DNA of 64,000 nt, from positions 7,998,001-8,062,000 of the forward strand of contig NC_135258.1 in the NCBI RefSeq assembly GCF_964204865.1, written 5' to 3'. Below are positions 1 through 64,000 of the stretch, in pieces (position 1 is the first letter of the stretch; the number at the start of each line of letters is the position of its first letter). The stretch is from Styela clava (lineage: Eukaryota). The notes beneath the pieces are model-generated. The model worked only from the letters and a program-made list of their open reading frames with translations. It had not been told where the DNA came from and did not search any database. The position numbers were made by a program, and so were the translations under genes.

Positions 1-1770
1 AGTTCACAACATCGATCATGATGAAAAACTTTAAATTAGCATCATTGGCAATGGACGTTGTACTGGTATTTTTAATAAATTTGTACTTCCCAGATGCGTA
101 TTATAGCTAAAAGTTACTTCATATAAATTACTTCCATAGTAGATACAGTGAATACAACAATACTCAACATGCATGAGATTTCTTCGATTGGCAGTACGAT
201 CAAATAGAGATCAATAAGTATTGTCACACATGACCTGATGCTTGAAGCTATTGACAAGGCTGAAATAGGAGCATAAATACCCTGTTCCATATTTGGAAAA
301 ATGGGAGATGCAAATGCTACGCATACCTGCAGCGGCAACACGATTTGATTTAATATACTCGATTCTAAATCAATTCTAAAATCGGTCTGTAGAAAAGGGT
401 TATAGACAGGGGGTTGTCAAATTGTTCTGCTGCCCAGGTCGAATTTCTGATATTGATTCCCTTAAATCTAACTTTTATTTGTACAGGATAAACATATAAT
501 AGATGTTGTTATGCATGAGAATGAATAAATTAAACGTCAATTAAGAATGAAATGTTTGTATTATTCAAAACAGAAACATCAGCACCAGCAAGTTTTAAAT
601 AAATCGGGCAATATATAGGTCTTAATGAGATTGCAAGTATAACCGCAATACTGTATACCTTAAAAAGACCATATTTGATATATATCGCTATGCTGCACTT
701 TTTAACACGGTACAAGATCATATGCTGAATACATGTGATGCATACGGTGAATAGCCTGCTTACTTTATATGACCTAAAGATAGGTTTTCGCGTGTATGTG
801 TATATTTGCGACCTATCAATTTCCTTCTTCTACCATTACAGCCGTGACATAACTGCCTACTAAAACTCATTTAACCGCAGAGGCATCAACAGAGGGCGTT
901 GTATGTAAAAGCAATTATTCTGGGCCGTTCGGTATTTTATTCCAGTGAATTTCATCAGAATGAAATCCGTTCAAGAAAACAAACAAGGGGTTGAAGTGTA
1001 TTGTGATCAAAAAAACGATGGTGGTGGATGGATTGTGGGTAGAGTTTTGATAACCCTCATGTACCCTTGTATCACCATACGACGGTGAGGAGTTGAGCAA
1101 TTCTTATACATATAATCATCCTTCTACGGGATTCAAACATGCGAACCTACGCAGCGTAATCAGAGATGCAATGGAAAGCGTCGTTCTAACACTAAGCCTT
1201 AGACCAATGCGCCCCCAACCGCGCAAAAATAATGTTCATATAATATATATTGCATATGCTCGTTTTATGACATAGTAGGAAAGAATACATACATCTGAGT
1301 AGTATAGTTGTCCCTGAAATTTGACGATCGCAACTCATTTTTAATTTACCTGTCACATTCATTTTTAGGTAATACAAATGGCTTCCGTAGACTGAATCAA
1401 ATAGAATATATTCATATGTTTCTTTCAGTTTGTTAATGGTAGTGGTTTGTAGATCATTATGAAAACTTTGGGCATTTGAATGAAGGTAGCTACAGGCGGA
1501 CAGAATAAACAAAATCTAGATTAGTTAACTTTATTTATTGCTTTAACTTTGTTATTGCTCTGCATAAGTTGTAGCCTACAAACTAACGTAATTTCAACAT
1601 ATGGTTGATTTAGGAGATAGCATGTGGCTGGCTACAGCTCTTTGCTCGGTGTCTGATAGTGCGTATATGTGCACTTGGTGCAAGAACATCAGAGCAAGAA
1701 TAAAAACGGCTACATCAGGCGGTTCAACGTTCTCGCATCATACTCAAGCCAATTTCATTGTGTAACTCTT
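1..1770 (+). pseudogene. Inverted, internally deleted ficolin remnant (promoter, 3' half of exon 2, intron 2, 10 nt of exon 3, downstream spacer)
   Basis: 1-959 is the reverse complement of the upstream region of ficolin copy 2 (~18752-19622). 965-1034 encodes the exon 2 end (KQGVEVYCDQKNDGGGWI) with a GT donor at 1035. The exon 3 start GTAATACAAA is at 1369. 1380-1770 resembles the reverse complement of the spacer at ~20540-20915. Confidence 0.85.
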
Positions 1771-1843
1771 TGTACGACCGAATCGAAACATTATCAAGCC
1801 CTCAGTTTTCTCACGGGAACCCGTCCGGACACCTATCGATCCT

Positions 1844-2060
1844 GGGATATTTCGTGCAAGCCCCCGTCCCTAATGCAAAATTGTGACCGCCGCGTTTTAA
1901 AATAACAAATTATTAATTACCAAGTTGGGGTTCGCGTTTGGGTTAGAAATGATTTGAAAATTTGGACTCCCAGCGCAATCGGCATTACCAAACCCTAACT
2001 AGATGATAACTCGCTTTCCTATTTTCAGCGTAGGCGGGTGTTTTTTTACAAGGGCTTGAT
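1844..2060. mobile_element. Degenerate MITE-like repeat, inverted copy of the element at 52225-52459
   Basis: The reverse complement aligns by eye along its length with 52261-52459 (cccgcctacgct...gttagggtt...tttcaaatcatt). Confidence 0.6.
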
Positions 2061-3534
2061 ACTTATCGTGAACAGCAACTTTGCACTAAAATAACAATCC
2101 AAAAACGAAGTCACATACTGGTCAGATTATCGATGACCATGGCCGATCGACCGTTTCATTCTCTGAGTAAATATTTATCTCCAGTTATTTATTGGTATCC
2201 GCTAGTATAGTCTGCGCTCATGAACGTCTCGCCAATGTAACCAATGTTTCCCAACCAGAAAAAATCCTCCCCAGGGAGGAATTAATTAAGATATTCTTGT
2301 GGACGAAATATGACTTTGCATTTGGTACAGTTGAGCAAATATTATTTATTCATTTTAAATTATTGTGTGGTATTTATGGATAATTTGTAAACTATTCGAA
2401 CTGCACTAAAGCAAAATTGCGCGTTATACTAGAGGTAATTGATAAAGGATTTGAATAATAACAGAAACAGAGTTTCTATGCGTACTGAGGGGTAAACAAA
2501 ATATGCAAAGAGAGAAATAAGTTTGGAAACCACTAGTTAAGATTTTAATATGGTATATGTGGTAATGTCGGTGACTCAGTGGCCAAAGTGGATATAAAAC
2601 AAACGGCATTGGCAGATAGGTGGTATACGCGTATCTGCCAGCTAAAGTTAAATCACTGTAGTTGAATAGGAGTTGGTCAGTCGTATACCAGCAGTATTGG
2701 GCGTACAACATAGTTTTTTGGAAAATTGGACATGTTTAGAACACGTAAAGTGTTTTTGTGTTTTTCTGGCAAATGCAAAAGTGAATTGAGGATGATTGTA
2801 TGCTAATTCTATCGAAATATTTCATTTATTGTTACTACAGACCTAAATGACCCTATGAAAAATCACAAAACAAATAAATATATATGCAACTGAAACGATA
2901 ATAGCCCGAATACCGCAATGTCATTTATACTCCAGCCTAGTGATGATATACCTGTTGAAATGTTAAATGAAGGAGACTGCATGCTAGCGTTTGATAGTGT
3001 CCCCTTAAATGAAATAAAACAGTAACATTGGAAAAGGTATTGGACCAAATCAATTCGATTGTGCAACATCACAATATGTGAAATTTTGCAACTCATATAT
3101 TGTGTGCTTATTTGGCCGCGTGAGGGGTCAGGCTAGAGTTATTATTCCGTACGTGGAATAAGGACACAAGGAACAGTGACCCACTTTCCCTAAACAGTAA
3201 TTTAGTTAGACGCTATAAGTAATTCTAGTATCTAAATCTTCTTATCAATTAGAACGTTCGAATACGGCATATTGCTAATACATTCTGTAAATACTTCGTG
3301 TCTCATATTTGTGTTAACCCGATGAATTAACAGCTGTTATCTTGAAAACCCTATTTATCAATGTTTAAAAATACTTGGAAATTCAACGCCATTGTTTCAT
3401 ATTCTTAATCTTAATGTTTACACAATCTATTTATCGTTTGTATTTGTGCATAAAATTGTTGTTGTGGGGAAATTAGCTTGCTTTATTTATATTGTTGCTA
3501 ATAGATTTGAAGTATTACCAAGTTGACAGAAACA

Positions 3535-6500
3535 ATGAATATTCTGGATTTTTCTGAATGTTCAATTCTGAAACCAAAGGTGGATGAAAACACGAAACGA
3601 TTAGTTGGAAATGAATTATATCATGCTTTGTCTACAATCGGATTTACTTATCTCCAGAACACAGGTATACCAAGGTAAACATACCAAACGAAATAGAAGA
3701 CAATGCTTAAAATAGCCGAGTTAAAGCACATGACTTGATACTTCTGTAAAATTAAAATTAATATCTTTCGTGAAATATTACGCTGTTTTTAGAATCGTAT
3801 AAAATCAAGAATGTTTCACTATGTAAAATGTTCAGATTTTATCATATATCTTAGAAATCAGTACGTCAAATACTTAGCTTACTTATTTTTTTTAGCCTAC
3901 ATTAGTAGTTGCTTACTCCGTAGATTATTTTAGTTTACGCAAATTAGGAAGTTTGGTAATACCCTTTTGGTTTATTTATTTTTTTCATATTAAAACTATA
4001 TATTTTAATTTTAATCTAATATTGATAAAAAATGATTACTCATATTCTAAACTGCATTTATCACAGCGAATTACTTGCCAAAGTTTTCGAAAGATCGAAG
4101 CAATTTTTTGATTTAAAACCCGAAGTTAAACAACAGTTTTCCGACGTGAAGAATTTCAAGGGATATGTTCCTTTGTATACAGAGGGGTAAATAGTTTTCC
4201 ATTAATAATTTTATGGTATCGTTTTCTTTGCCTAAAAATTGTATAGAGACAAATATGCATTTCTGATTTGGTGTTTATTGTAGCTATTTGGGAATTAACA
4301 TATCCCTACGAGTGAGAAATTGGCCTATTTTCAAGTATAATCTTCACGTATATATTCTCAAGGTAGCTTTAGTCATATTGTTCTCAATATATTTTAATGT
4401 GACGCTTTAGTAGTCCAAATTTTAGCTGGGTTGAAAAAGAATCGGTAACGGTATTTCAAACTTTTCAAAATCCCTTATTTAATTTACAAATACCTCGTAA
4501 CTTTTGATAATATACACCAAATATTTTAGGTATGAGCAATAAATCGTCTGTTTTATTTTTGTATTGAACTAGCTAAACAACTGCTTTTCTTATTATTTGA
4601 AGAACTAATGTGAAAAGATCAAAAGACATTAAAGAAGCCTATAATTTCAACATGATTAACGATGAAAATAAACACAAATTGTGTCCAATGAATGATGTGC
4701 CAGAATTTTATGATTCACTGAAACAGTTTTCCGAGATTACCAAAAAACTGGCAGTTCGAATATTAGAAGTTTTAAGCGAAGGAATGAAAATTAAGGTAAA
4801 CTGACTTGTTATTTTATTCAAACATTGGCTAATATAAAACTAATTACTTAGGAAAGGAATGAAGTACTTTAAAAATACAATGATTAAAGTTTAGAAATAC
4901 TCAATTATTGCACCAATTCGTAAAGCTGTCTGGGACAACCGGATAAGAGAAGTAGCTCATCGATCACTCAACTGAACTGAAGTTCTTGAATAATCTATTT
5001 TCTGTAATTGGCGAGTGGGACAAGGTCCATTCACTTTGATTTCAGCAAGATTGGAGGTCGTCTTTAATAAAATTGGAATCGAAAAGAAAGTTAATAAAAA
5101 CCATTGTCAAGCAGTGAAATCATAAACTGGAAGTTTGCAACTTTTCGAGACCAATATTTTTGTTTTAGGATAAATCATATTTGATCCGATGTCATTCTCG
5201 AATGAGCGGCAAAAACAACTTTACAACGTTAAGATCTCTGTATTATCCACCAATTCTAAACGATTCAACAGTAAAACCGAATCAAATTCGCCTTGGTGAA
5301 CATACCGATTTCGGCTCATTTACATTGTTGTTTCAGGATCAGATGGGAGGATTAGAGGTAGTTGGTTTATTTGCCTTATTGATTTGATTTATTAGTTGTG
5401 TGAATTAAAAGTAAATATAGTTATAATTACGCTGTATTTTACCCGAACACCTGTTTTCCTTTATTTTTTGAAAAATTGTCATAATCAAGTCACACTCATG
5501 AAATAATATGTTTCATAGTTCAAGTTTTTTTACGATTTAGATTGTAAACATCTGAAAGAATATTAATCTGGAGACCAAAAATAAACAGCAGTAAAATTGC
5601 ATATTCAAAAATTAATCAGCTATTGTGCAAATGCAAGCATTTAAACCTGGAGCATTAAATATTAACTTAATTCATCAGCATGACATTACTATTTTCATTT
5701 ATTTTCAAACCGTTTACGCTACCGGTAGTTCGTTTATCTTGTGCAGATCAGTGAGGGTTGACCACTGAACTCGGCCTCCAAAACCTTGTCTGTGTCAACT
5801 GTGTCAAATTAGGTCAATAACAATCCCATTACATAATGATTTATTATTTTAGGTCAAAAATCAGGAAGGGAAATTTATTGAAGCGAAACCTATTTCTGGA
5901 ACCGTCATTGTAAACATTGGTGATATATTGCAGTTATGGTCAAGTAGAAGATTAAAGTCAACGGTATGCTTTCAAAAAAATTAGGCCAATTTTTTTTACC
6001 AAAATCCATGAAGTAAAAGTAGTGACCGTTTTAATCAATATGAGAGGTGATAATCACCAGAAAAACGTTAATCAAAAATCTACGTCTATATGATGTTACA
6101 AATTACATCTGAAATATGTTTGCATCTATATTTTCAAATGATGTTCTAATCTGTGACAAGACTAGAGTTGGTTTTTTTTTATTATCTTTTTCGTTGTACT
6201 TGTCCCGAAAGGCATCTCTTTCCACGTGACCCTATCTTAGAATGTTGTTTTCTCCCTGTCTGACAGTCGCCCTGGTCGGACGCGTTTCGTTGTATTTCAT
6301 CTGCTTCGGTGCGTGCACTTCTGTTCGGAAATGAAATTATTACGTGCGTCATCACTCAGTCTATCGAACGTATTACTTTGCAGCACATGGAATCATCTGA
6401 GCGTTTACACTGCAACCTCTACAAATCTGGGGAGCGTGCTGGTTTACGGACTCCTCGAACACACTTATTCCCGAAATCGCACAGCTGTAGTAGTCTTGTT

Positions 6501-6798
6501 GATTTAATCGTGGCAGTTATAATTACATTTATCATTAGAAAAATAATTCTGTATTGATATTAACCGCTGTAAATTTTCACAGGAACATCGTATCATGATT
6601 CCAAGTGATGAATCCAAACGGAGAACCCATCGTCAGTCCATCGTATACTTTGTTCATCCGGACTTCGAAACCAAACTCAGACCAATCGAGTACGAATCAG
6701 AGTCGGCATCTGCTGATCGACCTAAGTTTGTTGATGACGAAAATATCGTTACAGCGCATGAATATGTAACTAATCAACTCGAATCGCGTTGGGATTAG
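3535..6798 (+). CDS. 2-oxoglutarate/Fe(II)-dependent dioxygenase (IPNS/DIOX_N-like), 6 exons, ~322 aa
   Basis: Exons 3535-3674, 4067-4186, 4603-4795, 5169-5357, 5853-5963, 6583-6798. All introns are GT-AG and the 969-nt frame is continuous. Motifs: GFTYLQNTGI, LRSLYYPP, HTD...H (GEHTDFG, STEHR), NIGD, RxS (RQS). Confidence 0.93.
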
Positions 6799-6920
6799 AA
6801 TATTGCCTTGTGGAATGTCGTACAATGAATTGCCTACTAAAACTAATGCCGATTTAAAACGCTGCCTCTAAAGTATTTTACTATTGTTTTAAATTTTTCA
6901 AAATATGCACCAATCACCTG

Positions 6921-6926
6921 AATAAA
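6921..6926 (+). promoter_or_regulatory. Candidate polyadenylation signal of the dioxygenase
   Basis: AATAAA ~120 nt after the stop codon. Confidence 0.5.
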
Positions 6927-7010
6927 AATTTTCAAATGAAAAATGAATACAAAATCTTCCAGATGTACAAACATGTACAACAACCCTTCAGTTAACATCT
7001 GATACAATTA

Positions 7011-7279
7011 ATACTTATCGATTTTAATCGGTAAGTATGTTGATAGGTATTTGTCTGTTTGTCTGTTAGATGCACGCGTTATCTCACGAAAGCAAGATTG
7101 AATCTGCTCCTGATTTTGCATGTGCCTATTGATTTTGGATAAATTATGTCGTATAATTAGCGAGTTATTGATTAATTAGTGATGGGACACAAGGTGTCAC
7201 TATGGAGTAAGAGCGCTGTTTTGGGGGATCCCCTAACTTTCGATCGATAAGTCTTCGGTCTCTGACCAGTATTCTATTT
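7011..7279 (+). mobile_element. Non-autonomous Helentron/HINE (DINE-1)-like element
   Basis: Subterminal inverted repeat ACTTATCGAT (7013-7022) / ATCGATAAGT (7243-7252), a 5' GTCT-type microsatellite and a short 3' hairpin GGTC-tct-GACC (7257-7267). Confidence 0.6.
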
Positions 7280-7719
7280 GGCCGGAATGTCGGTGACATT
7301 GTGGTGTTTAAGCAATGTTCTTCTGTTTTACTGTCCCTAGTTATTTTTTATTTTCTTTTTTATATAAACATTAGGGTCTGTAGTACTGTGATAATAAACG
7401 AATTAAATAAGTCAATGGAATTGGCATACAATCAATTTAAATCACCTTTGAATTTGCCGTAAAAAACTTTTACTCAGCAACACTTTCTAAATTCTAGAAA
7501 GAGCCGTTTTTTCAGTAATTATTTGATACGCTTGCAACTACGACTGATACAAGAACGTTCAACTGGTATTCAACACCAGCTAACGACAGCGCATTATAGA
7601 CTAATTCTGTTTGTTTCATAACCGCATTTGCCCTTGAGTCACAAAGGTATATCAAACGCAAGTCCACACTAATAGAACTCTTCAAGTCACTATTTTGATA
7701 CCCACAACTGCACATTTTT

Positions 7720-7802
7720 GGGTACTCATGTCCTATCCCTAACCTGGTACACATACTACGTTCCTGTGTCCTCCACTTGGTTCACATACTACGGCAGCAC
7801 CC
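7720..7802 (+). mobile_element. Partial copy of MITE family A (ccctaacctggtacac...actacgg)
   Basis: Shares its terminal motif with 46673-46880 and 58700-58901. Confidence 0.5.
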
Positions 7803-8601
7803 ATTTTACGAGTTAATGAGCGTAGCCTAAACTTCTAACAAATAACAGCACTTACACAAAGGCAATGAGCAAGAGCTGTAGTCTTGTACATGATATCGCA
7901 ATCAACCATATTTAGAAATAACTGTAGTATGTACAACTTTACAGATAACGTAAACTAAGTTAAAAGATTTCGTTTATTTCGTGCACCCTTCCGCAGCTGC
8001 CATTATTAAATCGCACAAAGTTTTCATAATGATCCACAAACCACTAACTAAAATTAATACATGACTATGTTTGCCAAAAACTTTGATTCAATTTATGGAA
8101 GAGACAAATTATTCAGTATATATAACTTAAATTTGTGAAGACCCAAATCTTAGAACCCTAGCTTTGATTATCTTTTAGCCAGAAAAAAAGATTGCGTTTT
8201 ATTCGACTAATAAAAACGTTTTACTTTTATTCATTCGGTTTGTTATAATAAGCGAGAAAACTTAAGTTTCAACATATATAGTAGACGTGACGTTGCATTA
8301 ATATGAAACTCAGCTATATATTCTAGACTTATTACTAAAAAACTCGAATAATGTGAATGAATAGCATTATATGACGAGACTCAAAAGAAAGTAATATACT
8401 GACACTAAAAATGTATACAGATTTTTTTACAGCTTTTTATAATTTTGTTATTATTCCACGTTGCGCAGATATAATACTTTTGACACTCGTAAACACATAT
8501 CAGGCAAACTCTTACAAATCAATAGAGCATATGTTTATTTGATTGTACGATAGATGACAAGAACTATATTATTTCACACTATTTAAAAATTATCACGCTA
8601 T

Positions 8602-11600
8602 TTAGTCTCTGAGTTTCCTGATCTTCATTTCAACAAATTTCGCAAAGGGAGTGTGTGAATTTTTCCACCTATACCAGGATAAACCCTTGGTCGATGTCGT
8701 ATCTGCGTATAAACCATTCAAGTTAGCGTGATGGCAACTGTTATACCACCAACCCCCTTTGTACGAGACAGCACAAACTGCTGATTCGTGTTTATCATTT
8801 TCTCGATCCTTCGTCGAAAACTGGCTATTGTTATGGTGCGCCATTGAATCGCCTGTTTATAGAAACAACATGATAAATTCAATGACTCGAGTATAAGTGC
8901 AGTGCGATACATGTTGCTTTATTGAATTATATCGTTATGAGAGATGGACTAAAACAAGTATATATAGCCTACATTTAAAGTCAAGTTTTCAAACATACAC
9001 ATTTTATATGAATTGAAAAATAGTTTTATTGTCTATTGGTATTCATCATAATTATTTTGAGCAAACCTGCATTTCCTGAATATCCGGTAATCGTTATTCG
9101 ATAATTGTCTTCTGCTCCAGCAATTTGAAATTGTCTAGAAATAAGAATACATCTGTATTTAAAATATATAAAGAGTATTTTTATTCCGGTAATATTGCTT
9201 AAGATGAGTTTACTCGAAGTATATTTGCAAGAAACGGTGATGATCAATGAACTAAAATCTGGAGAAATCACTGAAGTACCAAATGCTACAACAAATTCCT
9301 CTTGTGGCTTGTACATTGCAGCCTGAAATCTCAATTTACAGTATATGTAAAACTATTGGCAAACCTGAAATAGTGGTTTAATAAATAATTGATCGTTTTG
9401 TATGCCTTTTTGAGCTCTTTCATTTTATCGAACACTAAATGAAGTATACAAAATATTTGGCAGTGCGTAAAGAAAACTTCAATTACCCGTATTTTGCGAA
9501 CAATTTTTCGTTATCTCTTGTGATAAAGTCGAAACGAATCTCATGAGGACCATTGGTGGATATTCTATGCATCGTCTCCAGTCCTGTAAAATATAAAGAT
9601 ATCAATAGTTAGTGTTTAGCCCAAATTTCTGAACTGAAGCTTTAAAAGACGGATCATTTTATTCAGACTCGGGCAAGATTGTAACGCTTGAGAACGGAGC
9701 GGAGTCGAGCCACTTCATTCCCGAGTCACAAGTCAAGTTGAGTCGCGTCTTCTTCGCATCACTTTCTTTGTCCCCATGAAGCCGGATTCAGAGTAGATTT
9801 TGTAACAAAGAGTGAAGTATATAACATCCTTTTCAGGTCAATCTAATTTAAAATTCAAAAATGCAGTCGCGTTTAGCACGAAAAAATATTTGTGCTAGGG
9901 CACTGTGCCAGTAGTCTATAAAAAGGAGACTTGAGAAAATGCAGTCAATCAACGTACACATATTTCGAGAAATCGGATCGTTCAGAATCTGGTATATTTT
10001 AATTCTGATCATTATATATATTCATTCTAGTCGGATTATTGAATCTTTATTACCATAACTTTCGAAACAATACAAAAAGAATATGTTGCCTTGTCATCAT
10101 CGGCGCTAACATGTGCGGGAAAAATGTGACAAAAAATATAAAAATGCCTTTATGATTTGAACAAATTACTGATTAGATTTCATATCTAAGAATTTAAATT
10201 GTTCGTAATTTAAAGTATACCTAGCCAGAATTCTTGTTCCTTGTAACCGAAACCTGAGACATAGTCATTCCAGTCACGGTAAAAATCTTCATTTCCGTCA
10301 AGTCGTCTTTGTATTACCTAAATAAATTAAACCAGTTTTGTAATATATATTCGAAATTTCAGGGACAACTATTCTACTCAGATGTTTGAAATCATTTCTT
10401 TTTTGTCATATATATATAACGAATATTTTACCGCGGCGGGAGCCGCATCGGTCTAAATGCCGGATATTTATGTGCGAGAGAATTTGAAAATTCCTCACCG
10501 CCGTAGAGTGCTTCACTGCTGGTCGGCTCCGCCTACCTTCACCATTAGGTTCAACAAAATAACTTGTATCCGGACGAGGGGCCGTATGCTTGTTCCCCGG
10601 TAGGAAAATGCCATTTTTTGTGGAATGATTTCAATTTTCACTCATTAAACTAACTAGATTATTTATTTTGGAATAAATTTAACACATTGCAAGTCAGTGA
10701 CAATCATATTAGACGAAGGAGTTCAGGAATACAGCTAGCTACATAGTCTACAATCCGGCCATCTCGGTCGGAACGTATTTGTCGTCTTCGAAGCTTATCA
10801 GATTGAAGGACGTCATTTACATCGATGTAAATGTAAATGACCCCTTTAACTATACCTCCAGCCTCTCTCCTTAGAAAGAGATAAATTCTATTGCGCGGCA
10901 ATTAAAAATGAGATGGTGACTTAAAGTGGTTGATTGCCCTCTGCACGGCAATCGTATTGAACACGTGTATCAAGGAACAAACTAAATGAAATTACTTACA
11001 AAATAAATGTCACATTGACTTTGATATTCCAGAGTTTCATCTAAGCCAGGTTACATGGAATTGAGATACTTATTATAGATGAAAAGTGGGTTCGTTATGA
11101 TTTCTGTTTGGGTCTCGTGCTGCCGGTTTACAAATTGTTAAACATAGACAAAATTCCGAAGACACTACTCACAATCCAACCGCCTTCATCGGTTTCTTGA
11201 TCACAATACACTTGGACTCCTTGTTTACTTTCATTGAACGGATGAATCACGTAAGTTCCACTTGATATCACGTGATTCTTTACGGCTGCACAGTCCCGTG
11301 GAAACATCCGTTCTAGAAAAAAGTTTCATTGTCACTTATATTGAGTTTCATTCCATGCTGTACTGTTGCAATGCGAGTTTGCTACTTGTAATTTTTTGTC
11401 CAAACAATGCGCTTTGCCGGACTAATAATTAGTAAGAGACCATATCAAGTAAATTCAGACACGATGGTTTGGAAAATTATCTTCACCTGTTATCGAATTA
11501 TGTTACGAGCTTAAATATACCTTCCAAATCGAAGCATCTTGGTTCAAATCTTATCGAAAACAAATTTTTCCCAAAATCCCAAACAAATACTTTCGTATGA

Positions 11601-12469
11601 ATCAAATTACAGCTTTAGTTTTAGGGACATGTTTCGTCCGGTCATTCTCAAATCAAAATTTATTTAAACACTAATTGAAATAATTATATGTAAGTTTCCA
11701 TCCCTACGACGTACATAATTACCCGTATTAAGATCTTAAGAGTTTTCTTTATAAAGTGAACCACGAGCTCACGTTTACAGTATTTAATTAAATGTATGAT
11801 CAACGTATAAATACCACTCGATATCTTTCAATGTTAAGCTAGTCTTGAAAAAGTTTTACGAATGTATTCTGTGTATTCTTGAAATCAACGAATAAAAGTA
11901 AATAGAGATTTTCGAACGTAATTTCATTCACGTGGGCGTTGACGCTGAAGGATGAACCGGTGGCTTGTGAGTCTGAGACAGTCTACAAATTAGGGATATC
12001 TGGTGACATCCCATTTATTTGTTATAATACAAGCAACAAGTACAATTTTAATGCGAGTTAGCAACTTGCTATTTTTGATCCCAATAAATCACTATAAAAA
12101 ACTGATATTAGGAAAATATAACAAGGAAGTCGAGACACGAGGCTGCCTAATGCTTGCATTGTAACATTATGTTTACTTACCATTTAACTCCTGAACTTGA
12201 CGTTCAAGCTGTTCGTTTCGTTCAACTAGATCTTCGCAGCAACTACTTGGTGACCCTTTCGGTCCAACTAATCCGCGATTTCCTACTGGACCACGCTTTC
12301 CCGGCGGGCCAGGCGGACCTCTTACGCGAGAAGGGAGTTGGTTTTCGTTCTCATCACATGAAAGCTGACAAGTTCCGAGACTAATACTTGCTTGAGACTT
12401 ACAAGCGAGGTATTGTAAAATAATTAATGTCGCCAAGAAAATTGACTTAGTATTGCCCGTCCACATCAT
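8602..12469 (-). CDS. Ficolin-like lectin copy 1 (short collagen + fibrinogen C-terminal domain), 6 exons, ~313 aa
   Basis: Exons 12469-12181, 11312-11173, 10317-10221, 9583-9487, 9134-9067, 8852-8602. Introns are GT-AG and 942 nt are in frame. Has a signal peptide, 8 Gly-X-Y and the motifs [47 protein letters not shown]. Confidence 0.93.
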
Positions 12470-14661
12470 GTCCGTCTATTGAAATTCACAGGAATGAAAT
12501 ACCAAACGTCACAGAATACTGTTATATATATGACGCATATATAGTAAGCAACTGTTGTTCATCGACTGCTATTTTAATCTATCAAATGCGTCCAAATTCA
12601 TCAAAGACTTTTCGTTACCAAGTACCAGCTAAAGATAGATCTTCTTCCATAAAACCTTAAACCAATGTCAATTTTTTTCCGATCACAGTTGTCAAGATCA
12701 GACAGTTCTCTTCCTCGGTGTTTTGGTAATTAAGGTACGACTACACACTCAAATCTCTAAGGAATATTAATGTTGAGTAATGAAAGTATTTTTGTACATT
12801 TTAATGGCTGATTAATCTGCTATTGAATAGGTGTGTCTGAGAATAATCTCCAAATATACACCAACAACAACAAACTACTGCCGGTCGGTATATCTAACAG
12901 TATAAGGGCATATTTCAAAGAATAATTGAAAAATATAAAAATAAATGAGAATCGGCGACTGTATTTTATAACGAAAAAATAAACAAGTAACTGAAATAAA
13001 AATTGCAGAATGCGACGGGTGGTATCTGTTTACCTACTGAACAAAATGTCCTAAACTTAAACTTTTTTCCCGAGAACTTCAATTATGTAGAATTTACTAC
13101 CTCATAGCTATTTTCCTGGTCGTATTGACGCAAACTGCTACGCGTCAATTGGTATTTACTAACGCGCACTCTCACACAATTAATTATAGCGTCAGTAGCT
13201 CAAGGCATTTTGGTGGTTTTCCGTAGCTTTTCTCGAGGATCATTCTCTTTAATTTCTGAGTGAGTTCTTGTGACCTTGCTTCGATTAAGTATTTTCAAGA
13301 ATAACCTAGCCTTGGGCGAAAGTGGGAACTCTCTACCTAGGGTACCCCTTATTAATTTTAGTGTAATTATTAATTGTAACCGCTAAGACGTATTTGGGCA
13401 TTATTCTCCTGTCGTGGAAAGCACTACTCAGCCTGTATGCATCGAATTCTTGGTCTAGCAAACTATAAACTTTGGGATTCACCGCATTGAGTATGGGGAT
13501 GAGCTATGGTTTACAAACTTTTCACATCGCTGACGTTTTGCTCCATGTGCGATTTATGATCACTAGATGGCAATAGACAGTTTGAGTTATGACTCTGCTT
13601 TCTGTCGCCTTGGTAGTTTAAAAATAAGAATGTACAAATACACAAATATTTATAGATTTATTTACGAATATTTATTATTCTGTGTAGCGACATATATCGG
13701 TAACCCGTGGCATCGATATAACCCTAACCCTGTAACACCCAAACCCTTAGTATGCCCAAATATACAGTAAATCCCTGTATGCGTAATTTTTTATTGTTTT
13801 CAAACGACTCCCGAGACGGAATCAATATATAAATGTATTTAAAATTCCCTTGTGGTAGGCAAAACTTCCGTCCGTGATGATGGTTCGTCTTTGCGTCATT
13901 TTTGCTTTTCTTTGACTTCCGTTTGCAAAGTTCGAATGTTTTTTTCTTTTAAAGACGTCCTGTGTTCATAATTAGATGCTGTGAGCGTTTTTAATGATTC
14001 AAAATGTTTTCTCCTATAGGAATGTTTTTAGATTTCTAGATTTTGTTTAAAACGTAGCTGAACAAGGGCCTTGAAATATAAATTTATAGCTAAGTTCCAC
14101 AAGTAAAGTTATTATTTATTCTCTGTCTTTAATATCAATAGTAACAATAATATTGCAATAATATTGGGTCCACTAAAATCAAACAAAAAGTCAAAAACAA
14201 TAAGAAAAGGGCAGCAGGTGAACAATAGCGAGCAAAAAATAAAATTGATTGATTACATTTAGCAAGGTCGGGAATGCACATTAGCCTTTTTCGTAAAAAA
14301 TGAAAATTTGAGTGGGGCTTATAGCTTTAATTTCAGTAATAGTTCAGTTCATATGATACAATATTGATGATTATATACACATAATTTACGTTTTTCACTA
14401 CAATAACGATAGTACAAATCCGTTCAATTTATAATGACGCGAAAGCTGAACAAAAAAAAATTTTTGTATATTTTACAGAGATATGAATTATGTGTGTACA
14501 ACAATTTTTTGTAAAAAGCTTCATTCATTTAAATATGTCTTTATTATAATTGTCAATAATTATGTACTTAAATATATATTTTCTGGCACATGTACAAAAA
14601 ATTTATTCTAGGAAAGCCATAAATTTACAGTTGAGAGTGTCACTTTGTTATGCTATCGCAC

Positions 14662-14784
14662 CGGCGCATATTAAAAATGTGTGCCAATATGGAGGTAGCT
14701 TATTTTGTTCACCTAATTTACATCAAGTTGCGTAAAGGGACGGAGGAAGCCTGTGGGCAGGGGTACACACACTACCGGAGAACT
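14662..14784 (+). mobile_element. Internally deleted copy of MITE family A
   Basis: ccaatatggaggtagcttattttgttcacctaatttacatcaagttg...ggtacacacactac matches 46673-46880. Confidence 0.65.
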
Positions 14785-15994
14785 GTCGCATCTGCTTAAA
14801 ACGAATCTCAATCGGTGCCACTTCAGTATGCGTTTAACCTCATAAAGACATTCTCATGGAATGCAGTTCCTAACCCTGTGTCATCGCTGAGTTAACAATA
14901 TCTTGAAGGATCTCTCAACTAACTTACTTTGCTGTCGAAGTTATCCAAACTAAATGAGCGCGCAAAATGGTGTTGGAGGAGGCGTAAGAATTTATGTCTT
15001 GCATTAAAATTACGTTACAAGTGTTGAAATATTGTGGAGGGGGAGGGGGTGCATGACCCCCTATCACCCCCTACCACCTGGCAACGCATATATGATCAAC
15101 ATTGATGTGAATCTCATCTATTCGTCCTCCATTATGAACAAAAAAGAAATATATGATGGAATTTGATATATTTGAGGTGAGAAGACTCGAAACAATGCAA
15201 TTTTAATATAATGGCAATAAAAATTCATGCAGAAAATTACGGCTAGTACTATTAGTCTGATATTATTTCACGATAGGCAAACATGATAATCTTGACACAC
15301 ATAAAACATGTATCAGGCAAAACTTGAAATTCCAATAGACTAATAGAGAAAGTATTTATTTGACTGTAGGCTACAACGGGGGTGGCCATAAGGTCGCGCA
15401 CCGAAGTCAAACTCACAATCGGCATCGAAACGTGTATTAGGCGACTCATTCTAATTTTATATAGTTGTCATGATCAATCACAGAAAACTGTGTCTCGGGA
15501 TCGAATATTTTTAAGGTTTTTGTATCTTTAAGATTTACCTTGATGTGCGATTTTATGATCACCCTGTACGTAGATGTTATAAACTATTTTACTTCTATAC
15601 TATTAAAAATCTGGCACGGCTGATTTCCTGATCTTAGTTTCCACAAATTTGGCAAATGGAGTGTATGTATTTTTCCACTTATACCAGGATAAACCCTTGG
15701 CGGATGTGCCTGTGTATAAACCATTCAAGTTAGCGTGGTGACAATAGTTGTACCACCAACCCCCTATGTACGATTCAGCGCAATTTTTTCCTGGGTCCTG
15801 GTCGTTTTCTTGATCCCTCGTCGAAAATTGGTTATTGTTATGGTGAGCCATCGAATCGCCTGTTAATATAAACAACATGATAAATTCAATGACTTGAGGA
15901 TGAGTGCAGTGCGATACATGTTGCTCGAATAAATCGTTATAATGAAGATTGAGGCAACTAAAATTTTGTTGCTGCACATACACACACTATATAC

Positions 15995-16265
15995 CAGGGG
16001 TGTCCAAACGTTTAGGTCTCGTGAGTCCTTTTCCCCTTCCGAAGTCTTTTAGCTCTCATGAATCCTCTGTTTATCATTCCATTATGTTAAACAAATTCAT
16101 GCTCCACAAGATGAAAACACCTTCAGAAATAACCTTAGCAAGCAACGAAAGTAGATAGAACGGGAAGCTTTCTTGTCAAGGCAAAAGTAAGATCAGTTTC
16201 GCGCCTAGCACTGTGGCGCCCTCTAAATGCGAGGCCCCATTGGGTTCCCCGGTTGGTAACCGCTT
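15995..16265. mobile_element. hAT-like non-autonomous insertion in ficolin intron 5 (also 22367-22638 and 28984-29255)
   Basis: Starts CAGGGGTGTCCAAAC and is flanked by ctatatac/ctatataa (8-bp TSD-like). Absent from copies 1, 5 and 6. Confidence 0.6.
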
Positions 16266-16590
16266 CTATATAAATCGAAAAACAGAGTTATTGTCAATTT
16301 TTGATTATAAAAATTATTTTGAGCATTCCTGCATTTCCTGAATATCCGGTAACTGTTATTCGATAATTGTTTTCTGCTCCAGCAATTTGAAATTGTCTGA
16401 AAATTAGAATATTATTTGATATTTAATAATATATAAATATATAGGATATTTTAGATTATTTCCGGATGATTCTACTTGAAACAAATTTGCCATGAACGAT
16501 AACGATCAACAAACGAAAATGTGAAAAAATTTCTAAAACTTCAAATGCTACAACCAATTACTTTGTTACTTTTATGTCTAGAATTCAATA

Positions 16591-16796
16591 TACAGGTCGA
16601 CCAAGAAGTCTTCAAATTTTTCAAAATTGCAAAAGGAATTTATCGATACCATATATTGTTTTGGCCCTCACATGTATTAAACAAAGTAAAAATACCCAAA
16701 CATTTACTGATTAAAATGCAACATACCTGGTTTAAATATATTGAGAACTGTCTTCATAAAATTTGGGTTGTAAAAGGACTTTAAGTACACCCTGTA
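16591..16796. mobile_element. Tc1/mariner-type MITE in ficolin intron 4 (also 22965-23170 and 29582-29787)
   Basis: Ends are TACAGG...CCTGTA with TA flanks. Absent from copies 1, 5 and 6. Confidence 0.6.
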
Positions 16797-17339
16797 TATT
16801 CACACGTAATACTATTAGCAAACTTAAAATGGTAGTTCACTGAATAATCGACCGTTTTGTAAGCCTTTTTACGCTCTTTCATTTTATCAAACACTAAATA
16901 AAGTATACAAAATAATTGGCAGTGCGTAAAGGAAACTTCAATTACCCGTATTTTGCGATTAATTTATCGTTGTCTCTTGTTACAAAGTCGAATCGAATCT
17001 CATGAGGACCATTGGTGGATATTCTATGCATCGTCTCCAGTCCTGTGAAATATAAAGATATCAATAGTTAGTGTTTGGCCAACGTTTCTGAATCGCTGAA
17101 TCGTGTTTTTTCAAATTTGAGAGTCAATTCTAGTCAAGATGTTACGTCAAAGACAAAGTTAGGTAAGCCAGTTAGTTATTGGTTATCCCACATTTTTGAA
17201 CTTAAATCTTGAACAACGGAAGTTTTTTAAACGCCCGAGAACGGTATCGAATCAAATCACTGCATTCCCGAGTCACAAGCCAGGGTCATAATTTAAAAAA
17301 ATGAATTATTTGGAATCTGGTATATTTTGATGGTATTTG

Positions 17340-17429
17340 GGGTGGACCAGAAGTATAATGACAGTTTTGTAACTATTAATAATAATTAAAGTAATTCAAC
17401 ATCAATTGTAATCTACTTCTGGTCCACCC
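17340..17429. mobile_element. 90-bp MITE in ficolin intron 3 (also 23694-23782 and 30311-30399)
   Basis: Perfect 16-bp TIR GGGTGGACCAGAAGTA / TACTTCTGGTCCACCC. Absent from copies 1, 5 and 6. Confidence 0.75.
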
Positions 17430-17839
17430 TTTATATATATATGATAGTCGGATAAACGAATCCGTATTAATAGAAAATTCGAGACAAAACGAGAAATAAC
17501 ATATTGCCTTGATATCCGCGACGCCATCCTCTGTATGACATTATACAAATTTGATTATATTTTAAATACCCAACGCAAAATTATGTTCATAATATTAAGT
17601 ATACCTAGCCAGAATTCTCGTTCTATGTGATCAAAACCTGTGACATAGTCATTCCAGTCACGATAAAAATCCTCGGATCCGTCAAGTCTTCTTTGTATTA
17701 TCTAAACATAAATGAGACAGGTTAATTAAAAAGGAGTTGCGATCGTCAAATTTTAGGGACAACTCAGATGTTTGTATTCTTTCCGTTTGTGTCATAAAAC
17801 GAGCATATGCAATAATATATTATATGGTGAAATTTTTTG

Positions 17840-18000
17840 CGTGGATTGTGACGCATTGGTCTGAAATCTACGGATAAGTGTTAGAACAACGCTTTCCATG
17901 ACACCTCTGATTACACTGCGTGGGTTCGCAGGTTTGAATCCTGTGGATGATTATATGCATAAGTAATCCTTAACTCCTCACCGCCGTATGGTGGTACGGG
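17840..18000 (+). mobile_element. tRNA-derived SINE-like remnant in ficolin intron 2 (homologous pieces in all copies)
   Basis: A-box-like TGACGCATTGG and B-box-like GGTTTGAATCC (17931-17941). Related pieces are at ~10430-10610, 24205-24365, 30820-30980, 36440-36630 and 41770-41965. Confidence 0.55.
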
Positions 18001-18799
18001 GGTACATGAGGGTTATCAAAACTCTACTCACAATCCAACCGCCATCATCGGTTTCTTGATCACAATACACTTGGACACCTTGTATACTTTCATTGAACGG
18101 ATGAATCGCATAAGTTCCACTTGATATCACGTGATTCTTTACCGCTGCACAGTCCCGTGGAAACATCCATTCTAGAAAAAGTAATTGCACTTTTATTATG
18201 CTCCATGCCTGTTTAGATAATTTAAAAAAAAACATAGAAAATGTTTAAATAATAAACTTCCCAAGTCAAAGTATTGTTCTTTGTATCGTATCTAATAACT
18301 AAAAAAATTATTTTTATTTCGTTCTTCCCCATGCAAATAACAATTGCCTGAATGTACAAGCAACAAGTACAATTGTAATGCCGATTAGCTACTTGCAATT
18401 TTTCACTATACTAAACTATATAACAAGTAAATTAAAGTTTTCCAATGTATGCATTGGGACATTTTATAACTTACCATCCAACTCTTGAACTTGACGTTCA
18501 AGCTGTTCGTATCGTTCAACTAAATCTTCGCAGCAAGTACTTGGTGGCCCTGCTGGTTCTATCATTCCGCGAGGTCCTTCTGGGCCGCGCTCTCCAGGTG
18601 GCCCAGGACTTCCTCACAAGCTTCGTCCTCATTACATGAAAGATGACAAATTCCGAGACTAATATTTGCTTGAGTCTTACAAGCAAAGTATTGGAGAATA
18701 ATTAATGCCACCAAGAAAAATGACTTAGTATTGCCCGTCCACATCATGTCCTCTGATGAAATTCACGGGAATAAAATACCAAACGGCCCAGAATAATTG

Positions 18800-18809
18800 C
18801 TTTTATATA
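18800..18809 (-). promoter_or_regulatory. TATA box of ficolin copy 2 (equivalents at 12521-12530, 25214-25223, 31830-31839, 43296-43305)
   Basis: TATATAAAAG ~53 nt upstream of the ATG, at a conserved position across paralogues. Confidence 0.6.
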
Positions 18810-21800
18810 CAACACATTGCATTGATGCCTCTGCGGTCAAATGGGTTTTAGTTGGCAGGTATGTCACGGCTGTAATGGTAGCAAAATGAAATTGATATGT
18901 CGCTTATAAACACATCACGCGAAAACCTATCTCTAGGTCATATTAAGTCAGCAGACTATTCATCGTATGCATCACATGTATTTAGCAAAGGATATTGTTC
19001 CGTGTTAAAAAGTGCAGCATAGCGATATCTAATCAAATTATGTCTTTTAAGGGTGTGAAGTATTGCGGTTATTCTTGCAATTTCATTAAGATCTATATAT
19101 CTCCAGATTCAAATAAAACTTGCTGGTGCTGGTGTTTCTGTATTGAATAATACAAACATTTCATTCTTAATTGACGTTTAATTTATTCATTCTCATGCAT
19201 AACAACATCTATAATATGTTTATATAACCCTTTTCTACAGACCGATTTTAGAATTGATATCGATTTAGAATCGAATATATTTAATCAAATCGTGTTGCCG
19301 CTGCGGTCATGCTTAGCCTTTGCATTCCCCATTTTCAAACACGGAACAGGATATTTTTGATTCTGTTTCAGCCTTGTCAGTGGCTTCAGGCATTGGTCAT
19401 AAGTGACAATACTTATTGATCTCTATGTGATGGTAATGCTAAATGAAAATATCATGCAAGTCGTTTATTGTTGTATTTACTTTTCCTAGTACAAGTAATT
19501 TCTATGTAGTAGCTTTTAGATAATACCACATATGGGAGGTACTAACCTAATAAAAAATTACAATATAACCATTGCCAATGATGTTGAAGATAAGTTTTTA
19601 ATCGTGATCGATGGTGTGAACTGAATAGCGACGTACAATCTCCCGTGATCACATTTTGCGTAAAAAGTTTGCTTGTGACAGTTCATTTTTAGCGTAAGAT
19701 GGGTTTAAAATAACCGAGTTCTATTATAACAATCATAAAACCATATATTGGGTAACGCTGGGACGACGCAATATAAATGTAGCAAGGTGCTAATTTTAAT
19801 GCTCATACACGTTATGCTTTATTTGTGACACATTGCAATAAAATAAGTTAGTGTGCCGAATCTCTTTTAAGTGGTACACTTCTGTGCACTCTTTATCTAA
19901 AATGTATACACTAAGAATAAATTTCGTACTCGCTTGTCAGATCGTCATTTGGACGACGTACTGTGGGGTAACGAAGTTGCCATTTGATTTTAACGCTTTA
20001 GCCATGACACAGAAACAGAATCATCCTCCACATCGATAATAAGTAAATAAAAACATGTATTGTTTGATAATATATTAAAAAAGGCCGCTTAGACGTCTCA
20101 TTGTGCCAGGTTTAGTGGGTGCGAGTGCTTCATAGTTTTTTGAAGTTGTTTCATGTGGAGATGGTTCGTAGGTAAAAATTGATGCGGTTCGCACGCCACC
20201 GGAAATGTGTATAGTTGACGCGCAAGTACATAAAGTTTGCCAACGACTGATCTATGGAGTGCAGGGGCAAAAGCATTTATTACGACCAGTCTTTGTTTGA
20301 GCATCTTTGCTCGTATAGTTTTGCTTTTACCTAGAATATGGTGAAATATGAAAGAGTTTGAAAGCCATATTTCATTTTCCCTGACATTGTTCCGATATAT
20401 AGCAATTTACGATTCGCTTCCGCTAAACTAATTGTGTTTGGTTACCTTATATGTTTTATACGTATAACAATATGCATATCAACCGATGGCATGATAATGT
20501 AGTAATTTGATCGTGCAAAAAGTTACAATATAAGAGTTAAAATAAATACAATAAATTTGCTTGGATGTGATGCAGGAACTTTAAACCGCCAAATGTGGCT
20601 GTTTCGATCCTTGCTCAGGTGCATTTAGTGCACAGTGACGCATTAACACAAAGGCACCAAGAAATTGGCAATAGTCAGGCTCATACTATCTCAATCAACC
20701 TTGTGTAGGAATTACCTCAGTGTGTACTTACTTACAACTTATTCGGAGTAATACAGTAAACTAATCTAAAAGATTATATTATTATTGTGCACCTTTCCAT
20801 AGATGCTTTCATTTGAATGCCCAAATTTTTCATAATGATCCACGAACCAATAACCATTAAACCGCTAAAATTAACTAATGTGTATGTATTCGATTTGAAA
20901 TCAGTGTATAGAAGCGATAAATATACTGTTGGCGATGCCACTCTGTGTGAGATCGTCCTGCTTAACGTGATCTCAATCGGTGCCACTTTGGTATGCGTTC
21001 AATCTCATATAAACATTCTCATGCAATTCGTTTCCTAACACTAATTAAAATCACTGAAATCGCACAACTGCTGAGATTGCATATCAAAGTAGCACCTTGT
21101 TGAGTAAATTAGATAAGATACTTTTGCCACGGATAACTTTTGGTTAGAAAATTATTGCAATTAAATTAATTTTGCTTTCATTCACTCGGTTGGTTGCAAT
21201 TAGAGAGACAGTTCTGATTTACTGAATAGACGTGGCTTACTCAAGAACGTAGCCAGTCCAATACTTGAGAGAGGGCAATTTTTTGTCTATAATGACGTAA
21301 TACGACGGTTACTCGTATCTTTTGCGAAAAAAAATTTAGATTAAAACAGCAACTGATATCTAGCAATATCTTGAAGAATCTCTCAGCAAACTTACTTTGG
21401 TGGCGAAGATTTCCAAGCTATATAAGCGCATGACGCCTTTTCGCCTCCACCACTTAGCAACGTCTATATGATCAACATTCATGTGAATATCCTCTATTCG
21501 CCCACCATTATGAGAAAGACGAATTATGGGGTTGAAGTTGATGATATATTTTAGGTGAGAAGACTCAAAACAAAGCATTAATAAGATGACAATAAAAATG
21601 CATGCAGATTATTACGGCTATTACTATTAGTCTGATATAATTTCACGATAGGCAAACATGATAATCTTGACACACATAAAAACATGTATCAGGCAAAACT
21701 TGAAATTTTAATGGACTAATGAGAAAGTATCTATTTGACTGTAGGCTACTATACAGGGATGGCCATAATGTCGCGCACAAGAACAAAACTCACAATCTAT

Positions 21801-21969
21801 GTTTAAACGTGTACGTCAATAGCCAACTCAGTTTAATTTGGATTGTTATCATGATGAATCAGAGACGACTGTCTCAGAATCGAATAATTTCAAAGTTTTT
21901 GTATCTTTGAGATTTACCTTAATGTGCGACTTTATGATTACCCTGTACGTAGATGTTACTTCTATACTA

Positions 21970-24900
21970 TTAAAAATCTGGGACGGCTGATTTCCTGATC
22001 TTAATTTCCACAAATTTGGCAAATGGAGTGTATGTATTTTTCCACTTATACCAGGATAAACCCTCGGCGGATGTGCCTGTGTATAAACCATTCAAGTTAG
22101 CGTGGTGACAATAGTTGTACCACCAACCCCCTATGTACGATTCAGCGCAATTTTTCCCTGGGTCCTGGTCGTTTTCTTGATCCTTTGTCGAAAATTGGTT
22201 ATTGTTATGGTGCGCCATCGAATCGCCTGTTAATATAAACAATATGATAAATTCAATGACTCAAGAACAAGTGCAGTGCGATACATGTTGCTCGAATAAT
22301 TCGTTATAAGAGATGAAGATTGAGGCAACTAAAATTTTGTTGCTGCACATACACATACTATATATACAAGGGGTTTTCAAACGTTTAGGGCTCGTGAGTA
22401 CTTTCCCGCTTCCGGAGTATTTTAACTCTCATGAATCCTCTGTTTATCATTCCATTAAGTTAAACAAATTCATGCTCAACAAGATGAAACCACCTTCAGA
22501 AATAACCTTATCAAGCAACGAAACTAGGTAGAACGGGAAGCTTTCTTGTCAGGGCAGAAGTAAGATCAGTTTCGCGCCTAGCACTGCGGCGCCCTCTAAA
22601 TGCAAGGCCCCATTAGGTTCCCCGGTTGGTAACCGCTGCTATATAAATCGAAAAACAGCGTTATTGTCAATTGTTGATTATAAAAATCATTTTGAGCATA
22701 CCTGCGTTTCCTGAATATCCGGTAATTTTTATTCGATAATTGTCTTCCGCTCCAGCAATTTGAAAATGTCTGAAAATTAGAATATTATTTGATATTTAAT
22801 AATATATAAATGTATAGGATATTTTAGGTTATTTCATGATGATTCTACTTGAAACAAATTTGCCATGAACAATAACGATCAACAAACGAAAATTTGAAAA
22901 AATTTCTAAAACTTCAAATGCTACAACCAATTACCCTGTTACTTTTATGTCTAGAATTCAAATATACAGGGCGACCAAGAAGTCTTCAAATTTTTCAAAA
23001 TTGCAAAAGGAATTTATCGATACCATATATTGTTTTGGCCCTCACATGTATTAAATAAAGTAAAAATACCCAAACAATTACTGATTAAAATACAACAAAC
23101 CTGGTTTAAATATTTTGAGAACTGAATTCATAAAATATAAGTTGTAAAAGAACTTTAAGCACACCCTGTATATTTACACGTAATACCATTAGCAAACTTA
23201 AAATGGTAGTTCACTGAATAATCGACCGTTTTGTAAGTCTTTTTACGCTCTTTCATTTTATCAAAAACTAAATAAAGTATACAAAATATCTGGCAGTGCG
23301 TAAAGGAAATTTCAATTACCCGTATTTTGCAAATAATTTTTTGTTGTCTTTCGTTATAAAGTCGAATCGAATCTCATGAGGACCATTGGTGGATATTCTA
23401 TGCATCGTCTCCAGTCCTGTGAAATATAAAGATATCAATAGTTAGTGTTGGCTGAATCGTGTTTTTTCAACTTTGAGAGTCAATTCTAGTCAAGATGTTA
23501 CGTCAGAGACAAAGTTAGGTGAGCCAGTTAGCTATTGGTTATCCCACATTTCTGAACTTAAATCTCGGACCACGGAAGTTTTTCAAACGCCCGAAAACGG
23601 TATCGAATCAAGTCACTGCATTCCCGTGTCACAAACCAGGGTCGTAATTTGAAAAATAAATTATTTGGAATCTGGTATATTTTATGGTATTTGGGGTGGA
23701 CCAAAGTAGAATGACAGTTTTGTAACTATTAATAATAATTAAAGTAATTTAACATCAATTGTAATCTACTTCTGGTCCACCCTATATATATATATGATAG
23801 TCGGATAAACGAATGCGTATTAATAGAAAATTCGAGACAAGACGAGAAATAACATATTGCCTTGATATCCGCGACACCATCCTCTGTATGACATTATATA
23901 AATTTGATTAAATTTTAAATAACCAACGCATAATTAGGTTCATAATATTAGGTATACCTAGCCAGAATTCTCGTTCTATGTGACCAAAACCTGTGACATA
24001 GTCATTCCAGTCACGATAAAAATCTTCCGATCCGTCAAGTCTTCTTTGTATTACCTTAAAAAAAGAATGTGACAGGTTAATTAAAATGAGTTGCTATCGT
24101 CAAACTTTAGGGACAACTATTCTACTCAGATGTTTGTATTCTTTCCTTTTGTGTCATAAAACGAGCATATGGAATAATATATATTATATGTTTAATTTTT
24201 TTGCGCGGATTGTGACGCATTGGTCTGAAATATACGGCTAGTGTTAGGGCGACGCTTTCCATCGCATCTCTGATTACACTGCGTGGGTTCGCAGGTTTGA
24301 ATCCTGTGGGTGATTATATGCATAAGAATTGCTTAATTCCTCACCGCCGTATGGTGGTACGGGGGTACATGAGGGTTATCAAAACTCTACTCACAATCCA
24401 ACCGCCACCATCGGTTACTTGATCACAATACACTTGGACTCCCTGTTTACTTTCATTGAACGGATGAATCGCATAATTTCCACTTGATATCACGTGATTC
24501 TCTACCGCTGCACAGTCCCGTGGAAACATCCATTCTAGAAAAAGTAATTGCACTTTTATTATGCTCCATGCCTGTTCAGATAATTTAAAAAAAATAGAAA
24601 TTATTGGGAAATTATCTTTACATGTTATCAAGCTATGTTACGAGTATAATAAACTTCCCAAGTCAAAGTATTGTTCTTTGTATCCTATCTAATAACCAAA
24701 AAAATTATATTTATTTCGTTTTTTCCTATGCAAATACCAATTGCCCGAAGGAACAAGCAACAAGTACAATTGCAATGACGATTAGCTACTTGCAATTTAT
24801 CGTTCAGAAAATTCACTATACCAAACTATATAACAAGTAAATTAAAGTTTCCCAATGTATGCATTGGAACATTTTATAACTTACCATCCAACTCTTGAAC

Positions 24901-25161
24901 TTGACGTTCAAGCTGTTCGTATCGTTCAACTAAATCTTCGCAGCAAGTACTTGGTGGCCCTGCTGGTCCTATCATTCCACGAGGTCCTTCTGGGCCGCGC
25001 TCTCCAGGTGGTCCAGGAGGCCCTTCCTTACAAGGTACTTCCTCATTACATGAAAGATGACAAATTCCGAGACTAATACTTGCTTGAGACTTACAAGCAA
25101 AGTATTGGAGAATAATTAATGTCACCAAGAAAAATGACTTAGTATTGCCCGTCCACATCAT
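21970..25161 (-). CDS. Ficolin-like lectin copy 3, 6 exons, ~311 aa
   Basis: Exons 25161-24885, 24534-24395, 24054-23958, 23416-23320, 22769-22702, 22226-21970. Introns are GT-AG and 936 nt are in frame. Confidence 0.93.
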
Positions 25162-26178
25162 GTCCTCTGTTGAATTTCACGGGAATAAAATACCAAACGG
25201 CCCAGAATAATTGCTTTTATATACAACACATTGTATTGGTGCCTCTGCGGTTAAATGAGTCTTAGTAGGCAGTTATGTCACGGCTGTAATGGTAGCAGAA
25301 TGACATGGATATGTCGCTATAAAACACATACACGCGAAAACCTATCTCTAGATCATATTAATTCAACAGGCTATTCACCGTATGCATCACATGTATATAG
25401 CATAAGATCTTGTTTCGTGTTAAAAAGTGCAGCATAGTGATATTTAATCAAATTAGGTCTTTTTAGGGTGTGAAGTATTGCGGTTATTCTTGCAATCTCA
25501 TTAAGACCTATATATCTCCCGATTCAATTAGAACTTGCTGGTGCTGGTGTTTCTGTTTTGAATAATACAAACATTTCATTCTTAATTGACGTTTAATTTA
25601 TTCATTCTCATGCATAACAACATCTATAATATGTTTATCCCCCACAAATATTTTAAAAGTTAGATTTAAGGGGCATCAATATTAGGAATTCGACCTGGGC
25701 AGCAGAACAGTTTGACAAGCCCCTGTCTATAATCCTTTCTACAGACCGATTTTAGAATTGATATCGATTTAGAATCGAATATATTTAATCAAATCGTGTT
25801 GCCGATGCGATGATGCCGAAGAAAAGTTTTTAATCATGATGGACGGTGTGAAATCAATAGCGACGTACTACTCCCGTGACCACAATTTTACGTAAAAATG
25901 TTTGCTTATGACACTTTATTTTTAGCGTATGATGGGTTTAAAATAACCAAGCTCAATTATGATAATCATACAACCACATATTTGGTAACACTGGGGCGAC
26001 GCAATATAGATGTAGCAAAGTGCTTATTCAAATACAAATACACGTTATGCTTTATTTGTGACACATTGCAATAAATTAAGTTAGTGTGCCGAATCTCTTT
26101 TATGTGGTACACTTCTGTGCACTCTATCGACGTGGCATATCTCGGCTGTATATACACTCGTTTGAGAAGCTTTAGACT

Positions 26179-26631
26179 CAGGGATAGTGAACCTGCGGCC
26201 CGCGAACTAATTTGTTACTGTCCACGAACGATCCGAAATTTACGCATAAAACAAAAATTAGTTCTTAATATATTATTGGCTCCACACGGATTTATTTGAT
26301 TACAAGTGATTCTGTACGGCACTTGTTTAGTGGTAAGTAGCGTCAGTTGTATGTCGCTTTTTGATAAACTTCTTTTGTAATTATAATTTAAGTCTAGTTT
26401 GATTTTTAAAATTTGAAAATATCTGGAATACGGAGGGAGGTTTGCCACGAGAGTCAAACATTCCAAAGTTCTTGGACCAAAATTATTTTTCTACTTGCGC
26501 CGTTTAAAACCAGTTTGCTTGATACACCAAGTAGGCATCGCAGTTATTGAGGGATTTAATGTAAAATAACAATACAAAACGTGACATGGCAAATAAGAAA
26601 TTCGATCTCGAGACCCGGGGTTGCGCCACTG
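26179..26631. mobile_element. hAT-like non-autonomous element in the intergenic spacer (also 32796-33255)
   Basis: The 5' end reads CAGGGATGGCGAACTTGCGGCCC in the second copy and the 3' end GTTGCGCCACTG in this copy. The segment is missing from the paralogous spacer near 19880. Confidence 0.45.
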
Positions 26632-28586
26632 CTCGTTTGTGCGACAGTGCAAAACGTGTAATGTGCTCGTTTCGAAGCACATATTGCTGTGAGCAGCTTT
26701 ATCTGAAATGTATTACAATGAGAATAAATTTTGTCTTCGCTTGTCAGGTCGTCATTTGGACCACTTACTGTGAGGCAACGAAGTTGCCATTTGATTTTAA
26801 CGCTTTAGCCTTGACACAAAAAATCAGTATCATCCTCCACATCGATAAAAAGTAAATAAAAACATGTATTGTTTGATAATATATTAAAAAAGGTCACATA
26901 GACTTCTCATTGTGCTAGGCTTTTACCACAGCAATAGAGGGTGAGAGTGCGTCATAGTTTTATTTTATTTCCTTTCCCCTGACATTGTTCCGATATATAG
27001 CAATTTACGATTCGCTTCCGCTAAACTAATTGTGTTTGGTTACCTTATATATTTTATACGTATAACAATATTCATATCAACCGATGGCATGATAATGTAT
27101 TAATTTGGTCGTGCAAAAAGTTACAATATAAGAGTTAAAATAAATACAATAAATTTGCTTTGATATGATGCAGGAACTTTAAACCGCCAAATGTGGCTGT
27201 TTCGATCCTTGCTCAAGTGCATTTAGTGCACAGTGACGCATTAACACAAAGGCACCAAGAAATTGGCAATAGTCAGGCTCATACTATCTCAATCAACCTT
27301 TAGTAGAAATTTCCTCAGTGTGTTCTTACTCACAACTTGTTCAGAGTAATACAGTAAACTAATCTAAAAGAATATAATATTTTTGTGCACCTTTCCATAG
27401 ATGCTTTCATTTGAATACCCAAATTTTTCAAAATGATCCACGAACCAATAACCAATAAACCGTTAAAATCCACTAATGTGTCTGTATTCGATTTGGATTC
27501 AGTCTATGGAAGCGATAAATATACTGTTGGGGCTGCCACTTTGTGTGAGATCGACCTGCTTAACGGGATCTCAATCGGTGCCACTTTGGTATGCGTTCAA
27601 TCTCATAAAAACATTCTCATGCAATTCGGTTCCTAACACTAACTAAAATTACTGAAATCGTACAACCGCTGAGATTGCATATCAAAGTAGCACCTTGTTG
27701 AGTAAATTAGATAAGATACCTTTTGCCACGGATATCTTTTAGTTAAAACATTATTGCAATTCAACCGTGGAGAATTTTTTTTACTTTCTTTCACTCGGTG
27801 GTTGCAATCAGAGAGACAGTTCTAATTTACTGAATAGACGGGGCAATTTCAAGACCGTATTCAGTCCAATATTTGTGAGGGGGCAATTATTTTTTCTATA
27901 ATGACGTAATACGACGCTTACTCGTACCTTTTGCGACGAAAAAGTTTAGATAAAAACAGCAACTGATATCTAAGCAATATCTTGAAGAATCTCTCAACAG
28001 ACTTACTTTGATGTCGAAGATTTCCAAGCTATATAAGCGCATGACCCCTTTTTCGCCCCCACCACTTAGCAACGCCTATATGATCAACATTGATGTGAAT
28101 CTCATCTATTCGCCCACCATTATTAAAAAGACGAATTATGTGGTTGAAGTTGATGATATATTTTAGGTAAGAAGACTCAAAACAAAGCAACTTTAATAAG
28201 ATGACAATAAAAATGCATGCAGATTATTACGGCTATTACTATTAGTCTGATATTATTTCACGATAGGCAAACATGATAATCTTGACACACATAAAAACAT
28301 GTATCAGGCAAAACTTGAAATTTTAATGGACTAATGAGAAAGTATCTATTTGACTGTAGGCTACTATACAGGGATGGCCATAATGTCGCGCACAAGAACA
28401 AAACTTACAATCTATGTTTAAACGTGTACGTCAATAGCCAACTCAGTTTAATTTGGATTGTTATCATGATGAATCAGAAACGACTGTGTCTCAGAATCGA
28501 ATAAGTTCAAAGTTTTTGTATCTTTGAGATTTACCTTAATGTGCGACTTTATGATTACCCTGTACGTAGATGTTACTTCTATACTA

Positions 28587-31500
28587 TTAAAAATCTGGGA
28601 CGGCTGATTTCCTGATCTTAATTTCCACAAATTTGGCAAATGGAGTGTATGTATTTTTCCACTTATACCAGGATAAACCCTCGGCGGATGTGCCTGTGTA
28701 TAAACCATTCAAGTTAGCGTGGTGACAATAGTTGTACCACCAACCCCCTATGTACGATTCAGCGCAATTTTTCCCTGGGTCCTGGTCGTTTTCTTGATCC
28801 TTTGTCGAAAATTGGTTATTGTTATGGTGCGCCATCGAATCGCCTGTTAATATAAACAATATGATAAATTCAATGACTCGAGAACAAGTGCAGTGCGATA
28901 CATGTTGCTCGAATAATTCGTTATAAGAGATGAAGATTGAGGCAACTAAAATTTTGTTGCTGCACATACACTTACTATATATACAAGGGGTTTTCAAACG
29001 TTTAGGGCTCGTGAGTACTTTCCCCCTTACGGAGTATTTTAACTCTCATGAATCCTCTGTTTATCATTCCATTAAGTTAAACAAATTCATGGCCAACAAG
29101 ATGAAACCACCTTCAGAAATAACCTTATCAAGCAACGAAACTAGGTAGAACGGGAAGCTTTCTTGTCAGGGCAGAAGTAAGATCAGTTTCGCGCCTAGCA
29201 CTGCGGCGCCCTCTAAATGCAAGGCCCCATTGGGTTCCCCGGTTGGTAACCGCTGTTATATAAATCGAAAAACAGCGTTATTGTCAATTGTTGATTATAA
29301 AAATCATTTTGAGCATACCTGCGTTTCCTGAATATCCGGTAATTTTTATTCGATAATTGTCTCCCGCTCCAGCAATTTGAAAATGGCTGAAAATTAGAAT
29401 ATTATTTGATATTTAATAATATATAAATGTATAGGATATTTTAGGTTATTTCATGATGATTCTACTTGAAACAAATTTGCCATGAACAATAACGATCAAC
29501 AAACGAAAATTTGAAAAAATTTCTAAAACTTCAAATGCTACAACCAATTACCCTGTTACTTTTATGTCTAGAATTCAAATATACAGGGCGACCAAGAAGT
29601 CTTCAAATTTTTCAAAATTGCAAAAGGAATTTATCGATACCATATATTGTTTTGGCCCTCACATGCATTAAATAAAGTAAAAATACCCAAACAATTACTG
29701 ATTAAAATACAACAAACCTGGTTTAAATATATTGAGAACTGAATTCATAAAATATAAGTTGTAAAAGAACTTTAAGCACACCCTGTATATTTACACGTAA
29801 TAACATTAGCAAACTTAAAATGGTAGTTCACTGAATAATCGACCGTTTTGTAAGTCTTTTTACGCTCTTTCATTTTATCAAATACTAAATAAAGTATACA
29901 AAATATTTGGCAGTGCGTAAAGGAAATTTCAATTACCCGTATTTTGCAAATAATTTTTTGTTGTCTTTTGTTATAAAGTCGAATCGAATCTCATGAGGAC
30001 CATTGGTGGATATTCTATGCATCGTCTCTAGTCCTGTGAAATATAAAGATATCAATAGTTAGTGTTGGCTGAATCGTGTTTTTTCAACTTTGAGAGTCAA
30101 TTCTAGTCAAGATGTTACGTCAGAGACAAAGTTAGGTGAGCCAGTTAGCTATTGGTTATCCCACATTTCTGAACTTAAATCTCGGACCACGGAAGTTTTT
30201 CAAACGCCCGAGAACGGTATCGAATCAAGTCACTGCATTCCCGTGTCACAAACCAGGGTCGTAATTTGAAAAATAAATTATTTGGAATCTGGTATATTTT
30301 ATGATATTTGGGGTGGACCAAAGTAGAATGACAGTTTTGTAACTATTAATAATAATTAAAGTAATTTAACATCAATTGTAATCTACTTCTGGTCCACCCT
30401 ATATATATATATGATAGTCGGATAAACGAATGCGTATTAATAGAAAATTCGAGACAAAACGAGAAATAACATATTGCCTTGATATCCGCGACACCATCCT
30501 CTGTATGACATTATATAAATTTGATTATATTTTAAACAACCAACGCATAATTATGTTTATAATATTAAGTATACCTAGCCAGAATTCTCGTTCTATGTGA
30601 CCAAAACCGGTGACATAGTCATTCCAGTCACGATAAAAATCTTCCGATCCGTCAAGTCTTCTTTGTATTACCTTAAAAAAAGAATGTGACAGGTTAATTA
30701 AAATGAGTTGCGATCGTCAAATTTTAGGGACAACTATTCTACTCAGATGTTTGTATTCTTTTCTTTTGTGTCATAAAACGAGCATATGGAATAATATATT
30801 ATATGTTTAATTTTTTTGCGCGGATTGTGACGCATTGGTCTGAAATCTACGGCTAGTGTTAGGGCGACGCTTTCCATCGCATCTCTGATTACACTGCGTG
30901 GGTTCGCAGGTTTGAATCCTGTGGGTGATTATATGCATAAGAATTGCTTAATTCCTCACCGCCGTATGGTGGTACGGGGGTACATGAGGGTTATCAAAAC
31001 TCTACTCACAATCCAACCGCCACCATCGGTTACTTGATCACAATACACTTGGACTCCCTGTTTACTTTCATTGAACGGATGAATCGCATAATTTCCACTT
31101 GATATCACGTGATTCTTTACCGCTGCACAGTCCCGTGGAAACATCCATTCTAGAAAAAGTAATTGCACTTTTATTATGCTCCATGCCTGTTCAGATAATT
31201 TAAAAAAAAATGGAAATTATTGGGAAATTATCTTTACATGTTATCAAGCTATGTTACGAGTATAATAAACTTCCCAAGTCAAAGTATTGTTCTTTGTATC
31301 CTATCTAATAACCAAAATAATTATATTTATTTCGTTTTTTCCTATGCAAATACCAATTGCCCGAAGGAACAAGCAACAAGTACAATTGCAATGACGATTA
31401 GCTACTTGCAATTTATCGTTCAAAAAATTCACTATACCAAACTATATAACAAGTAAATTAAAGTTTCCCAATGTATGCATTGGAACATTTTATAACTTAC

Positions 31501-31777
31501 CATCCAACTCTTGAACTTGACGTTCAAGCTGTTCGTATCGTTCAACTAAATCTTCGCAGCAAGTACTTGGTGGCCCTGCTGGTCCTATCATTCCACGAGG
31601 TCCTTCTGGGCCGCGCTCTCCAGGTGGTCCAGGAGGCCCTTCCTTACAAGGTACTTCCTCATTACATGGAAGATGACAAATTCCGAGACTAATACTTGCT
31701 TGAGACTTACAAGCAAAGTATTGGAGAATAATTAATGTCACCAAGAAAAATGACTTAGTATTGCCCGTCCACATCAT
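28587..31777 (-). CDS. Ficolin-like lectin copy 4, 6 exons, ~311 aa
   Basis: Exons 31777-31501, 31149-31010, 30671-30575, 30033-29937, 29386-29319, 28843-28587. Introns are GT-AG and 936 nt are in frame. It has 3 amino-acid differences from copy 3. Confidence 0.92.
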
Positions 31778-34737
31778 GTCCTCTGATGAATTTCACAGGA
31801 ATAAAATACCAAACGGCCCAGAATAATTGCTTTTATATACAACACATTGTATTGGTGCCTCTGCGGTTAAATGAGTTTTAGTAGGCAGTTATGTCACGGC
31901 TGTAATGGTAGCAGAATGACATTGATATGTCGCTAATAAACACATACACGCGAAAACCTATCTCTAGATCATATTAATTCAGCAGGCTATTCACCGTATG
32001 CATCACATGTATATAGCATAAGATCTTGTTTCGTGTTAAAAAGTGCAGCATAGTGATATTTAATCAAATTAGGTCTTTTTAGGGTGTGAAGTATTGCGGT
32101 TATTCTTGCAATCTCATTAAGACCTATATATCTCCCGATTCAATTAGAACTTGCTGGTGCTGGTGTTTCTGTTTTGAATAATACAAACATTTCATTCTTA
32201 ATTGACGTTTAATTTATTCATTCTCATGCATAACAACATCTATAATATGTTTATCCCCCACAAATATTTTAAAAGTTAGATTTAAGGGGCATCAATATTA
32301 GGAATTCGACCTGGGCAGCAGAACAGTTTGACAAGCCCCTGTCTATAATCCTCTCTACAGACCGATTTTAGAATTGATATCGATTTAGAATCGAATATAT
32401 TTAATCAAATCGTGTTGCCGATGCGATGATGCCGAAGAAAAGTTTTTAATCATGATGGACGGTGTGAAATCAATAGCGACGTACTACTCCCGTGACCACA
32501 ATTTTACGTAAAAATGTTTGCTTATGACACTTTATTTTTAGCGTAAGCTGGGTTTAAAATACCCATGTTCAATTATGACAATTATACAACCACATATTTG
32601 GTAACACTGGGGGACGCAATGTAAATGTAGCAAGGTGCTTATTTAAATGTCCATGCACGTTATGCTTTATTTGTGACACATTGCAATAAAATAAGTTAGT
32701 GTGCCGAATCTCTTCTAGTGGTGCACTTCTGTGCACTCATCGATGTTGCATACTTGGGCTGTATAGATACCGTTTGAGAAGCTCTTGTCTAGACTCAGGG
32801 ATGGCGAACTTGCGGCCCACAAACTAATTTTTTGAGGCCCACGAACGACCCGACATTTAACGCATAAAACAAAAATTGATTCTTAGTATATTATTGGCTC
32901 CCCACGGATTTATTTGGATACAGTCTACAAGTGATTTTGTACGGCACTTGTTTAGTAGTGAGTAGCGTCAGTTGTATGTTCCTTCTTGATGAACGTCATT
33001 TGTAATTATAAGTTATGTCTAGTTTGATTTTTAAAATTTGAAAATATCTGGAATACGGAGGGAGTTTGCGACGAGAGTCAAACATTCCAAAGTTCTTGGA
33101 CGAAAATTATTTTTTTCCTTGCCCCTTTTAAAACCAGTTTGCTTGATATGCCAAGTCAGCATCGCAGTTATTAATGGATTTAATGTAAAATGTCAATACA
33201 AAACGTGATATGGCAAATACGAAATTCAATCTCGAGACCCGGGTTTGCGCCATTGCTTATTGCGCGACAGTGCAAAACGTGTAAAGTGCTCGCTCGAGAG
33301 CACATATTGCTGTGAGCAGCTCTAAAATGTATTACACTGAGAATAAATTTCGTACTCGCTTGTCAGGTCGTCATTTGGACGACGTACAGCGGGGCAACGA
33401 AGTTGCCATTTGATTTTAACGCTTCAGCCATGACAGAGAAACATAATCATCCTCCACATCGATAATAAGTAAATAAAAACATGTATTGTTTGATAATATA
33501 TTAAAAAAAGCCGCTCATACTTCTCATTGTGCCATGCTTTTATCACAGCAATAGAGGGTGCGAGTGCGTCATAGTTTGAAGTAGTTTCATGTGGAGATGG
33601 TTCGTAGGCGAAAATTGATGCGGTTCGCACGCCACCGGAAATGTGTATAGCTGACGCGCACGTACATAAAGTTTGTCGACGACTGATCTATGGAGTGCAG
33701 GGGCAAAAGCATTTATTACGACCAGCCTTTGTTTGAACATCTTAAGTTACAATAGTAAAAGTTAAAATAAATACAATAAAATTTTCTAAATTCTGAGGCA
33801 AGTACTTTGAACCGTCCAATGTGGCTGTTTCAATCCTTGCTCAGGTATTCCTGCATTCAGTGCACAGTGGCGCATTAACACAAATGCACCAAGAATTTGG
33901 CAATAGTCAGGCACGTGCTATATCAATCAACCTTGTGATTGACCAATCAATCCTTTAAATTACCTTAGTGTATACTTGCTCACAACTTATTCAGAGTAAT
34001 ACAGTGAACTTATCTAAAAGATTATATTATTTTTGTGCACCTTTCCATAGATACTTTCATTTGAATGCCCAAATTTTTCATAATGAACGGTAACCACTAA
34101 CCAATGAAGCGCTAAAATTAACACATGATTATATTCAATTTGATTCAGTCCATGGAAGCTATAAATATGCGTTTAACCTCCTAAAGTCATTTTCATAGAA
34201 TTCAGTTCATAACCCTTACTAAAATCAATACATAACGAAATAGTGTTCTGTTGGGTATATAAAACGTAAACTCTGAAATATCCGAATTCTAACCCATGCA
34301 ATAGATATCTTTTAATCAGAAAAAAATATAGATTGCGCTTCATTCGCCGGTAAATTGACACTTTTTATTTTAAATTACTCGATTGGTTACAATCAACGAG
34401 AAAACGTAAGTTTTAACAGGAGAGGCATGGTACATTGGTGTGAATCTCATCTATTCGTCCTTCATTATGAAGTCGAATTTTGTAATGTAGAAATGAATTG
34501 TTATTTTTTCATGAGAATTACATGCTTTAAAATAAAACAACAGGAGGCAAAGCAAAGCAAATGTTATATATACTGGCAATAAAAATGTATACAGATTTTT
34601 CTGTGATTGTTATTAATCCGCTTGTATTTGACGCTACGCGGGCATAATACTTTTTTCACTTATAAAAACACCAAGAAAATTTACAACCTAATAGAGCAAG
34701 TGTTTATTTGATTCAAACAATAAATGGCAATGGCTGT

Positions 34738-37700
34738 TTAGTTTCTGCGTTTCCGGATCTTCATTTCTACAAATTTTGCAAATGGAGTGTATGAATTTTT
34801 CCACCTAAACCAGGATAAACCCTTGGCCGATGCCGTTGTGTCTGCGTATAAACCATTCAAGTTAGCGTTATGGCACCGATTGTACCACCACCCCCCTTTG
34901 TACGATACAGCGCAATTTTTTCCAGGGTCGTGATCGTTTTCTTGATCCTTCGTCGTAAATTGGTTATTGTTATGGTTTGCCATTGAATCGCCTGTTAAGT
35001 GAAACGACATGATAAATTCAATCACCCAAGAATAAGTGCCGTGCGATACATGTTACTCTATTAAATTGTATCGTTATAAGAGATCGATGAAACTGTTTTA
35101 AACATATACATACTACATTAATTTAATATGTAAAACAGCGCTATTTTCTATTGTTAATTATAATAAATATTTTGAGCATACCAGCATTTCCTGAATATCC
35201 GGTAATTGTTATTCGATAATTTTCTTCTGCCCCAGCAATTTGAAATTGTCTAAACATTAGAAACTTTTGTGAATTTAACACATAAATTGTATTTTTAATC
35301 ACGTAATATTGCTTAAGATGAGTTTACGTGGTGCATATTTGCAAGAAACGAAATGAACAATAAATTGAAGAAATCACTGAAATATCAATTGGTATAACAA
35401 ATTCATAAGTATAAATACTACGGGAGGCTCTTGGCTAGTCTTCGAACTGATAATAGGACTAAAATAAGGAAAATTGGAAAAAAATTATCGCCTAACCCTA
35501 ACCTGTTACCCATGTTACGTTCCGATGTCCGCCATCTTGGTTCGCATACTTTGGGAGCACCCATTTTTATTCCATCCAACTATAAATGGAGCATTGAAAA
35601 TAATTACCCGTATTTTGCAAATATTTTTTCGTTGCCTCTTGTTATAAAATCGAATCGAATTTCATGAAGACCATTGATGGATATTCTGTGCATCGTCTCC
35701 AGTCCTGTAAATTATAAAGATATTGATAGCTAGTGCTTAGCCCTCATTTCTGAACTCAAACCTTGAATCAAGGATTATCTTATTCAGAACCTTGTTTTAT
35801 TGCAACGCTCGAGAACGGATGTGGATTGGAGCCACTTCATTCCCGAGTCACAAGTCAAGTTCAGTCGCAGTCGAGCCAGATTCGGAGTTGATTTTAACAA
35901 AGAGTGAAGTACATAATATTCTTTCTCAGAAAATCTAATTTTGAAATTAAAAATTCAACCGTTTTAGCCCGAAAAAATATTTATGACAGAACACCATTCC
36001 ACTAGTCTATGAAAAAGTGTGTGAAGAAAATGTGAGCTATTAACGTTTATTGACGTACGAATATTCAGAGAACGGAAATCGTTTAGCATATTTTATATGT
36101 TAATGCTGGCTCATTATAAATAGCTGGTCGGATTATCGAATCCTTAACATCACCATAACTTCCGGGACAGTACAAAAAAGATTCTTTTATCATGGACGCC
36201 ACCATGCGCAGAAAAAACTTGAAAATGCCTTTAAGGTGTTATATCTATAAATTCAAGTTGTTCGTCATTTTAAGTATACCTAGCCAGAATTCTTGTTCTT
36301 TGTAACCAAAACCTGTGACATAGTCTTCCCAGTCACGATAAAAATCTTCCGATCCGTCAAGTCTTCTTTGTATTACCTAAAAATGAACGTGACAAGAAAA
36401 ATGATCTTTGATTTGCAATCGTCGACGTTTTTCATCGCTCCTCTGATTTCCCTGCGTGGGTTCGTAAGTTGGAATTCAGCGGCGGATACTTATGTGCCAG
36501 AGAATTACTGAACTCTTTCATCGCCGTAGAGTGGTAACCGTAAAGGTTGGTCGGTTTTGCCTACCTAAAGTTCATATACTTGAAACAAAATAACTGGTAA
36601 CCGGACGAGGAGGCCGTGGTACGCTTCATGACTATAATTTTAAAATGGTCGCAGACGAATTATGTTCCAAAACCTTCAGATTTCTGGATCTGTTCTTGAC
36701 CAACGGCAGTTTAATATCATGAACGGTAGTGTACAGTGTCTAGAGTCTGGACTAGACTAAAGGTTCATGCATCGTTGTTCTGCCTATCTCATTAAAAATA
36801 CATAAATTCTATTACGTGCACTGAGCCCTCTGCACGCAATTATATTGAATAGGTGTATTGAGATACGAAGTAAATGGGATTAAAAATAGAAAAAATGCCA
36901 CACTTGGTTGTTGCTATTCAAGAGTTTTATCTAAACATAGTCACATGGAATTGAGATATATATCAGAATTGCGTATGATAATGATTTCTGTTTGGGCCTC
37001 ATGCTATTGAACTACTAAGTCTTAAATATAGACAGAACGTTTTTCGAATGCACTTACAATCCAACCGCCTCCATCGGTTTCTTGATCACAATACACTTGG
37101 ACTCCTTGTTTACTTTCATTGAACGGATGAATCACGTAAGTTCCACTTGATATCACGTGACTTTTTACCGCTGCACAGTCATGTGGGAATATCCATCCTA
37201 AAAAAATATTGTCACTTATGTTATGTTCCCTGCTTGGTTGAATAATTCAAAAAGTAAGGATGGTTTGGAAAAATAATCTTCACCTGTCATCGAGTTATGT
37301 TACGAATATAAATATACCTTTCAAATCAAAACAATGCTCTTCGAATCTTATTGAAATGTCTAATTATTTGTGTTTCATTTTTTCTTGTACAGATAACAGT
37401 TGTATAAGCAATAGGTACAATTGCAATGTGAGTAAGCTTCTTGTGATTTTTCGCTCAAACAATGCACTATACTAACCTAAGAGTCAGTAAGAGACCATAT
37501 CGAATAAATGCGGACACGAGGCTTTCCAAATGCCCCAATACACTGTAACATTATGTTTACTTACCATTTAACTCCTGAACTTGACGTTCAAGCTGTTCGT
37601 TTCGTTCAACTAGATCTTCACAGCAACTACTTGGTGACCCTTTCGGTCCAACTAATCCGCGATTTCCTACTGGACCGCGCTTTCCCGGTGATCCAGGTGG

Positions 37701-37850
37701 ACCTCTTACGCGTGAAGGGAGCTGGCTCTCGTTCTCATCACATGAAAGCTGACAAGTTCCGAGACTAATACTTGCTTTAGACGTACAAACGAAGTATTGA
37801 AGAATAAGTAATGTCTCCAAGAAAAATGGATTAGTTTTGCCCGCCCTCAT
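34738..37850 (-). CDS. Ficolin-like lectin copy 5, 6 exons, ~313 aa
   Basis: Exons 37850-37565, 37197-37058, 36376-36280, 35704-35608, 35249-35182, 34991-34738. Introns are GT-AG and 942 nt are in frame. Confidence 0.92.
35422..35562 (+). mobile_element. MITE family A-related insertion in intron 4 of ficolin copy 5
   Basis: cttggcta...aaaattatcgcctaaccctaacctg...gggagcaccc. Not present in the other paralogues. Confidence 0.55.
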
Positions 37851-38834
37851 TATCTTCGTCTGGTAGAATTCTGAGCAATAAAATATGAAAGGGCCCAGAA
37901 TAATTGCTTCTATACACTACGCACTGTGTTGATGCTTCCCTGAATAGCAGGTGCGTTTTTGTAGGCAGCTGTTGTTATGTTTAGACTATTTTTTTCCTGT
38001 GAACATCTATCTCTAGGGAATTTCAAGTCGGCAGGCTATTTTACTGTATGTCAAACGTCGTATACCTAGTAGAGAATGTTGTTGAGCGTTTCAGAAATAA
38101 TCAATCAAATTAGGCCTTTGACCTGTGAAGTATTTCGGTTATTCTTGCAATCTCGTTAGGATGTATATACCGCACGATTTAAGTAAAGCGTGACTGCATT
38201 TTCAAAGCATATTTCCCACACAATATAACAACGTTGGGATAAGAGCTGGAGATTGTATTTCTGTTTTGATAAGGAATATTCCAATGTCCTTTTTAAAGAT
38301 GGATTTTACATTTGCTACGTCGAATATATTTAATCAAATCTACTAGCGACTGTTGTTATGCGTAGCGTTTGCAGCTCTCTTTGGGGAATCCCATAGGCCG
38401 CACTGCTTTTGAACATAATAAAAATATTTGTCTCCCTACATATTTCTGACGCGTTATTTTCGCCAATAGTTAGCAGGATGAATTCAATGTCTAGCGGTCT
38501 CTAGAGATCACTATGTATCAAACACATCTTTTGATGTCAATTTGTGAATTTCAGGTGACATGCAAACATATATTTATTTCTTCATTGATTCGTCTTCATT
38601 GAAAAATATCAGCCATCTTGTTTTGAGGTGAATCCCTCAATTTCTTTGTGAATTTCTATTTATGGAATGCATTTATGACATGCGACTTTTCTCTGTTTGG
38701 TGAGTTACTGATAAAACAAGTTTTTTTTGTGTGTGTGACAACTCAATGAACTGACTGAGTGATGGATTCTTTGTCTTCTCTAATTTGTGTGTCTGGAGCA
38801 CTCATTGCAATAAAAAGTCACATTCAATCACGTT

Positions 38835-39413
38835 AAAATTAGCTCCCTCTTGACCGGGACAACATGCTGTTGGTCTTTAATAAATCCCGCCATATGCGAG
38901 TTTTATCGATTTTGCGTCAGATTATCAAAATTCAATCAAAAAATTGACATAATTCTGATTTATTGTTGAAATTTGTGCTAGTTTGCTTACAATCTTTAGT
39001 ACTATATCTTCAATTTGAAATAACAAAATCAGCCACCTCTTGGCGACCAGAACACCTTGCTGCTTGGCTTTGAAAATCACCAAAATCCCCATATGCGAGC
39101 CATGTCAGTTTCACGTCAGTATACCGAAATTCAATAAAAAAAAATTGACATAATCCCAATTTTTTGTTGAAATTGATTCACAATTTTTTCACTATTTTTA
39201 TGACTATATCTCCAATATGAAAATATAAAACCAGTTCCCTCTTAGACAAAACACCATGCTGTTGGGCTTTGAAAATCCCCTGAATTGCCTTACGTCATTT
39301 TGTTTCAGAATACCAAAATTCAGTCGAAAAATTGAATTCATTGAAATTCATTTGCTTCTGCTTACAATCTTTATGATTATATCTTTCATTTGAAATAATG
39401 ATAACATCCCCTC
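38835..39413. repeat. Degenerate ~190-200-bp tandem repeat, ~3 units
   Basis: Unit starts (aaaa..ag..ccctctt) at ~38835, 39025 and 39227. The motifs catgctg..ggctttgaaaatc, aaaattgacataat and actatatcttcaatttgaaa recur. Confidence 0.75.
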
Positions 39414-39975
39414 ACCGGTTCTTTGCTTATATCCGTATATTAATCCGTATATCAATTTCGCTTTGTCAATATTTTTCCGTGTGTGAATGATGTGAATCTC
39501 TTCTATTGGTCCTCCAATATGTAAAGTTGAATTATGTGATGAAAGTTAATATATTTTAGATGAAAATACTCAAAACAAAACAATCACAATATATATATTA
39601 ACAATGAAAACATATACAGATTTTTTTCTGTTAGTAATATTAGTCTGGTAACATGATACTCTTGACACTCATAAAAACATCTAGACACAAATTGACAACT
39701 GAATAGAGCAAGATATTATTTGATTGTACAAAACAGGGCGGCTATAGAGTCGCGAACCAAGGTAACACACACAATCCATAATGACGTCGATGTATGCCGG
39801 ATTTTAGAATGTTATCATGATCAATCAGAAAAAACAATCAAGTTCGAATGATTCCAGGGTTTTGTATCTTTGGAATTTTCATATTTACCTCGGTGCGCAA
39901 TTTTATTGACAACCTGTACGTAGATGGTAGGTATGAACTATATTAATCTATACTATTCAAAATGTGCCACGCTAT

Positions 39976-42900
39976 TTAGTCCCTGCGTTTCCTGATCTTC
40001 ATTTCTACAAATTTGGCAAATGGAGTGTGTGTATTTTTCCACTTATACCAGGATAAACCCTTGGCCGATGTAATGTCTGCGTATAAACCATTCAAGTTGG
40101 CGTAATGGCACCTGTTGTGCCACCACCCCGCTTTGTATACTTCAGCGCAATTTTTTCCCGTGTCTTGGTCGTTTTCCTGATCCATCGTTGAAAATTGGTT
40201 ATTGTTATGGTACGCCATCGAATCGCCTGTTAATAGAAACAACATGAAAAATTCCATCACCCAAGAATAAGTGCAGTACGATACATGTTGCTCGAATAAT
40301 TCGTATCGTTATAAGAGATGGATTGAAAAGCAAGTATATATACATACAAATTCAAGTTTTTAAACATACACATACTATATAAACTGAAAAACAGTGTTAG
40401 TGTCCGTTGTTAATCATAATAATTATTTTGAGTTTACCAGCATTTCCTGAATATCCGGTAATCGTTATTCGATAATTGTCTTCTTTTCCAGCAATTTTAA
40501 ATTGTCTACAAATAAAAAAAAATGTGTCAATTTAATATATAAAAAGTATTTTTATTTCCATTACATTTCTTAAGATGAGTTTACTCGAAGTATATTTGCA
40601 AGAAACGATCATGATCAATGAACGAAAATGTGGAGAAATCACTGAAAAACCAAATTCTACAACAAATTCCTATTGCGGCTTTTACTTTGCAGCCTGAAAT
40701 CTCAATTTATAGTATATGTAAAACTATTGGCACTCTTGAAATGGTTAGTTTACTAAATAATCGGTCGTTTTGTAAGTCTTTTTACGCTCTCTCATTTTAT
40801 CAAAGACTAAATGAAGTACACATGAAATATTTGGCAGTGCGTAAAGAAAACTTCAATTACCCGTATTTTGCGAATAATTTATCGTTGTCTCTTGTTACAA
40901 AGTCGAATCGAATCTCATGAGGACCATTGGTGGATATTCTATGCATCGTCTCTAGTCCTGTGAATTATAAAGACATCGATAGTTAGTGTTCAGCCTATGC
41001 CCCATTTTCAAACCTAAAATCAAGAATTATTTTATTCGAACCCCGCCAAGTTTTTAACGCTTGAGAACGTCGAGCCGAGTCGAACCACTCTATTCCCGAG
41101 TCACAAGTCAAGTTGAGTCGCTCCTTCTTCGCGTCACTTTCTTCGTCCGCAGTCGAGCCAGATTTGTATTAAATTTTGTAACAAAGAGCAAAGTACAGAA
41201 CATTCTTTCTTAGGTTAATCTGATTTTGCATTTAAAAGTTTAGTCGCCTATTGCCCGAAAAAGGTAATTTTGATAGCACGCCATGTTACTGTTCTACAAA
41301 AAGGTGACTGATGAAAATGTATTACATTAACATTTAGTGACGTGTGCATATTTCGAAAAATGGAATTATTTAGAATCTGGTATATTTTAACATTAGCGCA
41401 ATATTACCTCTATATAATTATACTTATTGCCATTATCACCATAACATTCGAGGCAATACAAAAAAGATTATGTAGTCTTGTCATCGTCGACGCCATCATC
41501 AGTATGAAAGTATATAAATTACTTCAATAAACCAACGCAAAATTATGTTCGTAATTTGAAGGATACCTAGCCAGAATTCACGTTCTTTGTAACCGAAACC
41601 TGTGACATAGTCATTCCAGTCACGGTAAAAATCTTCAGTTCCGTCAAGTCTTCTTTGTATTACCTATAAAGTAGTTTGACAAGTAAAATTTACCTTGATT
41701 TGCAATCGTCAAGATTTAAGGGACAATCGTTCACTCAGATGTTTGTAAATTATCCATCTGTCTGAGTGGCGGATAATTATTTGTGTGAGGATTTCTGCAG
41801 TCCTCATCGCCGTAGGGCGGTGCAACGAACTGTTGGTCGGGTTCGCCTACGCTAACCATAAAGTTCATGTATCTGAAAAAATAACTGATAACCGAACGAC
41901 AGGACGTGACCGTGACTGAGCTGTTTACTCTCCGCCGGGGTAAAAATGATGTCGTATATCCTATTTGAGATGGCTTCATAATACACTAGACTAGCATGCT
42001 ACACATGTCGCTGCAGCATAGGGTATTATACGTCATTATTGTATTTTATTGATCGTTCGCATTGCCGTGTTATATTTTGTCACTCAATATGGATTAATCA
42101 TTGTGGAATAAATTGAGCACATTGCAAGCCAGTGACAATCGTATTAGATGAAGTAATTTCGGAATACAGCCTGCTACATACAGGCTGGCCATCTCAGTCG
42201 GAACGTATTTGTCACCTTCAAAGCTTATTTTAAAGGATAAATTCTATTGCGCGGCATTTAATGATAAAATGATGACTTAAAATGATTGTAATAATGTCCT
42301 CAGCGCGCAATCATATTGAACACGTATCTTGAGATACATACAATACACGCTTGTCTTTAATTGCCATAGTTTCGTCTAAGCAAGGTTACATGGAATTGGG
42401 ATATTTATTATATATATATATATGAGAATGGGTTTGATAATAAGTTCTGTTTGTGCCACATGAAACTAGACCACAAATAGTTAAACATGGACAAAAGATC
42501 CCCAAAGATACTACTCACAATCCAACCGCCTCCATCGGTTTCTTGATCACAATACACTTGGACTCCTTGTTTACTTTCATTGAACGGACGAATCACGTAA
42601 GTTCCACTTGATATCACGTGACTTTTTACAGCATCACAGTCCCGTGGAAACATCCATTCTAGAAAAAGTAATTGCACTTTTTTGTGCTTCATGCCTGTTT
42701 AGATAATTTAAAAAACTAAAAAGAGTTTTAAAAATTATCTTTGCGTGTTATCGAGTTATGTTACGAGTCTAAACATACCTTCCAACTTTAGGCGTTGTTC
42801 TTCGAATTTTATAAAATTGTCCAAAATATTGCCGATTAGTTACTTGCAATTTTTCGTCCCAGAATGCATTATACCAAACTCATAATCGTTAGGAAAATAA

Positions 42901-43242
42901 AACAAGAAAATTCCAGTTTTCCAATGATTGCATCGCAATATCTAATACCTTACCAACCAACTCTTGAACTTGACGTTCAAGCTGTTTGTTTCGTTCAACT
43001 GGATCTTTGCAGCAAGTACCTGGTGACCCTGGTGGTCCCACCAATCCGCGGGGCCCTTCTGGGCCGCTCTTTCCCGGTGGTCCACGCGGTCCTGTTACGC
43101 GAGAAGGGAGCTGGCTCTCGTTCTCATCACACGAGAGATGACAAGTTCCGAGACTAATACTTGCTTGAGACTTACAAGTAAAGTACAAGAAAATAATTAA
43201 TGTCGCCAAGAAAAATGAATCAGTTTTTCTCGCCCACATCAT
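39976..43242 (-). CDS. Ficolin-like lectin copy 6, 6 exons, ~313 aa
   Basis: Exons 43242-42954, 42658-42519, 41663-41567, 40957-40861, 40505-40438, 40226-39976. Introns are GT-AG and 942 nt are in frame. It has 9 Gly-X-Y triplets. Confidence 0.93.
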
Positions 43243-43665
43243 GTCCGTCTGGCGGAACGCACAGCAATCAAATGTCAAACGGCTCAGAATAATTGTTTTT
43301 ATATATGCGGTATTTCGGTTATTTTTGCAATCTTATTAAGGCGTATATACCGCACGATTTAAGTTATTTTCAAATCACATTTTGCACGCACAATTGAACA
43401 ACGTTGCATGGGAATGCCAGCTGGAGCTAGTATTTCCGTTTTAATATTGATAGGGAATATTCCATTAACCTTTACAAATACGAATTTCGGCGATGATACG
43501 TAGAATATATTAAAACAAAGGTTGCAGCTTCTGCAGTTATGCGTAGCGTTTGCAACTGGCTCTTTTTCAAATATGGAAATGGATATTGCTGTTCCTATTT
43601 CAGCATTATCAATCGCTTAGAGACAACTGTTTATAAGTGAAGAAATAGAGCGGGACTTAAATATA

Positions 43666-43965
43666 TGGACACGAAAGCCAAAACAATGTAGTACGGGTAT
43701 GCATTCTGTCACAGTAGACTACCGGTACGGCATTCGTCACGAGTGAGGCGAAAGCTAAACCGCCCAAAGGTGCGCATTCTTATGACGTAATCGCAGACAA
43801 AGAGCAATCCCATAGAGCCCACATAAATTTTCAACATTAAAAATAGCCTTCTAACGAAAAATACAATCCTCAACCACGTTAATTTCAAAGCAATTGGTAC
43901 AGTAGTTAATGAGAAAAATGACTTCTTCAAAACAACAACAAGAAAGAACCAACAAGAACAAGACC
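43666..43965 (+). mobile_element. Repeat family B (TGGACACG termini), truncated copy
   Basis: Starts tggacacgaaagc. The internal tttcaaagcaattggt.cagtagt and the CAA microsatellite are shared with 53351-53683 and 57318-57644. Confidence 0.65.
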
Positions 43966-44596
43966 TATTTTGCGTTTGTGGTCTCATAAATTGAAGACAG
44001 TCAAGAATCCCAACGTTTAAATTATCTAGCCGCTGTCTGGCAAGTGTTACAAATAAGTTTGGGAATTTTACGGATTTCTTGAATCGCGTAGTTTTGGGGG
44101 GTTCATCGCGAAAATACCCAGTCCCTAAGATGTTTGTCCCCCTACATATTACTGACGCGGTGTTTTTCTGCCCATAGTTGGCGCGGTAAATCCAATTTCT
44201 AGCGGGATCACTATTTAGCAAGCACGACTTTTGAATCTCCGGGGGCACGCAAACATAGATTGCTCCGATTTTTTTTTTGATTCGTCTTTAGTGTTCAGCT
44301 TTATTGTGACTTCAACCACCTCACCACACGTCGGAATGCGAGCCTCTACCTTGAAGGATTTTTTTTATGCTTATGAAGCTCACCATCTTGTTTCGAGATG
44401 AATTCCTCAATTTCTTTAGGAAATTCATTTATGACATGCGACTTCATTTATGACATGTGAGTTACTGATAAAACGAGTTTTTTTTTGTGTGTGTGTGTGA
44501 CAACTCAGCGAACTGACTGAGTGATTGATTCTATGTCTTCTCTAATTTGTGTGTCTGGAGCACTCATTGCAATAAAAAGACACATTCAATCACGGT

Positions 44597-45305
44597 AAAA
44601 TTAGCTCCCTCTTGACCAGACAACATGCTGCTGGTCTTTGAAAATCCCGCCATATACGAGTTTCGTCAATTTTGCTTCAGATTATCAAAATTAAATCGAA
44701 AAATTGACATAATTTTGAGTTTTTGTTTAATTTATTCTACTTTGCTTACAATCTTTAGAACTATATCTTCAAGTTGAAGTAATAAAATCAACACTCTCTT
44801 GACCGGAAGACCATGCGGCTGGGATTTGAAAATCACCAAAATTGCCATATGCGAGCCGCGTCAGTTTCACGTCAGAATACCAAATATCAATCAAAAAATT
44901 GAAATAATTCCAATTTTTTATTCAAATTGATTCACATTTTTTTTACTATTTTCATGACTATACCTTCAATTTGAAATGATAAAATCAGATCCCTCCTAGA
45001 CAGACATCATGCCGCTGAGGCTTGAAAATCACAAAAATCGCCACGTGCGAGTTACGTCAATTTTGAGTGAGAATATCGAAATTCAATCGAAAAATTAACA
45101 TAATTCTTAGTTTTTTGTTGAAATTGATTCACATTTAATTACTATTTTTATGACTATATCTTCAATTTAGAACAACAAAATCTCTCTTAAACAGGAAACC
45201 ATGCTGCTGGGCTTTGAAAATTCCCTGAACTGTCTTATGGTGGTTAGGTCATTTTGCAAAATTCAGTCGAAAGGTTGTCATAATTCTAAAACATTATTGA
45301 AATTC
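44597..45305. repeat. Second locus of the ~195-bp tandem repeat, ~3.6-4 units
   Basis: Unit starts at ~44597, 44785, 44981 and 45177. The left flank 44380-44597 is homologous to 38610-38835. Confidence 0.75.
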
Positions 45306-45309
45306 ATTC

Positions 45310-46070
45310 AGTTATTCTTGTAATCTCATTAAGACCTATATATTGCCCGATTTAAATAATGCTTGCTGGTGCTGATGTTTCTGTTTTGATATTAATATGA
45401 AATATCCCATAACTGGGGCAGCAGGTTGTAGGGATGACTCTTTGCTTAGTTTGGTGATTTAAATTAAAATGATACAAACATTCCATTCTTATTTGACCTT
45501 CAATTTATTAATTCTCATGCATAACAACATTTATAATATGTTTATACGCCAAATTATTTTAGAAGTTAGATTTAAAGAGCATCGATATCAGAAACTCGCC
45601 CCGGGCGGCAGAACAGTTTGACACGACCCTGTTCATAACCCCTTTCTACAGACCGATTTTAGAATTGATATCGATTTATATATTTTATCAAATCTTATAT
45701 CCTCTGGAGTTATGCGTAGCCTTTGCATTTCTCTCTTTTTTATATATGGATCAAGATATTTATGCTTCTATTTCACCTTGCCAATAGCTTCAGGTATCAG
45801 ATCATAAGTGCAATACCTATTGATCTCTATGTGATGGTAGTGCCAATAATGATCTATGGAGTGCCAGGTCAAAATAAATTTATACGATCAGCCTGGTTTG
45901 AGCATATTTGCTCGTAATGCTTTGCTTTTTTACCGAGCATATGGTGAAATATGAAAGAGTTTGAAAGCCATATTTTCGTTCCCCTGACATTGTGCCGATA
46001 TACAGTCATTTTTGAATCTCTTCCGTTGAACTAATTGTGTTCGGTAACCATATAGATTTTTTAATGTATA
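45310..46070 (-). other. Orphan copy of the ficolin upstream block with no attached gene
   Basis: Homologous to ~19068-19440 and ~20260-20460 (gttattcttg.aatctcattaagacctatata, cttgctggtgctg, ctacagaccgattttagaattgatatcg). Confidence 0.75.
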
Positions 46071-46672
46071 ATGATATGTGGTCCAATATAATAGAGTGAA
46101 CGTTTTAATTTTATATGAAATCGAGCTTGGGCCGTATGAAATTTCAACCAACATCATACGCGGAAATAATCTGTACATCATGACGTCACGTAAAGCGGAC
46201 GCAGGAGATAATGATTCATTTACATTAAAAAGCAGTTCAAAAGAATAGGTAAATTCCCAGCATATCAAGTATAGATATCCTTGCGGAAGTATTATCGTAT
46301 AGACTATAGAATTATATTTCGTGTAAATATTCCCACCGCGGCAACCGTGCTGTTTTATTTAATGAATATTATTATCAGGGGCTGGAGTCATTGGGTGTTC
46401 ACAGTATTCATTTTTAACAGTATAGGCTGTAGTATGCAATACAGCACAAAGAATATTGTTATGTTCTGTACACAGGATTTCAGGTGCTTTATTATAATGA
46501 AGCGAATAGATTTATGGGGCTTTGTGAAGTATATTGGAGGAAGAAGGAAAGGTTTGATAATAATAAGAACGAACATTGTCGCCAACAAAGTATCAACAAC
46601 ATCAGCTTTAAATTGGAAAGTTGAATATAGCACAATTTCGCCAAAATATTCAGACGTTGTGGCACGATTTTC

Positions 46673-46880
46673 GGCGCTCCAGAAGTATGTGTACCAATAT
46701 GGAGGTAACTTATTTTGTTCGCTTACTTTACATCAAGTTGTGTAAAGGGACTGAAGCGTATGAACATGGGGTATATTCACTTGGCTAACACAGACAGTCC
46801 CCGAACTCGTGATAGAACTAAAAGAGGGAAAATCGGAATAAAATTATGCCCTAACCTGGTACACACACTACGGGAGTAAC
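46673..46880 (+). mobile_element. MITE family A, ~205 bp, near full length
   Basis: Imperfect TIR ctccagaagtatgtgtacca / tggtacacacactacgggag. Other copies are at 51336-51537 (inverted) and 58700-58901. Confidence 0.75.
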
Positions 46881-47053
46881 TGATTTTCTACCTGCGATAT
46901 TTGGTTTTGGGGTAAAAAGTGGAACTCATTAATTAACCTCATTCACTTGCAGCAAATATGTAGAGTCATTATAGCTTGCCTTACTCGACTAAAATAATTA
47001 TTTAAGGTCAATGTGTTTGAATCGTAGTTGCACAAGACGTAAATTACCCAACT

Positions 47054-47704
47054 ATGACGTCAAAATTAAATCCTTACGAGCGGTTCGACGGGGAATCTTC
47101 AAACAATCCTCCACCCGTGGTCTCAACACGATCAGCAACATCCTACCAAAGAAATCCAAGGGAAGATTATCAATTTCATTTACACAAATTCGGAATAGTT
47201 GAAGTGGTGATAGGAGTGGTAATATCCGGTTTGTGCATCGGCAGTCTCATAATTCAAACATCTTCTGACCGGAAACAATATAATTCCTCAAACACGAATA
47301 CAACATGTATATCACCAGGACTGTGGTGCGGTGTATTTTTATTTTTCAGTGGAATACTTGGCATAAAAGCAAAAAACAACCTTGCCCTAAGCATGTATAT
47401 TGCGAATTCAATAGTCAGCCTCATAGGTGTCGTAATGATGGGCGTTTTAATTGGTGTATCGGCCTGGTGCTCATTGCACACCGATAGTGAAGATTTCTAT
47501 ATCACAGCGATTCACAATACGAACTCGGTTCTGGCGTTTGCAGCATTGGTTGTATGTCTGATTCATTTGCTTTACTGCGTTATTAGAATATGTTGTTCTG
47601 CCGGTCAATCTGATTCCGAGCAACCCCAGAGATTTTCTCAACTTGCAACTGGACAATACATGAACATACCAGAAAATACTCCGCCAAATGTCGAACGAAC
47701 CTGA
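47054..47704 (+). CDS. MS4A/CD20-like four-transmembrane protein, single coding exon, 216 aa
   Basis: Four hydrophobic segments. TM1 GIVEVVIG and TM2 PGLWCGVFLFFSGILGI match the CD20-family pattern. A CC follows TM4 and the N- and C-tails are polar. Confidence 0.8.
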   Translation: MTSKLNPYERFDGESSNNPPPVVSTRSATSYQRNPREDYQFHLHKFGIVEVVIGVVISGLCIGSLIIQTSSDRKQYNSSNTNTTCISPGLWCGVFLFFSGILGIKAKNNLALSMYIANSIVSLIGVVMMGVLIGVSAWCSLHTDSEDFYITAIHNTNSVLAFAALVVCLIHLLYCVIRICCSAGQSDSEQPQRFSQLATGQYMNIPENTPPNVERT

Positions 47705-49128
47705 TTTTGAAGCTGGGTTTACCATACTTTTGGACCAGTGTTCTTTAAACTGTTTCATCCTGACCCACAACACGGCCAAATTTTTTGGCGACACCCAGAA
47801 ACTAAAATATAAGAAAGTTAATTCAATAATATTCTCACACGAAAGATCGAATTTTGGTTTTCCAAATGTTTCAAAATTGATCGATATTTTGCTCTAACAT
47901 AAGTTAGTGTCGAAAAAGATTTCACAGCCTTATTGAGCTCTTTCACGCGGTTGGGACCTCAGTTTGAAGAGCCCTGCTTTAAACAAATGTTTAATGACCT
48001 TAAAGTGATATAGTAAATCTTAATTCTAAAAGGGTTGCAAAATATAAATATAAAGCAAATCAAAGCTTTTTTTGTTTACTAATCTGTACACAATTTATAA
48101 ACGTGAATTTTTCTATTTTTGTTTATTATTTGAGACATTTATATATATCTCAGTTTGAAAATATTATCGAGTTATATTTTCAACGCAATTAAAGGTATTA
48201 TAATAATTTAAAGGACAATGCTAAAATATGAGAACAAAAAATTGATACCGTTAATGTGCGCCATTTGTTGTCGTCGAATGCGATAAGAGGAAAACCACAC
48301 TGGGTCGCATTTATCAAAAATGTTTAGAATAAGAGGGCACTGTGGAGCTAAGATAAAAATAAAAAAAAATTGCCATTCTAACAAACACTTTCGATTTCAA
48401 TTACTGGAAATTTGATTAAATTGCTCTATTACTCTGAGAAAACTGTATTTTTATGCTCTAATTATGACAAGAGAACAGTTTAAAAATGTATATTTATAAT
48501 ATACCAGTATGTCTGTTGCTGAGAAAGAGTTCGCCGAAGTAAATCAGCGAAAAATCCAAATAGTAGAGCAATATTTCTAAAAGCTAAATATGTGGGCAGC
48601 AACTCGAACCAAACTAGGAGCAGTTTGAGATATGGAGTATTCATCGCAAATACTGATCGTGAATCATGAAAAAAATATTTAAGGGTAAGCCATCGACCTA
48701 CAAATAAATAAAATTTAAATTTCCGAAATTATTTGCTAGTGCATTCTTAGTTCGATTGGTTCCCCGACAAGCAAATGCCTTAAATGTATCACGACGTGCG
48801 AAAAAGGTAAGCTAGTCGCATTAGATATTGCTAATGGCTCATATGAATCATGTACGATATATCTCGATGATAGGTTAGATTTATTAAAAACCATGAAAGT
48901 TACAGTTTGTGAGCATGTGAAGTTGACAAATATACGATTTCTACAACAATCAATATTTTCGATTGTCCGTGCTCGTTAAAGAAAGAGATAGCGCTACGGA
49001 AGTGTTCCAGGATAGACATTTGTAGGTTGAATCCTCATGTATTGACAAATAGCGTGTAAAAAGCTAATATAAACCGATAAACAACGGAAACAACAATAAC
49101 AGTGACAAGAGCGCGATTCTCTAATATA

Positions 49129-49482
49129 TGTACACGAAAGTCAGCACGAAGAAGTATCAAATCTTTACAGTACCGGTAGTTTTCTTTATCAATAAACTAC
49201 TGACTTCGCTGACCGCCAGATCGCTGGAATGCGATCGTAGAACCGCCGAATGTTATGATGACGTCATTACACAAAGCTTCAAAGTGAAAAACGAAGCCAA
49301 CAGAGCCCACAGAAATGATTGAAATGAATAATAATACTAATAGCCTTCTAGGGCAGATTGCAACGCAATGAGTTTAGTAGTGTACGAGAAAAGCATTTTT
49401 TAACAACAACAATATTGACAGCAACAAGAATACTAACAACAACAAAAAATTAACAAAACGATCAATAGGTCCACTTCGTGTA
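49129..49482 (+). mobile_element. Repeat family B copy
   Basis: tgtacacgaaag...gatgacgtcat...agagcccac...tagccttcta...CAA repeats...ccacttcgtgt. Confidence 0.6.
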
Positions 49483-51335
49483 TTTCAATTCAAAAACTTG
49501 AGGGCACTATTTTATAGCAAAAATATCGGCCAGACTTGGCTCAACAACAAGCGTGAAAGGATGGATTGGAGGACAACACATTGTTGATAATCAGATTGCA
49601 ATTATTAAACTGGGCATACGTAAGTGACCTCACATATGTACCAAATACTTCCGGTATCATGCAATTGTGCAGAATTTACATCCAATTATATCATTCATAA
49701 GCTAATTAGTGTCAAAAGTAGTTTTGAGCTATCGTAGCACAATATTCGCTGAGAATTCAAACTACAATGAAATTCGAGTTTGCAATAATTGAGCAGTAAG
49801 GTATAGAAATATTCGTTTAAATATCGTTAACTATAATAGAAGAATACAAATAAGATATTTATCAATGGGCTCCTGTAGAGATCTTATTTTCCCTTTGTAC
49901 TGGCGACATCTAGCGTAATAGGTAAATTTATAAGAAACATTATTATTCTAAGTGATTCCAGTGTCATACACGCACTATCACAAATAAAAAAAAATTATAC
50001 ATAAATATATTTGTGTTTGTGTGTAGCAAGACTCTCGAATCGCTTGGAATGGATATCTTCACCATTACTACAGCATCCTTGCATTCTATGCCTACGGCTT
50101 CACTGACACAAACGCATGGAGAAAGGATAAATAGTTAGTTCTCGCAGAAACCCAATTCATTAGTTGGTTTATTAGTTATTTAGATGTTTTTAGTAAGTTT
50201 ATTAGTTGTACTTCTGAATAGTATTTTATAGTTGAATAGAGATATCTGCAAAATTGTCCATATCTGTGAAATTAGGTTTTATTGTGTAGAACAGTTGAGG
50301 GCAAGGTTTTTGAAGCAAGGGCCAAACTTGCACATCTAGACTGGCGGGCAATGTAAGTGTTAAGCAAAAAGTTACATATTATGAAGAATATGTACTATGT
50401 TACAAAAGCAAAAGTGGAAAACTATAATCCTTGCGTGAAATCTCAACAAATTTCGTGAGCTATTTTTCAGTTAAGATTTCAAAATTTGGGTTTAGTCTGG
50501 TTGCGGCAGCATCAGCAATTTAGTGAACTTGATGGTTGTTAGTATAAAAGATTCTCATCCGCCCGAACTACCCGCAGTTATTAAACGAGAGTTGGGAAGC
50601 ACGGACTATATCATTTGAGAAAAGAGGGCAGTTCCTTACTATATGGACATCAAGGCCCAATAACTAATCGAAGTACCTATCGTCTACGCAACTTTCACTG
50701 AAATGTGGCGTAATACAGAATTCCCGAAATCAAAACAAATGCTAGTCGTGACAGTCACGCTTGACGGAATAAAAAGTGTTTGGGTAAAATATCGGATCTC
50801 CCAGGACAAGAAAAAATAAAATAAAAAACGACTACCCCCATACTTAAGTACTCAAAGTTTAAAATCGATCTGTACGTTGGTCACGGAGAATTGGCGATTT
50901 TCCCACCAAAAGGTCGCCCCGGCAACAACAATTTGGCTAACAAGCCAACTACTCGATTTACTATAACTTGATCACAGACTGAGCATTCGTGCGCGCATAA
51001 TTGTTAGTGTGGCATAGAATTTTAGCGAAGGTTAACTGTGCATGATGTATCACGTTAAAATGATATCACAACATCTTGTGCTGATTTGAGTTGATCTGAA
51101 TTTGGCTTGAACTTTTGAACGATGACAGTATAATCATTATTTCATTCTGAAAATGTAATAAATTAAAAGAATTTATATATTTTTTTCTTTCAGTGGTAAT
51201 GGATAAAAACGCACTGTGCGCGAAAAGAATATTACTATGCAGGGGCTCCGTGTTTAATTGGTGGTGCAATTAGATTTCATTTTCAAAAATTCATTTTTTG
51301 TTCAAATAATATAATAAAATGTAATAGAAGAAAAG

Positions 51336-51537
51336 GTATGTGTACCAGGTTAGGGTTAGGCCATAATTGTATTCCGATTTCCTCATTTTAGTTCTATTAC
51401 GAGTTCGGGGACCGTATGTGTTAAACAAGTAAATATCCCTCTGCTCGCAGGTTTCAGTCCCTCACCATAATTTGATGTAAAATAGGCGAACAAAATTAGT
51501 TACCCCCTTATGGGTACACACACATACTTCTGGAGCG
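51336..51537 (-). mobile_element. MITE family A copy (inverted)
   Basis: Reverse complement of 46673-46880. Confidence 0.75.
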
Positions 51538-52224
51538 TCAAGTAATATAACATGCAGACATTATTTCCATGAAATTAGAGCTTTATTTTTCTACATATCT
51601 GTTTACAATGTAGGTGCCAATTATTTTCTGGTGCTGGAACAATCATTTGTCCCTTTAACTTGTAATTTCAATGACATTATTGCTTCCGTAACGCATCACA
51701 ATTGACTGTACAAGCTAATCACGGTATAGCTACGTGATGCGTTTTCCTCGGCGTCTAAGTTCCCTTCAATTACATTTTACTATTCTATCACGGCGTGACT
51801 ACATAGTCACCAGTTCATCTGAAAACCAATTACTAATTAGCTTCAGAATATTACTCAATACCTTTATTTTACGTGTAACAAATCGCAACTTCATATACAT
51901 CAGTGGTTGGATTCAAAATTTTATGAACAGGTTCTCTTTTGTATTAAACTCACTAATAAATAATTAGCTCTTTCAGACAATGTGATTGTCTTTACGTGAG
52001 TCACATTAATATGGCACGCTTTACATAAATCAATACATAACTTTCGAAGCATCAAATATAACGGTAGTTGTCAGCTGCGGCGGCCCTTAACCATTTGCTA
52101 CGCCCGTCTAACGTCTAAAAACAACGTGTTCTCTGATTACCACGACATTCAGGAACGGCCTTGTGCGAGCTCATGTAAACCCCATGAAACCCACCACTGG
52201 TTTTCACCGGTTCTGCTGAAAACC

Positions 52225-52459
52225 TGGATCTTTTGTATAAAGACCCCGCCAAATAAACATCCCCGCCTACGCTCGAAATAAAAAAAATTAATAATTATCC
52301 AGTTAGGTTTTGGGTTAGGGTTAGGAATGCGGATGGCACTGAAAATTCAAATTTCAAAATCATTGTTAACACCAGCTGGATAATTACTAATTTGTCATTA
52401 AAAAACGTAGCGGAGGTGTTTTTCTCAATTCGGGGGCGGGAGCTTTGTATAAAAGATCC
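52225..52459. mobile_element. MITE with ~25-bp imperfect TIR
   Basis: GGATCTTTTGTATAAAGACCCCGCC ... GGCGGGAGCTTTGTATAAAAGATCC. Confidence 0.7.
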
Positions 52460-53350
52460 GGAAACCTTTGACTTATTAGCTTCAGAATATTATTCAAAAC
52501 CTACATCTTACGTGTAACCAAACGATCCTTCACGCATATGCAGTGTCACTTGTCACCGCTAAATTTCTTACGGCTCTTATTTCTAAGACATTAGGAAATA
52601 ACGAAAGTGGGACAAGGGTGGCAATGATGATTGGGTTACGTTAGTTTGCAATTGAGTTTTAATAATTCTATTAGATAATAGGATCTGAAAATCGAGCGTC
52701 ATAAATTTATTTTCACAAAACACTTTCTAAATTAATCTTAAATAACTGGTTTTGATAGGGTCCAAGGTACATTGTTATAAGATGTTTTCGCTTTCGTTCT
52801 GCAATGAGTTTCTGGGTCAGAATTTTCATTACCACGCGCACTTTCTAATATTACACACTTACCGTCCGTGTGCACCCACGGAATGAAGTTTTCTGTGATT
52901 CATGGTTAGACAGAGGTATCAAGAAGGAGGCGCTGACGTGACTCGGTTGATCTACATCGTTACAGGAAGCAACTACATATGAGGTAATAACCGTTACATT
53001 GTGTGGAGATATTAGAACGCGCGATTAAAACCGTGTGTTGCTTGTCCTGAAGCTCAGTGTAAATGTCTGTCTCGTGGTGGTAGTGTCTGAGTTCGTTCGA
53101 TTCGAATTAGGGAATTTTAATATACCTGAGGTAAACAACTCTATAAATGAGGTTTTAGTACCTCAAAATAGGCGGAAATGCTACGTTTTTATATATTTAT
53201 AAATGACGAATTTATTAATTAAAATAATTTCATCGTGCTTGCGAATATGAGCACAAATGCCAAAGAACGGCGTTTCAAACATAGTTTATGACATTTCTAG
53301 GACGAGATATTCACAGAGATTTTATTATATGACCAATTTTATCTTATTAT

Positions 53351-53683
53351 TGGACACGTTTCAAAATTTTGTTGTTATTATTATTATTTGTCTCCATCAT
53401 TTTTTTTTTTTAAATTGCTTTTCTCTTTGACTACTGGACCAATTGCTTTGAAATTGAGTGAGTAAAGATTAATTTTTTTGCCAGAAGGCTAATACTTTTA
53501 TTTATTTCTAAATTTCGCATGAAATCTGATATTTCGTCTAAAATTTCGCTGTATTATTTTATCCATGAGAACACTGGCTGTTCGGTTTGATTCTGTAAAT
53601 TATTTCTACTCGAAATTCGGAATTTGTTGTGGGTACCGGTGGCGTCAACGGTAAATACTGCTTCGCTCTGGTTAACGTGTCCA
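53351..53683 (-). mobile_element. Repeat family B copy
   Basis: 10-bp inverted termini TGGACACGTT / AACGTGTCCA and the internal actactggaccaattgctttgaaatt. Confidence 0.7.
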
Positions 53684-53972
53684 TATATTTGAGCACAGCT
53701 CTTTTGTTGGATTTTTTTATCCTAAATCAAGAATTTTGGAAATTTTGTCGAATGTTTTCTACCAGAAGTTGCAATGACCACACTGGCGGAAAACGGTTTG
53801 ATTATATGTTTCGGAAAGTTTGAGCGTATCTCAATTCTAATACAATATTTCTGTTTAAAGCGAAACTTCCGAACAAAAGCAAGCATCGTTTGTGTAATCG
53901 TTAGAGCATATTTGATGTCATAAAAATTGATATCGTTTTGACAGTTTAATTCCTACATTTCATAACTAAACA

Positions 53973-56900
53973 ATGGCAACCGAAGCATCTGGAATGTGGG
54001 ATTCAACGACTACTTTGGATCCAGGTCCTCATCCCGTAATTATCACTACGACAAAGCACTGGTGGATCCCGCAAGTAGAAATTCCTTTCCTGATATTGAT
54101 AATACTGGTTGGTTTGATTGGAAACATCAGCATCATCGGCGCGATTGTCCTTGAAAAGAAATTGAAGGTTCAAATTTTATTTTTACATTCATAGTTAATT
54201 ACAAAATCTTTGCAAAGTGGAATGGGAATGAGATAAGAATAGGCTATATATAATAGAGAAGGATATTATTGCTTATTCGTTCTCGAATTATAGATCTCGC
54301 ACCGCCGGTTTTAGATGTGTATAATTTCCATCAAGTTTGAGCTCTTGCTGGACATTGGACATGAAGAAAATAATCGTTTTATAAGAATAATTGTGTTTAC
54401 TGATATTGAGACAATCACTGACATATATATATATCCTTATTTGCATACGTAATAAATCGATATAAATTCGTCAAAATTTGATGAAATCATCAAATTGTGA
54501 ATTACTCGGACTCATTTCCATTCGTGAACCTAATGTCATGATTTTATTTTAGTTTGTCGGAAATGCATTCATCGTGAATCTTGCAGTCGCTGATTTAATA
54601 GTGACTGCTTATGTTGTACCGGGGATTCTCGCCAACGAAATCGCAGACAAGAATCTGTTCTCGCTCGGAGCCTGCAATTTCACTGCACTTATTGTTTCTG
54701 TCAGTTGCTTGGCTTCGATGTACAGTCTTATGTGCGTCGCGATCAACAGGTATTGCAATTAAATGTATCATAAATATGTTTTAGTGTAAATAATCGTAAA
54801 ATGAGATAGAAAATAGTTTTCTATTTATGCCCTAATAAGTTTTATATAAATGTAAGCAAAAATTGCAATATAAGGTTAGTGAAATGTATTATTTATTGAT
54901 AAAACTGCTTTATATGAATTGTCTATATTCTGAAATCACAGGAGTGCATAGCGTAATTGACGCGATTATAGCACTTGTTAGAGTGTAAATTGTTGTACAA
55001 TTGCAGATACATTGCCGTGGCGCACAGCAACTGGTATACCGACTTATTTACAAAGAAAAAGGTTGCAATTTTCATTGGAATCGTTTGGATCTGGTAAGCT
55101 TCAAATTGTAACTCATTTCAAATCATAAAAAGCACTTTATTATTTTTTTTAAAGTGTTTACAGATTTGTGAAAACTTTCTTCTTCAACTTTTCACCGAGC
55201 AATTAGAGGCTATAGTCATCAGGCGCTCGTATATGATTCAACATGGTTATTACTCAATACAAAGTCAAAGGATGTCAGTTAACCATGTATAGATAGACTA
55301 TTCATATTCTAGAATAATATTTATCGACAGCAGTCGGTCATGCCTAAGCCAACGCCAACCACTAGAAAAATAGATACATGCATACATAATGTACGAGAAA
55401 TAACAGTATACTGTCATCCCACAATAACATAGCATATTTATCCACGATGCTAACATAATAAAACATTATTACCATTTAAAAAAAAAATAAAACAATGCGT
55501 ATATTTCAGCTGAAGTATATTGAATTAATCAGTGTTAAATCAATATTTTAATGACTAATTTAATATGTTATGATTTATCAAATGAATACTGACTGGATTT
55601 AGTGCTAATAGAAGCATATATATATATATCAATTTACAGTTAACAGATTGGATGACCCTGAATTCAAAATAAGCCGTAGATTGCTAAGTTATTGGAATAG
55701 AATAGGATTTGCAGATTTATCCTGGGGGAAAGTAATGCCCATAACACGGCTTAGTTATATGGCGAAACACGCCTCTCGTCCGGTTACCAGTCCATGTAGG
55801 GTATGGGATTAGTTAGCCAGTTATTTGTTTCCAGAAGCAGAAACCTGATTCATCGCTACTCGTTATTATATTATGTTTGCAAGTTTGGCCTTAAACGGTG
55901 AGTTCGACTTTTTCAAGATCAGCAAAACATCATATCACGATTTTTGTCACCTGCAGCATGTTTGTACAGTCGCGTATGCAAATTTTGCCGCACCCTCGTG
56001 AATAATCATTTCCTACTGAATATTGTTTACTTTTTTTGACTGAGCACGATACAGACGATGTTTTCGACTTTCGTCCTGTTTAGTCTTTGGGACAATAGGT
56101 AGACGGTATTACTGCAAACGAACAATTTCTGTTGCGCCAGAAAGTAAAACTATATTTAGCAATCGTAGGTTTCGCGTACGTGCAGACCACCACAGCAAAA
56201 GTAATTGCTTATAAAGAATAATGTCAAGTTGCTTAAAATAATCCGCCTACTTGAAACTATACGTTTACTAACCAAATGAATCAGTTACAACACGGCATAA
56301 ACGTTGCAATGCTATTAAGCGTCCCACGGTAGAAATCCGAAACAACACTATTGTAAAGGCAGAAAAGAGATTTTGTTGTGAACGAATGAATTCTACAACC
56401 ATCCAAACATAGTCACCATAACTAGCGATCGTAAATGAGGACAAAATTGAAAATATTTCAAAATATTTCGTCGACTTAGAAACATAAGTTGACTAATTAA
56501 ATGACTCAATCAAAAAACGTTAAACTACTAGCACCGTACGAAAGATATCTAGAAGAAATAATATTGAATAACAATATTGTCAAGGAACGAGAAATGATTC
56601 TGTGAAATATGACATCTACAAACTTACATATATAATCGCCAAGGCCAGTGGTCCTGAATTAGGAAAAACTTGAAATTACATTCAATGTATTGCGAAATAA
56701 GTATGCGTTTATATCCAATTAAATGTGTTTGTCATCCCATAATTTTCACTTTTTTCGTCATTATTCGTTTGTCAAGTTATGCCATTAACATAATTTACAT
56801 CCTTCAATCATACAACGACAAAAATATTTGATTTTTGTAACTGATATAATGTATAATTAAAAAAATTATATTTTTTCAGGTCATTCGTTTTGTCGATTCC

Positions 56901-59649
56901 ACCAGCTTTTGGTTGGGGTGATTACAAGTATCATGGAAAAATACATATCTGCATGTACGACTGTAACACAAAGTAAGTCTCCTAAATTTCATTCATTTTT
57001 GCTTCGCTTTCCAAAATTATAAAGAGCTCGCCCAAAACAAGGGTGATACTTAATGCGACGAACCGAAAATGTACCAAATAGTTTTACATGTAATTTATTC
57101 AGTTCCACTACTCTACTGCGTTTAATATAAGTTTTTGATTTTTTATTAACTTTCCCATTTAATTCTTCTTATTTTTTCATCAGATTCTTCGCCTACACAA
57201 CAACATTCATATCTTTATCTATATTTGTACCATTCACGATTACATGTCTCTGCTATCTTGGAGTTTATCTCGTATTCAACAAAAACAGGCAAGAACTTGA
57301 ATTTATTTAATATTTACTGGACACGATGTATGTATGTACATATGGATCGTTTAGTTATAATGTTGTTGTTGTTGTTTTCTTCTTTGTTATGAAAAAAATG
57401 CTTTTCTTATTAACTACTGGACCAATTGCTTTGAAATTGTCAGTGGTTGAAGATTGTATTTATTGCTAAAAGATGTTACTTTTATTTATTTCAAAATATA
57501 CTGTGAGTTTTATGGGATTAGTTTATTGTGTTCGATGACGTCATCAAAAACTGCGCATCTTGTGGCGATTTCGCGTTCGCGTTAGTCGTGAAACACTGCG
57601 GTACCAGATTGCATAGCCGTACTACTCGTTAGCTTTCGTGCCCATAGATTTGAATATCGCTCTCTTTTTCGTATATATATTCTTAACACTCTACGTGAAA
57701 CAAAGCCTAGAAAAGTGTATTCTTTTTAGCTGCCGTCTGCAGAAGCGTTTATAGTAGACTACCCTGATATTAATGTCCATTTCAATATTTCTAGATCTCG
57801 AGTTCGCAGCATGTCTAATGGAGACAGAAAACGCAGTGGAACCACAATGTCAACTACTGAAACCGGGACCGAAATCAAAAGAAATAAATCGTAAGTGTTT
57901 ACGTATGATGAATGGGCCTTGACTTATTTTGAGCAAAATGCTGGTGAGCTTGAACGAATAAACAGAAAACGATAATAAAAGTTGTCATGTTATCCGGATT
58001 TTTTGAACTTTTAATATATAGACCCCTACCAAGTTTCAATATAATTGACTGCTGCTAAAATCAGGAGAATTATTCAGAATCTGCACTTTGGTGTGTTCGT
58101 GATTAGTGTAAACCCCTTTACCGTATGAATTCTTCCTATATATTGGATATATTTAAAACCACAAACGATTTGTGACTTACATGAAAAATATCTCTAAATA
58201 TTCTATGACTCGCAATGTATGAGCTGTAAGAGCTGTGTCATGTCAGTTATGGGACACTTATATTATTTGTGACACATGAACCGAAAGATGTTTATTTTAC
58301 TTTAAGAAAATAGCAATATGAATATGCTCGTGACATTAAGTCATCTAAATTTCTCGGTACAGTTTGCATGCTAGTTTTTTTTACATTTTAGGAGAAAGTC
58401 TACAAAAAGAGAAAACAACGAAAAACGTCTTGTGGTGACATTGTTTGCTGCTGTGGTTCTGTTTACCATATGTTGGGTTCCGTACGCTCTTATTATTTTG
58501 ATAAACCATGATGCTCCTGCTATATACAAACGAAGTGCTGCATGGCTTGCTTTTACCAACAGGTAAAGTAATTCTGAATGCATACGGTAGCTCCGCTACA
58601 ATCACAATAATAACTAACACTGTCAAGATTTTAAAAGTGGTGGGATACATACGCACAGGATTTTTAGATTAGTGAATTATTTTCGTACGTATTACTTTTG
58701 GCGTTCCAGAAGTGTGTGTACCAATTTGAAGGTAACTGATTTTGTTTGCCTAATTTACATCAAGTTATGTAAATGAACTGAAACCCGTGAGAAGGAGGTA
58801 TATTCTCTTGGCTAACACAGTCCCCGAACTCGCGATAGAACTAAAAAAAGGAAAATCGAAATAAAATTATTGGCTAACCCTAACCTGGTACACACACTAC
58901 GAAATACCTTACCTTCAGGTAGACCTGCAGACATATACTACCATAGTACATCCTCACACTATTCTATTTATATTTACCGGTACTTGCACATACTCATCTA
59001 CCCAGTCCATATCGACGAGCTTACCCCTAAAGTAATAAAATATATCATCAAGTTCTAATCTCATCTGATATTCTAAATTTATAGTGCAATGAACAGCATA
59101 CTATACGGCTTGTTGAATCGTAACTTCAGAACAGGATACAAAAAGATGTGGGCAAGAGTATTTTCATGCTGTTCCTGTATTTCAATCTCAAAGAAAATGC
59201 TTGGAGAAACATCGGCCACCAAATCAACATCGGTAAGTACACGTATTTGAACTCAAATTCACTTTGTTTCATTTAACTCTTTCATGCTGTACACTTCGCA
59301 AGCTTACGTTCACCAAGTAGTTTTGTTGTGATGGATATACAATCGAACGAGCAGAATATACTAGCGGTCACATAAAAAATCTTATTTTGTTAGGAAAAAT
59401 TAATTGCGTCTTGAATTCACAAATTTTAAAAATAAATCTAAAGAACTATTTTCATACAAATACATAATTGCATTTCATACAAATAAGACATTCCACAATT
59501 TAATGGTGATTTGGCAGCGTTCAAAAATTTGCTAAATATTCTAATTTTTTTTTTATCAACGACCCTATACATAGTATACATAACCATTTCGGTTACTTCA
59601 GACAGATAAAGGCCGAAAGCCGAAAAATATATCCAAAATATTGAGATGA
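53973..59649 (+). CDS. Class A GPCR, melatonin-receptor-like, 9 coding exons, ~379 aa
   Basis: Exons 53973-54167, 54553-54749, 55007-55093, 56880-56972, 57184-57288 (GC donor), 57795-57890, 58392-58562, 59085-59232, 59602-59649 (last exon uncertain). Motifs: GN, GNAFIVNLAVAD, AINRY, CWVP, NSAMNSILYGLLNRNFR. Confidence 0.88.
55695..55840 (-). mobile_element. 3' part of the SINE-like family found in ficolin intron 2
   Basis: gcctctcgtccggttaccagt...ccagttatttgtttc is the reverse complement of 36582-36615 and 10553-10585. Confidence 0.6.
57318..57644 (-). mobile_element. Repeat family B copy in GPCR intron 5
   Basis: Termini tggacacga / tcgtgccca, a TTG microsatellite and the shared family core. 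Confidence 0.7.
58700..58901 (+). mobile_element. MITE family A copy in GPCR intron 7
   Basis: Aligns over its full length with 46673-46880. Confidence 0.78.
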
Positions 59650-62353
59650 AAGCGGGCCAAACTTACCTTTGAATATTTTCATTTATGCAGTTTTATTCTT
59701 TGTCCAACCACCGAACTACAAAGATGAAATCAGGAATTGTCGTCGATTCCGCCATTCATTCAACTACCGACGTTTAAATAATGAAGCCACCGGGATTGAC
59801 CGAAAAAGAATACTTTTTGTCAAAACTCATCGTTGAGGATTACTGGTTGTCATTGATTGGGAGTGTCAGCAAGCATTTTTCAAACTTTTTCAACTCCCCA
59901 GAGTCGGAGTCATTTAAGTTTTTTTGAACATTTTGCCATTTGCTTATTTTTTATCTTATCATGCCTATATTTAATTAGCTTCATTTGTTTTCTAAATTTT
60001 GATTACAATGATCGGATAAGCATGTTAATATACACTTGCATATTAAATTTTATTATTAATAAATGAAATGTATGAAAACATTTTGTTATCGACTTTCACG
60101 AAATATCTGGCACAATTGGTTGCATCAACCAACATTTATTTTCTATAAAAAGTTTCCATGGGATTCGTTTTGTATGAAATAAAAATTGCGCACATTCAGC
60201 GCAGTTGGGAGTTTGAAGGCTACCGATACTATAGAAAAGTTTTGAAACTCTCAGTGAATGTTATTTTCAGATGAGCTCTGAGCTGGTCATTTAAATGAAT
60301 TGAAACTGAATAAATTTATTCTAAAATATTCTAAAAAAAACTATTCTATATTAACATAATAATATTCTATAAAACGTTTTTGTCTACTGAATCGATATAA
60401 AATGAAAATTCTTGCATATTTAAAACGAAAATTTCATCCATAAATATATATGATTGTTTGTAAAGAATATTAACCAGTCATCCTGGTAACTGTCAGGCTC
60501 ATTGAATGCAAATCCCCTCAACAAGCATGTGTAAGTCTTTAAATTATTATCATAAGCTTCGACAAAATTTAAAAACAGCCTCTCTCTTGTATCGAACTTA
60601 CTACGAAAAGCGTATAGGTATAAAAACTAAGATCGGGTTCGCTGATTAGCACGACATCTCGAAAAACGAGATCGCGAGAACCCGCGCAACTCCCTGAATC
60701 CCACTATATAATGTTCGTATTGGTTAAAACAAAATTTCAAATCGCTACTGTCTTGTTTTTTGTTTGTTCGGCAAAGGTCGAGGTAGATCCCTGGATTATT
60801 TTGTTGAAACCATAATTTTCAAATATAATTCTGACAAATTGCTCTTATCCTTCTTGGGAGTTATTGATGAAACGTGTTTCTTATTGCATGGGAAAACTGA
60901 CTGAGAGACGGATTATATATTTTCAGTATGTGTCCGGAATACTCATTACAATAAAAAACTCACATGCAATTACATATCTCCCAACTATTCGAAATTCGAT
61001 TCTAGAAAAATATCATATTCGCTTCAGAAATCATCAGGTATTCAAAAATTTACATTCCTAATTGTGAAAAAATTTGCTTTGCTCATTCACGTGGTTTATT
61101 TCTGAAGATAAGATATTTTAATTCGCCGCGTGGGGTTCTTCTGTTCTTGTTTTTTTAAATGGAATTTTCCTATTGGCTGGTATGTCTTATGATGCCTGAA
61201 TGAGGAATCAAATTACCAAAACAAAACGAAACAATGTATTTTTGTATTTACTTCATATTATATTTATTAATCACTGAAAAACATTTGTTGAGTTGTATAC
61301 AAGGTATTCCTTCTCTTTGTATGGTGATGATCTTATTGATTCTGCAAAGTAAGAAAGATTTCTCTTTAATGGTTCCACCTAGATATAAAAGTAACTGAAA
61401 ATAGAATATTTTTCCTTCTAGAAAAATGTATATTACTACTTGTTTCTGATAGCAGGAATAGAAAATTCGAATAATGTTTATTAACAATTGCAACAAAATT
61501 CTCTTACTTTTCAGTGCATGAACATTGTTTCGCGCTAATAACAAACACCTTCATAACATGTAGGGCCATAGTCAGGGTCGCAATGTTCGCACCAGTCGCA
61601 ATCTTCGTCTGTCTCGCAACCTATAAAAAAGTTAAAAGCATAGTAAAGATTTTTGTTTTTATTTATTCTGATATGTGAGAATTTTAATTTTATAAACAAC
61701 AAATTTTAGAATCGTTCAGTTAAATATCTTATTGCAATCTTGTGGTGATCAAAATATCTAACTTCCTTTTCAGCAAAAGCACGAAAACGATATTTCGCAA
61801 GTAGGTGAAAAGTTGTTGTTGGCATGTTTGTGATGGCAGTGCTATTTATCAGGAAATTATCAGCTATTTAATGTAGCAGCTATTTTCACTCGTCCCATTA
61901 TAGTGAATATATTATTGTTTTATCGTTGAGTTGTAGACTGAACACATTGTTTAAATGTAGTAAATTTACACAGTACAAATTTGAGAAGTTCTAACCATAA
62001 GATGTTCCTATTAAAAACACCAATGCAACGGCCAACGCCAACAATGTTGAAAAAAGTTTTTCCATCGCTGTCGACAGGGTGTAGCTCCTTTAGCAAATAT
62101 AATTAAAAGGATTGAAAAAGCAAAAGGTAATATTTTTATTCTGATCGAGTTACATTCTCTCGTTAAATTTCACCTGATTGGATTTTATTTTTTTTAGGGA
62201 TATCACTTTGAGGTTAAAACAAAACTGTCGAGATTTATCAAACTTTATGTCATTTGGTACTGTTTCTATAGCTACAATGAAGCCAAAACTATAACTAAAA
62301 ATTATTATGCGATTTGCAAAAAGAACTGCAGACAACTTGCACTGCGTAGCAGT

Positions 62354-62890
62354 TAGGCTTGCACGTAATTTACGGATTTACGGAATTACGTAATTATTTG
62401 GAGTTACGGAAGGGAAGTTACGAATTACGTAAAGTCGTAATTATTGCATTGAAACGAGCTTTCTTCAAAGCAGTCAATTTCGTCGATTGCGAAAATGAAA
62501 GCTCAACAAGTAGAAGAAGTTAGAGTTCCGGTATTCGCAGCCGTTTTTCTCTCTCTTGTTACGTAGGTGAAGGAAGGCATGACGCGTTGCCATTTACTAA
62601 CCTATTATCAACTTATCTGGCGTGGCCAATGTAAATTATTAACGTAGTTAATGGGGCAAGAACTGAGTAGGGCCGTTTGACGCCAACACACTTGGTTTTA
62701 ACTTCTCCCGCAACTTAACCGTAGATAAGGGATAGAATTGCGTTGAGACCGATTGACGCCAACACACCTGGTTTCAACTTCTCTCGCATCTTATCTAGCA
62801 TGGCCATGGCCAATGTACATATAACCGTAGATAGGGGGAAGAATTGTGTTAAGACAGATGGACGCTAACACGCCCGGTTTCAACTTCTTC
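62354..62890. repeat. Probable DNA-transposon end: (a)ttacg short repeats, then 3 degenerate 75-105-bp units
   Basis: A TTACG cluster at 62363-62425. The motif gacgc.aacac.c.tggttt.aacttct recurs at ~62679, 62755 and 62861. Confidence 0.5.
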
Positions 62891-64000
62891 GGGTGAAATG
62901 ACTAATGAACGCAGGAGATCAATCTATCAAACATGGTCTATCAAACATTTGTATCCATTTTACTTTTATTTATTATTTACTTGTTCCAGTTTTCCGTTAC
63001 TTATGGTATATATGTTCCGTTTCTATTTTATTCTATTTTATAGTCACGCGTTTGAATAGTGGGAATTCCCCACCAAGTGTGGATTAGCAATGCTTAACCA
63101 TTCTTTATTGTTAATATCAACACTTGATATATGAACATGGAATATCATATTATTTTTGGCTGTTTCATTTCAGACTTGGGGTATAAACAGGAAAATATCC
63201 ATAACCTTTCAACACGACTATCTTGTGAAATTTAACGAAGAGCTTTCGCGACGAATTGGAACCAAATAAGCGAAAAGAGCGATTGATCACTCGCGCCAAT
63301 ACCTCGCCATGATAATTAATGTCGCGCTTATCAAACAACAATATGACGACAAAAGAGAGATTGCGTAATGAACCAAAACGACGGATTCCTCGCGGACCGT
63401 TGAAAATTTAACTGCTATCATATATAAATAAATATGAGCCTGTGTGTTTATTCTGTGCGAGATCCATTTTCTATTACAAAATCTTGATGTTCTGTTAACG
63501 GTTTTATCGTTATATATCAGTCCGGACTTGGCCTTGCTCATGATGTTTTTCACAATTCCTCTCAATATTTCGGCCATATATGATTAACTGTCTTACCAAA
63601 TGCGGCAACTTATTTTGATTTATCGTCGACTTGAATACCACCGGCACTCGACCAAACTTTTGTCAATCTTGGCCGATAGGATCGCCGACCTGAGTTAGCA
63701 AATAAATGTTGTGAGTGTAAAATAAATGTCACAAAATGCATTGTTTTGCGATATAACTTTGTATTTTCGGAGAAGGCATGTCATATAAGTTCGGTATTTA
63801 AATTATACGCAAATAAATAATATTTGATCTAAATTTATCGCAAATAATGTTATAAACATTCAGTCCGCGAAATGATTGAATGTAAAATGAAGCATGGTAA
63901 TAGGAATATCGTCAATAAGTCGACATCAATAATTATTATCATAAAAATGCTAACAAGGCAGTAATGTCGGATAATGCAGAAAACGCTGCAAAAACAAGTC

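Follow-up and report, generated by a model that had tools for sequence, protein, structure and literature searches.

A ficolin array in Styela clava with lysine and glutamate collagen-stem classes, and a possible loss of MASP docking in the derived class

Introduction

Can a single gene array supply both lectins that recruit the proteases of complement and close relatives of them that do not? The question is raised by a tandem set of ficolin-like genes in the ascidian Styela clava, in which the lysine of the MASP-docking motif Hyp-Gly-Lys-X-Gly-Pro is encoded by some copies and replaced by glutamate in others. In mammals, this lysine is reported to be essential in rat ficolins, a Glu beside it blocks binding in rat ficolin-B and X is typically aliphatic (PMC3179595), and the K55A and K55E forms of human MBL are described as devoid of MASP binding (PMC5717261). 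In the related complexes of C1s, the collagen lysine is reported to contact Glu45, Asp98 and Ser100 of the CUB1 domain, with similar residues in C1r (PMC4222235).

How far this carries over to ascidians is less clear, as one account describes both the role of ascidian ficolins in complement as unclear and their use of the mammalian collagen-lysine/CUB mechanism as unresolved (PMC11312191). In the S. clava genome paper, 54 ficolin genes are counted and presented as an expansion, and the main text makes no mention of MASP (PMC7540406); a review of tunicate immunity lists ficolins and MASPs without a Lys/Glu split (PMC5465252). A literature search that left most subscription journals outside its coverage returned no paper on a Lys/Glu split among ficolins or on a dead ascidian MASP.

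Two classes of ficolin in one array

The window analysed here is the whole 64,000 nt stretch NC_135258.1:7,998,001-8,062,000 of S. clava assembly GCF_964204865.1, and positions are those of the window unless a contig is named. A search of the organism's own genome located an array of 13 ficolin-like genes bearing exon 1 on C10. Seven lie upstream on the plus strand (C10:7917598-7990207), the window holds the other six, all on the minus strand, and the two halves converge on a central region. The same search found an orphan exon 2 fragment on the plus strand at 965..1045, a remnant of the seven-gene half that runs on that strand; Pfam and PDB searches with single exons of the central gene gave no match. 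The gene models have six exons each and GT-AG introns, with the exception of intron 5 of copy 2.

Five of the C10 copies belong to the Lys class, all of them intact: U1 and U7 upstream and W1 and W5 in the window, which have PGKRGP, and W6, which has PGKSGP. The other eight belong to the Glu class (U2-U6, W2, W3 and W4, so that the upstream genes comprise two Lys and five Glu copies), and six of these are intact, the broken ones being U5, with a frameshift in exon 6, and W2. Elsewhere, C19 carries one further array-type copy, Glu and broken, and C6 a more distant related gene with Lys.

The sequence-only reading had assigned particular codons to the motif position in the six window copies, and each is present on the minus strand: AAG in copies 1, 5 and 6 and GAG in copies 2, 3 and 4. 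Copy 1 (W1; 8602..12469) encodes a protein of 313 aa from exons 12469-12181, 11312-11173, 10317-10221, 9583-9487, 9134-9067 and 8852-8602, and its AAG at 12296..12298 specifies residue 58 of the model, in the third of eight Gly-X-Y triplets. Copy 2 (W2; 15603..18747), which has GAG at 18590..18592 within PGERGP, was taken for a pseudogene and is indeed broken in this assembly, where 4 bases are deleted from exon 1 and the donor of intron 5 is GA; P0022, from another assembly, is a similar intact protein with the same CNEDEACEE segment. Copy 3 (W3; 21970..25161, 311 aa) has GAG at 25000..25002, again within PGERGP, and a third N-terminal Cys (TGT, 25030..25032) three residues before the collagen, where the Lys copies have CGC for Arg. 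Copy 4 (W4; 28587..31777, 311 aa) is a near-copy of copy 3, with PGERGP, its GAG at 31616..31618 and its third N-terminal Cys at 31646..31648. Copies 5 (W5; 34738..37850, 313 aa) and 6 (W6; 39976..43242) are intact Lys copies, with AAG at 37680..37682 (PGKRGP) and 43069..43071 (PGKSGP), respectively. The models of copies 1, 3, 4, 5 and 6 equal the NCBI S. clava proteins P0001, P0012, P0017, P0002 and P0004, in the cases of P0002 and P0004 with starts at the same or the second Met relative to the models. We considered whether the Lys/Glu split might be an artefact of assembly and rejected this, as both classes occur among the proteins of a second assembly and in read contigs.

The array proteins share a hydrophobic N-terminus, two or three Cys, eight Gly-X-Y triplets (a count that holds for each of the 11 intact copies), a Cys-Cys pair, a short neck and a fibrinogen domain. 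By inspection of the translations, the Cys residues before the collagen number two in the Lys class and three in the Glu class, and this Cys pattern, taken by itself, suggests putative disulfide-linked oligomers of trimers. Pfam Fibrinogen_C is matched with E values of 5e-66 (copy 1) and 2e-63 (copy 4), while the Collagen match (E ~1e-3) stays under the curated cut-off because the stem is short. Among solved structures, the fibrinogen domain matches tenascin-R/C best (tenascin, E 3e-61), then FIBCD1 and then human ficolin-2 (3e-48), and a 24-sequence tree, in which the deep forks stay open, does not settle orthology with the vertebrate FCN genes. We regard the array proteins as ficolins by their architecture and in the ascidian usage of the name. 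Most copies keep a D-x-x-N-D loop together with a Cys-His pair, the latter present in all 11 intact copies, and the last-loop Tyr of an axolotl ficolin is absent both from the array and from Halocynthia ficolin 2; these three features we take to be putative residues of Ca-dependent binding to acetylated sugars. With respect to the docking motif, the Lys class has the sequence (four PGKRGP and one PGKSGP, so that X is not aliphatic), whereas the Glu class lacks it, having PGERGP and not one Lys in the eight triplets of its six intact copies.

Lysine as the ancestral state

To place the motif among relatives, we took every retrieved protein that lies outside the array, is no longer than 520 residues and has at least four Gly-X-Y triplets, which gave 18 proteins combining collagen with a fibrinogen domain. 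Gly-Lys-X-Gly-Pro occurs in 14 of these, whereas 10,000 shuffles of the X residues put it in 3.6 on average and never in more than 10, although the 18 are akin to one another (six are S. clava paralogs and seven are unnamed) and the shuffle therefore overstates significance. The named carriers are Halocynthia ficolin-2 (IGKAGP), a Clavelina protein (PGKRGP), the axolotl ficolin-1-like protein P0137 (PGKMGP) and the six S. clava paralogs, so the motif spans two ascidian orders and one vertebrate; often it sits in one of the first two triplets of a stem that is itself very short. The Lys motif of the array is thus shared with other ascidian and vertebrate ficolins. The four relatives without it include a sponge protein and a Clavelina protein in which Arg takes the place of Lys (PGRRGP). 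An earlier reservation, that X in the array is R or S rather than aliphatic, still holds for the array but carries less weight, given PGKRGP in Clavelina and S, T or P at this position in other relatives.

PGExGP was found in none of the 18. Glu as such is no stranger to the X position of these collagens, where it occupies 29 of 207 triplets, and GER is an ordinary collagen triplet. P0027 (PGKAGP) and the C6 gene (TGKRGP in this assembly, AGKRGP in P0028), which are the closest outgroups, share an SISLGxCxLSC N-terminus and carry Lys, and it is because of their Lys that we take Lys as the ancestral state and Glu as derived, and reject the reverse polarity.

Origin and age of the glutamate class

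A full-protein tree was built from the array copies that are intact (11), 10 proteins of the other assembly and two outgroups, with broken copies left out. In it, the 11 Glu rows form one branch with support of 100/99 and copy 6 is its sister (94/92). The Glu clade also appears in a tree of exon 1 (84/99). The fibrinogen domain alone does not recover it: there are two Glu subclades, a single Glu clade being found in 18% of bootstrap trees, and in a tree of exon 6 the Glu copies form no clade relative to the outgroup, although one clade is not rejected (p-AU 0.24). The class signal thus appears to lie mainly in the stem and tail. Independent origins of Glu were considered and rejected in view of the one clade in the full-protein tree, which agrees with the proposal that the Glu copies are a single derived clade, and Glu appears to have arisen once, by one A-to-G transition from AAG to GAG.

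That this clade is recently expanded, as had also been suggested, describes copies 3 and 4, which are 95.7% identical over 6.6 kb, but not the class as a whole: over fibrinogen exons 2-5, the silent-site distance is 0.176 among Glu copies versus 0.172 among Lys copies.

Spliced transcripts of both classes

Transcription was inferred from exact contig joins over the modelled GT-AG introns; the public runs concerned carry no RNA label on record. The Glu-type joint of exon 1 to exon 2 (31149/31501, copy 4 type) is present in three of four runs, from two studies; contigs in runs X1 and X6 span the Glu codon of copy 4 without mismatch, and for the copy 3 type all five introns are bridged. Near-identical copies are indistinguishable in such contigs, and the assignments are accordingly to types. 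These spliced contigs support transcription of the Glu class. Lys-type exon 1 is spliced to exon 2 in one of the four runs. Contig depth is far higher for Glu exon 1 than for Lys exon 1, but the runs were chosen for having the Glu exon and depth cannot rank the genes.

Candidate MASP partners

CUB and trypsin matches co-locate on C8, where four genes with the order CUB-EGF-CUB-CCP-CCP-protease lie within ~62 kb; in a genome search with one CUB1 exon, these MASP genes ranked first to third and seventh. M1 is the NCBI MASP-2-like protein P0036, for which one Sushi stretch passes in Pfam and a comparison of exons shows the second CCP. Aligned to human MASP-1, P0036 keeps E77, Y89, D90, D136 and S138 in CUB1 and E261, H263, Y270, D271 and D312 in CUB2, residues of the type reported to touch the collagen lysine in C1s and C1r (PMC4222235). 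M3 and M4 likewise keep the acidic calcium residues of the CUB domains, and all three genes have the MASP domain order and the catalytic triad.

The fourth gene, M2 (C8:17325810-17334265), has all of its exons open and GDGGG in place of GDSGG. Its CUB1 reads FNLKELQ for FDVEDSY (Glu to Lys) and YNF for YDY (Asp to Asn) and has lost the DxS loop, and with them three of the four calcium ligands, whereas CUB2 keeps its acidic residues but not its Tyr. Relative to M3, dN/dS is 0.15 over 626 codons, with CUB1 the fastest-changing part (0.29), and the open exons and low overall ratio therefore argue that M2, to judge from its catalytic motif protease-dead, is a maintained pseudoprotease. M2 probably predates the Glu class, because M2 and M3 differ by a dS of about 1.4, far in excess of the pS of 0.2-0.37 between the ficolin classes. 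The MASP genes on C8 and the ficolin array on C10 are unlinked. A prediction of the complex between a copy 1 stem trimer (residues 44-97), the CUB1-EGF-CUB2 part of P0036 and calcium scored 0.00 in two runs in which the controls were also unfolded, and it counts neither way.

A probable loss of docking and its alternatives

On balance, and with modest confidence, we favour a loss of docking: the Lys class likely docks MASP and the derived Glu class likely cannot, because mammalian mutants at the same Lys lose MASP binding. If mammalian work is a guide, three chains would wind into a short triple helix, and trimers would be linked through their N-terminal disulfides. In the Lys class, the lysine side chain would insert among the calcium-binding acidic residues of MASP CUB1 and CUB2, and the docked protease would be carried to the target, where C3 would be cleaved. 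The acidic side chain that the Glu class has instead, on a stem without charge, would be repelled from the CUB site, and the proteins would bind or clump targets through their fibrinogen heads without starting complement and would compete with the Lys copies for any ligands they share. The third Cys probably alters oligomer assembly and might, more tentatively, favour Glu-only over mixed multimers.

As to what such proteins might do, the suggestion that they are opsonin-only lectins is doubtful and is not kept here as the default, since mammalian CR1 is reported to bind MBL at, or close to, the collagen site that the proteases use (PMC5845983); the further suggestion that Glu subunits tune hetero-oligomers found no support here. 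A role as agglutinin or competitor fits the Glu class better. Calreticulin is also said to be linked to the collagen site.

The strongest challenge to a loss of docking is that MASPs might dock outside the Lys motif altogether, for instance on the helical neck, as has been proposed for GBL, so that both classes would recruit MASP and the swap would not be decisive. Ascidian GBL, which has a coiled coil instead of collagen, is reported to associate with MASP (PMC8605247), as is the collagen-less amphioxus ficolin with MASP1/3 (PMC11312191), and the neck after the Cys-Cys pair is similar in the two array classes. Such docking would, however, leave unexplained why 14 of the 18 relatives retain GKxGP and why three Styela MASPs conserve the acidic residues of their CUB domains, and we consider it unlikely.

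A slightly less probable account begins from the fact that the swap did not come alone. Four Lys copies and the six Glu copies that are intact are told apart by 25 alignment columns, the Glu codon among them, and 16 of these columns fall within residues 35-96. The Glu tail is of the KSAVPDL type (KSAVPDL, KSAVPDF or KSAVPNL) versus a basic KRRD type in the Lys class, and in this assembly the mature Glu proteins have a net charge of -10 to -18 and a pI of 4.9-5.6, as against -1 to -4 and 6.2-6.7 in the Lys class. The Glu class is thus about ten charges more acidic, through losses in the stem, neck and tail, and the collagen itself has a charge of 0 instead of +4 (copy 6, +2). The change from Lys to Glu is therefore not a lone swap but one accompanied by a third Cys, a new tail and an acidic shift. 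Selection on the Glu class may have favoured general acidity and another kind of oligomer, giving, for instance, fewer polyanion contacts or larger agglutinating multimers; any effect on MASP would then be a by-product, or neither class may bind MASP. Copy 6 speaks against this, in that it shares the stem residues E62, P64 and T76 with the Glu class and is already partly less basic, yet retains Lys, has two Cys and lacks the third; moreover, Lys is conserved in distant relatives whatever their charge. Selection for acidity is partly compatible with a loss of docking.

Much less probable is neutral birth and death, in which drift fixed the substitution in one copy and tandem duplication and gene conversion multiplied it with no distinct role. 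One transition would have been enough to yield a common collagen triplet, and redundancy is suggested by more than 100 fibrinogen-domain matches in the genome. Of the Glu copies, two of eight on C10 and the one on C19 are broken (three of nine) versus none of the five Lys copies, which could mean relaxed constraint. The intact Glu stems nevertheless appear conserved, with a collagen pN/pS of 0.09 among the six copies, a value from few sites that gene conversion could in part mimic, and the presence of both classes in the second assembly and of spliced Glu transcripts in runs of two studies also tells against mere drift. Between the classes, amino-acid divergence is 0.195 in the collagen versus 0.05-0.10 in the fibrinogen domain, and the stem pN/pS, again from few sites, is 0.52; therefore, no positive selection on the Lys/Glu site is demonstrated.

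Least probable of all is a charge swap in which the Glu class docks M2, the paralog with a CUB1 Lys at the position of a calcium-binding Glu in active MASPs, in a parallel non-activating or regulatory complex: M2 does appear to be a maintained pseudoprotease, but the loss of most of its CUB1 calcium ligands resembles the loss of a site rather than a precise swap, its CUB1 is its fastest-changing part while the acidic residues of CUB2 are retained, and it probably predates the Glu class, to which it is unlinked.

Comparison with known systems

That a ficolin may have a non-activating paralog is already known from the single gene of mouse ficolin-B, and the loss of docking favoured here is to that extent only moderately surprising. 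Mouse and rat ficolin-B resemble the Glu class as natural paralogs of an activating ficolin in which a Glu at the motif is considered to prevent MASP docking (PMC3179595). There, however, the Lys stays, its neighbour is Glu and one gene is involved, whereas in Styela eight tandem genes have Glu in place of the Lys, together with further class changes. Native mouse ficolin-B was reportedly found in later work to associate with MASP to some extent. Human MBL K55E provides the identical substitution at the identical motif position, and with it MASP binding is gone and binding of BMP-1/mTLL-1 is strongly reduced (PMC5717261), but it differs from the array in being engineered, with a C-type lectin head and a long collagen, and in the use of human proteases.

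Among natural proteins, Halocynthia roretzi ficolin 2 (Q95P99), the one Halocynthia sequence compared, is of the Lys type and resembles the array in its short collagen with GKxGP, its helical neck and the state of its last loop, and its fibrinogen domain is ~50% identical to that of copy 1. It differs in having five triplets rather than eight and another N-terminal Cys pattern, and it is not sister to the array in the tree. The vertebrate ficolins (FCN1-3 and axolotl P0137) also combine a Cys segment, collagen with GKxGP and a fibrinogen domain, but their stems are much longer, and the fibrinogen domain of the array has better scores with tenascin-R/C than with ficolin-2.

It is tempting to speculate that a docking-less, conserved and transcribed ficolin clade and a protease-dead MASP of opposite CUB1 charge together make up a built-in decoy arm of complement, in the boldest form a charge-swapped non-activating pair, but we regard this as improbable. 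Whatever the fate of that idea, the locus offers a natural test set, with near-identical paralogs that do and do not have the Lys, an intermediate in copy 6, and MASPs with intact and with degenerate CUB sites. If the loss of docking is correct, the handshake between lysine and CUB domain would predate the vertebrates, paired activating and non-activating soluble receptors would be encoded in one locus, and a filter-feeder would have multiplied its non-activating recognition proteins, perhaps as a way of dealing with microbes that does not involve complement.

Results and discussion

Four MASP-type genes of Styela, of the protease family presumed to dock on the collagen lysine of ficolins, are clustered at G000:C8:17308600-17370300 (loci L016-L023). 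In contrast to mammalian MASPs, which have an Arg activation site, none of the four was seen to carry an arginine immediately preceding the start of its protease domain (sequence around this point: ESQIAGG in M3, DSQIIAG in M4 and VAAVVRG in M1). The paralog M2 (G000:C8:17325810-17334265, + strand, loci L018-L019) is full-length with an open reading frame, has glycine at the catalytic serine position and has a degenerate calcium site in CUB1, the first of the presumed docking domains (Glu to Lys). As its dN/dS relative to the neighbouring M3 is 0.15, M2 is a pseudoprotease that has been maintained, and it may regulate complement. Two additional protease-domain genes lie within the cluster (G000:C8:17350400-17357230, L021); no CUB exon was seen for either, and the catalytic motif of one is GASGA.

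Where the two halves of the ficolin array converge, its centre is occupied by a multi-exon gene (window 3511-6795, + strand) with the motifs LRSLYYPP, GEHTDFG, VNIGD and RQSIVYF, which we take to be typical of 2-oxoglutarate/Fe(II) dioxygenases; Pfam and PDB searches with its single exons named no family. The window also holds a rhodopsin-family GPCR gene (53970-58563, + strand; Pfam 7tm_1 match on two exons) and, at 44648-45182, 2.7 copies of a tandem repeat whose period is 196, to which the block at 38651-39335 is related.

Exons 2-6 of the upstream ficolin gene U7 recur without exon 1 at G000:C10:7991876-7994634 (L009), the duplication spanning 3.76 kb at 99.9% identity, and this partial copy either arose very recently or is an artefact of the assembly. 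Orphan relics of exons 4 and 6 lie inside the array (G000:C10:7935031-7935467, 7958363-7958633 and 7975337-7975770), and a broken copy of the Glu class, in which glutamate replaces the collagen lysine, is dispersed away from it (G000:C19:3794198-3808135).

Differences among array copies in exon 6, which encodes part of the fibrinogen head, cluster beside the presumed ligand site (for example, window 8602-8852 and 21970-22226), with variants such as NSCH/NYCH/NWCH/NRCH and SYK/SYI/EYK. Together with the presence of two head types within the Glu class, this sequence variation suggests that the heads of the array copies differ in their ligands.
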